The notes under the pieces were generated by a model. The model ran no database searches, was not told the origin of the DNA, and was given only the letters and a program-made list of their open reading frames with translations. The position numbers and the translations under genes are program-made. From the IMG/VR virus record IMGVR_UViG_3300045988_162923: a stretch of DNA of 64,000 nt; one strand, written 5' to 3'. Within the stretch, counting starts at the first letter, position 1. Every line of letters begins with the position of its first letter. Source of the DNA: a virus. Shown here piece by piece: positions 1-64,000 of this stretch.

Positions 1-1
1 T

Positions 2-472
2 CAATTTCTTACATTATTATTTCCAAATAAAAAAATATTATTTACTCCTAGAAGTATTATGCTTTAGGGAGAAGATAATACAAGTATAATTGATGAAAAT
101 AGTTTTGAGATATTACAATCTCTTACTAGAGAAATCTTTTGTGCTAAATCTAGTGCTTCGCAAGAATTAGGATTTAATCCTGCTAATGAGACAGCTAAAA
201 AAATTGCTGATAAACTAATGCGAGGGCGCTAGCGCGTTGCTGAATTAAATGGTAACGCTAATGCTAGTATATTTAGTTAGTATCTTTCAATGCTTACTGT
301 AGGTTTGAATTCTATGTCTCTACAGGATTTAATGGATTTAACAATGTTCCAACTTTTTGACCTTGTTGAGAGATATTAGCTTTATATTAATTGGGATATT
401 GATATCCGGTCTAGGTTGGCTGGCGCTAAGTCAGATAACAAGCCGGAAAATTGGATGAAAAATATCCATTAA
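2..472 (+). CDS. 3' end of a late/structural gene (partial at window edge), read with TAG as sense
   Basis: Frame 2 is open from the window start to TAA at 470-472 only if several in-frame TAGs are read through. An RBS and the next gene follow directly. Confidence 0.5.
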
Positions 473-495
473 ATTTATAAGGAGGAAAATAACCT

Positions 496-1494
496 ATGAA
501 ATTTGGTGTTCGTGAGATTTGCGATGTTGTTTTGAAGGCTAAAGCAGCTCAAAAGATCGGTAATAAAATCTTCTATAAGAATGAACCAGTTATCTATTTC
601 GATACATTAAAGACTTCTAGCATGGAAGGCGCAGCTACCACTGTATATGCTCAAGGTGGTCGTGGTAATGCTCGTTTAGTAGCTTGGGAAGGTGAAAGAA
701 CTGTTACTTTTACAATGGAAGATGCTCTTATCTCTCCAGAAGGCTTTATGATTCTTTCTGGTGCTGGTTTAATTGAAGCAAGTGCTACTAGCACTATTAA
801 ACAGCATATTACTGAAACTGTAGATAAGGCACAAATTGATAGTAAGACTACTGAGGGACAAGTTACTATTCGTGTTTCTAAAAAGCCTTATCTTCCAACT
901 AGTGAGCAAGAAAATTTTGCTTATGTTATGTTTGTTAAAGATGGCGAAATTATTTCTGAACCTTTTATTCCCGTCCATGAGGAGTTAACTGCTAAGAAAG
1001 ATACTAATGGCAATGAATATTTTGAATTGACTCTTAAAACTCCACATGATGATTATGTTGCTGGTACAGGTAATTATATTTTTAATGAAAATAATGGTCT
1101 TCCAGCAGCTACAGCATATGATAGTGCTATTGTTGATTATTATACTGAAAAGGCTAGCGGTGCGCAATAGATTGAAATTACTGCTGATAAATTCGGTGGT
1201 AACTATTATCTTGAGGCTTCTACCTTATTCCGTGATCAAAACGGTGTCGATATGCCTGCTGAATTTATAATTCCTAATTGTAAGATTCAGTCTAACTTTA
1301 CTTTCACAATGGCTTCTTCTGGCGATCCTTCTACTTTCACATTTACTATGGACGCATTTCCTGACTATACTCGTTTCGACCACAGTAAGAAAGTTCTTGC
1401 TGCTATTCAGATTATTGAGGAAGGCGGCGCTAGTGACATTCATAGAACTCAGACTGTTCATGATGCCAGTCACAACGCTCGTTTCACTGATTAA
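496..1494 (+). CDS. major tail (tube) protein candidate, 332 aa with one in-frame TAG at 1168-1170
   Basis: RBS AAGGAGG sits 8 nt upstream of ATG 496. Track ORFs 496..1170 and 1252..1494 share a frame and are separated only by TAG. The gene ends at TAA 1492-1494. The tail-protein call rests on its position upstream of the chaperone-like and tape-measure genes. Confidence 0.55.
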
Positions 1495-1497
1495 TTT

Positions 1498-1677
1498 ATG
1501 ATTATTAAAGGTAAGCATTGGGTTGTAAAGTCTGAACCTAGTGTTGAAAAGAAACCTGAAGTAATTAAGAAAGCAGAAAAAAAGGTAATCAAAGAAGTTC
1601 CGAAAGAAACAACAGTAGTTGAAGAAAAGAACGAATTAGATGAACTTTTATCTAAACTTGATAAAGAAAACAAGTAA
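1498..1677 (+). CDS. small Lys/Glu-rich protein (59 aa)
   Basis: ATG at 1498 lies just after the upstream TAA. The protein is MIIKGKHWVVKSEPSVEKKPEV... It ends at TAA 1675-1677 and is followed by a terminator. Confidence 0.5.
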   Translation: MIIKGKHWVVKSEPSVEKKPEVIKKAEKKVIKEVPKETTVVEEKNELDELLSKLDKENK

Positions 1678-1686
1678 ATAATATAA

Positions 1687-1717
1687 GGGAGAGGATTTAT
1701 TCCTCTCCCTTTATTTT
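1687..1717 (+). terminator. rho-independent terminator
   Basis: GGGAGAGGA-TTTAT-TCCTCTCCC hairpin followed by TTTATTTT. Confidence 0.7.
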
Positions 1718-1743
1718 ATTATATTGAGAAAAAGGAGGAAATT

Positions 1744-2883
1744 ATGGTTTTATATAGTGATTCAGAAGATTATAGCGTAATTTTATAGCGAGTACATGAT
1801 CGTATAAAATTAAAAATGTATAGTCGTACTGCTAAAAAAGAAGCTAAAGAATTATAGACTATTTTATAGGAAATTAAATTAGCTGCTCATGATTTTGATA
1901 ATTTAAGCGATAGTTATATTGGTAATGAATTATATAATTAGTATTATGATCTAATTGATTAGGCGTTTAAAATCCAATCTGCTTATCATAATTCTAAATA
2001 GTTTTCCGCGCATACATTATTTAGAAGAGCGCATTATACAAGAAAAGATAAAAATGGTAAAATAGTTTCTTTAAAAAGTGGAGCTGATGATATTTTTGAA
2101 GAAGATTTGGCAGCATTATTGGCCGCTGGAGAATTTTTAGGAGGAAATGAAAATATTCAATTAGAATGTTTTCTTATGGGTGGTAAAAGTGCTTCCACAA
2201 AAGCAGTTGAAAAATATGATCCTCTTACAACAATATTTGATGATAATGGTACTAAAAAAAATGTAACTGACCTTTTGAAAGAATTAGCAGAAAAAGAATA
2301 GAAACGTATATCTACTTAGGTTCAAGGAGCTACAGGTAAAGTTGATATTAGCGGTAAAGCGGTAACTTTAAATTATTCAAAATAGTTACCTGGCAATGTA
2401 GAACGGTTAATGGAATTAATGAAAGATGCGACATTTTCTGCTAAAAACTATACTTCATACACCAATAATCTTGATATTAATAATAAAAAAGATTTGTCTG
2501 AAATTGGATTGCATTTAGGTAATACTAATTTATATAAAGCAGTTACTGGCGCTTTAAGTGAATTATAGATGGGCCATAAACAATAGACTAGATTTTTCTT
2601 TCGTGGTATGAATACTATTTTACATGATAAACATTCTTATGGTAGTATTACAGCTTAGCACTTTGCGCATTTAAGATTTGTATATGAACTAAGAGGCTCA
2701 GGCCTTTTAGATGAAAATGGGTTAGTTATGCCAGTTAAATATTTAATTTATAATGACCCAAATTCAGATGCTATATATGTAAAAGATACAGCATCAATTA
2801 TTTTAGAAGCATTAGATTCAGCTACTCGTTAGAATAATTTATTAGGTGATATTACATTAAGTGCTTCTAAAGTTGAATCTTGA
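1744..2883 (+). CDS. hypothetical protein between the tail-tube and chaperone/tape-measure genes (379 aa, about 10 in-frame TAGs)
   Basis: RBS GGAGGAAAT precedes ATG 1744. The frame is continuous to TGA 2881-2883 only with TAG read through. Track ORF 2107..2301 is an internal piece. Confidence 0.6.
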
Positions 2884-2908
2884 CAAGACACAAAAATTTT
2901 TGTATAAT
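2880..2908 (+). promoter_or_regulatory. consensus sigma-A/sigma-70-type promoter TTGACA-17-TATAAT
   Basis: TTGACA at 2880-2885, a 17-nt spacer, then TATAAT at 2903-2908. RBS AAAGGAGGA and ATG 2938 follow. Confidence 0.6.
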
Positions 2909-2937
2909 TATATAAAGAGTAAAAGGAGGAATATGTT

Positions 2938-3471
2938 ATGGCAAAAATAGCATTTTCAAAATTAGGTTTAACTAAAGACAAATTAGATGAATTTCAGACT
3001 GTAGAATTTAATGATTAGACAGTTGAAGTAAAGCAATATCTTCCAATTGCGGAAAAAGCAGAATTAATTTCAAGAGTATTAAATAATTCAGTTGATGATG
3101 ATGCTGGATATTATAATAATCTTAAGCTAGATATGTGGCTTGCTTTAGAAATTGTTTATGCTTATTCTAATATTAATTTTACAGAAAAGCAGAAGTCAGA
3201 CCCAATGAAGTTATATGATTTATTAAGTAGCAATAAATTACTTAACTTAATTATTGGCTTAGTTCCTGAAAGCGAATTTTATTATTTAACAAAAGTGACT
3301 CATGAATTAGCAACTGCGATTTATACCTATCGCAATTCCGCGCTTGGTATTCTTGATTCTATTGGACGTGATTATAGTAATTTGAATCTTGATGCTACTG
3401 AAATTCAAAAAAAATTAGCTGATCCAGAGAATCTTACTTTATTGAAGAACGTTGTTGAGAAATTGGGTTAA
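2938..3471 (+). CDS. putative tail assembly chaperone (177 aa, one in-frame TAG)
   Basis: A strong RBS precedes it. The gene sits immediately upstream of the tape measure gene and is small and acidic. It ends at TAA 3469-3471. The function is inferred from synteny only. Confidence 0.45.
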
Positions 3472-3516
3472 TTAAGTTAATATATTTATTTTTATTTTAA
3501 AATTAAATAGGAATAG

Positions 3517-3556
3517 TCGCCTGAGAATATATGATTATTCTCAGGCGATTTTTTTA
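3517..3556 (+). terminator. rho-independent terminator or attenuator upstream of the tape measure gene
   Basis: TCGCCTGAGAAT...ATTCTCAGGCGA perfect 12-bp stem followed by TTTTTTTATTTT. Confidence 0.65.
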
Positions 3557-3602
3557 TTTTATATATAAGATAAAAATGTTAAGAGAGAAAGGAGTTACAT
3601 AA

Positions 3603-6600
3603 ATGCCAAAACAATTGAATGTGAATTTAGCTTTTACTGCGGATACCGGAACCGCACGAAGCTAGTTACAAGAGTTGTAGAACTCTTTAACTCGTTTGGT
3701 AAATACTTCTACTAAGCAATCAACTGGCTTAGGTTTAACAAAAGAATTAAATGATGCTACTACTGCGGCGGCTGAATTAAAAGTACATTTAGATTAGGCT
3801 GTTAATGTAAATACTGGTAATTTAGATTTTTCTAAATTAAGTGAATCATTGAAACGTAGTGGTAAGACATTATCTGAATATGGTGAACAATTATAGAAAT
3901 TAGGTCCAGATGGACAAAAAGCATTTTAGCAATTAACACAATCTATTACTAATGCTGAAATTCCTATTAAGCGTTCTAATGCTGCTGTATAGGAGTTATG
4001 GACTTCATTAAAGAATACTGCTCGTTGGCAAATGTCATCTAGTATGCTTCATGGATTCATGGGAGCCATTTAGTCTGCTTATGGGTATGCTAAAAATTTA
4101 AATGAATCTTTAAATGAAATCCGTATTGTTACTGGGCATAATATTGATTATATGGATAAATTTGCCGAAAAGGCAAATAAAGCCGCAAAAGCATTAAGTG
4201 CGACGACATTAGACTATACTAATGCTTCTTTGATTTACTATCAACAGGGTTTAAGTGACCAAGAGGTAGAAGATAGAACAGCAGTTACTTTGAAAATGGC
4301 TAATGTAGCTAATGAAAGTGCTACTACTATTTCTGAGCAATTAACTTCTGTATGGAATAACTTTTATGATGGTTCTGAATCTTTGGAACATTATGCTGAT
4401 GCGATGGTACGTTTAGGTGCTGATACTGCATCTAGTAGTAGTGAAATTTCAGAAGGTTTATAGAAGTTCTCCTCAGTTGCTGGTACTATTGGTTTAAGTT
4501 TTGATAATGCTGCAGCCGCTTTGGCAACTATTACAGCTACTACTCGTGAAAGTGCTGATGTAGTTGGTACAGCTTTAAAAACATTATTCTCTCGTATTCA
4601 AGGTTTGAATTTAGGATAGACATTGGAAGATGGTACTGACTTAAATAAGTATTCTACTGCTTTGCATAAAGTAGGTATAGAAATTAAAGACACTGATGGC
4701 CAATTAAAAGATATGGATATTATCTTAGATGAAATGGGTACTAAGTGGAATACTTGGAGTAGAGATACTCAAACTGCTTTAGCATAGACTGTAGCTGGTG
4801 TGCGTCAATATACTCAATTAATGACATTAATGAATAATTATGATTTTTATAAAGAGAATGTTGAACGCGCTAAGAATTCTGAAGGTTCTTTACAAAAACA
4901 AGCAGATATTTATGCTGAATCTTGGGAAGCTGCTCGCGACCGCGTGCGTGCCGCTTGGGAAGCTATTTATAAAGATTTGGTAAATGATAAAGCATTTATT
5001 TCTATTTTAAAGAATTTTGAAAAAGTTTTAAGTGGAGTAGATTTATTAATAAAATCTTTAGGTGGGTTAAAAGGAGTTATTTTCACTTTAGGGGCAATTG
5101 CAACGAAAGTTTTTCATAATCAAATTGCTTAGAGTCTTACTGATTTAAGTTATAATTTAAAATCTATGATTAAAGCAGGAAGAGAGTCTATTAAGAATGA
5201 ACGTATTGATTTTCTTAATAAAGCTTCTGAAACTACAGCTAATAAAGAATATTCAACAGAAGGCGAAAAAGCGCGTAATGATGGATTAAGAAAAGAATTA
5301 GAATTATAGATAGATATAATTGAAAATTCAGATAAGATGAGTGAATCTGAATTAAAAACAAATTAGATTTTATTAGATAGAATAAAAATTTTATCATAGC
5401 AAAGAGTTAAGATGGCTGAAGCTTATGAAACATCGAAAAATAAAGTCGGTGAATCAATGTATCAAGGCCGTCTTGATATGTATGTAGCTAGAGATGATAA
5501 AAATTTAGATAGCGAAAAAATTAAAAATTTAAATAAAGAATATTTAAATTTAACTTCTCGATTAAAAACTACAATTAAATTAAGAATTTCTACAAAAGAT
5601 GCTTTAAATTAGTTAAAAGGTATTAATGAAGAATTGTCCAATGCAGAACGAAAGAAAATGGTATTACAAACTATTATTCCAAATGATACTTAGGGTTTAA
5701 CTGCGGGAATAGTTAAAGATATACAAAAAATGGTTGAAAATCTTGATGAAGCAGCTTTTAGCGGAGATGAATTTGAAAATACTTTAGCAAAAATAGAAAA
5801 AGAATTAGTACGTATATAGACAGGCGCTGAAAATGGATTAGATGGATTATAGGTGTCTGATTCTACAATTCAAAATATGATACAACATTTACAAGAAATG
5901 TATCGTAATTAGAATAATTTAAATAATGGAACAGATGAGTTAAATTCAAAATATGAACATTTAAAAGAATTAATTAAATAGGCTTAGGGATAGCAAAAAA
6001 ATTGGGCAGATGGTATTGTTAATATTGCTAATTCTTTAAGTTCAATGGCTAGTATTTTTAATACAATTAAAGGAGTAATGGAAACTTTAGAAGATCCTGA
6101 TACCTCTTCTTGGGAAAAATTATCCTCTGTATTAATGGGTATTGGTACAATAATTCCTATGATTACTATGATGTTCAATAAAAATACAATCGCTTCATAT
6201 GCGGCAGCAGGAGCGCACATTGCTTAGGCTATTGGACTTAAAAGTATAAATTTGGCTGCTGAGGGAGCAACAGGAGCTATAGGAGCATTTACTGCTAGCA
6301 TTGGTGTTTTATTAGGTGCTGTAGCAGTTGCAGTTGGAGTTATTGCAGCTTTAGCTTTTATTATTAAAGAAGTATATAATTCTTCAGCAGAGGGAAAATT
6401 AAAAAAAGCTTAGTAGGCTTTAGATAATTTAACAGATGCTGCTACGGAAGCTAAAACTGCGGCTGATGGGTTAAAGAATTCAATAGAGTCTTATGATAGT
6501 GCTATAGATAAATTAGAAGAATGTAAGCGTGGAACCGAAGAGTGGAAATAGGCTTTAATTGAGGCTAATGATGCTGCTTTAGAAATTATCAATACTGCAT

Positions 6601-9600
6601 CAAATTTATCAGGAAATGACATAAGAAATTTATATTCTCGAGATAAAGATAATTTAATCCATTTTGATACAGAATAGTTATCTTAGTTATAGACTAATGC
6701 TACTTTACAAAGTTCATTGATGAATTATGCAGTTGCTGCAGGATAGAATGATGTTGCCTAGGCTACTTTAAATGAAAAAAGTTTAGATTTAAGCGGAATT
6801 ATAGCCGGGCATACTACAAAAGCTATCGAAGGAGGACAATCTCATAATCCAGATAGCTATAGACTAGGTACTTCAGAAGTATAGCAAATTATTTTAGATA
6901 ATTTAGATAAATTATCTGAATCTGTACCTTTAAATGAATTTAAAAATTATTTAGAAGAGTGTGGAATTAAACTACACAGTGTTACTGATGATTAGTTATC
7001 TGCTTGGCAAACAAGTATTTAGAATATGGCGCAAGAAGCAGATGGAGCATCTGCTAAATTAGAATTATTATCTTAGTTAAAAGCAGATGAAATTTTAGGT
7101 GATGATTATACCACTGACGAAAAGAATTTTGCTGCTAAAGCAAATGCAGCTTTTATTACTCAATAGGCGGATTATTATAAACGTTTAATGGGACATGATG
7201 GTGCTTTTACTGAAGTAAATTAGGCTCACCCAGATAAAAAAGTAGATTTAGGTGGTATTAATAGATGGTCTGGAAGTCAGAATGATGTTTATTAGTATAT
7301 TTTAAAAGCTTTATAGGAGTCTGGTTAGAATATTTATGCAGCTTCTAGTAATGCTATTCGAGGAACAGATACAAATCGTTCTTTTGCTTTTACTTAGAAT
7401 GGTGAAGAAATAGTTTATACTAAAGAAGAAATTGCTAATATGTTAGCAGCTTCTGATGCTATTTAGTAGATGGGCAATAGTGCTAGTAAGGCACGAGAGT
7501 TGCTTTCTAAATTTAGCGCAGATTCAATCGGTAAAGTAACCACTTTAGTTAATGATTTCAATTAGAAGACTAAAGAGTTCGATGTTACTTAGCTTATGGG
7601 AGAATGGGATTCTAAAATGTTAAATGAATTTTAGAATGCTATTGGCGATGAGACTAATGGAGTTAATGTTGCTGAAATAGTAACTAAAAAAATGGGTCTT
7701 ACTCCTGAAGAATTTAATAATATTTTAGACACTTTAGGAGTTGAAGATGCTGGAGCATAGTTTGGTTAGGCTATTTTAGATGGATTACAAGGAGTAGAAG
7801 ATTCTTTAAATCCAGAAACTTATTCTAAAAAATGGCGTGAGAATAGTACTGATACAGAAGGTAACAGCATATTAGCTGATTCATTTGATGAATTATTACT
7901 TAATGATGATAAAACAGGATTAAAGTATAATGGTATTAGCAGGAATTAGATAGCTGAATTTGCTTAGACTTATGAAGCAATTTTTAATAAATTTGGTACT
8001 GAAGGCTTAAATGTAATAGATAATTTACTTAATCAATTTGGCGATGAGGCTGGTAAAGTTGCTGGAGTTATTGGCGATATTGACTGGTCTAGTGACACTT
8101 CTTTAAAAGATTTTCAATCCGCATTAAATAATGTTGGAGTTACTACAGCGGGTATAGATTTAAGTAAATTTATTACTTAGATGGATGAAATTTATAAAAT
8201 TGCTGATTCAGATGCTTTATCCAAAGCATAGTCTAATTTTAAAGAAATAAATGATATAGTAAAAAATCTTAAATTAGGAGATACTATTTCACCAGAAAAT
8301 TATGCTAAATTGGGTGATGGAGCTGATTAGTATTTTACTAAAATGGCCGATGGCACTTATAAATTGACTACAGATACTAAAGCTTTTTATGATATTGTTA
8401 TGCGTCAAAGACGCGATGAATTTACATAGGCTTATAAAGATGCTTAGTCTAAAGCTATGGAATTACAAACATAGAAAGAAAATGCTACTCAAGCTTTACA
8501 AGGAACAACTACAGAGGAATTGGGTAAATCAGCTTATAAAGTTGATGATAATTCATATAATGGTTTTAAAGTAAAATAGTAGCTGAATTTCTTATAGGCT
8601 ATGGGTTATGACCAAGGGAAGATTGACAATTGGGCTGCTGATGCTGAAAATGGTCAAATGTATAAAGATACTTTAAATGAAATTGCTGGAGCTGTCCGCA
8701 ATATGACAATAGAGTATGAAAATTTAGATTCAGCAAGGGAAAAAGAAAATAATACCGCAGAAGAAGCTAAAACAAATATTTTAACTACTGTAACTTCTAT
8801 TAAAGATTTGAAAAATGAAATTGCTTCTAATGATATATTAGGAGAAGAAGATTATGGTAAAGGTCTTAGCTTATTAGCTTTATAGTATGAAGAATGTAAA
8901 GACGCTTATACTAATTATGTTAATGTTGTAAAAACTGGTAATCCTTATTTAATAGAATAGGCAAAAAAAACTTTAGAAGAGTCTATTAGAGCATAGGAAG
9001 TTTCTAAATTAGGAATAGAAACTTTAGGAGATTTAGCTAAAGCATAGCGTAAAGGTTAGATCACTAAAGATGATATTAATGCGTATGATAATATAGCGAA
9101 AAAAACCTTAAAAGGTCAATAGGCATTGGCTACTTATAATAAAGAAATGGCCAATGCTCGAAAAGGTACTGACGATGCCACTAAAGCTGCTTAGAAATAT
9201 AAAAGAGCTATTGAAGAAATCGAAGTAACTGATTTAGCAAGTGATATTAATAACTTAATGACTGAGTTTAGTAAACTTACTAAAGAAGAACAAGAAGGCG
9301 ATAAAGGTTTTGATAAACTTACTTCAATTGCTGAAAATTTAAAAGATATTTTTGGAGCAGATTTTGATTATTATGATGCTAATTTTGTTAAGGGACATTG
9401 GGATTTAATTAAATAGTATTTAACAGGAACTTTAGATGAATAGCGCCAGGCTTCCATTGAATTAGCTATGTTAGGTAAAACTAATACTTAGACTATGACT
9501 GAAGCAATTAGTAATTCATTTGCTGAAGTTGGTGTAGATGCTAGTCAATGTACTGGATTAATCCAACAGGTAGAATCTACTTTACAAAATGCTAATTTTA

Positions 9601-12600
9601 ATAAAGATGGATCTATTAGTTTAGATACTGCTAATGCAATAAGTAATTTAATAGCTTTATCAGATGATGCTACATAGGTTGCTGGTATTTTAAACTCTAT
9701 TTTAAATACAAATATTGAATTTGATCCATCTGATTTTATTAAATTATAGCAAATGATGTAGACTTTAGCCAATCCTAGCGCAGATCCAAGAGCTAAATCA
9801 TATATAGTTAATTAGGGAATTAAAAGTATTATTTTAAAAGCTAAATCTAATAGTGTTGCGCCAGCCGTTCCAGGTACTTTAACTGGCCCCACAGGTAGTG
9901 GCGGAGGATCTCAAAAAGAAAAAGATACAAAAGATTGGAATTAGGATAAAGATCGTTATCATGATTATGATAAAGCTATTGATCAATCTACTCGAAGTGT
10001 TAATAAATTAAGTAAAGCAGTAGATAGATTATATGGAGCTAGTAAAGTATCAGCTATTTAGAAATAGATTAATGCTTTAAAAGAAGAAAATAAATAGTAT
10101 GAAAAGAAATTGGCGAAAGCTAAAGAATATTTAGCATTAGATAAATAGGCTTTACAAAATAATACTTATGGATATGAAGTTTCATTTAATGAAAATGGTT
10201 TTGTTAATTTAGAATAGACTTTAAATAAAGCTTATGAAGATGTAAAGAAAGCTTAGGCAGCATATAATAAAGCACTAACCGATGATGCTAAAAAAGTTTA
10301 TGAAGAAGCGCAATAGAAGTTTGAGAATTTCAAAAAGTTAATTGAATAGTATGAAGAAACTCTTGAATTAATTTAGAACTTAGAAGATCAGATTGAAGAT
10401 AATCAAGATGAAATCATGGCTAAAAATTATGAAAAACTTACCGTAGAAGTTGAATATAAAATTTAGCTTGATGAAAATGAATTAAAGAAATTGGATTATT
10501 TCTTTAATAAGTTATCTGATAATATTTATAAAGCTGCTGAAGCTTTTGGATATTTACAAGGTTAGATTGACCCTACTTTTGGGAAAATGTCTTCTTATGA
10601 AGATTTCTATAATAAGTTAGAAAGTTCTTATGCTAATGGAGAAATTACACAGGCAGATTATATTGATGGTCTTCAAAATGCTTATGATAGTATTTTAGAT
10701 AATTTACAAGCAGTTCAAGATTTAGATAAAGAAATGCTTGAATACTATGGTAATACCTTAGATTTAGCTGAAGATGAGTTATCTAAATATACTGATTAGA
10801 TGGAACATCTTACTAGTGTATTAGATCATTATCGTTCTATCCTTTCTCTATTGGGAAGAGATACAGATTATACGAAAGTATTAAGTGTGTTAGAAGGTAA
10901 TGCTTAGACGAAACGTAATAAGTTTGATACTTCTAAAGCTTGGTATGAATCTCTTAAAGCTGAAAGAGATGCCGCGGCTGCGGCGCTTGCTTAGGCTAGT
11001 GATGATGCTGAAAGAGAATTGTTACAAAAGAATTATGATGCTATTGTAGCAAAATTTAATGAGGCAGAAGAACAGATGCTGTCAGACGCTGAAGCATATG
11101 GTGAAGCCATTAAAGAAGTTTTAACTACTAAAATGGAACAAGCCGCAGAGAATATGAATAAAGCAATGACTGATGGTATGGGTTGGGACGCTTTAAATGA
11201 TTCTTTAGATAGATTGTCTAAATATCAAGATGAATATTTAACAAAGACTAACCAAATTTATGAAATGAATAAATTGCTTAATGATGTTAATAAAGCTAGT
11301 AATAAAACTAATAATCAAGCGGCAAAAGATAAATATTATCAGTTCTCTAAAGAAATTGAATAGTTAAAAGAAAAAGATAAATTAAGCTAGTTAGAATTAG
11401 ATATTGCTCAAGCTAAATATAAAGTTCTTCAAGCATAGATTGCTTTGGATGAAGCTCAAAATGCGATGGGTAAGGTCCGCTTACAACGCGATAATGAAGG
11501 TAATTTTGGTTATGTTTATACTGCGGATTAGGATAAGATAGATGATGCTTAGCAGGCTTTAGCTGATGCTGAGAATGATTTATATAATATTCGTCTTAAC
11601 GCCACTAATAAATATGGTCAATAGAAATTACAATATGAACAAGAGCTAGCTGAAAAATTAAAAGAAATTGATGAAAAGGCTAATGAAGATGCCCTTTACC
11701 GTGAAGGTAATTATCAAGCTGATCGCTAGAGAATTATTGATGAATATACTCAATTAATTTAGGCTTCAAGCGATTTATATAGAATTGCGCAAGAAGAAGA
11801 TTCTCGTGTGGTTCAAGATGCTTGGGTTAATGCTTATGATGAAATTATTGATAGCGGTGATCAATGGAAAACAGCAATTATTGATTATACCGGTTAGATT
11901 AATAATGCTTTCCAAGAGTGGCAAGCTGAAACTGATAGACTTACTGATTTGGTAGGTAAAGATTTAGTTGATACTAAGAATAAAGTTAATGATGTTACTA
12001 ACGCCAGTGATCAATTAAAGGATGAAGTTATTAATAAAGTTGTTCCCGCTTTGAGTTAGGAACTATAGGCTGTTCGTAATGCTACAGAAGCTTATGCTCG
12101 TTAGAGATAGGAAATTATAACTTTAATTTCTTATTATGAATAGTTAATTAATAAGATTCAATAGGCTATTGCTGCGCAAGCATCTATGGATGTTGGGTCT
12201 AATAGTTCATCTCCTGATTATGATGATTATGATCCAAGCGTTGACTATTCCGCTTTAATGGGTACTGTACCTGTTGGATCGGAACTTTATAATAAATATA
12301 AAGCATATCGTGATAGAAAAATATCAGAAGGTAATTATAATGATATGGCATCTACTTCTCGTGTTAATGCTTTTTACGAAAAAGGATATACTTTAGGTCA
12401 AGGTCCTTTTGCTGGGTATTCTAATTTTACTTAGATTCCTGATTGGCTATGGAAATAGACAGTAGGATTTAGAACTGGTGGTTACACTGGTCAATGGGGC
12501 GATAGTGGCAAATTAGCAATGCTTCATGAAAAAGAATTAGTTCTTAATAAAGAAGATACTTAGAATATGCTAAGTTCTATTAAGATGGTTCGTGAAATTG

Positions 12601-12800
12601 CTTCTGAGATTGATTTACGCAGTAGATATACTACAATGCCAATTAATCCAATTTACAGCACTTTTGGAACTGGTAATGATATATTAGAACAATAGGTTCA
12701 TATTGATGCTAGCTTCCCGAATGTGACTGATAGGAATGAAATTCAAGAAGCATTTAATACATTAATTAATGTAGCTTCACAATATGCTAATCGTAAATAA
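3603..12800 (+). CDS. tail tape measure protein, about 3065 aa, with roughly one in-frame TAG per 30-40 codons
   Basis: RBS AAAGGAG precedes ATG 3603. Track ORFs 4152, 4800, 5412, 6045, 8601, 9495, 10587, 11019 and 12186 all share this frame. Every interruption I read was TAG, never TAA or TGA. The gene ends at TAA 12798-12800. It has a coiled-coil, Ala/Gln/Leu-rich composition and hydrophobic glycine-zipper segments at about 6000-6400, as tape measure proteins typically do. Confidence 0.85.
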
Positions 12801-12806
12801 AATAAA

Positions 12807-12843
12807 GGTGAGATTCTTAATTGAATCTCACCTTTTTCTTTTT
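12807..12843 (+). terminator. rho-independent terminator
   Basis: GGTGAGATTC-TTAATT-GAATCTCACC hairpin followed by TTTTTCTTTTT. Confidence 0.75.
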
Positions 12844-12875
12844 GGGTAGATATATTTAATAAAGTAAGATAATTT
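12841..12875 (+). promoter_or_regulatory. possible promoter (TTGGGT-17-TAAGAT)
   Basis: -35-like TTGGGT and -10-like TAAGATAAT sit after the terminator and before RBS AAAAGGAGGG and the TTG start at 12917. The match is weak. Confidence 0.3.
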
Positions 12876-12916
12876 TTCACTAATTTATAGAATAACGAGT
12901 AAAAGGAGGGATTATT

Positions 12917-15900
12917 TTGGCTGATAATGCTACAAATATTCAGGAAAATATATGCGAAGCTATATCTATTATTGCTAAATCAACAGTCGATAAGATTACT
13001 TATGATAATACTATTGAATGTACGATTATTGATGATAGCAATAAATTAAAAGGGCAATATAGAGTAAAGAATGAATCATATTCTGAATTTGATGCTTTCT
13101 CCCAAATTACTACTTATAATAAAAATAATAGAGTATATGTTCAAATCCCTAAAGGTGATTTTAATAATACTAAATTTATAGTTGGTAAAAAAGAAGATAA
13201 AGGTTAGGATAAGCCATATAATTATGTAAATCCTTTTAATACTTTTGTTGATTTAACTGGTAATATGTTTGTTGGCGGTTAGAATAATAAATCTTTATGG
13301 AGTATCTTGGCTAATGGCGATGAAAGATTTATTGAGATTACTCCAATAGACGAAGAGGATCCGAATAATAATGGAATAAAAATTTCATCTAGTTGTCAAG
13401 GTTTTACCCGGTTAGGATTGCGCGCAGATTTTAGAGCATGGCTTCAAGAGCTAGGTACTGTTCAAGGTAACTATGGCTTAGAAATTGCTATTACTGGAGT
13501 AAAAGAAACTACCGCGGAAAAATTTAATTCTGCCATTAGTACTTATAAAGTAAGATTAGATACTTCAGATATGTATGGTAATCCATATAATTTTGAAGGA
13601 TACTATTCTTAGGAAATAGTTATTGATATTAGCGCCCTTGCGCGCGTAGATAAAGTTTAGGTGTTTTTATATCAAGATGATAATTTTTATGATAAAGATA
13701 ATAAAAAAATACCTATACAATTAACAGAGGGAACTACTGGTATTACTTCTATTTTACCAAATAATATATTTGTAAAAAATATTTATTTTAGTTTTGGTAT
13801 TGGTTTAGACGAAATAAATGGAGAATTTTTAAGACTCTATACCAATGATGGATTGAATTATAAAGTTATTAATGGTTAGGTCAATAAAAAATCTATTCAT
13901 TTAAAATGGATTCATTTTGATGATGATAATAATAAATCTCAAATTAGTAGATTGCCTGCGGGCGCGGAAATTTTGTGGTATAGATATGATTTTGGAGCGC
14001 CATCTGCGGATGAACGTTGTGGTGTTTATTGGACATTCGTAGATAATACTAATTAGTTTAATTATGAATTTACTCCTCGGACGGAAAAGCAAGATGAGCG
14101 ATATAAGGTTATTATTAGATATAACAACAAATATTATTATAGTAATATAATTACTTTTAATAACGATATGCTGGTACCTAATGATGCCACAGTTGATGTT
14201 TTAAATGCTTTATCTATTTATTGTATTGATGGTACTAATGGTAATTATTTAATTTATGATTAGGCAAATTATTTATTAAATACTGTTGATAATAAAATTG
14301 TTCGTTCTATGCAGTTATATTTTAATTCTAAAACTTATGGGACGGAAAATAATAGTGAAGATGAAAGTCAATTAACTGAAGCGCAAGAAGTATTATGGTT
14401 ATTACCGAAAAATAGTATGATGTCTTTTGCTTTAGAAGGATAGACTTTAACAGACTATGATAATAATTATTATTAGATAAAATCTAATAATCCTAGTGAT
14501 AAAGATTTTATAGTTAAATATAAAGTAAATAATTTTTATAGTGCGAATAAATCAAATAATACAGTTATTGCGAAAATTAAACGCGATAATGTTGAATACA
14601 CAGCAAAGAAAGAATTTACATTTGGGCAAGCTGGTACGAATGGTACTGATTGTACTTTAGTTATTGATTTAGTTGATGATCAAGTTGGTAACCCAATTGT
14701 TGCTATTACTTCTGGAGAAGTTAAAGATTATAAATTTAGAGCTTCTTTATATGATAATACTGGTAAAGAAATAGATTTAAGTGGTTATAATTGTATATGG
14801 TCTTTAAATGTGGATGATTCTAATGTAAATTTAAAGACTATAGCTGGTAAATCTAATGAAATCACATTTGCAGTATTAAATAAAAATTCATTAATGAATA
14901 AAATGTATATTTTATCAGTAACATTATAGAATTGGGGTAATTATTTATTAACTGCTTATTATCCTATTCCGATTACTTCTGGACAAGGAAGTTATATTAA
15001 TGGGCCTACTTAGGTAATTTATTTAAGTGATGGTGAAGCAGTTTTTTCTAAAGAGCCTTATCAATTATATGGTAATGATGAACAATTAACTTAGATTCAA
15101 GATGTTTATTGGGATATTTATCCAGCTTCTACTGGTTATTAGTATACTGAATGTTATCCGACTGTAGAAGATTTAAAATATAAAACTTATTATTATAAAA
15201 GCAAGAATAGTAATAATGAAGATGTATATATTCCTACTTCTTTGTCTTCTAATAATATAAAATTTAATTTAGTAATTAATCCTAAAAAAGGAGAAAAATA
15301 TTATCTTGAAGATAAGGTTACAGAAGTAATATATACAGGAGAAAAACAAACTTATTATCGATTAAATCCAAATAAAGATCAATATAATTTAGTAGATAAT
15401 TATTGGGATCTAATAAATAATGAGATATATTATAATGCTGATGGAACCTAGTCTAATACTTTTAAATATTAGAATTTATATAAAAAAATAACAAATGGAT
15501 ATACTCGTGATGATAATGGTAAGTATTTATTTGTTAGTGCTACTTTAAATGATAAGGATTACCCAAGTTTTTATTTACCTATTGATAATACACAATTTTA
15601 TTAGGATAATGAGAATATTAAATATACTTTAGTCTCTCCTAGTATTTTAGTTGATAAAACATTATATTTTTAGTTAGATGAAGTAACAGGGAAATATGTA
15701 TCTTCATACTATGTAGAATAGCCATTCTATCAATTGTCTGCTTAGTAGTCTATGGTATCATAGGCTGATTTAATAGATAAATTTCCATATTATTCTCACT
15801 ATGATACTTCAAAAGAAGATTATACTAGCGTTGAAGGGATTTATTTAGATACTATTTATGATAAAAGTTTTAAAATAAATAATTTATCTATATCTGATAT

Positions 15901-18199
15901 TTAGAAAATTCCTAATAAAAGATATGTAATAAAAAATACTACACGAGGAAGTAGTACTATATATAATCAGGTAGCTATTGTTAGTTATAATAGATTAATA
16001 AATAATCTTTTTGATAGTGATGGAAATAAAATTACTTCGATAAATGATTTAAATATTAATCAAGAATATAGATTTTTAGCTAGTGGTACTTAGTTTAATT
16101 ATAAAGTTATTTATCCTTTTGAATTTGAAGAATTGTATGTAAAAAAATATGAACTTATTAATAAAAATGCTTGGAAATATAATACAAATTATTATATTTT
16201 TAAAGAAGATACAATGAGTGTTTATGAATTTAAAGAATATTATATTTCTGAAATAAATGGTAATAATATTGTTGAAATAGATTTTGATAATTTAATTCCA
16301 TCAAAACTATACTATTTTAAATAGAATAATAATATATATAAATTTATATATACTGGAAAAGCTTTATATTCTTTAGATCCGAGTAAAGATACATATAATA
16401 TAATTTTTAATGGAGAGGATATAGATTATAATAATTGTTATACTCGAGCTGGAACTAATAATAATTATGTTTATTCTGTATTTAATAAATTAAATTATTA
16501 TAAAAAAATAATAGGCACAGATATAGTAAATAATCCTATAAATGGAGAAAAGTATTATATTAAAGATAGTGATGGTAATTTAATTGTTACAACTTATAGA
16601 ACAATAAATTACTATGAAAAAATATATAATAATACTATGCCTTCTGGAACATAGTATTATAAAAAAATTTCTTAGAATGAGTCTGATTTTTATGGTATTA
16701 TAAAAATTATAAATAATAAATCATATCTATATCCTTTAGCAATATATGTAAATAGTGCTCCTCAATATGCTGTATAGTGTAAAAATGCTTAGGGAAATAT
16801 TTTATGGACTTAGCCTATTTTAGTACTATAGAATAAATATCCTTCATCTATGATAAATAAATGGGATGGTAAATCTTTAGTATTAAATGAAGCAAGCGGA
16901 AGTATTTTAGCTAGCTAGATTGCGGCTGGTAAGAAAAATGATGACAATACTTTTTCTGGTGTATTAATGGGCGACTGGAGTCCTAATGGTGAATCAATAT
17001 CAGATAATAGCATTAGTGGTTAGACTGGTGTATATGGATTTCATTAGGGAGAACAATCTTTTGCTTTAAAAGAAGACGGCACAGCATTTTTTGGTAAAGA
17101 TGGTAAAGGCCGTATTATATTAGATGGAAATGAATGTCTTTTAAAATCAGCTACTTATGATATTTCTAATGGAAATGGTATGTTAATAAATTTAGAAAAA
17201 AATTTATTAGATTGTAAAGTACATGGAAATTCAATTTTTACTATTAATAGTGGAATAGATAGTATAAATTATTTAACTATCAAAGATCCAGATAGTCAAA
17301 ATATTTTAATGAATGTTAGTAATTCTAATTATTATTTACAATCATAGAATTATTTAAATAATAATTAGGAAGGTATGAAAATTGATTTAAGTAATGGATA
17401 TATTTGGGCTAATACTGGTATTTTTAATGGCGATATATATATTAGATATAGCGGTAATGGAAATGCTAGTAGTGATTCTTTAAATAGTATTTTAGAGCAA
17501 TTAAGACAAGCAGTTGATGATGCTGCGGCCGCTATTGATAAGGTATCTGATCAAGTTGATGCTATTGAAGCAGCTTAGGCTAAAGCAGATGCCGCTTGGA
17601 GTCGAGCAGAGGCTGCTTTAGATGAAGCTTTAGTAAAATTAGATAAAATGAGTAGCGGTAATGGCGGTATTGATTATGGCTATGAAGGTTCTAGTGGTCT
17701 TAATGGTACATAGGGTATACAAATGTGGGCTTTTGGAGAAGATGGCGATAGTTACTATGGGGGTGGCTATGTAGCTGCTTCTGATAAGGGTGCCTCATTG
17801 TATTTTAGTAATTCTAGCCAAATATACGTAGTTAGTAGTGGATGTTATTCTGGATCAGCAATGAAAACGATGTCTGATAAACGATTAAAAACTAATATTG
17901 ATTATAAACATATTAATAGTTATAAATAGTTATTTAATGAGTTAAAACCTGTTAGTTATAAATATAAAGATTCTAATGAAATTTATTTAGGATTTATTGC
18001 TCAAGATGTTAAAAATAGTTTAGAGAAAAATAATATAAATGATAATAGTTTAGTTAATTATAATAATGAACATTTTTTATCATTAGATTATAATAGTTTA
18101 TTTACATTAAATATTGCGGTCACACAAGGTTTAATGAAAGAGATTGAAGAATTAAAGCTTCAAGTGAAAGAGTTAAAGGAGGAAAAAACTAATGAATAA
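12917..18199 (+). CDS. giant tail fibre/spike-like protein, about 1760 aa, with a C-terminal peptidase S74 intramolecular-chaperone domain
   Basis: TTG start follows RBS AAAAGGAGGG. Seven track ORFs (12917, 13307, 13661, 15242, 16133, 17375, 17723) share the frame. I read the gaps and found only TAG interruptions. The C-terminus reads ...SDKRLKTNIDYKHINSYK(Q)LFNELKPVSYKYKD...LQVKELKEEK, matching the self-cleaving chaperone domain of tail spikes and endosialidases. It ends at TAA 18197-18199. Confidence 0.7.
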
Positions 18200-18353
18200 A
18201 GAGGATTTAAATTATTTAAATGCTTTATATAATACATTAATTTGTATTTCTACGAAAGGCGAAGATACTATTTTAATGGGAGAATGTATTAAAAGCTTAA
18301 AAGAATTCATTTATCGTTAGAATAATTCACAACAAAAACAAGAGGAGGAGTAA
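18192..18353 (+). CDS. small protein (53 aa) with start overlapping the upstream stop
   Basis: ATG 18192 overlaps the upstream end (AATGAATAA). It ends at TAA 18351-18353 and contains one TAG. Confidence 0.4.
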
Positions 18354-18356
18354 TTT

Positions 18357-21236
18357 ATGGATAAATTATATCCGCCTTATATAAGTGGAACATTGCCTGC
18401 GTTTACTGGAACGGAATTAACTATTCCGTTCCAGATGAATCAAACTGTAAGCGCGGCAGAAGTCAGTGGATTCGCTTATATATTTAAAACTATACAAAGT
18501 AATGTAGTAATTGCGCAAGGTTAGATTGTTTCATCTCAAGCACAAGATGCTATTAATAGTGGTTCAATTACTTTCCAATTAAAATTTAAGCAAATTAATG
18601 GTAATGCTTTTCAACTAAATTTAGGATAGTCCTATAAAGTTCAATTAGCTTATATTGATAATAATAAGATTATAGGATATTATTCTACAGTTGGTATTGC
18701 TAAATATACCGCAGATCCAAAAATAGAAATTGAAGGATTGGAGTCTGGTGGTATCGGTATTAATAAGACTAGTTTTGTTGGTCATTATAGTCAATATAAA
18801 GGCGACGTAACTGAAAGAGTTTATTCTTATCAATTTATTGTATATGATGAATACCATAATGTATTTGCTACTTCTGGAGAATAGCTACATAACACTATTA
18901 ATGATGAACAGTTATATGAGTCATATGATAGTTTTGAATTAAATAAAGAATTAATTAAAGGCAAGAATTATTATATTTAGTATAAAGTTACTACAATTAA
19001 TAATTATGAAGCCGCTAGCCCTGAATATCGTATTATTAATAGGGAGACAATTGATCCTGAAATTCGTGCTACTTTACAAGCAGTTATGGATGAAAATAAT
19101 GGATTTGCGCAAATTAATTTAAAAGGTATTAAAGATGCTGCTACTAAATCAGAGATTCCTGCTACTGGAGCTTTTATTCTTTTAAGAGCTAGTAGTGAAG
19201 ATGATTATAGTTCTTGGAATCCTATTCTTAAATTTAAATTAACTGGTGAAGCTCCTAGTCGTATATTATATAAAGACTTTACTGTTGAGCATGGATTTTT
19301 CTATCAATATGCTATTCAACAGTATAGCGACGCAACTTCTTTACGTTCAAATAAAATTTTATCTAATATAATTTATAGTATATTTGAAGATAGTTTTTTA
19401 TATGAAAATGGTAGATTATTAAAGATTAGATTTAATCCTAAAGTAGAAAGTTTTAAAATTAATACTTTAGAAACTAAAATGGATACTATAGGGAGTCAAT
19501 ATCCTTATATTTTCCGCAATGGAAATACTTATTATCATGAATTTCCTATTGGTGGGCTAATTTCTTATTTACAAGATGAAAGTCATTTATTTATAAATAA
19601 ATTAGGAAATGATGAAATAAAAGATTTTACTAGCACTGATTTAACAGATTATAATTATAATATAGAACGTCAATTTAAAACTAAAGTTTTAGAATTTTTA
19701 ACTAATGGAAAACCTAAATTATTTAAATCTCCAGCAGAAGGTAATTTTATTGTTAGACTTTTAAATGTTACATTAACTCCACAAGATACTTTAGGACGTA
19801 TGTTACATTCATTTAAAGGAACAGCTTATGAGATTGATAAGGTTACTTTCGATAATCTTAATTCTTATGGATTTGTTGATGCTGATGAACCTAATAGTGA
19901 AATTCTTAAATGGAATAGTTTATCTCTTTATGGGATTTATAAATTAAATAGTTGCCTTAAAAGTTATAATGATTGTGTTGATAGATTAGCAACGGAAACA
20001 AATACTGAATCTATTAATAAGTTAAATCAAACTAAAAAAGAATTAGAGGTTAATATTGAATCATTACTAGCTACTTATCCATTTTATAAAGTAGAAAATG
20101 ATTCATTAAATCCCACTCATAAAAGATTATATACAGAAAATTTAATCTTTAATGGGCCTGCGATAACATTGCGCTTACAAGGATTTAGCGCAGGAGACAA
20201 ATTTAAAATTAATAATGAAGAAGTAGTTATTGGTGTTACTGGTGCTTATTTAATTGATCATTCAATGCCAGTATATACATTAGAAATTGTAAATATTTCT
20301 GATTAGGGTATTTAGCAAGGAACTATTGAGTATTCATTTATGGGAACTCAAGAAAGTAAATTTGATATTATAGAAGATGTTAAAATTGCTGACTTGCCAT
20401 TAGAACAATGTTATAGTGTGGATGGTGGCAATATTTTAGATTAGTATCAGGATGACTTAAAATATACCGTATTAAAAGTTTATTTTATGCGTTTTACCAA
20501 ACGAGAATTATAGACTATTTATACTTTAGATGGAAAGAAATTCTATTTATCTCCTGGTGGTGCTCGTGAGCAAAAATTAAATGATTTATTAACTTCCTTT
20601 GATAGATCTTTAATTTATAAAGTTTATAATTTATCAACAGAAATGGATAATCCTCCTACTGATTCTGTGCCATATTTTTATGATGGTAATACTTAGAAGC
20701 CAATTGTTTACCATGGTCAATTAGTTACAGAAGATGAGTGGGATTATAAAATTCGTTTTAACCATGATGATAAAGAGTTAATTGATATTACTCATAAAAA
20801 TGAATATTTTGTTACTGATTTAAGTGATATTACTTCAGTAGAAATTGATCCTGGAATTTTATGTGAATTATCTATTCAACGTCAAGAGAAAGTATTCTCT
20901 TTTGAAAATGATAATAGTACTAAATATAAAGTTTTTACTAAAAATACTTATGTTGAAAAGACTATTTATTAGTTAAAAACTGAATGGCAAAAAGCTTATA
21001 ATGATTTATAGGTATATCAAGGGCTAAAGCGGGGAGAGGATGATAATTCAGATGATGGAGTTTATATGTTACCATTTACTCCAAATTCAATCAATGCTTC
21101 TCTATATGAATCATAGTTAAGAACTTATAATAGTATGATAAAAACTAAGCAAGCTGATGTAAATAATAAATATAATTTATTTATTAAATATTTGAAAGAG
21201 GCTATAAATAATTATGAGACACCAATAGAATCTTGA
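18357..21236 (+). CDS. large structural (baseplate/tail) protein, about 959 aa
   Basis: RBS AGAGGAGGAG precedes ATG 18357. The TAG-free track ORF 19086..20306 is an internal segment. The frame continues through TAG 20304-20306 to TGA 21234-21236. Confidence 0.65.
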
Positions 21237-23529
21237 TAAAGAATTTTTAAGAAAATTAGATAGTCTCCATGAGCGTGAAGTTTACGCCCGCATTGAATTA
21301 ATGACTTTTGATGAATTACCAATAGAAACGATTGAAGGCAAGATAACGGCTGGATCTATCAATATCGATGGGTCATCTGCTGTCCGCAGATCTTGTTCTT
21401 TGACTATGGTAACAAATGATTAGTTATATAAACAATATATGTGGGGATTAAAGTCTAAATTTAATCTTGCTATTGGTTTAAAAAATACTATTGATTCAAA
21501 TTATCCTGATATTATTTGGTTTAATGAAGGTATTTATTTAATAACTTCTTTTAATACTTCTCAAAGCGCGAGTAATTATACAATTTCTATTCAAGGTAAA
21601 GACAAAATGTGTTTATTAAATGGCGATCTTGGAGGAAGTTTACCTGCTTCTATTGACTTTGGTTAGGAAGAAATTATTAAATACAATTATATTGCTCAAG
21701 ATACTGATTTTAATTATGATGCTGGACATTACTGTTTTAGAGTAAATAGTGAAGAAGAAGCAAAAAAATATAATAATTATTATATTGCTACTAATGGTAA
21801 TGAAAAAATATATTATGTTTTAGATGAAAATGAAACTAAAACAGAAAATAGAACTTATTACTATCGTGAGCGTATTTTAGATTTAGTTAAAGTGCCTATT
21901 AAGACTATTATCAAAAAAGCCTTGATGGTTTATGGTAAAGAGTTAGAATCTAATATTGTGATTAATGATTTAGATGAATATGGTTATGAATTATTACAAA
22001 ATAAATGTGATGCTGATATGTATTTCTTTAGAGATGCTGAGACAGGTCGTGTAGTGAATGTAGTAATTGGAGATAATCTTCCTAATTTATATGAAGAAAT
22101 AAGTCATGGACAAATTCCTCTTGAATAGATTATATTTGATTAGCTAGATTCTTATAAGTTATTAGGAGAAGAAAATTAGCCAACTAGAATTGTTTTAACT
22201 TTAGATACAGCTAATCCTACAGTTTATACTATTGCTAAAAAATCATATGGAGAACCGGTCGGTTATCGAATTTGTGACTTGGTATATGCTGGAGATTTAA
22301 TAACTAATGTTGGTGAGACTTTAACATCGGTTTTAGATAAAATTAAAAATATGTTAAGTTGTTTTGAATATTTTTATGATATTGATGGTAGGTTTATTTT
22401 TTAGCGCAAAAAATTCTATGATTTTAAATCATGGAATAATATAGTTAAAAAATCAGAAGGAGAAAGTTATATTAAACCGGCAGTCTATTCTTCTTCTTAT
22501 ACTTATTCATTTAAGGATAGCTAGATAGTAACTTAGTTCGCCAATAATCCTTAGATTAATATATTGAGAAATGATTTTTCAATTTGGGGATAGCGCAAAT
22601 CCGCAAGCGGAGAAGAGCTTCCAATTCATATGCGTTATGCTATTGATACAAAACCTGTTCAATATACAACTATTATAGTTACTCAAGATGATATTAATAG
22701 ATACAAAACTTTAACTTATAATAATGGAATATTTCAAACAATGAATTTATAGCTAAAATAGCAAACATTTAAAGCTTATCCTGAAGATGGAGATCCAGCG
22801 GATATAATTTATTGTGATTGGCGCGAAATTATATATCGTATGGCTGTTGATTATTATCAATATAATTATGGTGATGATTTTCTCCATAAAGTGGCTACCG
22901 CGAACCCTACTCTCTATCCTTCTGGAGTAACTGGATATGAAACATATTATGTTGATATTTTTTCATTTTGGCGTTAGATTTATGATTTTGAAAATCGTAC
23001 ATTCTATGATAATGTCAAGCAATATCCAGAAAATTTAAATTTTTGGTTTGATTTTATTGGAGAAGAAAATAGTGATATTAGTAAGTATTCGATAAAATTA
23101 ATTGGTGATAGAACAAAAGCAGTTAATGATACTAATATAAAAGTTATAAGTTATAGAGATGTACCTGAAGTATTATTTTTAAATCAAGGAGATTATGATC
23201 GAATTGTTGAAAATAATTATCCTCAAGAAACTGGATATGTTTGGGTAAATGTCCCTAAAAATTATGATAATTATTTTAGTATCAGTTCTATGGGTAAAAG
23301 TGCTATTGATGAAATGGAAGATTTATTATAGACAACTGCTTATTGTACTGAAAGTAGTACAATAACTACTTTACCAGTTTATTATTTAGAACCAAATACT
23401 AGAATTTATATTGAAGATAAAAAAAGTGGCGTAGAAGGAGAATATTTAGTTAATAAATTAACTATTCCATTAAGTTATAATGGAACAATGTCTATTAGTG
23501 CCACCAAAGCTATATCAAAAGTATATTAA
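21214..23529 (+). CDS. tail/baseplate protein, about 771 aa
   Basis: ATG 21214, or alternatively 21301, overlaps the upstream gene end. Track ORFs 21439 and 21892 share the frame. It ends at TAA 23527-23529. Confidence 0.6.
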
Positions 23530-23542
23530 GGAGGAACACTAA

Positions 23543-23890
23543 ATGGCAAAGCGAATTAAATAGATTCGTTATTATAATGAAAATAATGCGAAAAATTATC
23601 CCGGTGGAACTTCTTTAGGTATGACTAAATTAATTAATGGTTCAGCATTTAAAATTAATGGTAATAATGTATTAATTACTTAGTTAGGTATTTAGACAAT
23701 ACCTGGAGTTAAGTTTTACTTAAATGAAAGTGATAATAGTGTTATGGTTGGAAGTACTGGTATTTATGAATTAGATTTAGAAGGGATTTCTTATATAACT
23801 TCTATTAAGTTTGATAAAGCTTCTATGAATTTAATTAATCAAAATACTAATGCTTATTTAATTGTAGATATTTTGTACGAGGAGGGATAA
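23543..23890 (+). CDS. small structural protein (115 aa)
   Basis: RBS AAGGAGGAA precedes ATG 23543. It has three in-frame TAGs and ends at TAA 23888-23890. Confidence 0.5.
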
Positions 23891-23891
23891 T

Positions 23892-26054
23892 ATGGGTTTT
23901 TATGGTAATATAACAAATACATCAAAGACTACATTCTCCTTTGATAAAATTTATGCAAATAGATTAGAAATGGACAATGCTTGCGCTAATGGCGATGGTG
24001 TTTTTTTAGGACGCTATGTATTAGTTGAATATGGATATATATTTGATGTTACAGATGAAGCTTGGACCGATGAACGAGTAGGTATATCTACTATTACTAC
24101 AATTTATGATCATCCAACAGACCGTAGCAATCTTCATGTTATTCCTTGGGTAGAAAATAAATTAGTAAAAATTAAATATAATAGTACTAGATATTATAAA
24201 TATAAAGCAAGTATTATTTCAGGAAAACCTGTTTGGTATCTTATGAGAGGAACATATGATACTTCAGTTAAAGATGATGACTTATATGAAGTTAATTATA
24301 AAATAGATAGAGATGTTTATCATCGAGGCTATGATTCAACAGTTTGGATTAAATAGTTTATTAATAATGAAGAAAAGTATATCCAAATTGCAGAATTAAA
24401 TACTGTAATTCCAATATTTAATTTGGAACCTATTATGCCTTATGATCCTTATTCTCCTGTAGAAATTACTATTGATACTTATCAACCTAATATTTATTAT
24501 TATTTTGATGGGTCAAAATATGTAATTTCAACTGATAATTATATTGCTGGAAGATAGTATTATATAGCACATACAGTGGCAGATGGAGAAGGTGAAGGAA
24601 ATAGATATGAGATTCCATATGCTAAAATTAATAGTGAAGATAGTAATAATATAAGTTATAATATACAAGTTCCAACTAATTATGTTTTGAATTTAGATCC
24701 AAATAATATTAATTTTAATGTAGCAGGATTTGATCCTGATACTCATAATTATTCATCTGAAGTCGATGAAATTAAATATATTTATGGATCTACTGGGTAT
24801 CCTTATTATAAAAATCCTGAGACGGGTATGGCTGGAAATGATTTAGAACCCAATACTTGTAATGATGTAAAAAGTTTGATTATTAATTTACCAGGATTAG
24901 GAAATTCTGCTTGTCGTGTTTATGATTTACTTTATGGTGAAGAAAGACAATTAAATTATCGTACTGATAATGTCTCTGGAGCTTTAAATAGATTAAATAA
25001 AAAGTTTAATAGTATTAATTTAGAAGCTAATAAATTATTATATACTTCTCCAGAAGTAGATAATGATACTGGCGATAAAATTATTAAATCGGCAGAAATT
25101 CTTGGAGATAGTTGGATTAATTATAAAGCTACTAATGATACTGATAATAAATTAACCTAGTTTAAATTATCTCATACTCTCACTGAGTTAAGCAATAAGA
25201 TAATAGCACCAAATGTGAATCAGACTCCTAAATTTGGTGAAACAATAGAAATTCCAAGTTTTACTGTAGATGATTGTGGACATGTAGTGTCTTAGAGTGA
25301 GACTAAAAATATTACTATTCCTATTGGTTCTTATCAATCAACTGATACCGGTAATGTAATTATTGGATTAACTTTTACTCCGGAAGATGGGAAATTTGTT
25401 GAAACAAAAGATTATTTAGGTAATTTAACAATTGGTATTGAAAATTATCAGAATGATAATTTGGGCCTTAGTACTACTTCCACTTTAAAAGAGAGTATTG
25501 ACAAAATTTCAGATAAATTAACTTTTAATTTAAATGCTGCTAATGAACATAGTAATAAAAATTTAGATGCTGCCAAAACTTATACTAATAGCAAAATTGA
25601 AGAACTAGATTATTCTGATCAAGCAATTAGTTAGAATTTTGTTACTGCTGTATCAGAAGAAAATGGTGTAATTAAAGTATCAAGAGCATCATTAAAAGTA
25701 GATGATATTCCATCATTAACTCATGCTAAAATTAGTGATTGGAATACAGAAGTTACTAATAAATTATCTACTTTAAAAACTGATTTAACTACTGACATTA
25801 ATAGTCGTGCTTCATAGGATGCTTTAGATACTCATATTAAAAATAGTGATATTCATATTACTTCAGAAGAAAGAATTGCTTGGAACGCGAAATTAGATTC
25901 AATTCCAAATACATATATTCAAACCAGTAATAAATTTACTGTAAATAGTGATAAAGAAAATCCGAAAAAAACTATTGAAGAATTATGCGCATATATTGAT
26001 AAATTAGCAGAAAGAATTAAAACATTAGAAAGTAATTCTACAACAACTGGTTAA
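23892..26054 (+). CDS. tail fibre-like protein, about 720 aa
   Basis: RBS GAGGAGGG precedes ATG 23892. Track ORFs 23892 and 24576 share the frame. It ends at TAA 26052-26054. The C-terminal region reads ...HIKNSDIHITSEERIAWNAKLD... and is fibre-like. Confidence 0.6.
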
Positions 26055-26058
26055 TAAT

Positions 26059-26095
26059 AAAGGCTTGGCCTAATAGGCCAAGCCTTTATAAATTT
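26059..26095 (+). terminator. rho-independent terminator
   Basis: AGGCTTGGCC-TAAT-AGGCCAAGCCT hairpin followed by a T-rich tract. Confidence 0.7.
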
Positions 26096-26139
26096 ATTGA
26101 GATAACTTTTATAAATAAAAGGAAGAAACAATAGAAGGA

Positions 26140-26832
26140 GTGATTAAATTGCCAGATATTACCCAAAAATATGTTAAATTCCAAAGAGGTTCTCAAGTCG
26201 CTTATGATTCTTTAAAGATTAAGGATAATGATACCTTATATTTTATTACTAGCGCAGAAGACAATTCAGGTAAATTATATTTAGGTACTCGTTTAATTAG
26301 TAGCGGTTTAAATGCTGCTGGTAAACTTTCAGAGTTAGCTGATATAGTTATCAATAATTTAAATACTGATGATATATTAATTTATAATGGTAAAACTTGG
26401 GTTAATACTCAATTAACTAATAATGAAACTTTAATTAGTTCGTTAGTTGATAGAATTTTAACAAAAGAAAATGTTATAAAATATGTTCCTGTTTTTAATG
26501 GCATTGAAAATGGACTTGTTCCAGTTAATCCAAAAGGCATTGAGGGAAAAGTTTTAACTGATAATGGCGCATGGATGTCAGTTCCAACTATTACGGTAAT
26601 GACAGGAGCTACTGAGACTGAAGATGGTACTAGTGGTTTAGTCCCTATGCCAACTAGTGGTTCTGCTGATAGATTTTTAGCAGCAGATGGCATTTGGAAA
26701 AAAGTTGTTGGAACATTATCAGAAACTACTATTAATCAAGTTAATACATTTTTAGAAACTTCCACTGATTTAACAAATCGTGTAAGTGCTCTTGAAGATA
26801 CTTTAACTTGGAAAGATATTGAAGGAGAGTGA
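26140..26832 (+). CDS. structural protein (230 aa), GTG start, no in-frame TAG
   Basis: RBS GAAGGAG precedes GTG 26140. The ORF is intact in the standard code and ends at TGA 26830-26832. Confidence 0.6.
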   Translation: MIKLPDITQKYVKFQRGSQVAYDSLKIKDNDTLYFITSAEDNSGKLYLGTRLISSGLNAAGKLSELADIVINNLNTDDILIYNGKTWVNTQLTNNETLISSLVDRILTKENVIKYVPVFNGIENGLVPVNPKGIEGKVLTDNGAWMSVPTITVMTGATETEDGTSGLVPMPTSGSADRFLAADGIWKKVVGTLSETTINQVNTFLETSTDLTNRVSALEDTLTWKDIEGE

Positions 26833-26840
26833 AATAATTA

Positions 26841-28522
26841 ATGAATGAAGCAGTAAAATTTTTAAAAGGTACTCAAGAAAGTTTTAATGGATTAAAAAGT
26901 TATCAACCTGGTGCTTTTTATTTAGTAATTGATGATACAGTCGATAGTACTGGAAAGCCTACAAATAGTAGTACTTTTGGTAAGCCAGGTAGATTATATT
27001 ATGGTGTAAATAGTACGACTATTGCTCCAGTTAATCAAGGTATTACTACTGTAAAGAATACCTCTGAATTGTCAACAATGACAAGTAAATTAGACACTGG
27101 CAAGTTTTATTATTCTGAAGCAGAAAATATTTTATGTATTTTAAATGGCGATGGTAGATGGATTCAGGTTAATGTTAATACAGCATTATCTCAAACTCTT
27201 AGTTCATTACAAGTTGGTCCTACAAATAATGATAATGAAGTTAAAGTTGTTCAACGATTAGTAGATAATAATAACAATACGATAGAATTTACTCATACAT
27301 TTGTAGGCGATGATCATATTACAATTAGTAATGATGAAGGCAATAAGATTGTATTTAAATTAACAGGTATTAATTATACATTAACAGAAGGATTAAGTAA
27401 CGTTGATGCTGAAGGCACATAGAAGAAGTTAGATTTTACTTTATCTAATGGAGGAAAAGAACCTAGTACTGTATCTATTGTTCCTGGGCCAAAATTAAAT
27501 TTCGTTGATGATGGTGGCAAATTTACTTTAACTTTAGATAATGAAATTAATATATTTGAGTCAAATCCTATTGATGGAGCTGGAGATAAGGATACAGGAT
27601 TTAATATTAAAATTGGTGGTTCTGCTGTTGTTGGTGATGAAAAATCTATAACTATTGATCCTACTATTACTATTAATAATAAAGATTATAAATTTAAGGG
27701 CGGTAATTTAGCTTTAGATGTTTATACTAAGACAGATATTGATACGAAATTACGTACTTTAAATGCCATGGTATATAGAGGCGCCATTACTGCTATTGCT
27801 GATAATGGAAAATTTACATTCTCTAACTCAAGCCTTAATGATGGAACAGAATCATTACACAATGGTGATACATTTATTTATAGTGGTAATGATGTTACTT
27901 ATAATAATAATATCGTTCGTAGCGGAGATTTATTTATTGCTTCTGGAGTGGAGAATGAGAGTGGTAATCTTCCAACGGAAAATATAGAATGGATATATAT
28001 TCCATCTGCCAATGAACCTTTAGTTGAAATTGGTGATACTCTAAATTCAGATAATTTATAGCCTGATTTTACTATTCAACAAGGGTTAGAAAAATTATTT
28101 AGGTTAGCTCTTAAGAGTGGCGCTGGCATAAATATTGGAACTGAAATAAATGATAAAGATAAAATAATTACTATTGGTCATACAGCTTCTCATACAGCAG
28201 CTACGGCATCTACTGAGACTCAAGTATTTGATTAGGCATTTACAATTACAGTTAATAATCCAAAAACTATAGATGAATAGGGTCATGTAACTGAGAGTTA
28301 GTCTACTACTTATACTTTAAAAGATACTCATGCTACTATCGAAAAAGAAAATTATACTTTCGCTGAAGGGACTCTTGTTCCTTAGATTAAAGTAGATGGT
28401 CTTTCTAAAGAATTGAGTCCAATTGATATTATTAGTGATACTTTAAAAATCTCTGGATCTGGTACTACTGAGGACGGAGCAAATGCTAACATTCATGTTG
28501 AGTTAGAATGGGGTAGTTTTTA
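26841..28522 (+). CDS. structural protein, about 560 aa
   Basis: ATG 26841. The first 193 codons are TAG-free. The frame continues past TAG 27420-27422 through track ORF 27768..28061 to TAA 28520-28522. Confidence 0.65.
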
Positions 28523-28581
28523 AGGCCAATATAAATTAATTTTGCTTATAATTTTTTCTTCTTATATAGAAGAATATTTTT

Positions 28582-28622
28582 ATGGGGAAAGAAGATGTTC
28601 TTCTTTCCCCATAACTTTTTTA
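28582..28622 (+). terminator. rho-independent terminator
   Basis: ATGGGGAAAGAAGA-TGT-TCTTCTTTCCCCAT hairpin followed by TTTTTT. Confidence 0.75.
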
Positions 28623-28643
28623 TAGGATAGAAAGGAGTAAAAT

Positions 28644-31600
28644 ATGTCTAAAATTCATTTCCGTCCAGTACAAGGCCTAGAAGAAAAAATTAAAGATTTT
28701 CCTCAAACTGAAGGATATTTTTATGTTGCTACTGATACTGGCCGTGTTTATTTAGATACTGCCACTGAGAATAAATTACCAATTGGCTCAAGTGGTGTAC
28801 AAGTAATATATGGAACTGACGATAATATAGAAGTAGAATATGATTCTGACGAAAATCCTACCAGTTATTTAATATTAACTTCTAAATTATCTACAATTGG
28901 TTATCATCCGGATGATTTAATTTTAAATTCTGATGGATGTTTTTATCGTATAATTGAACCAACAATAAATGATGAAAATGAAGAATGCGTAAGATGCGAA
29001 AAATTAACTGTTGGTGGCGGAGGAGTAGAACAAGAACATAAAGTATTAGGCACTACTTCTATGGTTCTTAATTGCACAAAAGATATTTTAAATGATGAAA
29101 AGGCTAGTGTAACTATATTAGTAAAATGTAGAACTATAAATAATGAACCTTAGACTTCTTCTGTAGAGGGAGTTTTAACAGTGAGTCAATAGAGTAAAAC
29201 TGGGAGTGGATATGAATAGATTTGGTCCTCTGACCCTTTAATTTTTGAACACAATATTCCGCAAACTATTGATTTGACTAATATATTAAGAGATTCTACA
29301 ACTCATTAGATTTCATTTGATATTACGACTAATCCTGATCCTATTAATAATGCTTTTAAAGCTCCAACTAAAAGAACAGTTTTTATTACTAAGCATGCTT
29401 TGGATTTATCTTGGAAAGAAGATAACTTTTCTAATATTTATCCTTTTGATGATGGTTCAGTGAGAACAGCATGGTTAATGTCTAGCGGAGTAGAACGTAC
29501 TATAGAAATATATTTTGATGATTATTTAATTTTAAATAGAGAATATAAAGGAAATAGTATCAATCAAGCTAATGATGATTTTACTATTACTGCTGATACA
29601 GTTATTTTAAATTCAACTAAGGCGACTACTTTAAAAGATATTTTTACTCACGGAGAACATACTATTAAAGCAAAATTATATTTATCTTAGAATGGAATAA
29701 AAGGTAATGGAACGCCATTCATTACTAAAGAAATTGCCATTAGAGATAGAACAAGTTCGATTCCTTTAATTTGGACTGGTAATTTTAAAACAGAATATTA
29801 TACTTATGAAACAATTAGGATTCCTTTTAAAGTATTAGATCCAAATAACCAAATTGCCACAGTTTATTTATATAAAAATGGTGTATTAATTGGTACAAGA
29901 CAAGTTACTTCTAATAGCGCTGAGTGGGAGTATTGGGAAATTACTAATCTTGTTGTAAACGATAGTGCTTATTACACTATTAAAGTTGGTACAGCGCCAT
30001 ATGATTATTCTCGTAATTTTACTTTTAATATTTCGATTGATCCATTGCGTGATATGAAGTTAGCACGTGAAAGTGATTTAAAAGTTAATTTTGTTGCTAC
30101 TGGACGTTCAAATTCAGAAAGCAAATTAAGCAGAGAAACTCTTGAAATTAATGGTAAGCGTGCAACGTTTAAGAATTTTAACTGGTATAATAATGGTTGG
30201 CTGTTTGATGAAAATAATGTAACTTGTTTAAGAATTAGTAATGGTGCTGAAATTTCTATTCCCATTGGTTCATTAGAATTTGATAATGGTAGTGCTACTT
30301 CTACACATACTATTGAAATTCAATTTAAAATTAGAAATCCTTAGAATTATACTAAGGTTATTACTAAATATACTCGTTATAAAGCTAGTGATGAAGCAGA
30401 TTCTTCTAAATAGGATTGGACTGATGATGATGCTTGGAAAGAATTCCGAAATCAGAGTACATATTTAAATTATGATACTTTCTTAACTTAGGAATATTTG
30501 CCTAAACATCCAGAAGCTCCAACTTATGATGAATTAACTTATGATAGATTAGAGCAGATTTTTGATTTAAAAAATAATCTAATTTGCGCTTATGGCTCAG
30601 AAGAAGATCCATTAGGTATTTATTTTAGTCCATAGGATGCTACATTTACTGCGAATGGTAAAGAAGAAACCGTATCTGTAGATTTTGTTGAAAATAAGAT
30701 GTTAAATTTAACTTTTGTTTATACAAAGGCAAAAGAAGGTATGGTTGGTGGTAATTCTAAGTTATTAGAAATTTTTATGAATGGTGTTTTAACCAGTGTT
30801 GCTCGTCGTAGTGGTTCTTCGATGTGGAGTATTAATTCTGATGTAATTAAATTTATGTCTAATACTTGTGATATTGATTTGTATAGTATTAGAGTATATG
30901 ATACAGATTTATCTATTCATGAAGTTGTATAGAATTATGCTTTTGATAAAAAAAATATTAAGTATTGGGATTAGAAAGATTTATATGAATCTCGAGCTGA
31001 TATTCAAGATGAAGTTTTTTCTTATCAACGAATGAAAACTTATAATAATACTCATCAAAATGAACCTTTAATGCCATATATTATTTTACGAACTACTGCT
31101 AATAATAATGAAAATACTTAGAACAGATTGCCTTATTCTAAAGATAAAGGTGCGCAAGCAGGTACTTTAGAATTTATAAATGTACCTTTAGATGCTGCTT
31201 ATGCTCGTGGTGAATTAGATAATATAGTAAATTTAGATCCTGCAAAATGGCCTCCGATTTTGGATAATGTAACTAAAGAAGTTATTTACACTCCTGTCCA
31301 AAATTATTATATGCATCATTGCCCTAGTTTTACTACCACTATTGATGGATGTACTTTTTAGGTTTAGGGAACTTCTTCTAGAAATTATCCTCGTCGTAAT
31401 TACAAAGCTAAATGTAAAAATGTAATGTTTATGAATAAAGGTCCATTTGAAAAATTATATGAAGAAGATAAAGCTAATAATACTTTAAATAAAGATAGTA
31501 AATGCTTTATTGAATTTTTCTATATGGATAATGAAACAGTTGGTACAACTAAATTTACATTAAAAATAGATTTTATGGAATCTTCTGGAGATTATAATCG

Positions 31601-34600
31601 AGGTTTTGCCAATCTGGTTAATGAAACTTATTCATAGCATCCGATTTGTGATTACAAAGATTCTTTTAATAAATATGATTTATATGGAAATACTAATGAT
31701 TATAGAACTTCTATGAAAGGATTTCCTGTCTTAGCTTTCCATTGGCCTTCAGATGATAATAATCAATATAATAATGAAAGTGATATTATATATATTGGTA
31801 AATATAATATGTTATTAGATAAAGGCTCTGATGAATGTTTTGGATTTAAGCCTAGTAAAAAAGTTTTATAGAATTAGATTAAAGGAACACCAAAAGTAAG
31901 AGATATTGCTGAATGTTGGGAGTTTTAGAATAATTCAAGAACTTATTGCTCTTTCCGTGACCCTTGGAATCGTTATAAGTTATCATTTAGACCTCCAATT
32001 ATGGATAATGATAATGGAGTAACTACTCATGGTGCTCCGATGGTAGCTGATTCTTTTGAAGTTAGATATAATGCTAACGATGATTTAATTTCAAAAGCTT
32101 TATTCGAATGTAAAGATACTGCTTCAGGCAGTTATGCTGATGATTTACCTGATTGGGTTAGTGGTATAGCCAATACGGCCCCAGATAGAATTAAAGTTAA
32201 TGAAATTATTGATGAAACTACAGGTCAAAAATCCACTGAAATAATTATTACAAATCCAGGTTAGGAATCTGTTAAATTTGATAGTACTAATGCAAATACT
32301 TCTCGTGAATTATTATTAGCATTAATGTCTAATTGGGAAGATGCTGTTAGTTGGGTTTGGAGTACTTGTTTAGATTGTAGTATTGATTTTAATGGAACTT
32401 TATATGAAATCCCTTCTATTGGTCAATATAATTTAGTAGATGAATTAGCAGAAGCTTTATATGAAAAAGGAAAATATTATGTAGTTACCGGAGTTAATGA
32501 CACAGGTAATGATATATATGGAATTTCTAATGATGAATTTAATTCTGAAATAAAGTATTATAAATTAAATGGAATAGATTATAATTTAATTATTTTAACT
32601 AATAATGAAAATAAAGTTTATAAAACTGGTATATATTATATTTTACAAGACGAAAAAAATAATATTTATACTATTAGTAATGATAAATTTAATGCTAATG
32701 AATCTTATTATTAGTTAATTCAAAATGAAACTAATATTGATAATAGATGGCTATTACCGGCTCCTGTTACTTATGGTGGAGTAACATATACTAAAGATTG
32801 TAAAGAATACCGTCAAGCAAAATTTAAGAATGAGTTAAGTAATTATTTTAATATTGAATATTTAGCGACTTATTTTTTAATGACTGAAATTTTTGAGTGT
32901 TATGATTCTCGTGGCAAAAATGCAATGTTTGCTTCTTGGGGACCACAAAAAGGAAATATTGAAAAAGTCACTGGAATTCAACATTATATTTGGTATCCTA
33001 TATTTTATGATATTGATACTCAATTAGGTATTAATAATACTGGTATTCCATCATTTGAATATTATGTTGATGCTACTATTGATGGAAGTTTTTCTACGAA
33101 TGATAGTGTATTATGGAATAATTTTTATCAATTCTTTAAGAGTAAAATTGTAGATAAATATAAACAATTGATGGGATTTAGCAATGGTTCTTATGATACA
33201 TCTAAAGTTACTCAAATTTTTGCTAAAGATTCTAATACTAATAGTGATAAGAGTGAAATTGTCGATAAATGGTATAAAACTGATCCTTCAGTATTTTCAG
33301 ATAGCTATGCTGTAAAAGGTGACCGTCCATTATTAGCATTAAATTTAGATGAAGAGTATAAGTATATTATTCCTACTAATTCAGCCGCTGAAAATACTAT
33401 ATTTGGTCGTTTAACTAATGAAGGTAAATATGCAGTAGAAACTGACCAATATTTCTATGCTTTATAGGGTGATCGTAACTTATATCGTGCGCAATTTTTA
33501 TCTAATCGTCTTAACTATATTGACTCTTGGTTAACTGTTGATGGTTATGCTAGTGGTAGCGGTGGCAATTTTATTAGAAGTCGTATTTCTGCGAATAATC
33601 CGAAAAATACTTCTGATAAATGGATTGAAGGTACTAATACTCAAGGTATGACTAATTTGGTTACTAATGCTCAATATTGGAAAGATAATATTGAATATGG
33701 TGAAAAAAATCATATTTTTGATGGTGAATATTGGATTGAAATGTAGCCAGCACGTAATTCATATGTTACTGTTGGTACTGATGGAGCAAATTTTGCTTCT
33801 TAGAAATATAACGGATTAAGTCCAGTTAAATTTACTGCTCCTGATTTAGAGAAAGGTATTAGATCTAGTGGCAATTATCGTGAATAGCTGTATTATATTT
33901 ATGGTACTGATTAGATGAAATCTTTAGGAGATTTAAGTAAATTATATTTCCAAGAATTTGCTATGGAAGGTAAAGCGGATAGAATGATAGATTTATTATT
34001 AGGGTATGATGGTCTTGCTACTGAAGATGGTTAGCCATATGCTTATTTTAATAAAGATGTTAATGATTGGTCTTATCCTAAAACTGGTATGCCTTTATTA
34101 AAAGAAATGAATCTATGTAATATTACTTTTAAGAAAGATTAGCCAGCATTAAATTTAACTAAAAGTGAAAAATTGAAAAATTTTAGAAATACTGGATCTA
34201 ATATTCCAAGAGTAGAATTTGCTAAGGGCGTAGCATTAGATACTCTTTATTTAACTAATGAAACTAATTATTTAACTTTAATTGAAGCAAATTTATTAAA
34301 TAAATTAATTACTACTTATGTTAATCCTACACTTAGCCCGACGACAGGACGATTAGTTGTAGCAGATGAGAATAAAGGATTATATATTTAGAATCTAACA
34401 GATAAAGATGATGACCAAATTGAAACTAAAATTAAAACTATGGATATTGAAGGCGGCAATCTTGGATATTATAGTTATGAATTATTAAGACGTTATTATC
34501 TTGGCTGTAAAAAGGGTAATTTAAAAGATTGTGAAATTAATTTTGTTAATGTTCAATGGAGTCCATATAGATTATTAAGTGATGATAAAGCTGAGTTAGA

Positions 34601-36383
34601 TACAAGTAGAAAATATTTTAAAGATAACGGACATTTTTAGTTAAATGCGATTCCATAGGATAAAGTTAATACTATAACTAAATTAGATATTAAAAATGGC
34701 TTAATTTATTATCTTGATGAATCAGTAAATGGTTATGAAGAAATTCATAATAAATTAATAAATTATAATGATTTATTAAAGAAAATTTATGATGAATCTC
34801 AAGTTTATAATAAAGATAATACATTCAAGGGAATAAATCAAAATAATCCTAATATAACTGGTATTGTATATATTGAGAATAATGAAGCTATTGATGAACA
34901 TATTATTTAGGATGAATTACAATCTATTTATCCTAATTTAACAATTTTTGTTAAAAATGTTAATAAAGAATATTCTGTGAAATTTATTATTGAAGAAACA
35001 GATGAAGATGGAAATGTTATTGCTCAAGAAATCTTAAAAACTTAGAAGTTAATTAAGAATGCTGATGGTTCTTCTTCTCAAATATTTTTTGATGATCCAA
35101 CAGATAAAACAAAGAAAAATTATATTTCATTTGGCACTCTTTAGGAAAAACGTCCAATTGATGATTTTAAAGGATGGAAAGATGAAAATAATAATTATAT
35201 AATCACTGTTGACAAAGATGAGAATAAAAAAGATTATATTACTTCAAATAATTGGAACACTTTAACTTTAAATCCAGATAAATTAGATTATGTATTTACG
35301 GCTGATTTTAAACGTAAATCATATACTATTTATTTTGTTAATGGTGACCGCAAATTAGATAGTAATACTGTAAGTCATGTCTTTAAATATGGTGAGAGAA
35401 TTGTTGTTCCTTCAGAATTTTATTATTATAAAAATGGTAATGATGATTTTAATACTGATGATACAAATGAAAATGTAATTTCTTATTATACAACTTGGAA
35501 GCAGAATGGTTGGGCTGATGCTGATGGAGTAAAAATTGATTTAAACAAATAGTTAGCTTATTCAGATCGAGTATTCTATGCTACTGGAGAGTTAGTAAAT
35601 GTTTATGATAATATTTTAGATGAAAAATATTATAAAATAATTCGTGATAGTAATACTAATACATTATATTTAAAATTTACTAATAATTATAGTAGATTAG
35701 GAGGAAAAATTACTTTACCAGCTACTTATGAAGGTGAACCTATAACTAGATTATATAATATTGGTACTTCTTCTGTGGGTAATAAAAATATTACAGGTGT
35801 TTTCTTTAGTCCTTAGAATGAAAATAAAATATCTATTATTGACAGTAAAATGTTCCAAAGCGTGACAAATTTATAGCATTTTGATTTTAGTAATGTATTA
35901 ACTAAAATAGGTTAGGAAGCTTTTGCTTAGACTAATTTAAAGCAAATAAATAAATTACCTTATTCTTCATCTACTACTGGATTAGATATTGGGCCATATG
36001 CATTTTATGGTACTAGCTTAGGTGGAGCGAATACTAAAACATTTATTTTAGAAGGATGTAAAGATGGAGTTATTAAATTAGGAAATAGTGCTTTTAATTA
36101 TATGAGAATTATTGGACCAAAAGCAGAGGGATATCCAGTTATAGGTGCTTTAACTTTCCAATTTGGAACTAATAATAAACCTCTAGCCCAATTAGTTTGT
36201 GGTAAAGATGTTTTAACTCCTTAGACTAATTATGGACCTACTAAAACGAATGGACAAAAAGGATATATTAAATATTATTGTCAAGCTCAATACTACGATA
36301 CAATAAGTGGAGTTATGAATAATATTTTAAATGAGGTTAGTAGATCATCATATAATTATGAGTTATAGCCTATAATAAAGTGA
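28644..36383 (+). CDS. giant tail-associated protein, about 2579 aa, with a C-terminal BspA-type leucine-rich-repeat region
   Basis: RBS AAAGGAG precedes ATG 28644. Twelve track ORFs (28644 through 34440) share one frame. I read across the gaps and saw only TAG codons. It ends at TGA 36381-36383. The region around 35650-36200 reads like LRR_5/BspA-type repeats (...ITGVFFSP.NENKISIIDSKMFQSVTNL.HFDFSNVLTKIG.EAFA.TNLKQI...). Confidence 0.75.
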
Positions 36384-36392
36384 GGAAATATT

Positions 36393-36593
36393 ATGGAAAA
36401 AGATGTAGTATATAGATATATAGGAACTAATGGAGTAATTGATTCAGAAATATATTTACCTGGAGTAGCTAGTACTAAATTATATAGATTAATTGCTGAT
36501 TATAATAAACGAGTTACTAAAAATGGTAAAGAATATTATACAGTTTCTCCTCTTGTGCCAGAAGATGAATTAGAAGAATGGTATGAGAAATAA
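36393..36593 (+). CDS. small protein (66 aa), TAG-free
   Basis: ATG 36393 with RBS-like AAGTGAGGAAA upstream. It ends at TAA 36591-36593. Confidence 0.5.
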   Translation: MEKDVVYRYIGTNGVIDSEIYLPGVASTKLYRLIADYNKRVTKNGKEYYTVSPLVPEDELEEWYEK

Positions 36594-36633
36594 AATAATC
36601 GGTCAAATGTTGATTATTTTATTTAAATAAAAA

Positions 36634-36677
36634 TTAGGGTAAATAGAAGTAAAAATCTATTTACCCTAATTTTTTTA
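36634..36677 (+). terminator. rho-independent terminator
   Basis: TTAGGGTAAATAG...CTATTTACCCTAA hairpin followed by TTTTTTT. Confidence 0.75.
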
Positions 36678-36694
36678 GAAAGGAAGAGATAACT

Positions 36695-38413
36695 TTGATT
36701 ACTAGAATTGATACAGAAAAAGAAAACAGCGATTGGAAAAAATTTGCTGAAAAAATAAATAAATTAGCTAGAGAAAAAAATATTACTAATGACAAAGGTA
36801 AAATTGTAGAAATTACAGAATTATCTGAATATTTTGAAAATATTACTGGTATTGTTAAATTAGCATAGATTGATCCTTCTGTAATTCGCGTTCCAGTAGA
36901 TGAATAGATTATTGATATTGATGCTAATACAAGACGTATTAAATTAGGTAACGATTTTGGCAAAACAGTATTTTTAAATGTTGCTAAAGATCATATGGCT
37001 GAAACCATTTGGTTCAAAATAGATAGATATTTTGATATATAGGACTTAGCTGAAAGTGGTATCCGTATTTTTATTTAGTGGTATGTTGATGATAGCATAA
37101 AAGGATTTTCTGAATCTCATTTTAGAGATATTACTAGCGAAAGTGGAAAAATTATTTTTGAGTGGCCTATTGATAATTCAATAACTGCCCAAGCTGGTAC
37201 GGTATATTTTTCTATTGTATTTTTTAAAAAGAAAAATGATAGAGAATATGAGTATATGCTAAATACTCTACCGACACAAATGACAATTAATAAAGGATTA
37301 GATATTGATGAAAATATATTAACCGCAGATCCAATTGATTATATGAATAATTATTTACAATCATTGGTTGATTCCACTAAGAGTATTGGTAGCGGTGTAG
37401 CAGATACAATAGCTTTCTTATCTGGTGTCAAAAATGACAAAGAGGCATATGTTACTGGCGATAAGATTTATGCTTTAGCCTATAATGATACATAGAATAA
37501 TATTGAAAGTACTAATATTGTATATGAATGGACTCGTACTGATAATGGAATAGTTCATTTAGTTGATAATCAATCATCTACATATATGAAGCTTACTGGC
37601 GAAGGTAGTATTTTTTCTAATATAACATATAATGATAAATTAAGTTATTATGAGAAAAATGATACTGTTTTTAATAATGTTAGTGGTACAATATCAGATA
37701 GTGCTGATTTTGAATTAAAGAAAGATAGCCTGTATTTAAAAGTATTTTATTGTGAAGTTACAGAAAAAGGTACTTATACAGTATCTGCTTATGGTAAAAC
37801 TGCGAATGACTAGAGTAAAGTAATTCAAAATGAAGAAGTATCTGTAAATGTTACTGGTTTACCTGATGATTTAAAATTTAGTTATAATCCAGCTCCTGAT
37901 TTTAATGATGGTACTACTGCTTGTTATTATGGTAATAAGACAGTTCAAGTAAAACCAAATATAGAAGCAGGAATTAATTTTACTTATAATTGGTATAAAG
38001 ATAGTCAATTATTAGAAAATCTTACTGATTCTATTTCTTTAACTGTAGATGAAGGTATTTATAAACCAACTATTGTTGCTGAAAAGAATAAAGATAGCAA
38101 AGAATTTTCTATTTATTCATTTATTCATTATTTAGATATATCTAATATTGTTATTAATCCAAGTTGTGTGATTGATGGTACTAATTATGTTATTACTATT
38201 AATAATGATCGTAATGAATTAGGATCAATTGGTGAATTTATAATTGATTTCTTTGATGATACAAGTAAAAATGTTTATAGTAATCCTGCGGTAGCTATTA
38301 CTAATAATGTTATTACTATTCCAATCGCTAATACTAATGAAGCTGTTGCTTATACAGTTACCATTAAGAAAGGCGTAAAAATTAAGAGTACTGATAAACT
38401 TAGTCTTAGATAA
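36695..38413 (+). CDS. structural protein, about 572 aa, TTG start
   Basis: RBS AAAGGAAGAG precedes TTG 36695. Track ORFs 37256, 37586 and 38168 share the frame and the interruptions are TAG. It ends at TAA 38411-38413. Confidence 0.6.
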
Positions 38414-38426
38414 GAGGTGAGATTAT

Positions 38427-39047
38427 ATGATAACTAATCCTGCCGATTATCAACAGTTATTATATCAATTAGAAGATAAAAATTTTCCAATTAAATATCC
38501 ATCTTTACCAAGTCCAGAAGATGAAGCATTAATAAAAATTAATCTTTAGACTAAAAAAATTGAGAATACTAATAATTATGTTACTATTGAAGGTGATCAC
38601 GCGGCTGAGACACTTTATTTTGAAGTAAATAGATATCATGGTCTAGTTGATTTAAGTAATATGATGTGTATTGTAAGTTATATTAATGCCGATAATGAAA
38701 AGCGTATTTATCCAGTCCCTTATTATGATTTAATTACAAAGAAAGATAAAATTATTTTTCCTTGGATTTTAAATTATAGTGCTACTAAAAAAACTGGATT
38801 ATTGAAATACATGATTACTTTTTATCATATTGAAAAAGATACAAATAATCTTATGTTTAATTTAAATACTTAGCCTGACGTGATTAAGGTCTATAATCGT
38901 TTAAGTTATGACAATATTTCGCAAGAGGAAGATTATTATGTAGTTGATGATGATTAGGTTGTTTAGTAGATTTGGGAACGTTTATCACGTTTAGAAGGAT
39001 TTGTTGGTAATGATGGTGGATTAGATGTCTATTGGTTGGTATTATAA
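38427..39047 (+). CDS. hypothetical structural protein (206 aa)
   Basis: RBS AAGAGGTGAG precedes ATG 38427. Track ORF 38661 shares the frame. It ends at TAA 39045-39047. Confidence 0.55.
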
Positions 39048-39145
39048 GGACAAGATAAATTAAGAAAGTATATTATTTTTTCAGTTAATATTGAAAGGTA
39101 AGATACTTTTCTCAATTTAATATTTAATAATTTTCATATATTATA

Positions 39146-39178
39146 TGGGAGAGGTATATCCTCTCCCATTTTTTTTGT
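39146..39178 (+). terminator. rho-independent terminator
   Basis: GGGAGAGG-TATAT-CCTCTCCC hairpin followed by ATTTTTTTT. Confidence 0.75.
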
Positions 39179-39207
39179 TATATAAATAAATTTGAAAGGA
39201 GAATTTC

Positions 39208-40860
39208 ATGGCATTATTTAAAATTTTGCGTGGTAACGATTTAGATTTAGAAAGCGTAGAAAAGCATGATGGTTATGCTTATTTTGTTCCTGAAACTGGT
39301 AATTTTTATATTGATGCGCCATTAATCGTTCCTAAAGATAAAGAGCCTGACGCTGATAAAATTGAACGTATTTAGTTAAATTCTAATTTATCAAATAGGA
39401 CAAAAATTTTATATAGTGGTACTCCAAATATAATGACTCATTCATTAACAGCAGATAAAGGCGTCATTGCGGAAAATCCAGTAGATACATCTAACGTTGA
39501 GGAAATAGCTGGTTAGCATGTAACTTTAGATGAAGTAAATAGTTTATTGAGTATGTATGCTGAAAAAAATAGTTTAAATAATTATGTTTTAAAAGATGAA
39601 GCAAAAATATTTTTAACTGAGTCTGATTTAACACCATATGTATTAACTACTGAGTTGGATAATTATGTTCATAAAAATAAATCTAATGATATTACTGGCT
39701 CTATTAATTTATTAAATTATGGTATTTAGTGTAATGCTACAACTCCTATATCAAGTGAATTAAGTTATTATAGACCTGTTAGAGTCTCAAATATTATGCC
39801 TAAAGATGAAGAAGGAAATAATGGAGATATTTGGGTTGTTTATAAAGAAGCTGAAGGGAAAATATATTTAAGTAAAAATAATATAGTTCTTACTGATGAA
39901 AATTATAATAAAGGTGTAGAGGTTATTATTACAAATAATAGTGATGGACAAATAACTTATAATCCTATGACTGTTAATGGAGTTAATTTAAGCTTAAGCG
40001 GGAATGTATTGACTATTAAAGGTGATGGTAAAACAGTAGTTGATGGAATTAATATTTCTATAGGAGCAAAAAATTGTAAAAAATATAGTACTCCAAGTGA
40101 AAAAATTATTACAATTAGTACTAATTATAGATCTTGGTCTTGGGGAGATTAGACTGCTGTTGGAGATGTATCTTGGTGGGAAGAATTATATAATTGGGTA
40201 CAAAATTCAACTATAACTGAAAGAAAAGCTTGTATTGGTAGAACTAAAAAATTAACATTATCTAAATCTGTTTTAGGAGCAAACACTGTTGTTATGGTAT
40301 GTATCGGAGCTGATGAAGATGGAGATAATACTTTAACTTTTTAGACTATGAATGCTTTACCAAATAATTTTGCTACTCCAGCTACAGGAGGATGGGTTGG
40401 ATCAACTCAATAGACTCAATGTATTAATTTTTATAATGCTTGTCAAATATAGAATTATATAAAGAAAGTAAAAAAAGGCGTAGCTAAAACAGGAAATTCA
40501 AAATAGAATGGGCTAGTTACATATAACTGGGAAACAGTATGGTTGTTATCTTTAAGAGAATTAAATTTTGATCCTAGTGATTCTTCTCTTTCGGCAGTAA
40601 ATAGTACTTAGACTAATGCTGAATGTACTTACGGATTTAATGCTTCTTATAGTTATTATTAGAGTAATTCTAGAACAAAATATAAAACAAATGCTGATGG
40701 TGGGATTTCAGATAGTAATAATATAACTTATTTTACTCGATCTTAGTCATATACTGGGTATTTATATTGGGTAAATGCTGAATCTGTTTCTCATAGAACT
40801 TCTAGTAGTGATACAACTGATTATTTAGCTCCAGCTTTTGTAATTGGGAAAAATGATTAA
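39208..40860 (+). CDS. tail fibre/structural protein, about 550 aa
   Basis: RBS AAAGGAGAA precedes ATG 39208. Track ORFs 39547 and 39796 share the frame. It ends at TAA 40858-40860. Confidence 0.6.
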
Positions 40861-40876
40861 TAGGAGTTAATTAATT

Positions 40877-52220: not shown

Positions 52221-52751
52221 TTATTTAGACGTAGAACCAAAGCCTCCGAGTCTATTCCCTGTGGCATTATCATCATCAGTAATCTCATACTTTTTAATAA
52301 TGCCTTGTCCAATTACATCACCTTTATGTAATTGAATATTATATGGAGAGAGATTAATTAATTGTAAGAAAATCTCTCCTTCATTATCAGGATTATTATA
52401 ATAGTCAGAATCAATAATACCCACACTATTAGCTAAAATTAGCCAATACTTTAAAGGAGTAGAACTGCGCACAGATAATTCCAAATAGCAACCAGGGTCT
52501 AATTGACATTTAACTCCAGTAGAAACAAGAGTAGGCTTTGCGCCTGTAGCCTTAGTTAATGCCGCTGTTTCTTTCAAATCAAAGGTTGAAATATAAGTTG
52601 TATATTCACTATCTAATGCTTTAATATGATTTATTACCGGCGGCACACAAATATCTTCCGCAACAGTTAAATCATAACCCGCGGAATTCGCGGTTTTTCG
52701 AACGGGAAGAACCGCATCAGGAAATTTTGAAACTCTTTCAAATCTATTCAT
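52221..52751 (-). CDS. dut: dUTPase
   Basis: Intact 176-aa ORF with the motifs SAGYDL, GIIDSDY and C-terminal RLGGFGSTSK. Its ATG overlaps the upstream gene's stop as TAATG. Confidence 0.8.
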   Translation of the reverse strand: MNRFERVSKFPDAVLPVRKTANSAGYDLTVAEDICVPPVINHIKALDSEYTTYISTFDLKETAALTKATGAKPTLVSTGVKCQLDPGCYLELSVRSSTPLKYWLILANSVGIIDSDYYNNPDNEGEIFLQLINLSPYNIQLHKGDVIGQGIIKKYEITDDDNATGNRLGGFGSTSK

Positions 52752-52996
52752 TAAAATTCTACCTCATACTTAATGTCAATATTTGTACCGGGTTCTTTTT
52801 CATCATTAAATAATTTCTTAGCAGTAACTAGCTGGTATTCATCAATGATTTCGCCTTTTTGCTTAATTTGCTTAGTCTTATAACTAAAAGCATTCAGAGT
52901 AAAATGAGTATCATTAATTAATTCTTCATGTAACTATTCTACTTCTGCTACTGTTGGAACTCTATAAACATCTGTTGTACTGATTAAATATTTCAT
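52751..52996 (-). CDS. hypothetical protein (81 aa, one TAG)
   Basis: RBS GAGGTTAATTAA precedes ATG 52996. It ends at a TAA that overlaps the dut ATG. Confidence 0.5.
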
Positions 52997-53266
52997 TTAA
53001 TTAACCTCTATATTTAAATTTAAAGAATAATTATTTCTATTTACACTATTGATTGATTCTACAATTTCTTCAATATAATTTGTCTATCCAAAGAAATGAA
53101 TATCATTAATTTTACAATTATAACAATTGTGTAAAATCTCCATAGCGAATGAATTAATATCATTTAAAGAATATTTTCCTAAAAGAGATTGTTCGCTTGG
53201 AGAGATTTTATATACTTTCTATTCACTATCAAATAAATCAATGATAGCAACAATTTTTGTATCCAT
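52997..53266 (-). CDS. hypothetical protein (89 aa, two TAGs)
   Basis: ATG 53266 overlaps the upstream stop as TAATG. It ends at TAA 52997-52999. Confidence 0.45.
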
Positions 53267-53805
53267 TATACACACTCCACTACGCCAGCATCATAACCAA
53301 AGAAATAAACACAATAGGCAGTATCATCTGCTTTAATCCAAAATTCAATTGCCGCTTTGTCTTCAGTTAATTCGCCGCTTATTATTTCGCCTAAGTCATG
53401 TAGGCAATCAATAACACTTTCATTAATAGCATTAATACCAATACAACCATTCTTAACGAACATTGTATAATAATTTCGCTCTCGGCATAATAACATATAA
53501 TAAGTATTATCTATTGTATCATCAAAGGTTAGAATTAATTTCTTTAATTCTTTGAGTTTTTCATCTGATAAAGGTTTTAATTGAGACATAATATTTTTAT
53601 TTAAATCATATAAATTAATTTCAATACCTGAACCTTCTGCATTTAATTTAGCATTATTATATAATGGAACCCACTTAGAATCTTTATATACCATTAATTT
53701 TTGATTATCCTAATCATAGCAAACCTATCCAGTATAGAAATTCTAAGGAGAATTTTCTAATTCGTGAATATTCTTCACTTCAAAACTAACTTTAAAATTT
53801 TCCAT
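53266..53805 (-). CDS. hypothetical protein (179 aa)
   Basis: RBS GGAGGATTTAA precedes ATG 53805. Three early TAGs are followed by the TAG-free track ORF 53266..53694. It ends at TAA 53266-53268. Confidence 0.55.
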
Positions 53806-53835
53806 TTAAATCCTCCGATTTCTTTTTATAGATAT

Positions 53836-53864
53836 ATTATAACAAAAAATTTTAAAGTCGTCAA
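53836..53864 (-). promoter_or_regulatory. consensus promoter TTGACG-17-TATAAT on the minus strand
   Basis: The minus strand reads TTGACG (plus 53859-53864), a 17-nt spacer, then TATAAT (plus 53836-53841). It lies upstream of the gene starting at 53805 and overlaps the 3' end of nrdG. Confidence 0.55.
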
Positions 53865-54346
53865 TTTTTATCTGATTTTAAATAAATAATATGCTAATTT
53901 TTACTTCCACGCATGGGTAATGATACATCTCTTTGCTCTTGGATATATGGACCATCAATCAAGACATCAATACTGCTAAGGATTTCTTGAAGTTTTCCAT
54001 TATCTTTTTGTTTAATTAAATCATCATAATAATATCCAGTCCATACATAAATTTTTGTATTAGGGAGTTTTTCTTTTATAGTACGAACCAAAAGTAAAGT
54101 AAGTAATTGATTCTTTTCACATAAAGGTTCTCCACCCATAATACAAAAATTTCGATGAATACCATTTGCCTATAATGCTTGAGTAATTTCAGTAAATATA
54201 TCACTCGTAAATTCTTTACCACCATCAAAATCCCATGTTTCAGGGTTATGGCATCCTTCACAATGATTAGGACAACCTTGAACAAAAAATGATACACATA
54301 CTCCCGGGCCTGCGGCAATATCATTTTTTATAATTCCTGCGTATTT
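53861..54346 (-). CDS. nrdG: anaerobic ribonucleotide reductase activating protein NrdG
   Basis: It reads ...GIIKNDIAAGPGVCVSFFVQGCPNHCEGCHNPETWDFDGGKEF...IMGGEPLCEKNQ...WTGYYYDDL...GSKN(Q)HIIYLKSDKN. The radical-SAM CxxxCxxC motif is there, two TAGs are read through, and it ends at TGA 53861-53863. No in-frame ATG exists upstream of the conserved N-terminus. The likely initiator is ATT at 54346-54344, 7 nt after GGAGGA. Confidence 0.65.
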
Positions 54347-54352
54347 AATAAG

Positions 54353-55015
54353 TCATTCCTCCAATTCTAAATCTAAATCATGGATATCATCTTCATCATC
54401 AACTTCTACATAATACAGAAAACATTCACAATTAGTATGATAAGGTGGCTCAGGAACATTTTCATCAGCTGGATATTCGCCTATATATTCAGCACAAATA
54501 CCATCATCATCTACTCCCGTCCCTTCAATTACCTTTATTGTAGCTTTTGGAGCAATTTTATTAAACATTACTTTATTTCTTAGATAATTAGTTTCATTAA
54601 TTAATAAGCGCTAAAACATATTCTAAGCGTAATTTTTTAATGAAATAATAGGAATATTTTCTAATCTTTTTTCTTCTAATTTATCTAAATAAAAGATAAT
54701 TCTTTCATCTAATGTTTTACCGTCATTGGCAAAAGTTAAATTTTTTATATCTTTTAATTCAAACTAAGCTGTAGCTTTATAAATTTTTTTTAATTCTGAA
54801 GAAGTGATGGAGTAAATCTAAGTTAAAGACTCATAAAATAAATTAATTAATTCATCTTTATGATTAATAGTATTAATAATATTTTTATTATTAATCCAAG
54901 AATAAATTAATTTAGTAATTTTTTCCATTTGTCTATCTCTAATAGAAAAAATCTAATCATTCATATTAGATAATTTTGTTTTTAGTTTAGGACGTTTTTT
55001 AACAGATGATTTCAT
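54353..55015 (-). CDS. hypothetical protein (220 aa) with an acidic Cys-containing C-terminus, in frame with nrdG
   Basis: RBS GGGAGGTTATGGA precedes ATG 55015. Five TAGs are followed by track ORF 54353..54568. It ends at TGA 54353-55. The nrdG body begins at the very next codon in the same frame. Confidence 0.5.
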
Positions 55016-55359
55016 TCCATAACCTCCCAAGAACAACAATATAAACTACAGCAAGGAATAATTATTTTTTTTAATATTTCTTCATTATTATAATTTTTAG
55101 ATATTTTTACTTTATAAAGTCTATAACCTTTAGTATTCCAGGTTATAGGTAACCATATCCATCGCTCATTATTTTCTTGCCATTCTATACGAGTTTTTGA
55201 TACTCTGATTGGTATAATATTATTTTTATTTAAATAATTATAAATTTCTTGTGAATTGTCGGTTATATAAGCACATACCACTATCTAATTAGAACAAGGA
55301 TATTTTCTTCCTTGTTGCTAATTAAAATAGTTTGCTAAATCATAAATTAGCTATATCAT
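55012..55359 (-). CDS. Trp-rich hypothetical protein (115 aa)
   Basis: ATG 55359-55357 overlaps the nrdD terminal TGA as ATGA. It has three TAGs and ends at TGA 55012-55014. Confidence 0.45.
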
Positions 55360-57617
55360 TCCATCTACCCCGTATGTTTTACTCGTGCTTCTACTTCTTT
55401 TTGTTTACCATAGTTAAAAGCAGTTTTATAGTTTCCAGTTAAATAACCGGTTACACGGCGCAGCTATTGAATATTAGAACTGCCGCATTCAGGACATTTA
55501 TCATTAAATTCATCACAGTATCCGCAATCAAGACAAGTATCATTAGGCACGTTTACTGCGAAATAAGGAATATCCTTATCCATGGCATAATTAACAATTT
55601 GTTCAAGGGCTTTAATGTTATGTTTTACTGTTGAATCTAATTCTACATAAGTAATACAACCAGCAGAGGAATAACCAGTTAATTGGCTTTCAATATCAAT
55701 TTTATCAAATGGTGACATCTTTTCCCATACAGGAACATGAATACTATTAGTAAAAAATTCTTTATCTGATACATTCTTAATAACACCATATTTTTCTTTG
55801 AACTTATTCATAGCAGTATAACAAAGGTTTTCCGCAGGAGTATAATATACACCAAAATTAAGCTTATATTTCTCCTTAAATTCTGCGCAACGACGTTTAA
55901 ATAATCCTTCAATGCGCTTAGCTAGTTCCATACCTTCTTTAGTTGTCTGGTCTTTACCAATAAGAATTTGAAGGGCTTCAGCAAGACCAATCTACCCGAT
56001 AGCCAAAGTACCATGTTTAAGCGCACTTCTAATCCCTTCTTCTGGAATATAGCCAGCCATTAAATGATTCTCATACATAAACTTAGCAGATTTCGGGTCT
56101 TGAGAACAAATCCATTCAAATCGTTCCATCAATTGAATTCTTGCTTCATTAATCTTTTGATCTAAAATTTCAAAGAAAGCTTCATCAACTTCCATACCCA
56201 TGATATGACATTCTTGATTTGCTATCATAGCTAAGGTAGGGAGAATAATAGTTACTGGACAAATATTACCACGACCATCTTTTAGCTAACCGAAACCATT
56301 AATATCGTATCCATTGGCTGTTCTACATCCCATTGTAGAAAAATAGGTGCGTGGGTCATTAATATCATATCCCGCATTTCCAGACCAATCAACATTTGCA
56401 TAGTTAGGATATAATCTTTGAGCGGTTGAGCGTAATGCGAGTTTAAATAAATCGTAATTTGGATCTCCTTCTTTACGATTAACACCTTCCATACACTGAA
56501 AAATTCCGCAAGGGAAAATAGATGTTTTATGTAATTTACCAATACCTTCAATGGACACATCCAAAAGTGCTTTAGTAATCATTCTTCCTTCTGGAAGAGT
56601 ACAAGTGCCATAATTAATAGAAGTAAATGGTAACTAATTACCTGAACGAGATTGTAAAGTATTAAGATTATGATACATACCTTCTACTGCTTGATGGACT
56701 TCTTTTAAAGTCATATCCATAGCATATTGATATACTTTATCAAAATCTCCAGCATCATCTACTTCATTTAAATAAGCTGAATAATCATTAATTGGAATAT
56801 CTATAATTTTTTTATAAGTATTACTATCTTCTAAATAATTATCTAAATCCCAATTACAATTACATAAGTATTTCATACCATCTCGATAATGCTTATAAAA
56901 AGATTTACGAACATAAGGAACCATAGTCCAATCAAGATGGGTCGCACTTACTCCTCCGAATTGAGAAAGGCTTTGAATTTGGAAAATAACAGCTACTAAT
57001 TGGAAAGCTGTATTTACTGAACCAGCTGGACGCACATCTGTCTAACGTGTATTAAATCCATTAGCAAGTAAATCATCAAAAGGAATACTTAAACAATTAT
57101 GAGAACCAACATAATAAGCATCAAGGTCATGAGTATAAATCATATTATTTAAATGATTATCTCTTGCCATTGGTGATAAGATATAATCTAAAGCTAATTG
57201 TTTAGTTACTACACTACTGGCTTCACCAATACGTCCGCCAAATGATGCTTCATCAACGTTAGCATTTTGATTTTTAATATCTTTACCATCAAGCTTTTTT
57301 CTAATGGCTTGAATAAAATCATCTTTCTTTTCACGAGCAACTTCTTTTTTATATCTATATCTAATATATGCACGAGCTACATCACGACGCTCAGAGCGCA
57401 TCAAATAATCTTCAATCCAATCTTGGATATCTTCTACCCCTACGCTACCATCAGGGAAATGATTTGCTTGACGTTCAATGTCATTAGCGATATCTTGAGC
57501 AGTATCATTTTCATAAAGCTATCCATCAACTTCAATAAATGCTTTATTAATAGCATTAATAATTTTATTTTTATCAAATAAAACAATTGTGCCGTTGCGC
57601 TTTATAATATAAATCAT
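55356..57617 (-). CDS. nrdD: anaerobic ribonucleoside-triphosphate reductase NrdD (about 753 aa, about 6-7 in-frame TAGs)
   Basis: RBS GGAGGAATATAA precedes ATG 57617. The N-terminal ATP-cone reads MIYIIKRNGTIVLFDKNKIINAINKAF. Track ORFs 57042..57404, 56634..57035, 56286..56582, 55992..56228 and 55464..55931 all share the frame. The C-terminal Zn-ribbon and glycyl-radical motif read ...CLDCGYCDEFNDKCPECG...LRRVTGYL. It ends at TGA 55356-55358. Confidence 0.8.
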
Positions 57618-57685
57618 TTATATTCCTCCACTATATTTAGTATTAAAATTTTAAGCTGTCTACTAAATATGGTTTTTTTTGTAGA

Positions 57686-58258
57686 TTAATTAAATCCGTC
57701 TGTCCAATCGCGGATTTGCCTTCCCATAGCATATACAGCGGGATAAAAATCTTTTTTAATTTCATTATTAATAGTAGTATAATTAAAATCTGATAAATCA
57801 GAAAAATCAATTTCATCTGCTTTAAAACGTCTAAATATTTCTTCAATATTAGGATCGCTTTCTCGACTTAGCTGACGAATTAATCTTTCTTTATCTGAAG
57901 CTTCAATATAGAATACTTTTAAATCAATACGAGAATCTTTCATTAAGCTTTCAACTCCCGCAGGGTTAAATACTCCAATATTAATTTTGTTTTCATTTAA
58001 TGAATTAATGGCAGTACCATACCCCCAAGAGTTAAATACTGTCGCTTCTAACATTTTATTTTCTAATACTAATTGAGAAAATTCTTCATTAGAAACATAA
58101 TGATAATTAATTCCTTCTTGCTCTCCTTCTCTAATTGGACGAGTAGTATAACTAATTATTTCATTTAAATTTTTTTCGGTGTCATGGTGAAGGATAGCCT
58201 TCATAAGACTATCCTTCCCGCTTCCCGCTTTGCCCATAATGGCTACAATTTTATACAT
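57686..58258 (-). CDS. gmk: guanylate kinase-like nucleoside monophosphate kinase
   Basis: Intact 190-aa ORF. P-loop GKAGSGKDS and the guanylate-kinase signature TTRPIREGEQEGINYHYVSNEEF are present. Its ATG follows the DnaE TAA by 3 nt. Confidence 0.7.
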   Translation of the reverse strand: MYKIVAIMGKAGSGKDSLMKAILHHDTEKNLNEIISYTTRPIREGEQEGINYHYVSNEEFSQLVLENKMLEATVFNSWGYGTAINSLNENKINIGVFNPAGVESLMKDSRIDLKVFYIEASDKERLIRQLSRESDPNIEEIFRRFKADEIDFSDLSDFNYTTINNEIKKDFYPAVYAMGRQIRDWTDGFN

Positions 58259-61200
58259 CTTCTTCTATTCCTCCCTGATAACGAGTATTACGTAATGTAA
58301 TAGTTCCATCATCAAAAATTTCATCAATTTTATATAACTGGTGACCAGGAGAAGAAGCATATTTTTTAGCTATAAAATTATCTCCTTGGCGCACGCCCAT
58401 AACTACAATCATATTTCCTCGGTTGAACCAGGACTTTTCAACGATATGCTTTACTCCATCCGATCCTTTTTCTGAAATTTGTTTATCAAATAAACTGAAA
58501 TATTCTTTTCTGAATTTTACTTCAACAGGACCAGTAGTAGTAAGAATAGTAACAGTACTTTTAGTTTTATTTTTAGCAATACACGTACCGCAGATTGTAT
58601 TTAATTTATAAATATGAATCGTTTTACCACCTTTAGTGAAACTTCTATCTACTTCTGGTTCTTGCGGAAGAGCAAAGAAATCTGCGAATCCATATTTTTT
58701 ATTATTAATGTCTTTTAATTCGTGATTGTGGTAATAGAAGCAAAGCACTTCCATTTCCCATGCTGATAAATTATTTTTACCAGTATATTTATTCCAATCT
58801 TCTTTGAAAATAACTGCGTTTAAATTTTCAAGAATTTCTGTTTTATTCTCATTAATCCAATCGCGGAATACATCCATCCAAGGTTGATAGACTTTTTTAT
58901 CCCATATTTTTTGGTCTAACTTCGCGCCCTCTTCAATTAAATTATCTTCACCAATTTCAACTAAGAAATTAATTGCTCTCATATCTAGTTTATAAAAACT
59001 TGCTGTATCTTTACAAACTGCTTTTAAATATCTATTAAATTCAAAAACACGACGAGCCATAATTTGTTTATCAGTATCTTCTGGTAATAATTTATATTTA
59101 ATTAAGCTACTCATATTCTGTAAAGTAATACGACTCTTTTTATCACAAGTTTCCCAAATATACCAGCCCATTAATAATTTTCTATCCATCATATTATCAA
59201 AAGCACCGCCTTTAATAAGAGATACCATAGCTTGTTTACTAGGCTTAATTTTATATAAAAAATCTTTTGGAGAAATATATGGACGGTTAGTAATAATAGT
59301 ATTAACTAAATCATCACCAACATTTAACATTCCTTTTAATCCAAAAAGAATTTTATTATTTTCAATGTCAGGAGCAAAACCAAACTTAGATTTATTAATA
59401 TCTGGCAAACCGATTTCAATACCTGCTTTTTGAATATCACTAATAGCTTTAGCAATTTTTCCATAATCAGTTGAAGCAGTTCTTCTAATTTTTGCGCTCT
59501 TATCTGGTAAATCTTCAAATGTTACACCATTTGCTAAATCGTCACCTTCAGGAGCATAAATATCGACTAGCTCTTCTTCCGTATTATCTTCCAATGAACC
59601 ACTATTAACAATTAAACAAGCGGTATCCCAATAAATAGGATTATAATTTATTACTAAATAAATCATTTGAATTGCTACAAAAGAATAAGGTAAAGAATGA
59701 TTTAAACTAAAAGCATAACCTAATTGTGGAGCAACCGCAATTTCCCAGAAGTATTCAGCAACTTTAGGATTATCAAATTTACTGAATACTTGCTCTTTTA
59801 ATTGCGGGATTTTTGACATTTGTTTTTTAGCAACAACTTTACGAGCACTATTTGCTTCGCCTAAAGTAAATCCCGCAATATCCATGAGGATTTCCATCAT
59901 TTGTTCCTGAATAGGACAACAACCATAGTATTTATCACAATGCTTATGAAATTTATCAATCAAATCTTGTGGTAAATGATTTTGCTTCATTTCAGCATCA
60001 AATACTTGAATACCTTGATGCTGAATTCGATAATATCTATCTTGCTGAGATTCTTTGCCTTTTTCAGACATTAAACGCATCATAGCATTTGCTGCCGTCA
60101 TTTCCATAGGATCTTGCGGTTTTAGCCTCTTAGCAATTGCTAATCCAACTCCAGTAGAGAACTGGAATACATCAAGTACATCGCCTGCCGCCAAGTGATC
60201 CCAAATACGTTGATCTGTTGTGTCTATCACTTCTGGATGAATATACTTATTATAAAATTCTCTTAAAGGTAAGTCAGGAATTTGATTATCTTTTAATAAT
60301 AATTGATAACAAGTAATTATTTTATCAGAAGCTTCAGTTACAAGGAAATCATATTTAGTATCGCCAGCCGCTTCCGCTTTATGCAAATCATAACAAGTGA
60401 TAATATCACCACTGGGAGTGCGCATAAAAGATGCTGTTTCAAATGGGTCATCACCATATAAAATAACGCCAGAAGCATGAGAAGAACGTTTATTAATAAT
60501 ACCTTCAATATAAATAATAATATCTAATAAACCATCATATTGATTTACTTCTCTAATAAAAGCTTGAATTGGCTTGCGGTCTTTTTCTTCATTGCCATAA
60601 ATAACATCATGGATTGGCCATAAAAATCCTCTTTCTTGAGGAATTAGAGAAGACATATATTGTGCTTGATCATTATCAATACCTTCTGGAAAATCTTCTG
60701 ATCTATATCCACGGCAAGCTGTTAATACCGCAGATTTAGTTCCTTCAGTACCAAATGTAGCAACTTGGACTAAGCCTAAATCACCACGTTCATCACGAAT
60801 TGCTTTAAAAATAGCAGGACGCTTACTTGGCGCAAGATCAATATCAATATCAGGTAATTCAGCACGTTCTTTATTTAAAAAACGCCAATAAGGTAAACCC
60901 CAACGAATAGGATCAAGCTGTGTAATACCTAATAAATAATTAGATAAAAAACCTGTTGCTGAACCACGGCCAGGACCTACAATAGAACCACATTTCCAAA
61001 ATAAATCAATATAATGTTTAAAAGTATTAAAATAAGCAAACAAACAATCATCCAATTTTTCACCAATATCTTTAATAATATCAGCTTCAATTTCAAGACG
61101 ATTTAAATAAATATCTAACTTATCATCTGAAATACTTTTATCATACATCTTTTCTAATAAAGACATATAACATTCATTAACCCAATATCTTTCCTATGGG

Positions 61201-62246
61201 TTATCACTCATTAATAAGCTACATAAAATAGGATATTTTTCTGTGCGCTCAAACCAACCAGCTAATGATTGAGGATAATCAGTTACTTCTACTTTTGGAA
61301 TAATTTGCTTTCTTTCTAAAGAATAAAAAGAAATTTTACTTTGAATTTTTTGAGTATTATCTAAAATCCAATCTAAAATTTCTTTTCCTGATTTATTACT
61401 ATCCCAAGTGTTAGCATCATTTTCCATTAATTCAAAGATTTCATCGCTTGTCATTAAATGCGCAAATTCATAGAAAGTATCAACTTCTCGTTCGCCTTCT
61501 TTAGAATTTAAATACGCTTTATGAATTGCTCTATCTTCTTTTGTTAAATAATGAGAGTCAGTACCAATTACCATTTTCAATCCAGTAGATTGAGATATTT
61601 TATAAATTTGTCTATTAACAATCATCTGGTCTTCTTTATTAGAAGGCGCACACTCAAGATAAAAATCATCTTCACCAAATACTTCAATACAATAATTAAT
61701 AAAATCCATTATTTGAATTGAATAATTAGTTACTGTATTTTGGTCATTAACTAAATTAGCTTCATACATTGGAAGTAAACAACTACCAAGTTCTCCACCA
61801 ATACAAGCTGTAGTAGCAATAACATGACCTTTATATTTAGACATTACATCTTTTAATTCGCTTTTTAAAGTAGGAACACGTTCCATACGTCTATCAACAT
61901 AACTATTAATCCAAGCAATAGAACTTAATTCTCTTAATGCTTTATGACCAATAGCATCTTTAGCTAATAATAAAAAGTGATAATATTTTTGTCCAGTTTG
62001 ACGAGTTTCAGTTAAATAGATTTCATTACCAAGTGCGATAGTAAAATCAGGATTTGTTTCCTATAATTTCTTCGCATATTGATTAACTTCCATATGCGCA
62101 GATAAGCATTCATGGTCAGTAATTGCTATTCCAGATAAACCTAATTCGATAGCTTTATCAATTAATGCTTGAGGACGATTAATTGAGTCTAATAGTCTAA
62201 TATTAGAATAATGAGTGTGATTATGAATACCAAAGTAACTTCTCAT
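58251..62246 (-). CDS. dnaE: DNA polymerase III alpha subunit (DnaE-type replicative polymerase), about 1331 aa with two in-frame TAGs
   Basis: Track ORFs 62061..62246 (PHP start, HNHTHYS), 61194..61886 and 58251..61166 share one frame. They are separated only by TAG at 62061-62063 and 61194-61196. RBS GAAAGGATAATTAA precedes ATG 62246. It ends at TAA 58251-58253. Confidence 0.85.
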
Positions 62247-62291
62247 TTAATTATCCTTTCTTATATTTCTATAAATATTATAACATAATTT

Positions 62292-62562
62292 TATAAAAAA
62301 ATCAATAATAGCAATTATCTAAATAGCGATCACAAACCTATCTTATATCACGTACAAAATTTTCAAGTTTATGGTCAAGCATTTGATGATTAATTGAATT
62401 AGTAACAATTTTGCCGTCTAAATCCTATAATTCATTATTTACCTTTTTAATAGTTTCTGCGATACTACCTCTTAATGTATTCATCAAATTTTCATCTTTT
62501 AAAAACATATTACTATTTAACATAGCAACTAAAGATGAATCAAGCATTGAATTATCTATCAT
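62292..62562 (-). CDS. hypothetical protein (about 89 aa, two TAGs)
   Basis: RBS GGAGTAATTAAT precedes ATG 62562. It ends at TGA 62292-62294. Confidence 0.45.
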
Positions 62563-62678
62563 ATTAATTACTCCAATTCAAAATGTACCTACTAACGTCA
62601 ACTAATTATATGAATTTTTTAACAATGTAGGAACCATAATAATATCAAAATCAATAGTTAAAATAATATTTTTTATAA

Positions 62679-63872
62679 TCATTTCTTTACAATAACAATT
62701 TTTTCTTTCGCTCTAGTCACCATAGTATATAAATACTATGTATGTGTTAATTTATCATGTGGATGCCCTTCTTCAAACCCTAATACTTTATCGTATTCAC
62801 TTCCTTGTGCCTTCCAACAACTAATAGCATAAGCATAAGCAAAATCAAAAGGAGGATCTGGACACATCTAATTTTTTCTCATTTTATAGCATTGTGGTCC
62901 AGTTAAAGTAGCCTAGCCACTTTTTAATTGTTCATAATCAATAGGGACATCTTGGAAATAATCTCCATCTTCTAGGTCAAAAGTAGCATTCATATAAATA
63001 ATTGGTTTATCATAAATATACAAAGGTACTCTTTCAACTGTATTATAATAATTAGTTAAAGTACCAATCATACCATTTGTTAAAGCCCAAGTTCCAGAAG
63101 CAGAAGAAAAATCCCAATTATTATGTAAACTAATAATTTTATCACCAATTTCTGGTTCATCAGATGTAAAGCCTTTTAATTTTCTGACAGTTTGATTTAA
63201 TAAAGTTCTTCTATCATTAGTCGCACAAATGATTTGGTCTGCCCATTCATACATTCCTTCTCGAAGCTAAGACAAATTAATAATCATAACCTAATTTCCA
63301 TCAGGTTTATAAGAGTAGATAGGCTTTCCATCTCTAATCCACATTGACAACCGAATAATTTCGCTATCTTGCGCTTGCCGCATAATTTCATCTAAGAAAA
63401 TATGGGGTTTATCTAAAACATGGTTATTATCTGCTTCTTCTATTGGAGGTAGCTAACCGGGGTCTCCAGCTGCTATAATATAAATACCATGACTTAATAA
63501 AAGATGCCACATAGCTGAAGGAAGCATAGACACTTCATCAACTACAATTACTTTATATTGAGATAATTCTTCATTAGATTTTGGAGTAAATTTATATCTT
63601 CCATTCGGTAGCATACGAGCTTTATATAATAATTTATGAGCTGTAGTAGCATTAGGACATCCTTTCTATTGAAGAACAGTAGCAGCTTTTCCTGTAAAAG
63701 CAACATAGCATACTTCTGTTTCTGGATCAACATCTAAAGCTGAAATAATAAATTTAATTAAAGTACTCTTGCCACTTCCTGCATAACCCGCTATGCAAGT
63801 CCAACGTTCATGGTTTTTATATCTTTCAACAGCAATTTTTAATCCCTATTCTTGTTTCGCAGTTAAAATCAT
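62679..63872 (-). CDS. Dda/RecD-like SF1 DNA helicase (about 397 aa, seven in-frame TAGs)
   Basis: Walker A AGYAGSGKST, Walker B VVDEVSM and motif III AAGDPG(TAG)LPPI are present. The TAG in motif III sits at the invariant Gln. Track ORF 62913..63254 is an internal piece. It ends at TGA 62679-62681. Confidence 0.75.
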
Positions 63873-63876
63873 AATT

Positions 63877-64000
63877 AATCATGTTCTCCCATTACTTCGT
63901 CAAGGATTTGAATAAAACGCATTACATCTCTTTCATAAAGGGATTTAGCTGTTGAAAGGCTCATTCCTTCATGCACATCAACTTGTATTGCTTTATATCG
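63877..64000 (-). CDS. 3' end of an upstream minus-strand gene (partial at window edge)
   Basis: Open frame ...FIQILDEVMGEHD ends at TAA 63877-63879, just before the helicase ATG. Confidence 0.4.

What the first reader, a model, noticed from the sequence alone, without database searches (positions are those of the whole stretch)
1..64000. Genome-wide reassignment of TAG from stop to sense (most likely Gln, code 15)
Under the standard code almost every gene in the window is cut into many short ORFs. Under TAG-as-sense they join into long, single-frame genes that are interrupted by TAG only and never by TAA or TGA. These genes end cleanly at TAA or TGA next to an RBS and the next start. Examples are 3603..12800, where I read several kb codon by codon, and 12917..18199, 28644..36383, 58251..62246 and 55356..57617. 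Long TAA/TGA-free frames cannot arise by chance in sequence this AT-rich. The element is therefore a stop-codon-recoded phage of the kind reported in gut and oral metagenomes, and it should be annotated with table 15.
Basis: seen in the sequence. Interest (0 to 1): 0.9.

Follow-up and report, generated by a model that had tools for sequence, protein, structure and literature searches.

The report
Gut phage reading TAG as glutamine
This 64-kb stretch comes from a roughly 200-kb human-gut bacteriophage whose genes use the stop codon TAG as a glutamine codon; this is a real but already described kind of genetic-code change, and it matters mainly because the genome must be annotated with code 15.

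Summary
With TAG read as sense, 36 long frames tile the window. They hold 20,196 codons with 362 in-frame TAG and no TAA or TGA. The longest frame is 3,065 codons, against at most 296 in simulated sequence. NrdD, DnaE and the tape-measure protein match their families end to end across TAG codons.

TAG means glutamine. At 150 TAG sites aligned to relatives, Gln fits best by 38 log-likelihood units. All six strongly conserved columns are Gln, including the invariant Q of helicase motif III.

The window is identical to a 200,327-bp human-gut scaffold. It belongs to a large family of phages of about 195 kb. Members of this family use the standard code, TAG recoding or TGA recoding.

TAG use follows gene module. 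It supplies about half of the Gln codons in virion genes, about a quarter in replication genes, and 1-4% in early or auxiliary genes of the sister genome.

No CUA tRNA lies in the window or in about 179 of 201 kb of a sister genome. TAG-recoded relatives do carry one. The unseen 22 kb is where relatives hold the main tRNA cluster.

Verdict: an ordinary code-15 phage, a new member of a known kind. Side finding: a conserved, circularly permuted tRNA-Tyr-like gene in the lineage.

The parts
2..472 (+). 3' part of a virion-module gene (244 aa in the sister genome) with 4 in-frame TAG
   Evidence: The TAG at residue 77 aligns with Gln in 53 of 65 relatives. PHROG 4051.
496..1494 (+). Virion or tail structural protein (332 aa) with 1 TAG
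   Evidence: PHROG 2729, E=2e-55. The TAG at residue 226 aligns with Gln in 76 of 79 relatives. 316 relatives in IMG/VR.
1744..2883 (+). 379-aa protein of unknown function with 13 TAG and only 4 CAA/CAG
3603..12800 (+). Tape-measure protein, 3,065 aa, with 107 in-frame TAG
   Evidence: PF10145 PhageMin_Tail, positions 1-201 of 201, E=1.7e-26, spanning 3 TAG. ATG start with an AAAGGAG ribosome-binding site; TAA stop.
12917..18199 (+). 1,760-aa tail fibre or spike protein with a C-terminal intramolecular chaperone; 38 TAG
   Evidence: PF13884 Peptidase_S74. TTG start after AAAGGAGG.
18357..23529 (+). Two tail or baseplate proteins (959 aa and 771 aa) with 12 and 15 TAG
   Evidence: PHROG 32343 and PHROG 1887 'tail protein'.
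23892..28523 (+). Three fibre-like proteins. The 26119-26832 frame has no TAG.
28644..36383 (+). 2,579-aa virion protein with 40 TAG
36653..46873 (+). Seven further virion or receptor-binding-like genes with 4-17 TAG each (43877-46060 is DUF6273)
46888..47277 (+). Holin with 2 TAG
   Evidence: PHROG 13712 holin, E=5e-35.
47324..47974 (-). Response-regulator receiver-domain protein with 1 TAG in the 216-aa product (the stop-to-stop frame 47324-48040 has 2)
   Evidence: PF00072; residue strings; stop-to-stop count.
48251..50814 (+). Four small genes of unknown function with 1-6 TAG each
51154..51597 (-). 147-aa protein with no TAG
   Evidence: PHROGs 4105 and 4257.
51675..52187 (-). RuvC-like resolvase with 5 TAG
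   Evidence: PF02075. TAG at residues 93 and 116 aligns mostly with Gln.
52221..52751 (-). dUTPase with no TAG
   Evidence: PF00692. An exact-sequence look-up of this protein identified the source scaffold.
53861..54352 (-). NrdG-like activase with 2 TAG
   Evidence: PF13353, E=7e-39. The TAG at residue 153 aligns with Gln in 42 of 42 relatives.
55356..57617 (-). Anaerobic ribonucleotide reductase NrdD, 753 aa, with 7 TAG
   Evidence: PF13597 positions 2-562 of 562, E=4e-145. PDB 8p23, E=1e-124. TAG at residue 192 aligns with Gln in 46 of 49 relatives, and at residue 328 in 44 of 46.
57686..58258 (-). Guanylate-kinase-like nucleotide kinase (190 aa) with no TAG
   Evidence: PF00625.
58251..62246 (-). 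DnaE-type DNA polymerase III alpha, 1,331 aa, with only 2 TAG
   Evidence: PHP, DNA_pol3_alpha, finger and HHH_6 domains..
62679..63872 (-). RecD/Pif1-like SF1 helicase, 397 aa, with 8 TAG
   Evidence: AAA_30 and UvrD_C_2. The TAG in motif III (GDPGxLPP) aligns with Gln in 20 of 20 relatives.

Best explanation
The window is part of a lytic-type tailed phage genome of about 200 kb from the human gut. Its genes are written in genetic code 15: TAG is a glutamine codon, and only TAA and TGA end genes.

The most likely working model is as follows. A tRNA with anticodon CUA, charged with glutamine by host enzymes, inserts Gln at UAG in competition with the host's release factor 1. Genes needed first carry few or no TAG codons, so an untouched standard-code host can translate them. 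These include NAD salvage genes, RNA ligase, topoisomerase and DnaE. Virion, tail-fibre and lysis genes carry TAG at about half of their Gln positions. They can therefore be completed only once suppression is in place, which ties late-gene expression to the code switch.

What is shown: TAG is sense; TAG equals Gln by homology; the gradient of TAG use between gene modules; and CUA tRNAs in TAG-recoded relatives. What is inferred: that this genome carries its own CUA tRNA (probably in the main tRNA cluster that I could not read); which enzyme charges that tRNA; how RF1 is outcompeted; and the regulatory role of the gradient.
For: TAG is sense.
- 362 in-frame TAG against 0 TAA or TGA in 20,196 codons; the longest frame is 3,065 codons against at most 296 in simulations.
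- End-to-end family matches cross the TAG codons.

TAG is Gln.
- A profile likelihood over 150 sites favours Gln by 37.9 nats.
- All six conserved columns at TAG sites are Gln, including helicase motif III and NrdD residue 328, where both PDB homologues have Gln.
- Standard-code relatives alone give Gln in 8 of 10 conserved columns.
- TAG+CAA+CAG make up 4.2% of codons, a normal Gln content, against 2.4% without TAG.

Independent assemblies.
- The window is identical over 20,531 nt to ENA scaffold_10.
- Near-identical genomes exist in two other human-gut assemblies.
- The public gene calls for this scaffold read TAG as sense, and the Q-for-TAG product of a relative in the family (647 aa, from L412) is stored as an exact sequence in the public collection.

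Gradient of TAG use.
- TAG/(TAG+CAR) is 0.48 in plus-strand virion genes and 0.23 in minus-strand replication genes.
- It is 0.01-0.04 in the 10-30 kb early or auxiliary region of the sister genome.

Suppressor tRNAs in relatives.
- L357, L360 and L330 carry one.
- L426 carries one as the last of 24 tRNAs.
- phAss-1 carries three.
- In L357/L360, L330, L426 and two of the three phAss-1 suppressors the acceptor end has U1 and G73, as in bacterial tRNA-Gln (sequences; the identity rule is from my own knowledge); the 91-nt phAss-1 tRNA starts with A1. By overall sequence similarity, tRNA-Gln ranks at or near the top for L330, L357 and L360, but this evidence is weak.
Against: No tRNA of any kind lies in the window.

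No CUA tRNA lies in about 179 of 201 kb of the sister genomes NODE_13 and k127_103588. At the slot upstream of tRNA-Leu(UAA), where the relatives L357 and L360 carry the CUA tRNA, this lineage has none.

No release-factor-like gene was seen, but the only test was a crude motif search.

There are no protein-level data. The regulatory meaning of the gradient is an inference. Some highly expressed virion genes also avoid TAG: the major capsid protein of the sister genome has 0 and the tail protein has 0-1. So expression level, and not only timing, may shape TAG use.
Confidence: 0.9

Rival explanations
1. TAG is sense but encodes another amino acid, such as Lys, Glu, Tyr, or pyrrolysine as in code variants that use Pyl.
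For: At variable columns TAG aligns with many residues: E, K, D and A are common. NrdD site 542 aligns with Leu or Tyr in many relatives and with Phe or Tyr in the PDB homologues. ARAGORN labels CUA tRNAs 'Pyl' by default.
Against: Gln beats Lys by 37.9 nats and Glu by 43.6. Every strongly conserved column at a TAG site is Gln (6 of 6; 8 of 10). Tyr and Phe each make up 2% or less of aligned residues. No pyl genes were seen.
Confidence: 0.04
2. The phage simply matches a host that itself reads TAG as sense, so there is no code switch during infection.
For: The host is unknown. The window alone cannot exclude this.
Against: Early and auxiliary genes of the sister genome almost completely avoid TAG, which is expected if they must be read in the standard code. 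Close relatives use the standard code or TGA recoding. No bacterium with TAG=Gln is known (own knowledge). Proteins of this lineage are binned with Clostridium/Clostridiales MAGs, and the tail protein's relatives infect Firmicutes.
Confidence: 0.03
3. The fragments are pseudogene remnants of a decaying element, or the TAG codons are an assembly, sequencing or base-modification artefact (for example CAG read as TAG).
For: Under code 11 nearly every gene is broken.
Against: Only TAG interrupts the frames; TAA and TGA never do. There are no frame changes within family matches. The same TAG positions recur in relatives (336 TAG-to-TAG alignments). Independent assemblies from different studies agree. 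CAG codons still occur (56 of them). TAG density tracks gene module.
Confidence: 0.01

Closest known systems
TAG-to-Gln (code 15) recoded gut phages: Ivanova et al. 2014 (own knowledge); Borges et al., bioRxiv 10.1101/2021.08.26.457843; experimental validation in crAss-like phages, PMC9523058
   Same: In-frame TAG aligns with Gln. Structural and lysis genes are heavily recoded, while use in replication genes varies. Relatives carry suppressor tRNA-CUA. Single clades mix codes 11, 15 and 4. Genome size falls in the 150-210 kb range that the preprint gives for its Jade, Sapphire and Agate clades. The habitat is the human gut.
   Different: I could not test membership of a named clade, because no reference sequences were at hand. 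No CUA tRNA has been found so far in this lineage's 179 kb examined, and no RF2 gene was seen.
phAss-1 / proposed Phassvirus group (OQ749652; PMC10607447)
   Same: Human-gut tailed phage with TAG=Gln. Tape-measure protein above 3,000 aa. NrdD, NrdG, dUTPase and holin are present, as is an NAD-salvage block (NAMPT, PRPP synthetase, nicotinamidase). Virion genes lie on one strand and replication genes on the other.
   Different: The genome is 136 kb rather than about 200 kb. The tail protein is only about 50% identical over 63% of its length. phAss-1 has two CUA tRNAs directly beside NrdD, and 36 tRNAs adjoining the NAD genes. Here neither site holds them. This is a distant relative, not a member.
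Standard-code Firmicutes phages with a homologous tail protein (Enterococcus EF1/VRE9-type, Lactococcus AM1/949-type, Bacillus phages)
   Same: The tail or virion protein is 31-41% identical over about 90% of its length. Genomes are large (120-140 kb).
   Different: They use the standard code, and the relationship is much more distant.
Code-15 crAss-like phages (Crassvirales)
   Same: The same codon reassignment and the same habitat.
   Different: The virion module is different. This phage has a 3,065-aa tape-measure protein and long-tail genes and a DnaE-type polymerase. It is not a crAss-like phage.

Membership tests
Code-15 (TAG=Gln) recoded phage | Conserved genes are interrupted in frame by TAG only, never by TAA or TGA | tested here: met
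   Family matches cross the TAG codons.
Code-15 (TAG=Gln) recoded phage | TAG positions correspond to Gln in homologues | tested here: met
   Gln is best by 37.9 nats, and 6 of 6 conserved columns are Gln.
Code-15 (TAG=Gln) recoded phage | Phage-encoded suppressor tRNA with anticodon CUA | tested here: inconclusive
   None in the window. None in about 179 of 201 kb of the sister genome. Present in the TAG-recoded relatives L357, L360, L330 and L426. The unread 22 kb is where relatives hold the main tRNA cluster.
Code-15 (TAG=Gln) recoded phage | Uneven use: late structural and lysis genes recoded, early genes readable in the standard code | tested here: met
   TAG/(TAG+CAR) is 0.48 in virion genes, 0.23 in replication genes, and 0.01-0.04 in the early or auxiliary region of the sister genome.
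Code-15 (TAG=Gln) recoded phage | Gln actually incorporated at UAG (proteomics) | not testable with these tools
   Needs metaproteomics of the sample or an infected culture.
Code-15 (TAG=Gln) recoded phage | Accessory code-change genes (RF2, aminoacyl-tRNA synthetase); these occur in some clades only | tested here: inconclusive
   A motif search (GGQ plus SPF/PxT) over ORFs of the window and 15 loci of the lineage and two more distant relatives (L424, L426) found no candidate. This is a crude test, and 22 kb remain unread.
phAss-1 / Phassvirus | Genome of about 133-138 kb with at least about 80% nucleotide identity and conserved synteny, including CUA tRNAs beside NrdD | tested here: not met
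   Megablast of window 40000-64000 against the phage collection found no match. The tail protein is 50% identical. The genome is 200 kb. There is no tRNA beside NrdD.
Jade / Sapphire / Agate clades of Borges et al. | Placement in the clade by terminase or whole-proteome phylogeny | not testable with these tools
   Only genome size and code mixing could be compared.
Crassvirales | crAss-type podovirus virion module and polymerase set | tested here: not met
   A long tape-measure protein and a DnaE polymerase. The tail protein's relatives are phages of Enterococcus, Lactococcus, Bacillus, Clostridium and other Firmicutes.

The most novel reading that the evidence does not exclude
Beyond ordinary code-15 recoding, this lineage has no CUA tRNA at the slot upstream of tRNA-Leu(UAA), where the relatives L357 and L360 carry one. 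At that slot it carries a conserved, circularly permuted tRNA-Tyr-like gene with its own promoter-like sequence.

If that RNA is processed into a working tRNA, either permuted or in two pieces, it would be, as far as I could find, the first permuted tRNA gene in a bacterial virus. A maturation route through the phage's RNA ligase is conceivable. The element might be linked to how this lineage manages decoding.

A weaker version of this reading is that the phage has no CUA tRNA of its own at all and depends on another route to read UAG.
Probability: 0.12. Interest if true: 0.75.

Novelty: new member of a known kind. Interest (0 to 1): 0.3.

Why it matters
Practical value: annotating this element with code 11 breaks 34 of its 37 larger genes, while code 15 restores a coherent phage of about 200 kb.

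Scientific value: the family is a dense natural series. Standard-code, TAG-recoded and TGA-recoded members share 60-96% identical tail proteins. That makes it a good system for asking how stop-codon reassignment arises and how it is tied to late-gene expression. The principle itself is already published.

The unresolved point is where, or whether, this lineage encodes its suppressor tRNA. That point and the permuted tRNA-like gene are the only parts likely to interest a specialist.

Tried and rejected
- Megablast of window 40000-64000 against GenBank phages found no match.
- A search for tRNAs beside NrdD, where phAss-1 has its suppressors, found none with a CUA anticodon in 48 relatives. One locus (L117) held 30 ordinary tRNAs and the other 47 held none.
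- An Rfam search at a permissive threshold found nothing tRNA-like in the window.
- I tried to find a repeated 16-mer that could fetch several regions of the genome in one scan; none exists.
- tRNAs of phAss-1 and of relative L117 share only generic arms, so no family-specific search pattern could be built from them.
- I walked the sister genome with all 8 viral scans, the one metagenome scan, and 3 cluster look-ups, 3 protein searches and 11 contig look-ups. This covered about 179 of 201 kb, and the last 22 kb could not be reached.
- Assigning an amino acid to the CUA tRNAs by overall sequence similarity gave only weak support for Gln.
- The permuted tRNA-like element was considered as a hidden suppressor or as a tmRNA. 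I rejected both readings for now: its anticodon loop reads GUA, it has no CUA, and there is no conserved tag reading frame.
- A release-factor motif search found no candidate.


Full report
OBSERVATION

The window is 28.9% G+C. Under the standard code, stop-to-stop frames of at least 100 aa cover 44% of it, and the longest is 980 aa. If TAG is read as sense the longest frame becomes 3,065 aa and the frames tile the window. Making TGA sense changes almost nothing.

The 36 TAG-sense frames hold 20,196 codons with 362 in-frame TAG. The other two reading phases of the same stretches hold 2,534 TAA and 1,575 TGA. In 100 first-order Markov simulations, the longest TAA/TGA-free frame averaged 153 codons and never exceeded 296.

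- They contain 107, 38, 40, 2 and 7 TAG.
- None contains TAA or TGA in frame.
- Each has an AGGAG-type ribosome-binding site before its start and ends at TAA or TGA.
- The start at 12917 is TTG.

ARE THESE REAL GENES READ THROUGH TAG?

Yes. The evidence is as follows.
- NrdD (55356-57617, minus strand) matches PF13597 over model positions 2-562 of 562 (E=4e-145). It aligns with the solved Prevotella NrdD (PDB 8p23) from residue 4 to 751 in one frame.
- The 1,331-aa frame has the four domains of a DnaE-type polymerase.
- The 3,065-aa frame has a complete PhageMin_Tail domain, as tape-measure proteins do.
- The next frame ends in a tail-fibre chaperone domain.
- Also present are NrdG, dUTPase, a RuvC-like nuclease, a nucleotide kinase, an SF1 helicase and a holin.
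No family match requires a frame change.

WHAT DOES TAG ENCODE?

The tail protein retrieved 316 relatives from IMG/VR. Of the 80 loci fetched, about 27 read cleanly in the standard code, about 50 need TAG as sense, and 3 need TGA as sense. Many NrdD relatives of about 130 kb also look TGA-recoded.

I used standard-code relatives alone first. The residues opposite the window's TAG codons fit the substitution profile of Gln best, and 8 of 10 strongly conserved columns are Gln.

With all relatives and all window genes there are 150 informative sites. Gln beats Lys by 37.9 and Glu by 43.6 log-likelihood units, and 6 of 6 conserved columns are Gln. Examples:
- Helicase motif III, GDPG-x-LPP: Gln in 20 of 20 relatives.
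- NrdD residue 328: Gln in 44 of 46 relatives and in both PDB homologues.
- NrdG residue 153: Gln in 42 of 42.
- Tail protein residue 226: Gln in 76 of 79.
TAG+CAA+CAG make up 4.2% of codons, a normal glutamine content, against 2.4% without TAG. So TAG means Gln, which is code 15.

WHERE DOES THE WINDOW COME FROM?

An exact look-up of the dUTPase protein found ENA scaffold NIEL14-1_SAMEA2042491_METAG-scaffold_10 (200,327 bp, human gut). It is identical to the window over all 20,531 compared bases. Near-identical genomes of 201 kb occur in two other human-gut assemblies. A 402-kb IMG/VR contig carries two copies of the conserved 310-aa protein used as a walking probe, spaced 193 kb apart, which suggests a unit length of about 193 kb.

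The public gene calls for this scaffold already read through TAG (NrdD 753 aa, DnaE 1,331 aa). A protein with Q substituted for TAG, taken from a relative (L412), is an exact member of the public protein collection.

The only described relative I found is phAss-1. It is 136 kb and its tail protein is about 50% identical. NCBI files it under 'Caudoviricetes code 15 clade'. More distant standard-code relatives infect Enterococcus, Lactococcus, Bacillus and Clostridium. Proteins of the lineage have been binned with Clostridium/Clostridiales MAGs. A Firmicutes host is therefore likely, but this is inferred.

HOW TAG IS USED

In the window, TAG supplies 48% of inferred Gln codons in the plus-strand virion genes and 23% in the minus-strand replication and nucleotide-metabolism genes. 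DnaE has 2 TAG in 1,331 codons.

I walked the sister genome (NODE_13, which is IMG/VR 151351) beyond the right-hand end of the window.
- Next to the window come the primase, DnaB-like helicase and RecJ-like genes, which still carry TAG at 0.2-0.3 of Gln codons.
- Beyond them, the topoisomerase and ligase block has TAG at about 0.12-0.13 of Gln codons.
- A block of NAD-salvage, RNA-ligase and other auxiliary genes has TAG at only 0.01-0.04.
This is the pattern Borges et al. describe: structural and lysis genes are recoded, and early genes are readable by the host. The major capsid gene of the sister genome and the tail protein also avoid TAG, so expression level may matter as well as timing.

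THE SUPPRESSOR tRNA

The window has no tRNA. phAss-1 has three CUA tRNAs, two of them beside NrdD. Of 48 NrdD relatives examined here, none has a CUA tRNA near NrdD, and 47 have no tRNA there at all.

Walking the sister genome found a small tRNA cluster holding Thr, Leu-UAA, Gly, Lys, Ala and Cys, with no CUA tRNA. At the homologous slot just upstream of Leu-UAA, the relatives L357 and L360 do carry a CUA tRNA; L330 carries one elsewhere in its own cluster, next to its Lys and Cys tRNAs.

Further walking through exact-protein look-ups covered about 179 of 201 kb without finding a CUA tRNA. The remaining 22 kb corresponds to the place where relatives hold the main tRNA cluster.
- A contig 97-99% identical in the two proteins compared shows the cluster's first two tRNAs.
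- A relative about 84% identical in the 633-aa flanking protein shows 15 tRNAs running off the fetched stretch.
- A TAG-recoded relative about 74% identical in the AAA-ATPase gene inside the cluster shows 24 tRNAs. The last is a CUA tRNA immediately before the Mtd_N-type fibre genes.
The family's CUA tRNAs and two of phAss-1's three have U1 and G73 at the acceptor end, as tRNA-Gln does (the identity rule is from my own knowledge).

I therefore think it likely (about 0.7) that the window's genome encodes its own suppressor in the unread stretch. This is not shown. No release-factor-like gene was seen (a crude test).

RIVALS

- Another amino acid is disfavoured by the likelihoods and by the conserved columns.
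- Pseudogenisation or an artefact is excluded by several facts. TAG is the only interrupting codon. The TAG sites are conserved among relatives. Independent assemblies agree. TAG density follows gene module.
- A host that itself reads TAG as sense is unlikely, given the TAG-free early genes and the standard-code sister phages.

COMPARISON AND NOVELTY

This is a code-15 phage of the kind described by Ivanova et al. (own knowledge), by Borges et al. and by Babkin et al. for phAss-1. The reassignment has been validated by metaproteomics in crAss-like phages (abstract seen).
- It is not a Phassvirus, given its genome size, its low identity and the different tRNA placement.
- It is not a crAss-like phage, given its long tape-measure protein and DnaE polymerase.
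- Its size (about 200 kb) and the mixing of codes 11, 15 and 4 resemble the large clades of Borges et al. I could not test clade membership.
I rate it a new member of a known kind, with interest about 0.3.

SIDE FINDING

The side finding lies outside the window but in the same lineage. Between tRNA-Thr and tRNA-Leu(UAA) of the sister genome (L355 8668-8802) lies a conserved element that reads as a circularly permuted tRNA. Its parts, in order, are:
- an anticodon arm (loop CUGUAAA, or CAGUAAA in the closest genomes; anticodon GUA, Tyr), a long variable region, the T arm, the 3' acceptor strand and CCA;
- a 6-7-nt linker;
- then the 5' acceptor strand and the D arm.
It has a promoter-like sequence upstream, and its leader and trailer are complementary to each other.

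In 14 relatives, 96% of the cells of the permuted cloverleaf form pairs. Three pairs show compensatory changes, one each in the leader-trailer helix, the inter-half stem and the T stem. Shifted controls fall to 55% or less. ARAGORN and Rfam do not call the element.

It sits exactly where the relatives L357 and L360 carry the CUA suppressor. I found no paper on permuted tRNA genes in phages. Its function is unknown. It has no CUA anticodon, so I do not claim it decodes TAG.

Noticed in passing
L355 8668-8802 (sister genome NODE_13 / IMG/VR 151351); also L356 7341-7475, L350 12061-12194, L303 1602-1734, L310 769-900, L314-L323 at about 4350-4550, L348, L338, L316: A conserved, circularly permuted tRNA-Tyr-like gene. 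The order is anticodon arm (GUA), variable region, T arm, 3' acceptor strand and CCA, then a 6-7-nt linker, then the 5' acceptor strand and D arm. It has complementary leader and trailer sequences and its own promoter-like sequence. 96% of cells pair and three pairs show compensatory changes. ARAGORN and Rfam do not call it. It occupies the slot upstream of tRNA-Leu(UAA) where L357 and L360 carry the CUA suppressor.
   Followed up: partly
Loci L001-L080 and L098-L145: One phage family (tail protein 60-96% identical) contains standard-code, TAG-recoded and TGA-recoded members. Examples of TGA recoding are L011, L021 and L068, and many relatives of about 130 kb found through NrdD, such as L103-L113.
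   Followed up: partly
L426 8693-8765; L424 16300-16371; L423 11500-11571: Odd tRNA calls in the main tRNA cluster of relatives. One has anticodon UUA (it would read the stop codon TAA) in a TAG-recoded relative. Another is a 72-nt 'tRNA-Phe(AAA)' at the start of the cluster. These may be pseudo-tRNAs or miscalls.
   Followed up: no
window 55365-55367 (NrdD codon 751 of 753): NrdD carries a TAG two codons before its TGA stop, and 9 relatives have TAG at the same position. It would act as a harmless stop before any code switch and as a sense codon after it. TAG codons near gene ends are not enriched overall.
   Followed up: partly
window 53861-54352 (-): The public gene call for NrdG is only 92 aa. 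The Fer4_12 match and the CxxxCxxC motif need about 160 aa. That implies a TTG start at 54352, directly after the stop codon of the upstream gene.
   Followed up: partly
L121, L123, L126-L130, L134, L136, L137, L140, L143, L144 (match about 3.1 kb instead of 2.2 kb): The NrdD gene of several relatives is about 0.8-0.9 kb longer than in the window, which suggests an intein or intron insertion.
   Followed up: no
L082 12442-12532 (phAss-1): One of phAss-1's three CUA tRNAs is 91 nt long with a long extra arm, unlike the other two. Its amino-acid identity may differ.
   Followed up: no
L355 1504-7727; L412 13233-17588: A run of radical-SAM/SPASM-like and related genes, containing TAG, lies next to the small tRNA cluster in the sister genome and in relatives. 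Its function is unknown.
   Followed up: no
window 47324-47974 (-): A response-regulator receiver-domain protein is encoded on the opposite strand between the holin and the next late genes.
   Followed up: no
window about 51000: GC skew changes sign where the coding strand switches from plus (virion genes) to minus (replication genes).
   Followed up: no

What the first reader, a model, noticed from the sequence alone, without database searches (positions are those of the whole stretch)
1..64000. TAG density is strongly skewed: very dense in late/structural genes, sparse in replication genes, with TAG-free islands
The tape measure and fibre genes carry roughly one TAG per 30-40 codons in the stretches I read. 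DnaE has 2 in about 1331 codons. NrdD has about 6-7 in about 753. gmk, dut, the 51154..51597 gene and 53266..53694 have none. Inside the late block several long segments are TAG-free: 19086..20303 (406 codons), 26140..26832, 26841..27419 and 50332..50799. The skew matches the proposal that suppression-dependent translation times late gene expression. The TAG-free islands look like recently acquired or differently regulated modules.
Basis: seen in the sequence. Interest (0 to 1): 0.7.

Follow-up and report, generated by a model that had tools for sequence, protein, structure and literature searches.

The report
Uneven amber-codon use in recoded phage
This is part of a large uncultured phage that reads the stop codon TAG as glutamine. 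It uses TAG freely in most genes but almost never in its DNA polymerase and a few other genes, which is a new example of a pattern already described for recoded phages.

Summary
The counts are right and the skew is real. With TAG read as sense, 45 genes hold 372 TAG among 872 TAG+CAA+CAG codons. Heterogeneity between genes gives G=150, df 42, p~5e-14.

- **Class contrast.** The tail module has 309/635 TAG per Gln codon. Seven replication and nucleotide-metabolism genes have 23/127.
- **Single genes.** Only DnaE (2/52) is significant after correction. Helicase (8/19) and RuvC (5/10) are average.
- **TAG-poor late genes.** An abundant-looking virion protein (1/12) and the holin (2/12) are TAG-poor.
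- **TAG means Gln.** It sits at invariant Gln positions and aligns mostly with Gln in standard-code relatives.
- **Late genes are at equilibrium.** Their TAG:CAG ratio (8.0) equals CAA:CAG (8.0) and matches TTG:CTG (7.4). TAG there behaves as an ordinary synonymous codon, so the signal is depletion in a few genes.
- **Depletion is conserved.** Eight other TAG-recoded clades give DnaE 0/344, NrdD 8/243 and helicase 4/116, against RuvC 28/70.
- **Islands are weak.** They exceed chance only marginally, have normal GC and flank-like divergence, and ~90%-identical relatives carry TAG inside them.
- **No suppressor tRNA** was found in the window.

This is a known phenomenon (Borges et al.) in a new phage family. 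The timing reading is plausible for DnaE but untested.

The parts
3603..12800 (+). Tape measure protein gene, the TAG-richest large gene: 107 TAG in 3065 codons, 54% of Gln codons
   Evidence: PHROG tape-measure families, best E=3.9e-61; counts
12917..18199 (+). Tail-fibre-like gene: 38 TAG in 1760 codons (50% of Gln codons); probable TTG start
   Evidence: phrog_1980 tail fibre, E=1.8e-17
28644..36383 (+). 2579-codon tail or fibre protein: 40 TAG (45% of Gln codons)
40877..43339 (+). Gene with the strongest TAG preference among large genes: 17 of 22 Gln codons
   Evidence: p=0.005, BH q=0.054
1744..2883 (+). Fast-evolving gene, 13 of 17 Gln codons are TAG; only 24% identical to the 82% clade and replaced in ~90% relatives
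496..1494 (+). TAG-poor late gene: virion structural protein in the major-tail-protein position. 1 TAG in 12 Gln codons, one of the highest GC values among the genes, head-gene-like codon usage
   Evidence: phrog_2729, E=2e-55
18981..20303 (+). TAG-free run 1: 441 codons inside gene 18357-21236, with 11 CAA/CAG
25818..27419 (+). TAG-free run 2: 501 codons over the end of 23892-26054, all of 26140-26832 and the start of 26841-28523, with 13 CAA/CAG
50332..50799 (+). TAG-free stretch 3: 156 codons, 6 Gln codons; not significant
46888..47277 (+). Holin: 2 TAG in 12 Gln codons, so a TAG-poor lysis gene
   Evidence: phrog_13712, E=5e-35
58251..62246 (-). DnaE-type DNA polymerase III alpha subunit: 2 TAG, 41 CAA, 9 CAG. 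The one clear outlier
55356..57617 (-). Anaerobic ribonucleotide reductase NrdD: 7 TAG in 32 Gln codons; the last TAG lies 3 codons before the TGA stop
   Evidence: PDB 8p23, E=1e-124
57686..58258 (-). Guanylate kinase: 0 TAG in 4 Gln codons
   Evidence: phrog_1815
52221..52751 (-). dUTPase, by sequence resemblance only: 0 TAG in 4 Gln codons
   Evidence: Counts; ortholog counts. No family search was run on this protein
51154..51597 (-). Gene of unknown function: 0 TAG in 6 Gln codons here, but 14/45 in relatives
62679..63872 (-). Dda-like helicase that is NOT TAG-poor: 8 of 19 Gln codons, including the motif-III Gln
   Evidence: phrog_325, E=1.6e-91
51675..52187 (-). RuvC-like resolvase: 5 of 10 Gln codons are TAG, and TAG-rich across the family (28/70)
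53861..54349 (-). NrdG activase: 2 TAG in 9 Gln codons; no canonical start codon

Best explanation
The window is the tail, lysis and part of the replication region of a large (about 100-200 kb), AT-rich, uncultured tailed phage in which TAG has become a regular glutamine codon. Presumably a phage suppressor tRNA(CUA) encoded elsewhere in the genome reads it.

In most genes TAG, CAA and CAG drift as three synonyms under AT pressure. Both TAG and CAA are one transition from CAG, so both end up about eight times commoner than CAG and TAG settles near half of all Gln codons. That is the 'dense' state.

The skew comes from purifying selection that keeps TAG out of a minority of genes. These are genes whose product is needed when suppression is absent, weak or costly:
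- the replicative polymerase DnaE, in every relative;
- in most relatives also NrdD, helicase, NrdG, dut and the topoisomerase subunits;
- separately, the most abundant virion proteins, which show codon usage typical of highly expressed genes.

In the window's own lineage this barrier has partly eroded. TAG has spread into NrdD, helicase and RecJ.

Shown: the recoding, the Gln meaning, the equilibrium ratios, and the family-wide depletion. Inferred: the reason for the depletion (timing for DnaE, efficiency for abundant proteins) and the existence of a suppressor tRNA in this genome.
For: **Recoding.** Coding coverage is 44% under table 11 and 105% with TAG as sense. All 45 genes end in TAA or TGA.

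**TAG = Gln.**
- TAG sits at the GDxxQLPP helicase motif and at the conserved NrdD Gln.
- In standard-code relatives the majority residue is Gln at 28 of 128 window TAG sites. The weighted share is 19% against a 5.5% background, with a substitution profile like that of CAA sites.

**Equilibrium in late genes.** TAG/CAG 8.0, CAA/CAG 8.0, TTG/CTG 7.4. DnaE has TAG/CAG 0.2 although its TTG/CTG is 8/0.

**Conserved depletion.**
- DnaE has 0-2 TAG in all 39 orthologues.
- Over eight other TAG-recoded clades: DnaE 0/344, NrdD 8/243, helicase 4/116, NrdG 1/21, dut 2/32, against RuvC 28/70.
- In 16 of the 17 genomes with both loci, the replication locus gives 0.11-0.28 and the structural locus 0.29-0.45. 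The 17th is the standard-code genome (L019/L092, 0.00 and 0.06).
- A TGA-recoded relative shows the same split: replication genes 0 TGA, RuvC 4 TGA against 2 TGG.

**Abundant virion proteins.**
- The putative capsid gene has 2/373 TAG and prefers CAG 260:111 over 28 relatives.
- The two window genes with the most head-like codon usage, 48999-49871 and 496-1494, have TAG shares of 0.17 and 0.08.

**Competition with termination matters.** The base after sense TAG is shifted towards A and C and away from T and G relative to CAA/CAG (chi2 p=1.7e-5).

**Suppressor tRNAs exist in the family.** tRNA(CUA) genes occur in tRNA arrays in TAG-poor early regions of distant members. They have an unpaired U1 and G73.

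**Published model.** Borges et al., bioRxiv 10.1101/2021.08.26.457843.
Against: - No suppressor tRNA lies in the window or in 133 kb of the ~90%-identical relative.
- No expression data exist, so 'early' and 'abundant' are assigned from function and gene order only.
- The capsid assignment rests on position. PHROG, Pfam and PDB gave no named hit.
- In this window the helicase, RuvC and NrdD need suppression. A clean early/late switch therefore cannot hold here.
- TAG positions within genes are uniform, with no 5' gate.
- The holin is TAG-poor, contrary to the published lysis-gene bias.
- The correlation of TAG share with head-like codon usage over all genes is weak (rho=-0.19, p=0.26).
- Part of the strand-block difference reflects strand composition: the synonymous T/C ratio is 17 on plus-strand genes and 10 on minus-strand genes.
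Confidence: 0.6

Rival explanations
1. Conservation alone explains the skew. TAG is a young codon that accumulates wherever proteins evolve fast (tape measure, fibres). It is rare in slowly evolving enzymes simply because few substitutions have happened there. No selection against TAG as such is needed.
For: - TAG sites are less conserved than CAA sites. Gln or TAG is retained in relatives at 0.18 of TAG sites against 0.37 of CAA sites in the tape measure, and at 34% against 52% overall.
- The most diverged genes are the TAG-richest: 1744-2883 (24% identity, 0.76) and the tape measure (37%, 0.54). DnaE is 82% identical with a share of 0.04.
- Island 1 is slightly more conserved than its flanks.
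Against: - The correlation of identity with TAG share is weak (rho=-0.32, p=0.13).
- Well-conserved genes can be TAG-rich: 55012-55359 (89% identity, 3/7) and 59-472 (81%, 4/8).
- DnaE orthologues differ by up to 60% in sequence, and their CAA/CAG choice ranges from 49:1 to 10:34. Gln codons therefore turn over, yet TAG stays at 0 of 344.
- RuvC at a similar divergence holds 40% TAG.
Confidence: 0.15
2. Translation efficiency and accuracy alone explain the skew. Suppressor decoding competes with release factor 1, so every TAG costs yield. Selection removes TAG in proportion to how much full-length product is needed, and infection timing plays no part.
For: - The putative capsid and neighbouring head genes are TAG-free and prefer CAG.
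- Virion protein 496-1494 and gene 48999-49871 combine head-like codon usage with low TAG.
- The base following sense TAG is biased towards A and C. From my knowledge of amber-suppression context effects in E. coli, these are weak termination contexts.
Against: - DnaE has ordinary codon usage (rank 12 of 45, CAA-dominated) and is not expected to be abundant, yet it is the strongest outlier.
- The 3065-codon tape measure carries 107 TAG. Read-through must therefore be near complete when it is made.
- The overall correlation with codon adaptation is weak.
Confidence: 0.15
3. TAG-poor genes and TAG-free islands are recent imports from standard-code genomes that have not yet acquired TAG.
For: - The fibre region 23.9-28.5 kb is mosaic against ~90% relatives.
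- The family contains standard-code members that could act as donors.
Against: - DnaE, NrdD and the other TAG-poor genes are syntenic and present in all clades. Their divergence tracks the family.
- Island GC (25-31%) lies within the block's range. Island 1 diverges like the rest of its gene.
- The 26140-26832 gene is 90-91% identical to its orthologues, like its surroundings.
- Relatives carry TAG inside island 1 and inside the 26841 N-terminal part.
Confidence: 0.05
4. The strand-block contrast is a by-product of strand-specific base composition. It is not related to gene function.
For: - GC skew flips at about 51 kb with gene orientation.
- The synonymous T/C ratio at Leu first positions is 17 in plus-strand genes and 10 in minus-strand genes. 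This predicts a lower TAG share on the minus strand (0.38 against 0.54 by the TTG/CTG analogue).
- The minus block without DnaE and NrdD is at 0.40.
Against: - DnaE's own T/C ratio is 18, yet its TAG share is 0.04.
- Heterogeneity is strong within each strand block (p=4e-6 and p=1e-5).
- TAG-free head genes lie on the same strand as TAG-rich tail genes.
Confidence: 0.05

Closest known systems
Alternatively coded (code 15, TAG to Gln) gut phages with standard-code replication genes and recoded structural and lysis genes (Borges et al., bioRxiv 10.1101/2021.08.26.457843; clades crAss-like, Garnet, Amethyst, Topaz, Lak)
   Same: - In-frame TAG read as Gln.
- Low GC.
- Structural genes full of TAG, with variable and lower use in replication genes.
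- Relatives on standard code and on TGA recoding within one family.
- Suppressor tRNA(CUA) genes in TAG-poor regions of family members.
   Different: - 39 of 45 genes (87%) carry TAG here, above the 26-71% clade means quoted in that paper. The window is biased towards late genes, which may inflate this figure.
- The holin is TAG-poor, whereas lysis genes were the most recoded in crAss-like and Agate phages.
- Several replication genes need suppression here.
- The most abundant-looking virion proteins avoid TAG. That paper's main text contains neither 'capsid' nor 'highly expressed'.
phAss-1 / proposed Phassvirus group (Babkin et al. 2023, PMC10607447; GenBank OQ749652)
   Same: - Human or animal gut phages with TAG as Gln in tape measure, portal and fibre genes.
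- The window's virion protein and the neighbouring putative capsid protein are about 50% identical to phAss-1.
- The phAss-1 capsid-like gene is annotated intact under the standard code, so it is also TAG-free.
   Different: - phAss-1 is 136 kb with 36 tRNAs, including three tRNA-Sup(CTA), and only 28% of its ORFs are interrupted.
- The window's lineage is more heavily recoded.
- No tRNA was found in 133 kb of its close relative.
crAss-like phages with TAG or TGA reassignment in late genes (Yutin et al. 2021, PMC7886860)
   Same: Genome blocks compatible with different codes, and suppressor tRNAs.
   Different: - Unrelated virion and replication genes (Crassvirales, Bacteroidota hosts).
- The nearest cultured relatives here are large siphoviruses of Enterococcus, Lactococcus, Bacillus and Clostridium.

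Membership tests
TAG-to-Gln (code 15) recoded phage | Many genes are interrupted by in-frame TAG and become full length when TAG is read as sense | tested here: met
   Coverage by ORFs of at least 100 aa is 44% under table 11 and 105% with TAG as sense. TGA as sense gives only 53%. 39 of 45 genes carry TAG, and all end in TAA or TGA.
TAG-to-Gln (code 15) recoded phage | TAG stands for glutamine | tested here: met
   TAG lies at the invariant Gln of helicase motif III and at a conserved NrdD Gln. Gln is the commonest residue at 128 TAG sites in standard-code relatives, 3.5-fold over background. One NrdD TAG aligns with Phe/Tyr in three PDB homologues.
TAG-to-Gln (code 15) recoded phage | Phage-encoded suppressor tRNA with anticodon CUA | tested here: inconclusive
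   None in the window or in 14.3-147.0 kb of the 201-kb relative. Present in distant family members L336, L337, L339, L341, L355, L356 and L358. About 68 kb of the relative's genome could not be fetched.
Temporal code-switch model (Borges et al.) | Recoded codon depleted in replication/early genes and common in structural genes | tested here: met
   23/127 against 309/635 Gln codons. Fisher p=8.5e-4 even without DnaE. Family-wide. Exceptions: helicase and RuvC, which are average, and the TAG-poor virion protein 496-1494.
Temporal code-switch model (Borges et al.) | Lysis genes preferentially use the recoded codon | tested here: not met
   The holin 46888-47277 has 2 TAG in 12 Gln codons. No endolysin was identified in the window.
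Temporal code-switch model (Borges et al.) | Code-change genes (suppressor tRNA, and in some clades a release factor or aaRS) are themselves written in standard-compatible code | tested here: inconclusive
   In distant relatives the loci around tRNA(CUA) are TAG-poor (17/175 and 16/167) and the adjacent ORFs have 0 TAG. This could not be examined for the window's own genome.
Temporal code-switch model (Borges et al.) | TAG-free genes are expressed before the TAG-containing ones | not testable with these tools
   No transcript or protein data are available, and the host is unknown.
phAss-1 group (proposed Phassvirus and relatives) | Shared virion proteins and synteny with phAss-1 at genus-level nucleotide identity | tested here: not met
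   No megablast match to any GenBank phage. Protein identity to phAss-1 is only about 50%. This is a distant relative, not a member of the genus.

The most novel reading that the evidence does not exclude
In this lineage TAG is no longer a timing device. It is a codon in the last stage of capture. It has reached neutral equilibrium in almost all genes and has invaded replication genes that eight sister clades still keep clean. It is excluded only from a handful of hold-outs: DnaE, the topoisomerase subunits and the major head and tail proteins.

If so, the family would offer a graded natural series for measuring how a stop codon is captured gene by gene. The series runs from standard code, through late-gene-only recoding, to near-complete recoding, with a parallel TGA branch. 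It would also show which genes resist capture and why.
Probability: 0.3. Interest if true: 0.5.

Novelty: new member of a known kind. Interest (0 to 1): 0.3.

Why it matters
It adds a well-sampled family of large gut phages to the known cases of stop-codon recoding. The fetched loci alone include 49 TAG-recoded, 28 standard-code and 3 TGA-recoded members.

It also sharpens how the known skew should be read:
- The 'dense' genes are simply at synonymous equilibrium.
- The informative signal is which few genes stay free of the recoded codon.
- That set includes abundant late proteins as well as the replicative polymerase.

For annotation, the practical point is that the window must be called with table 15. 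For biology, the timing hypothesis remains untested here.

Tried and rejected
- **Megablast against GenBank phages.** Window 40-62 kb gave no match.
- **Rfam at gathering thresholds.** Nothing found.
- **Structure prediction.** The TAG-free N-terminal 224 residues gave pLDDT 31. That model is unusable, so no fold search was run.
- **Naming the putative capsid protein.** PHROG, Pfam, PDB and annotated phages returned only 'unknown' or 'hypothetical'.
- **Search for the suppressor tRNA.** No tRNA lies in 14.3-147.0 kb of that contig. tRNA(CUA) turned up only in distant members. A short-match BLAST of those tRNAs against the window and close relatives found only 12-base chance hits.
- **The 18357-21236 protein as a query for distant relatives.** It found only two near-identical contigs, so the islands could be compared only with ~90% relatives.
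- **The window as part of contig ..151351.** Rejected: nucleotide identity is only 89-97%.
- **A 5' 'gate' of TAG codons in late genes.** Rejected: positions are uniform (KS p=0.26).
- **TAG coding for Tyr.** Considered because one NrdD TAG aligns with Phe/Tyr. Rejected: Tyr is the majority residue at 1 of 128 sites.

Full report
**What the window is**

The 64-kb window has 28.9% GC. ORFs of at least 100 aa cover 44% of it under the standard bacterial code and 105% when TAG is read as sense. Reading TGA as sense hardly helps (53%). I delimited 45 genes.

- The plus-strand block 59-51118 is a tail and lysis module.
  - It holds a virion structural protein (phrog_2729).
  - It holds a 3065-codon tape measure (E=3.9e-61) and fibre-like and tail proteins.
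  - It holds a holin.
- The minus-strand block 51154-63872 holds replication and nucleotide-metabolism genes.
  - RuvC-like resolvase, guanylate kinase and Dda-like helicase have PHROG hits.
  - NrdD matches PDB 8p23 at E=1e-124.
  - NrdG is identified by alignment to a relative's orthologue.
  - dUTPase is named by resemblance only.
- All genes end in TAA (35) or TGA (10).
- There is no tRNA and no Rfam family at gathering thresholds.

**Is the observation in the sequence?**

Yes, at the stated coordinates.

- DnaE has 2 TAG in 1331 codons and NrdD has 7 in 753.
- gmk (true start 58258), dut, 51154-51597 and 53266-53694 have none.
- The tape measure has one TAG per 29 codons.
- In total there are 372 TAG among 872 TAG+CAA+CAG codons in 20,644 codons.

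**Is it more than chance?**

- Heterogeneity across genes, per putative Gln codon, gives G=150 on 42 df, p=5e-14 and Monte Carlo p=2e-4. Without DnaE the p-value is still about 1e-7.
- By function, seven replication/nucleotide genes hold 23/127 against 309/635 in the tail module. Without DnaE the figure is 21/75, Fisher p=8.5e-4. Mann-Whitney on per-gene shares gives p=0.007.
- The picture is not a clean two-class one.
  - After multiple-test correction only DnaE stands out on its own (2/52, q=2e-10).
  - NrdD (7/32), gene 18357-21236 (12/47), virion protein 496-1494 (1/12) and gene 48999-49871 (3/18) are low at q~0.05-0.07. Gene 40877-43339 (17/22) is high at the same level.
  - Helicase (8/19) and RuvC (5/10) are average.
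  - The zeros in gmk, dut and 51154-51597 rest on 4-6 Gln codons each.
  - The whole minus block without DnaE and NrdD (0.40) does not differ from the plus block (0.47, p=0.23).

**What TAG encodes**

- In the helicase a TAG occupies the Gln of motif III (GDPGxLPP against GDxxQLPP in three solved homologues).
- In NrdD a TAG aligns with a conserved Gln. Another aligns with Phe/Tyr.
- The family of this phage includes standard-code members. At 128 window TAG sites with such orthologues, Gln is the majority residue at 28, followed by Glu 19, Ala 14, Asp 13 and Lys 8. Tyr is the majority at 1.
- Weighted, Gln is 19% against a 5.5% background. At CAA sites it is 32%, with the same Lys/Glu-dominated replacement profile.
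- TAG therefore means Gln. TAG sites are on average less conserved than CAA sites (0.18 against 0.37 in the tape measure).

**Dense genes are at equilibrium and the signal is depletion**

TAG and CAA are each one transition away from CAG. Under AT pressure both should exceed CAG by a similar factor.

- In the plus-strand genes TAG/CAG is 8.0 and CAA/CAG is 8.0.
- The analogous synonymous pairs give TTG/CTG 7.4 and (AAA+GAA)/(AAG+GAG) 5.3. These predict a TAG share of 0.54, against 0.47 observed.
- TAG thus behaves there as an ordinary synonym.
- DnaE has TAG/CAG 0.2 although its TTG/CTG is 8/0.
- The synonymous T/C ratio is lower on minus-strand genes (10 against 17), and GC skew flips at about 51 kb with gene orientation. 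Strand composition therefore contributes to the block-level contrast, but not to DnaE.

**Relatives**

DnaE retrieved 46 viral contigs. The structural protein retrieved 316 candidate stretches, of which the best 80 were kept. The contigs are mostly 100-200 kb. The closest, about 201 kb, is only 89-97% identical in nucleotides, so the window comes from a different genome.

- Among the 80 structural loci, 49 are TAG-recoded, 28 use the standard code and 3 are TGA-recoded.
- DnaE has 0-2 TAG in all 39 orthologues.
- Over eight TAG-recoded clades outside the window's lineage the pooled counts are DnaE 0/344, NrdD 8/243, helicase 4/116, NrdG 1/21, dut 2/32 and gmk 5/39. RuvC has 28/70 and the 51154 homologue 14/45.
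- In 16 of the 17 genomes for which both loci were fetched, TAG per Gln codon is 0.11-0.28 around DnaE and 0.29-0.45 in the structural and tail loci. The 17th is the standard-code genome (L019/L092, 0.00 and 0.06).
- A TGA-recoded relative shows the same split. Its replication genes have 0 TGA and RuvC has 4 TGA against 2 TGG. A tRNA(UCA) sits at the boundary between the replication block and the late block.
- The depletion is therefore old, maintained and convergent. This argues for selection and against recent import.
- The window's lineage is the most permeated. NrdD, helicase and, just beyond the window, RecJ (14 TAG) need suppression. DnaE and the topoisomerase subunits (0/19 and 0/7) stay clean.

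**TAG-poor late genes**

- Immediately upstream of the window in the close relative, three head genes downstream of the portal (after a 541-aa gene) have no TAG.
- One of them is the putative major capsid protein, so named from its position only. Over 28 TAG-recoded relatives it has 2 TAG in 373 Gln codons. It prefers CAG over CAA by 260 to 111 in genomes where CAG is otherwise rare.
- In the window, the two genes whose codon usage most resembles those head genes are 48999-49871 and 496-1494. Both are TAG-poor.
- DnaE has ordinary codon usage.
- The base after sense TAG is A in 42%, T in 19%, G in 25% and C in 14%. After CAA/CAG the figures are 31, 28, 33 and 8% (p=1.7e-5). From my knowledge of amber-suppression context effects in E. 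coli, this shift favours read-through over termination.
- Together these points suggest two reasons to avoid TAG: independence from the suppressor (DnaE and the replication core) and translational yield (abundant virion proteins).
- TAG positions within genes are uniform, with no 5' gate.
- The holin is TAG-poor, unlike the lysis genes highlighted by Borges et al..

**The TAG-free islands**

- The runs are 18981-20303 (441 codons) and 25818-27419 (501 codons). They contain 11 and 13 CAA/CAG, so they are not merely Gln-free.
- They exceed chance only modestly. The longest and second-longest runs give P=0.036 and 0.002 under a Gln-aware null, and 0.08 and 0.03 as runs of non-TAG Gln codons.
- Their GC (25-31%) lies within the block's spread.
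- Island 1 is 96.8% identical to a relative against 94.7-94.9% for its flanks in the same gene. It is a slightly more conserved domain, not a foreign segment.
- That relative has a TAG inside island 1 where the window has CAG. It also has five TAGs in the first 190 codons of the 26841 gene, where the window has CAA, CAG or ACA.
- Only the small 26140-26832 gene (5 Gln codons) is TAG-free in all three genomes.
- The islands are therefore lineage-specific fluctuations, perhaps helped by local constraint. They are not separately acquired or separately regulated modules.
- 50332-50799 is unremarkable.

**The suppressor**

- No tRNA occurs in the window or anywhere in 14.3-147.0 kb of the 201-kb relative.
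- In more distant family members, tRNA arrays lie 4-10 kb upstream of an exonuclease gene in the early region. They include a tRNA with anticodon CUA.
- These tRNAs have U1 unpaired with position 72 and G73. From my knowledge of GlnRS identity rules, this resembles bacterial tRNA-Gln.
- The surrounding loci are TAG-poor (17/175 and 16/167).
- For the window's own genome the suppressor remains unlocated.

**Comparison with what is known**

- The skew of recoded stop codons towards structural and lysis genes, with replication genes in standard-compatible code, is published. So is the idea that this times late expression. The published cases cover crAss-like, Lak and several other clades (Borges et al.; Yutin et al., PMC7886860).
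- The nearest described group is phAss-1 (PMC10607447), at about 50% identity in two virion proteins.
- The nearest cultured relatives infect Enterococcus, Lactococcus, Bacillus and Clostridium.
- The finding is thus a new member of a known kind.
- Modest additions are the equilibrium argument, the family-wide invariance of DnaE, the TAG-free abundant virion proteins, and the erosion of the barrier in this lineage.

**Verdict**

Its generalisation is too clean.
- The timing interpretation is plausible for DnaE but unproven, and it is incomplete.
- The island interpretation is not supported.
- Interest is low to moderate.

Noticed in passing
window 54340-54352 (minus strand), start of NrdG 53861-54349: NrdG aligns with homologues from its first codon, but that codon is CTT followed by ATT. 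There is no ATG, GTG or TTG. The ORF begins directly after the TGA of the upstream gene, with GGAGGA 8 nt upstream. This suggests a non-canonical start or coupled re-initiation.
   Followed up: partly
window 55365-55367 (minus strand), codon 751 of NrdD: The last TAG of NrdD lies three codons before the TGA stop, and solved homologues end there. This TAG would give a functional protein whether it is read as a stop or as Gln.
   Followed up: no
window 47324-47974 (minus strand): A response-regulator receiver plus LytTR-like gene sits on the opposite strand inside the late block, next to the holin. It has 1 TAG in 6 Gln codons. It could be a regulator of late or lysis genes.
   Followed up: partly
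L049 3989-6710 (relative, just upstream of the window's left end): Three head genes, including the putative major capsid gene, have no TAG. Over 28 TAG-recoded relatives the capsid candidate has 2 TAG in 373 Gln codons and prefers CAG to CAA by 260 to 111.
   Followed up: yes
L022 12245-12316, L025 12269-12340, L036 22156-22227: TGA-recoded relatives (53% DnaE identity) carry a tRNA with anticodon UCA at the boundary between the replication and late blocks. They show the same skew: replication genes have 0 TGA, and RuvC has 4 TGA against 2 TGG.
   Followed up: partly
L049-L128 (80 loci around the virion structural protein): One protein family at 61-96% identity spans 49 TAG-recoded, 28 standard-code and 3 TGA-recoded loci of similar GC. 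The code has therefore changed repeatedly within the family.
   Followed up: partly
L024, L028, L030, L037, L046 and others (DnaE matches): In several relatives the DnaE match spans about 5 kb instead of 4 kb, and the aligned protein is split. This suggests an insertion in the gene, such as an intein, an intron or a homing element.
   Followed up: no
L166 3478-4866: A 462-aa membrane protein in the relative's early region has 24 CAG, 0 CAA and 0 TAG. It is a true codon-usage outlier and a better candidate for a recently acquired gene than any island in the window.
   Followed up: no
window 1745-2880, 5162-10448 and 27052-28484: These stretches have no nucleotide alignment to one or more ~90%-identical relatives: the gene after the major tail protein, the middle of the tape measure (missing in one relative only) and the C-terminal part of a fibre gene. 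They show mosaic exchange in the tail module.
   Followed up: partly
all 372 in-frame TAG codons of the window: The base following sense TAG is enriched in A and C and depleted in T and G compared with the base after CAA/CAG (chi-square p=1.7e-5).
   Followed up: partly
L358 4494-4842: A distant relative carries a tmRNA gene (tag peptide AKPYRLAA) inside a 12-gene RNA array (11 tRNAs plus the tmRNA) that also holds a tRNA(CUA).
   Followed up: no
window 58251-58258: The gmk start codon overlaps the end of DnaE by 8 nt. The longer ORF 57686-58360 with one upstream TAG is probably not the real gene.
   Followed up: yes

Follow-up and report, generated by a model that had tools for sequence, protein, structure and literature searches.

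Reading of TAG as glutamine (NCBI genetic code 15) is already known in several clades of phages. This concerns the crAss-like, Lak and "gemstone" clades (Borges et al., bioRxiv 10.1101/2021.08.26.457843; Peters et al., PMC9523058), in which in-frame TAG codons occur in structural and many other genes and align with Gln. In crAss-like phages, mass spectrometry demonstrated Gln at TAG (PMC9523058), and Gln also emerged when terminases of recoded phage clades were aligned (bioRxiv 10.1101/2021.08.26.457843). These phages come from the human gut, keep TAA and TGA as stops and carry more TAG in late genes; some of their genomes also encode a suppressor tRNA(CUA).

In-frame TAGs aligning with Gln, the two retained stops, the gut origin and the higher TAG use in late genes recur in the 64,000-nucleotide stretch of viral DNA analysed here (IMG/VR record IMGVR_UViG_3300045988_162923; referred to as the window); suppressor tRNA is present in two more distant contigs of its family. 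Nevertheless, the window represents a different lineage, with DnaE/YorL-type polymerase and a gene order resembling that of SPbeta and Enterococcus phages. The Sapphire clade is similar to the window phage in genome size (~201 kb and ~200 kb, respectively), but 26% of its genes contain in-frame stops (bioRxiv 10.1101/2021.08.26.457843) as against 39 of 41 ORFs in the window. From sequence comparisons we conclude, with a probability of roughly 0.93, that the window is part of a ~200 kb AT-rich tailed phage of the human gut in which TAG would encode Gln according to code 15, while TAA and TGA terminate. Since TAG to Gln recoding is already known, the finding is an ordinary one and the phage is a further case.

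Judged by polymerase (41% identity), the nearest GenBank phage is phAss-1 (proposed genus Phassvirus, OQ749652; PMC10607447), placed by NCBI in the "Caudoviricetes code 15 clade". Like the window, it is of human-gut origin, TAG-recoded and equipped with both NrdD and NrdG, and the acceptor stem (GGGGAG/CTCCCC) and G73 of its suppressor tRNAs recur in the suppressor of a relative of the window phage. On the other hand, its genome has 136 kb instead of ~200 kb, protein identity is only ~40% (NrdD ~40%), and its two Sup-CTA tRNAs lie directly upstream of NrdD, where the window has none. Megablast of 12 kb against GenBank phages detected no nucleotide similarity to phAss-1. Membership in Phassvirus was rejected, as members of this genus share 82-86% nucleotide identity, whereas the window has no nucleotide match and its polymerase is 41% identical.

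Gene order is common to the window, Enterococcus phage VRE9_4 (PP680570) and SPbeta-like phages: all possess Dda-like helicase, DnaE-type polymerase, nucleotide kinase, dUTPase and RuvC-like resolvase. They also share the PHROG 2729 capsid protein, PHROG 30570, an 8-kb tape measure and the PHROG 32343/30026 tail proteins. In contrast to the window, VRE9_4 and SPbeta-like phages are cultured, use the standard code without in-frame TAGs (25-56% identity to the window) and encode class I ribonucleotide reductase, the window enzyme being of class III.

Coding structure of the window and distribution of TAG

According to the ORF table, 368 in-frame TAGs are spread over 39 of the 41 ORFs of the window, and the ORFs terminate with TAA (32) or TGA (9), never with TAG. 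Coverage by stop-to-stop ORFs of at least 100 aa, summed over six frames and hence able to exceed window length, rises from 28.4 kb under the standard code to 67.5 kb with TAG readthrough. Treating TAG as a sense codon restores coding density, and TAG is not needed as terminator; both are characteristic of genetic code 15. Nearly every gene is interrupted by TAG in frame, catalytic motifs of essential enzymes among them, and the same arrangement was found in more than 100 independent assemblies. GC content of the lineage is 29%.

TGA was considered as a second recoded codon and rejected, since its readthrough gains little coverage (34 kb) and TGA at 54353-54355 parts two same-frame ORFs, relatives starting NrdG with ATG there. 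Scanning of 17 of the 41 ORFs against Pfam and PHROGs revealed no release factor or aminoacyl-tRNA synthetase genes, and no terminase gene is found within the window. The features discussed below are as follows:

1..47277, plus strand: late/structural block; 308 in-frame TAGs in 14,782 codons, TAG making up 49% of TAG+CAA+CAG
3603..12800, plus strand: tape-measure-like giant ORF; 3065 codons, 107 in-frame TAGs
53861..54349, minus strand: NrdG (class III ribonucleotide reductase activase) gene; 2 in-frame TAGs, apparent ATT start, TGA stop
53894..53896, minus strand: TAG at conserved Gln of the NrdG C-terminal RGSxNQ motif; read directly and by homologue alignment
55356..57617, minus strand: NrdD (anaerobic ribonucleotide reductase) gene; 753 codons, 7 in-frame TAGs, E=1e-124 to solved NrdD 8p23
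55992..55994, minus strand: NrdD TAG site 542 (AIG-TAG-IGL); sole conserved site not matching Gln outside the family
56634..56636, minus strand: NrdD TAG site 328 (SGN-TAG-LPF); compared with solved NrdDs, bacterial genomes and family codons
58251..62246, minus strand: DnaE/YorL-type DNA polymerase gene; 1331 codons, only 2 TAGs
62679..63872, minus strand: Dda/RecD-like SF1B helicase gene; 397 codons, 8 in-frame TAGs, TGA stop; phmmer matches
63453..63455, minus strand: TAG at invariant Gln of helicase motif III (GDxxQLPP); read directly and by homologue alignment

Per 1000 codons, the structural block contains 20.8 TAGs and the replication block 9.9. The codon is nearly absent from the polymerase gene (2 in 1331 codons) and the major capsid gene (1 in 332), while replication enzymes such as helicase (8), NrdD (7) and RuvC-like resolvase (5) contain several copies. 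At both its ends the giant ORF can be aligned with the VRE9_4 tail length tape measure protein, and the context GEQL-TAG-KLGPDGQKAF-TAG-QLTQ, quoted in the original prediction for the tape measure, is indeed present in it (first TAG at 3894-3896).

CAA and CAG together account for 2.2% of codons in the late and 3.0% in the replication block; with TAG added, these shares become 4.2% and 4.0%. Block totals alone are suggestive of compensation between TAG and CAA+CAG. Gene by gene, the trade-off is not significant (Spearman r = -0.17, p = 0.37).

Residues and codons aligned with TAG

The helicase gene product matches Dda, RecD2 and two further solved SF1B helicases (9kwf, 8jx6) in phmmer and is 41.5% identical to the Dda-like helicase of VRE9_4. 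The SF1B motifs Walker A (GYAGSGKST), II (VVDEVSM) and III (GDPG-TAG-LPPI) and the C-terminal QGSE and TRA motifs (KAQGSEYD, VTRAK) are present and align with those of 4 solved and nine phage helicases. The TAG at 63453-63455 had been proposed to occupy the invariant Gln of motif III, and the alignment confirms this position: the minus strand (63470..63441) reads GCA GCT GGA GAC CCC GGT TAG CTA CCT CCA ATA, i.e. A-A-G-D-P-G-TAG-L-P-P-I, and Q is found here in all 13 standard-code homologues (4/4 solved SF1B helicases and 9/9 cultured phage helicases). Relatives have CAG (26), CAA (21) or TAG (7) and no other codon.

The same holds for NrdG. This assignment is supported by the CxxxCxxC iron-sulfur motif (CPNHCEGC, aligned to pyruvate formate-lyase activase), the RGSxNQ motif and the adjacency of NrdD, located ~1 kb upstream on the same strand. 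At the start position the window has ATT, as opposed to ATG (49), TTG (4) or GTG (1) in 54 related loci. The gene ends, on the minus strand, with CGT GGA AGT AAA AAT TAG CAT ATT ATT, giving R-G-S-K-N-TAG-H-I-I-Y-L-K-S-D-K-N-TGA. H-I-I after TAG matches the conserved R-(I/V)-I of homologues, which argues that the protein continues beyond TAG. A search returned 7842 homologues at E<=0.001; among 50%-identity cluster representatives Q occupies the TAG position in 133 of 141 aligned residues, and in bacterial genomes the RGSxNQ position is Q in 67/67. Codons of relatives are CAA (24), TAG (21) and CAG (9) only. The earlier placement of TAG 53894-53896 on a conserved Gln of NrdG is therefore borne out.

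The polymerase is ~41% identical to those of phAss-1, VRE9_4 and SPbeta (YorL). Its TAG at site 351 (61194-61196) corresponds to CAA in 59/59 relatives and to Q in the cultured phage VRE9_4.

NrdD is less uniform. At site 328, solved NrdDs have Q (the T4 alignment being ambiguous by one gap) and bacteria have S (42), Q (35), A (2) or T (1), while family codons are CAA (28), CAG (18), TAG (6) and ACT (1). At site 542, three solved structures have F/Y/Y and the 80 bacterial genomes Y (46) or F (34), and yet all 42 relatives whose NrdD is at least 65% identical have CAA, CAG or TAG. At three sites of NrdD, relatives with 65-90% identity in this enzyme use no codon other than TAG, CAA and CAG. Tyr was brought into consideration by sites 444 and 542; it was rejected because TAT is confined there to a distant NrdD subgroup (<=45% identity). 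Taken together, alignments of the four enzymes named in the original prediction give Gln at helicase motif III, the C-terminal NrdG site and DnaE site 351; in bacterial NrdD, site 542 is Tyr/Phe and site 328 mostly Q or S.

Public databases already render proteins of this lineage with Q at TAG, for example 753-aa NrdD versions with Q at all 7 TAG sites. These sequences are code-15 predictions, so they were not counted as evidence; the best 120 NrdD matches are all family members and were left out as circular.

Codon tables were compiled from 140 related phage loci, 61 for the 47-64 kb block and 80 for the late block, with cells that are phylogenetically non-independent. In the 47-64 kb block, the codons opposite window TAGs are chiefly CAA (462), TAG (249) and CAG (166), followed by GAA (163) and AAA (118). 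Q has a mean log-likelihood of -2.41 per cell, against -3.35 for K and -3.37 for E; of the 20 residues Gln comes 1st and Ser 4th, with Tyr (18th) and Trp (19th) near the end. Compared with background, Gln shows an 11.7-fold enrichment at window TAGs. In the reverse direction, TAGs of relatives fall on window Gln codons in 26.6 per 1000 cells, compared with at most 5.7 for any other residue. The 1-12.8 kb table (80 loci) gives CAA 774, CAG 201, TAG 296 and GAA 536, with Gln best and the same ranking. In 40 sites aligned to VRE9_4 alone, Q is the commonest residue with 7, E, T and K having 5 each. Taken singly, TAG sites are mostly uninformative, the majority falling in variable columns. Three independent lines of evidence, namely codon-table likelihood, standard-code homologues and the tRNA(CUA) of relatives described below, all favour Gln over Trp, Tyr or others, in agreement with the residue originally proposed.

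Suppressor tRNA(CUA) and its charging

As a check on the Gln reading, a search elsewhere in the genome for a tRNA with CUA anticodon and Gln identity elements had been suggested. One with tRNA-Gln-like acceptor stem and G73 was found in two more distant relatives, but none in the window (no tRNA of any kind; ARAGORN, Rfam) or in the 140 related loci, where ARAGORN detected none within 10 kb of polymerase or capsid genes (60 polymerase-centred and 80 capsid-centred loci). The lineage's own suppressor was not found in five IMG/VR pattern scans, which gave, among the matches listed, only more distant family contigs. Borges et al. (bioRxiv 10.1101/2021.08.26.457843) detected suppressor tRNA in only 40% of TAG-recoded genomes. 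Used as probe, the MetK gene located beside the tRNA cluster of a relative matched only that contig. A major-vault-protein-like gene was discarded as probe, since it led to a contig with 40% GC, not to the 29% GC lineage.

One of the two relatives, contig IMGVR_UViG_3300024270_001991 (DnaE 63% identical to that of the window), carries tRNA(CUA) within a cluster of 23 tRNAs. This tRNA is 91 nt long, with a variable region of ~21 nt, and has G2-C71, G3-C70, G10, G73 and unpaired 1-72; Gln determinants in E. coli are C34, U35, weak 1-72 pair, G2-C71, G3-C70, G10 and G73 (PMC9976931). Its D arm is common to tRNA-Gln(CUG) of the same cluster. In the other relative, contig 3300021254_000022 (capsid protein 69% identical), tRNA(CUA) has UGGGGAU...AUCCCCA-G. 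Nearest-isotype test of CUA tRNAs, i.e. global similarity across loci, scattered them over many isotypes. Comparison within the cluster points modestly to tRNA-Gln(CUG) as kin of the suppressor.

Amber suppressors charged with Gln are reviewed in PMC9976931. With respect to E. coli supE (tRNA-Gln with CUA anticodon, charged by GlnRS), the suppressor of the first relative has the Gln determinants except G36 and U38, and differs by an extra hairpin in the variable region. Moreover, supE suppresses rare nonsense mutations, and does so weakly, whereas TAG in the window stands at about half of late-gene Gln positions. TAG would presumably be read by a phage-encoded amber-suppressor tRNA (CUA) located elsewhere in the genome, which the host would charge with Gln through GlnRS. 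In a host without GlnRS, non-discriminating GluRS and GatCAB might charge it instead.

Long phage amber-suppressor tRNAs display a conserved "second anticodon" hairpin with CUG in their variable arm. Its 7-nt loop, YUCUGAR, resembles the one that carries the anticodon in tRNA-Gln(CUG). The hairpin is conserved with a covarying stem and is specific to CUA tRNAs. We speculate that an unusual class of suppressor may decode TAG in this phage family, and that the hairpin could supply the G36-containing Gln signal missing from CUA, either securing charging with Gln (by GlnRS or GluRS/GatCAB) or blocking SerRS, LeuRS and TyrRS; we regard this as unlikely.

Other readings of TAG and meaning of the recoding

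TAG might be a sense codon for an amino acid other than Gln. Ser would be the chief candidate, further ones being Tyr, Lys, Glu and Trp, single-mutation neighbours of TAG. The length of the relatives' suppressor (91 nt), its ~21-nt variable region and G73 are shared with tRNA-Ser, and Ser occupies NrdD site 328 in 42 of 80 bacteria. Nevertheless, the variable-arm stem of this suppressor has 2-3 bp (with 7-nt loop) in comparison with a 5-bp stem in Ser tRNA of the same cluster, and acceptor-stem pairs 1-72 and 3-70 turn amber tRNA-Ser to Gln identity in E. coli (PMC9976931). Tyr could be invoked for NrdD site 542, Tyr or Phe in 80/80 bacteria, but of 1667 aligned cells 29 contain TAT or TAC and 628 CAA or CAG, and TAT at sites 444 and 542 belongs to the distant subgroup mentioned above. 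Glu and Lys, second and third commonest among aligned residues, fall behind Gln in likelihood, as do Ser, Tyr and Trp with the ranks given above. The invariant helicase and NrdG sites, with CAA, CAG and TAG only in relatives and Q in every standard-code helicase and bacterial NrdG counted, likewise speak against any other residue, which we consider highly improbable. Less probable still would be TAG as an ordinary stop, the genes being fragmented pseudogenes, products of assembly errors or subject to rare leaky readthrough. It is true that the standard code yields only short ORFs in the window and that gene calls in the GenBank entry of the related phAss-1 were, as deposited, likewise fragmented (phAss-1 was re-annotated with table 15; PMC10607447). 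However, frames of up to 3065 codons run across the 368 TAGs, only TAG and not TGA or TAA behaves in this way without ever being required as terminator, and the arrangement recurs in independent assemblies. Together with conservation downstream of TAGs (H-I-I in NrdG, full-length alignment of NrdD with 8p23), which effectively refutes it, these observations leave the stop reading with a negligible chance.

A dual meaning of TAG deserves more weight: at the onset of infection host release factor 1 may still terminate at TAG, which would be read as Gln once the phage suppressor is expressed, so that recoding would be a timer for late and lysis genes. This was proposed previously (bioRxiv 10.1101/2021.08.26.457843), is consistent with PMC9523058 and agrees with TAG density in structural genes being about twice that of the replication block and with the scarcity of TAG in the polymerase and capsid genes. 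The density pattern fits the published idea of recoding that delays or gates late genes. There is, however, no clean early/late split in the window, as helicase, with one TAG in motif III, NrdD and RuvC-like resolvase all require suppression. Because helicase and NrdD need it, the switch has to be in operation by the time of replication, and suppression is not a purely late-gene device in this lineage. We consider such a timer plausible, if slightly less probable than its absence; it would refine the assignment of TAG to Gln and not replace it, the amino acid probably staying the same.

For annotation, the Gln assignment means that genes of the window need translation table 15; otherwise helicase, NrdD, NrdG, tape measure and nearly all others are split, exactly as seen in the GenBank record of phAss-1. 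Since VRE9_4 is cultured, uses the standard code and has the same gene order, comparison of the two phages is well suited to following the spread of a code change through a genome. If the variable-arm hairpin is functional, it would bear on how a tRNA with non-cognate anticodon keeps its identity and may be of interest for orthogonal suppressor engineering.

TAG codons and the coding structure of the window

The window has a G+C content of 28.9%. Under the standard code, its stop-to-stop ORFs with a minimum length of 100 aa, summed over six frames, cover 28.4 kb; readthrough of TAG raises this to 67.5 kb, and readthrough of TGA instead to 34 kb. TAG readthrough resolves the window into 41 ORFs, terminated by TAA (32), TGA (9) and no other codon. 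In-frame TAGs (n = 368) are spread over 39 of them, the two largest having 3065 codons with 107 TAGs and 2579 codons with 40. Both TAGs named in the original prediction, in the helicase and in NrdG, were confirmed by reading the minus strand, and the tape-measure context quoted with them was found too, its first TAG lying at 3894-3896.

Blocks and TAG sites of the window, with codons found in relatives
1 to 47 kb, plus strand: structural block (PHROG 2729 capsid-type protein, tape-measure-like giant, tail proteins)
51 to 64 kb, minus strand: replication block (Dda/RecD-like helicase, DnaE/YorL-type polymerase, guanylate-kinase-like protein, NrdD, NrdG, dUTPase, RuvC-like resolvase)
63455..63453, minus strand: helicase motif III TAG, GCA GCT GGA GAC CCC GGT TAG CTA CCT CCA ATA = A-A-G-D-P-G-TAG-L-P-P-I; CAG 26, CAA 21, TAG 7
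53896..53894, minus strand: NrdG C-terminal TAG, R-G-S-K-N-TAG-H-I-I-Y-L-K-S-D-K-N-TGA; CAA 24, TAG 21, CAG 9
55992-55994: NrdD site 542
56286-56288: NrdD site 444
DnaE site 351 (polymerase): CAA 59/59

The presumptive start of NrdG (54347-54349, minus strand) is ATT preceded by GGAGGA, while 54 related loci have ATG (49), TTG (4) or GTG (1); either ATT serves as a rare start here or the start is damaged. The junction upstream, where an ORF ends with TGA at 54353-54355, is unlike that of the closest relative. At the boundary of the structural and middle blocks, a response regulator is encoded on the minus strand (47324-48040), with its receiver domain above the Pfam cut-off and a LytTR DNA-binding domain just below. 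The gap separating convergent genes resembles BSnc120 of Rfam weakly at 47268-47345 on the minus strand (30 bits, gathering score 114, E = 0.005); this is probably a mere hairpin or terminator.

Residue inserted at TAG

The helicase TAG was predicted to occupy the invariant Gln of motif III. All four solved SF1B helicases have Q at this position (GDPAQLPPV, GDNKQIRPV, GDTDQLPPV, GDSYQLLPV), as do nine cultured phages of Enterococcus, Staphylococcus, Xylella, Escherichia, Burkholderia, Pseudomonas and Pantoea, and relatives carry only CAG, CAA or TAG there. The NrdG TAG likewise lies on a conserved Gln, within an RGSxNQ motif: a set of 150 representatives from clusters at 50% identity aligns 141 residues here, of which 133 are Q, and Q occurs in 67/67 bacterial genomes. 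Homolog columns after this TAG (R, I/V, I) match H-I-I of the window, so the protein continues past it. Public database copies with Q at TAG are code-15 predictions, in which TAG is already read as Gln, and were excluded as evidence. In Enterococcus phage VRE9_4 (PP680570), DnaE site 351 is Q, and Q is the commonest residue (7) at 40 aligned TAG sites, most of which are in variable columns. Other TAG sites of helicase, NrdD, NrdG and DnaE are variable in homologs.

Across the alignments of these four proteins, conserved TAG columns correspond to Gln, apart from NrdD sites 542 and 328. Site 328 is Q in solved structures and mainly S (42) or Q (35) in bacteria. Site 542 is Tyr or Phe in 3/3 solved NrdDs and 80/80 bacteria, as would suit insertion of Tyr. 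In relatives with NrdD at least 65% identical, however, it is CAA, CAG or TAG throughout the clade, and TAT is confined to a separate NrdD subgroup of at most 45% identity. By this distribution the clade underwent one Tyr to Gln change, and the site is no argument against TAG as Gln. A single-step path TAT-TAG-CAG is open only to a lineage reading TAG as Gln. Sites 328, 444 and 542 show only TAG/CAA/CAG toggling in 42 relatives (NrdD identity 65-90%).

All ORFs of the 47-64 kb block were aligned to 61 related loci and the relative's codon opposite each window TAG was read. The codons were CAA 462, TAG 249, CAG 166, GAA 163 and AAA 118; Tyr codons (TAT+TAC) amounted to 29 and the Trp codon TGG to 6. 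The residue profile of TAG columns was then scored against substitution profiles of the 20 amino acids built from the same alignments. Gln fitted best, with a mean log-likelihood per cell of −2.41 versus −3.35 for Lys and −3.37 for Glu, gaps not readable as probabilities since cells are phylogenetically non-independent. It was also 11.7-fold above background at TAG columns. In the reverse test, the rate at which TAGs of relatives lay opposite a Gln codon of the window was 26.6 per 1000 cells, and no other residue exceeded 5.7. In the late block (1-12.8 kb, 80 loci) the residues rank in the same order and the margin is smaller, which the poor conservation of its proteins would lead one to expect. 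Exchange occurs largely with CAA. As CAA is two mutations away from TAG, this speaks for synonymous codons and not for mutational proximity. The prediction of Gln, not Trp or Tyr, is supported.

Suppressor tRNAs and their variable-arm hairpin

No tRNA genes occur within the 64-kb window or in 10-kb flanks of polymerase and capsid genes at 140 related loci. The search for a tRNA(CUA) with Gln identity elements, as the original prediction proposed, led to two more distant relatives: among the matches listed from pattern scans, the family contigs IMGVR_UViG_3300024270_001991 (L391) and 3300021254_000022 (L185) have tRNA(CUA) genes. In L391, whose polymerase is 63% identical, the gene lies next to tRNA-Gln(CUG) and tRNA-Gln(UUG) in a cluster of 23 tRNAs; of these, tRNA-Gln(CUG) matches it best in sequence, by a modest margin. 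The suppressor has C34, U35, A37, G10, G2-C71, G3-C70, G73 and an unpaired 1-72, covering most E. coli GlnRS determinants (PMC9976931). The L185 tRNA has a textbook acceptor stem (UGGGGAU…AUCCCCA-G). Suppressors of phAss-1 (OQ749652) are related to these and were assigned to Gln by its authors. For the window lineage we infer the decoder tRNA; by analogy with L391, its tRNA region would lie roughly 40-50 kb past the window end.

An unbiased sample of phage CUA tRNAs, 79 distinct ones, includes 15 of the long form (84-94 nt). CUGA is present in the variable region of 14 of these 15, and of 54/55 distinct long ones in the whole collection. Among the 55, the commonest loops are UUCUGAG (20) and CUCUGAA (19), with the 7-nt consensus YUCUGAR, and 48 have a closing stem of 2-5 bp. 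The stem covaries (GCC/GGC, UCC/GGA, UGC/GCA, GCG/CGC, CCA/UGG, GUC/GAC, CUG/CAG). Such a hairpin occurs in 45/52 long CUA tRNAs versus 1/112 long-variable-arm Ser/Leu/Tyr tRNAs of the same loci. Its loop has the sequence of the tRNA-Gln(CUG) anticodon loop. No prior description was found in the literature searched, which is not proof of novelty.

Hairpin-bearing CUA tRNA genes
L391 2919-3009 (= L136 7931-8021, same gene)
L063 (phAss-1) 12442-12532
L079 (phage locus) 3000-3090
About 55 further loci, among L064-L300 and L471-L475

In L079 a tmRNA gene (2404-2752) lies about 250 nt upstream of the suppressor, and contig L100 (1214-1284) carries a CUA tRNA plus a UUA (ochre-reading) tRNA. In phAss-1, two Sup-CTA tRNAs and one tRNA-Leu directly precede NrdD upstream; standard-code gene calls in its GenBank record yield many short 'hypothetical protein' fragments. 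An 820-aa protein resembling the major vault protein (Pfam MVP_shoulder), 68-99% conserved over many 160-200 kb gut phage contigs, is encoded in the relatives L391 (14200-16695) and L482 (10001-12445). Its gene is near the tRNA cluster in L391 and adjoins RNA ligase, Thg1, RNase T and NAD-salvage genes in L482.

TAG usage and relatives of the phage

The share of TAG among TAG+CAA+CAG is 49% for the structural block, 25% for the replication block, and as low as 4% for the polymerase and 8% for the capsid gene. The polymerase (58251-62246; 1331 codons) has 2 TAGs and the capsid-type gene (493-1494; 332 codons) has 1, near avoidance; in neighbouring genes TAG forms 40-80% of Gln-like codons. CAA+CAG constitute 2.2% of late-gene codons, or 4.2% with TAG, close to 4.0% of the replication block; gene-by-gene compensation between TAG and Gln codons is not significant. 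The gradient fits the published timing model, although helicase, NrdD and resolvase likewise need suppression.

More than 100 related contigs, many of 160-201 kb, are present in IMG/VR, two with a polymerase 99% identical to that of the window, and an identical NrdD is encoded by contigs of about 200 kb from human-gut metagenomes. No GenBank phage shows DNA-level similarity. The closest polymerases (~41%) belong to phAss-1, VRE9_4 and SPbeta-like phages. The phAss-1 lineage is distinct, with ~40% protein identity and no DNA similarity. VRE9_4, a cultured Enterococcus faecium phage, shares the gene order of replication and structural blocks (identity 25-56%), and this kinship suggests a Bacillota host.

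That some phages recode TAG to Gln is well established, having been detected in alignment surveys and corroborated in crAss-like phages by mass spectrometry (bioRxiv 10.1101/2021.08.26.457843; PMC9523058), and such phages have their own NCBI taxonomy node. The finding is a correct identification of this known phenomenon in one more lineage. Since VRE9_4 uses the standard code whereas the window phage is TAG-recoded, the two provide a recoded/non-recoded pair for comparison.
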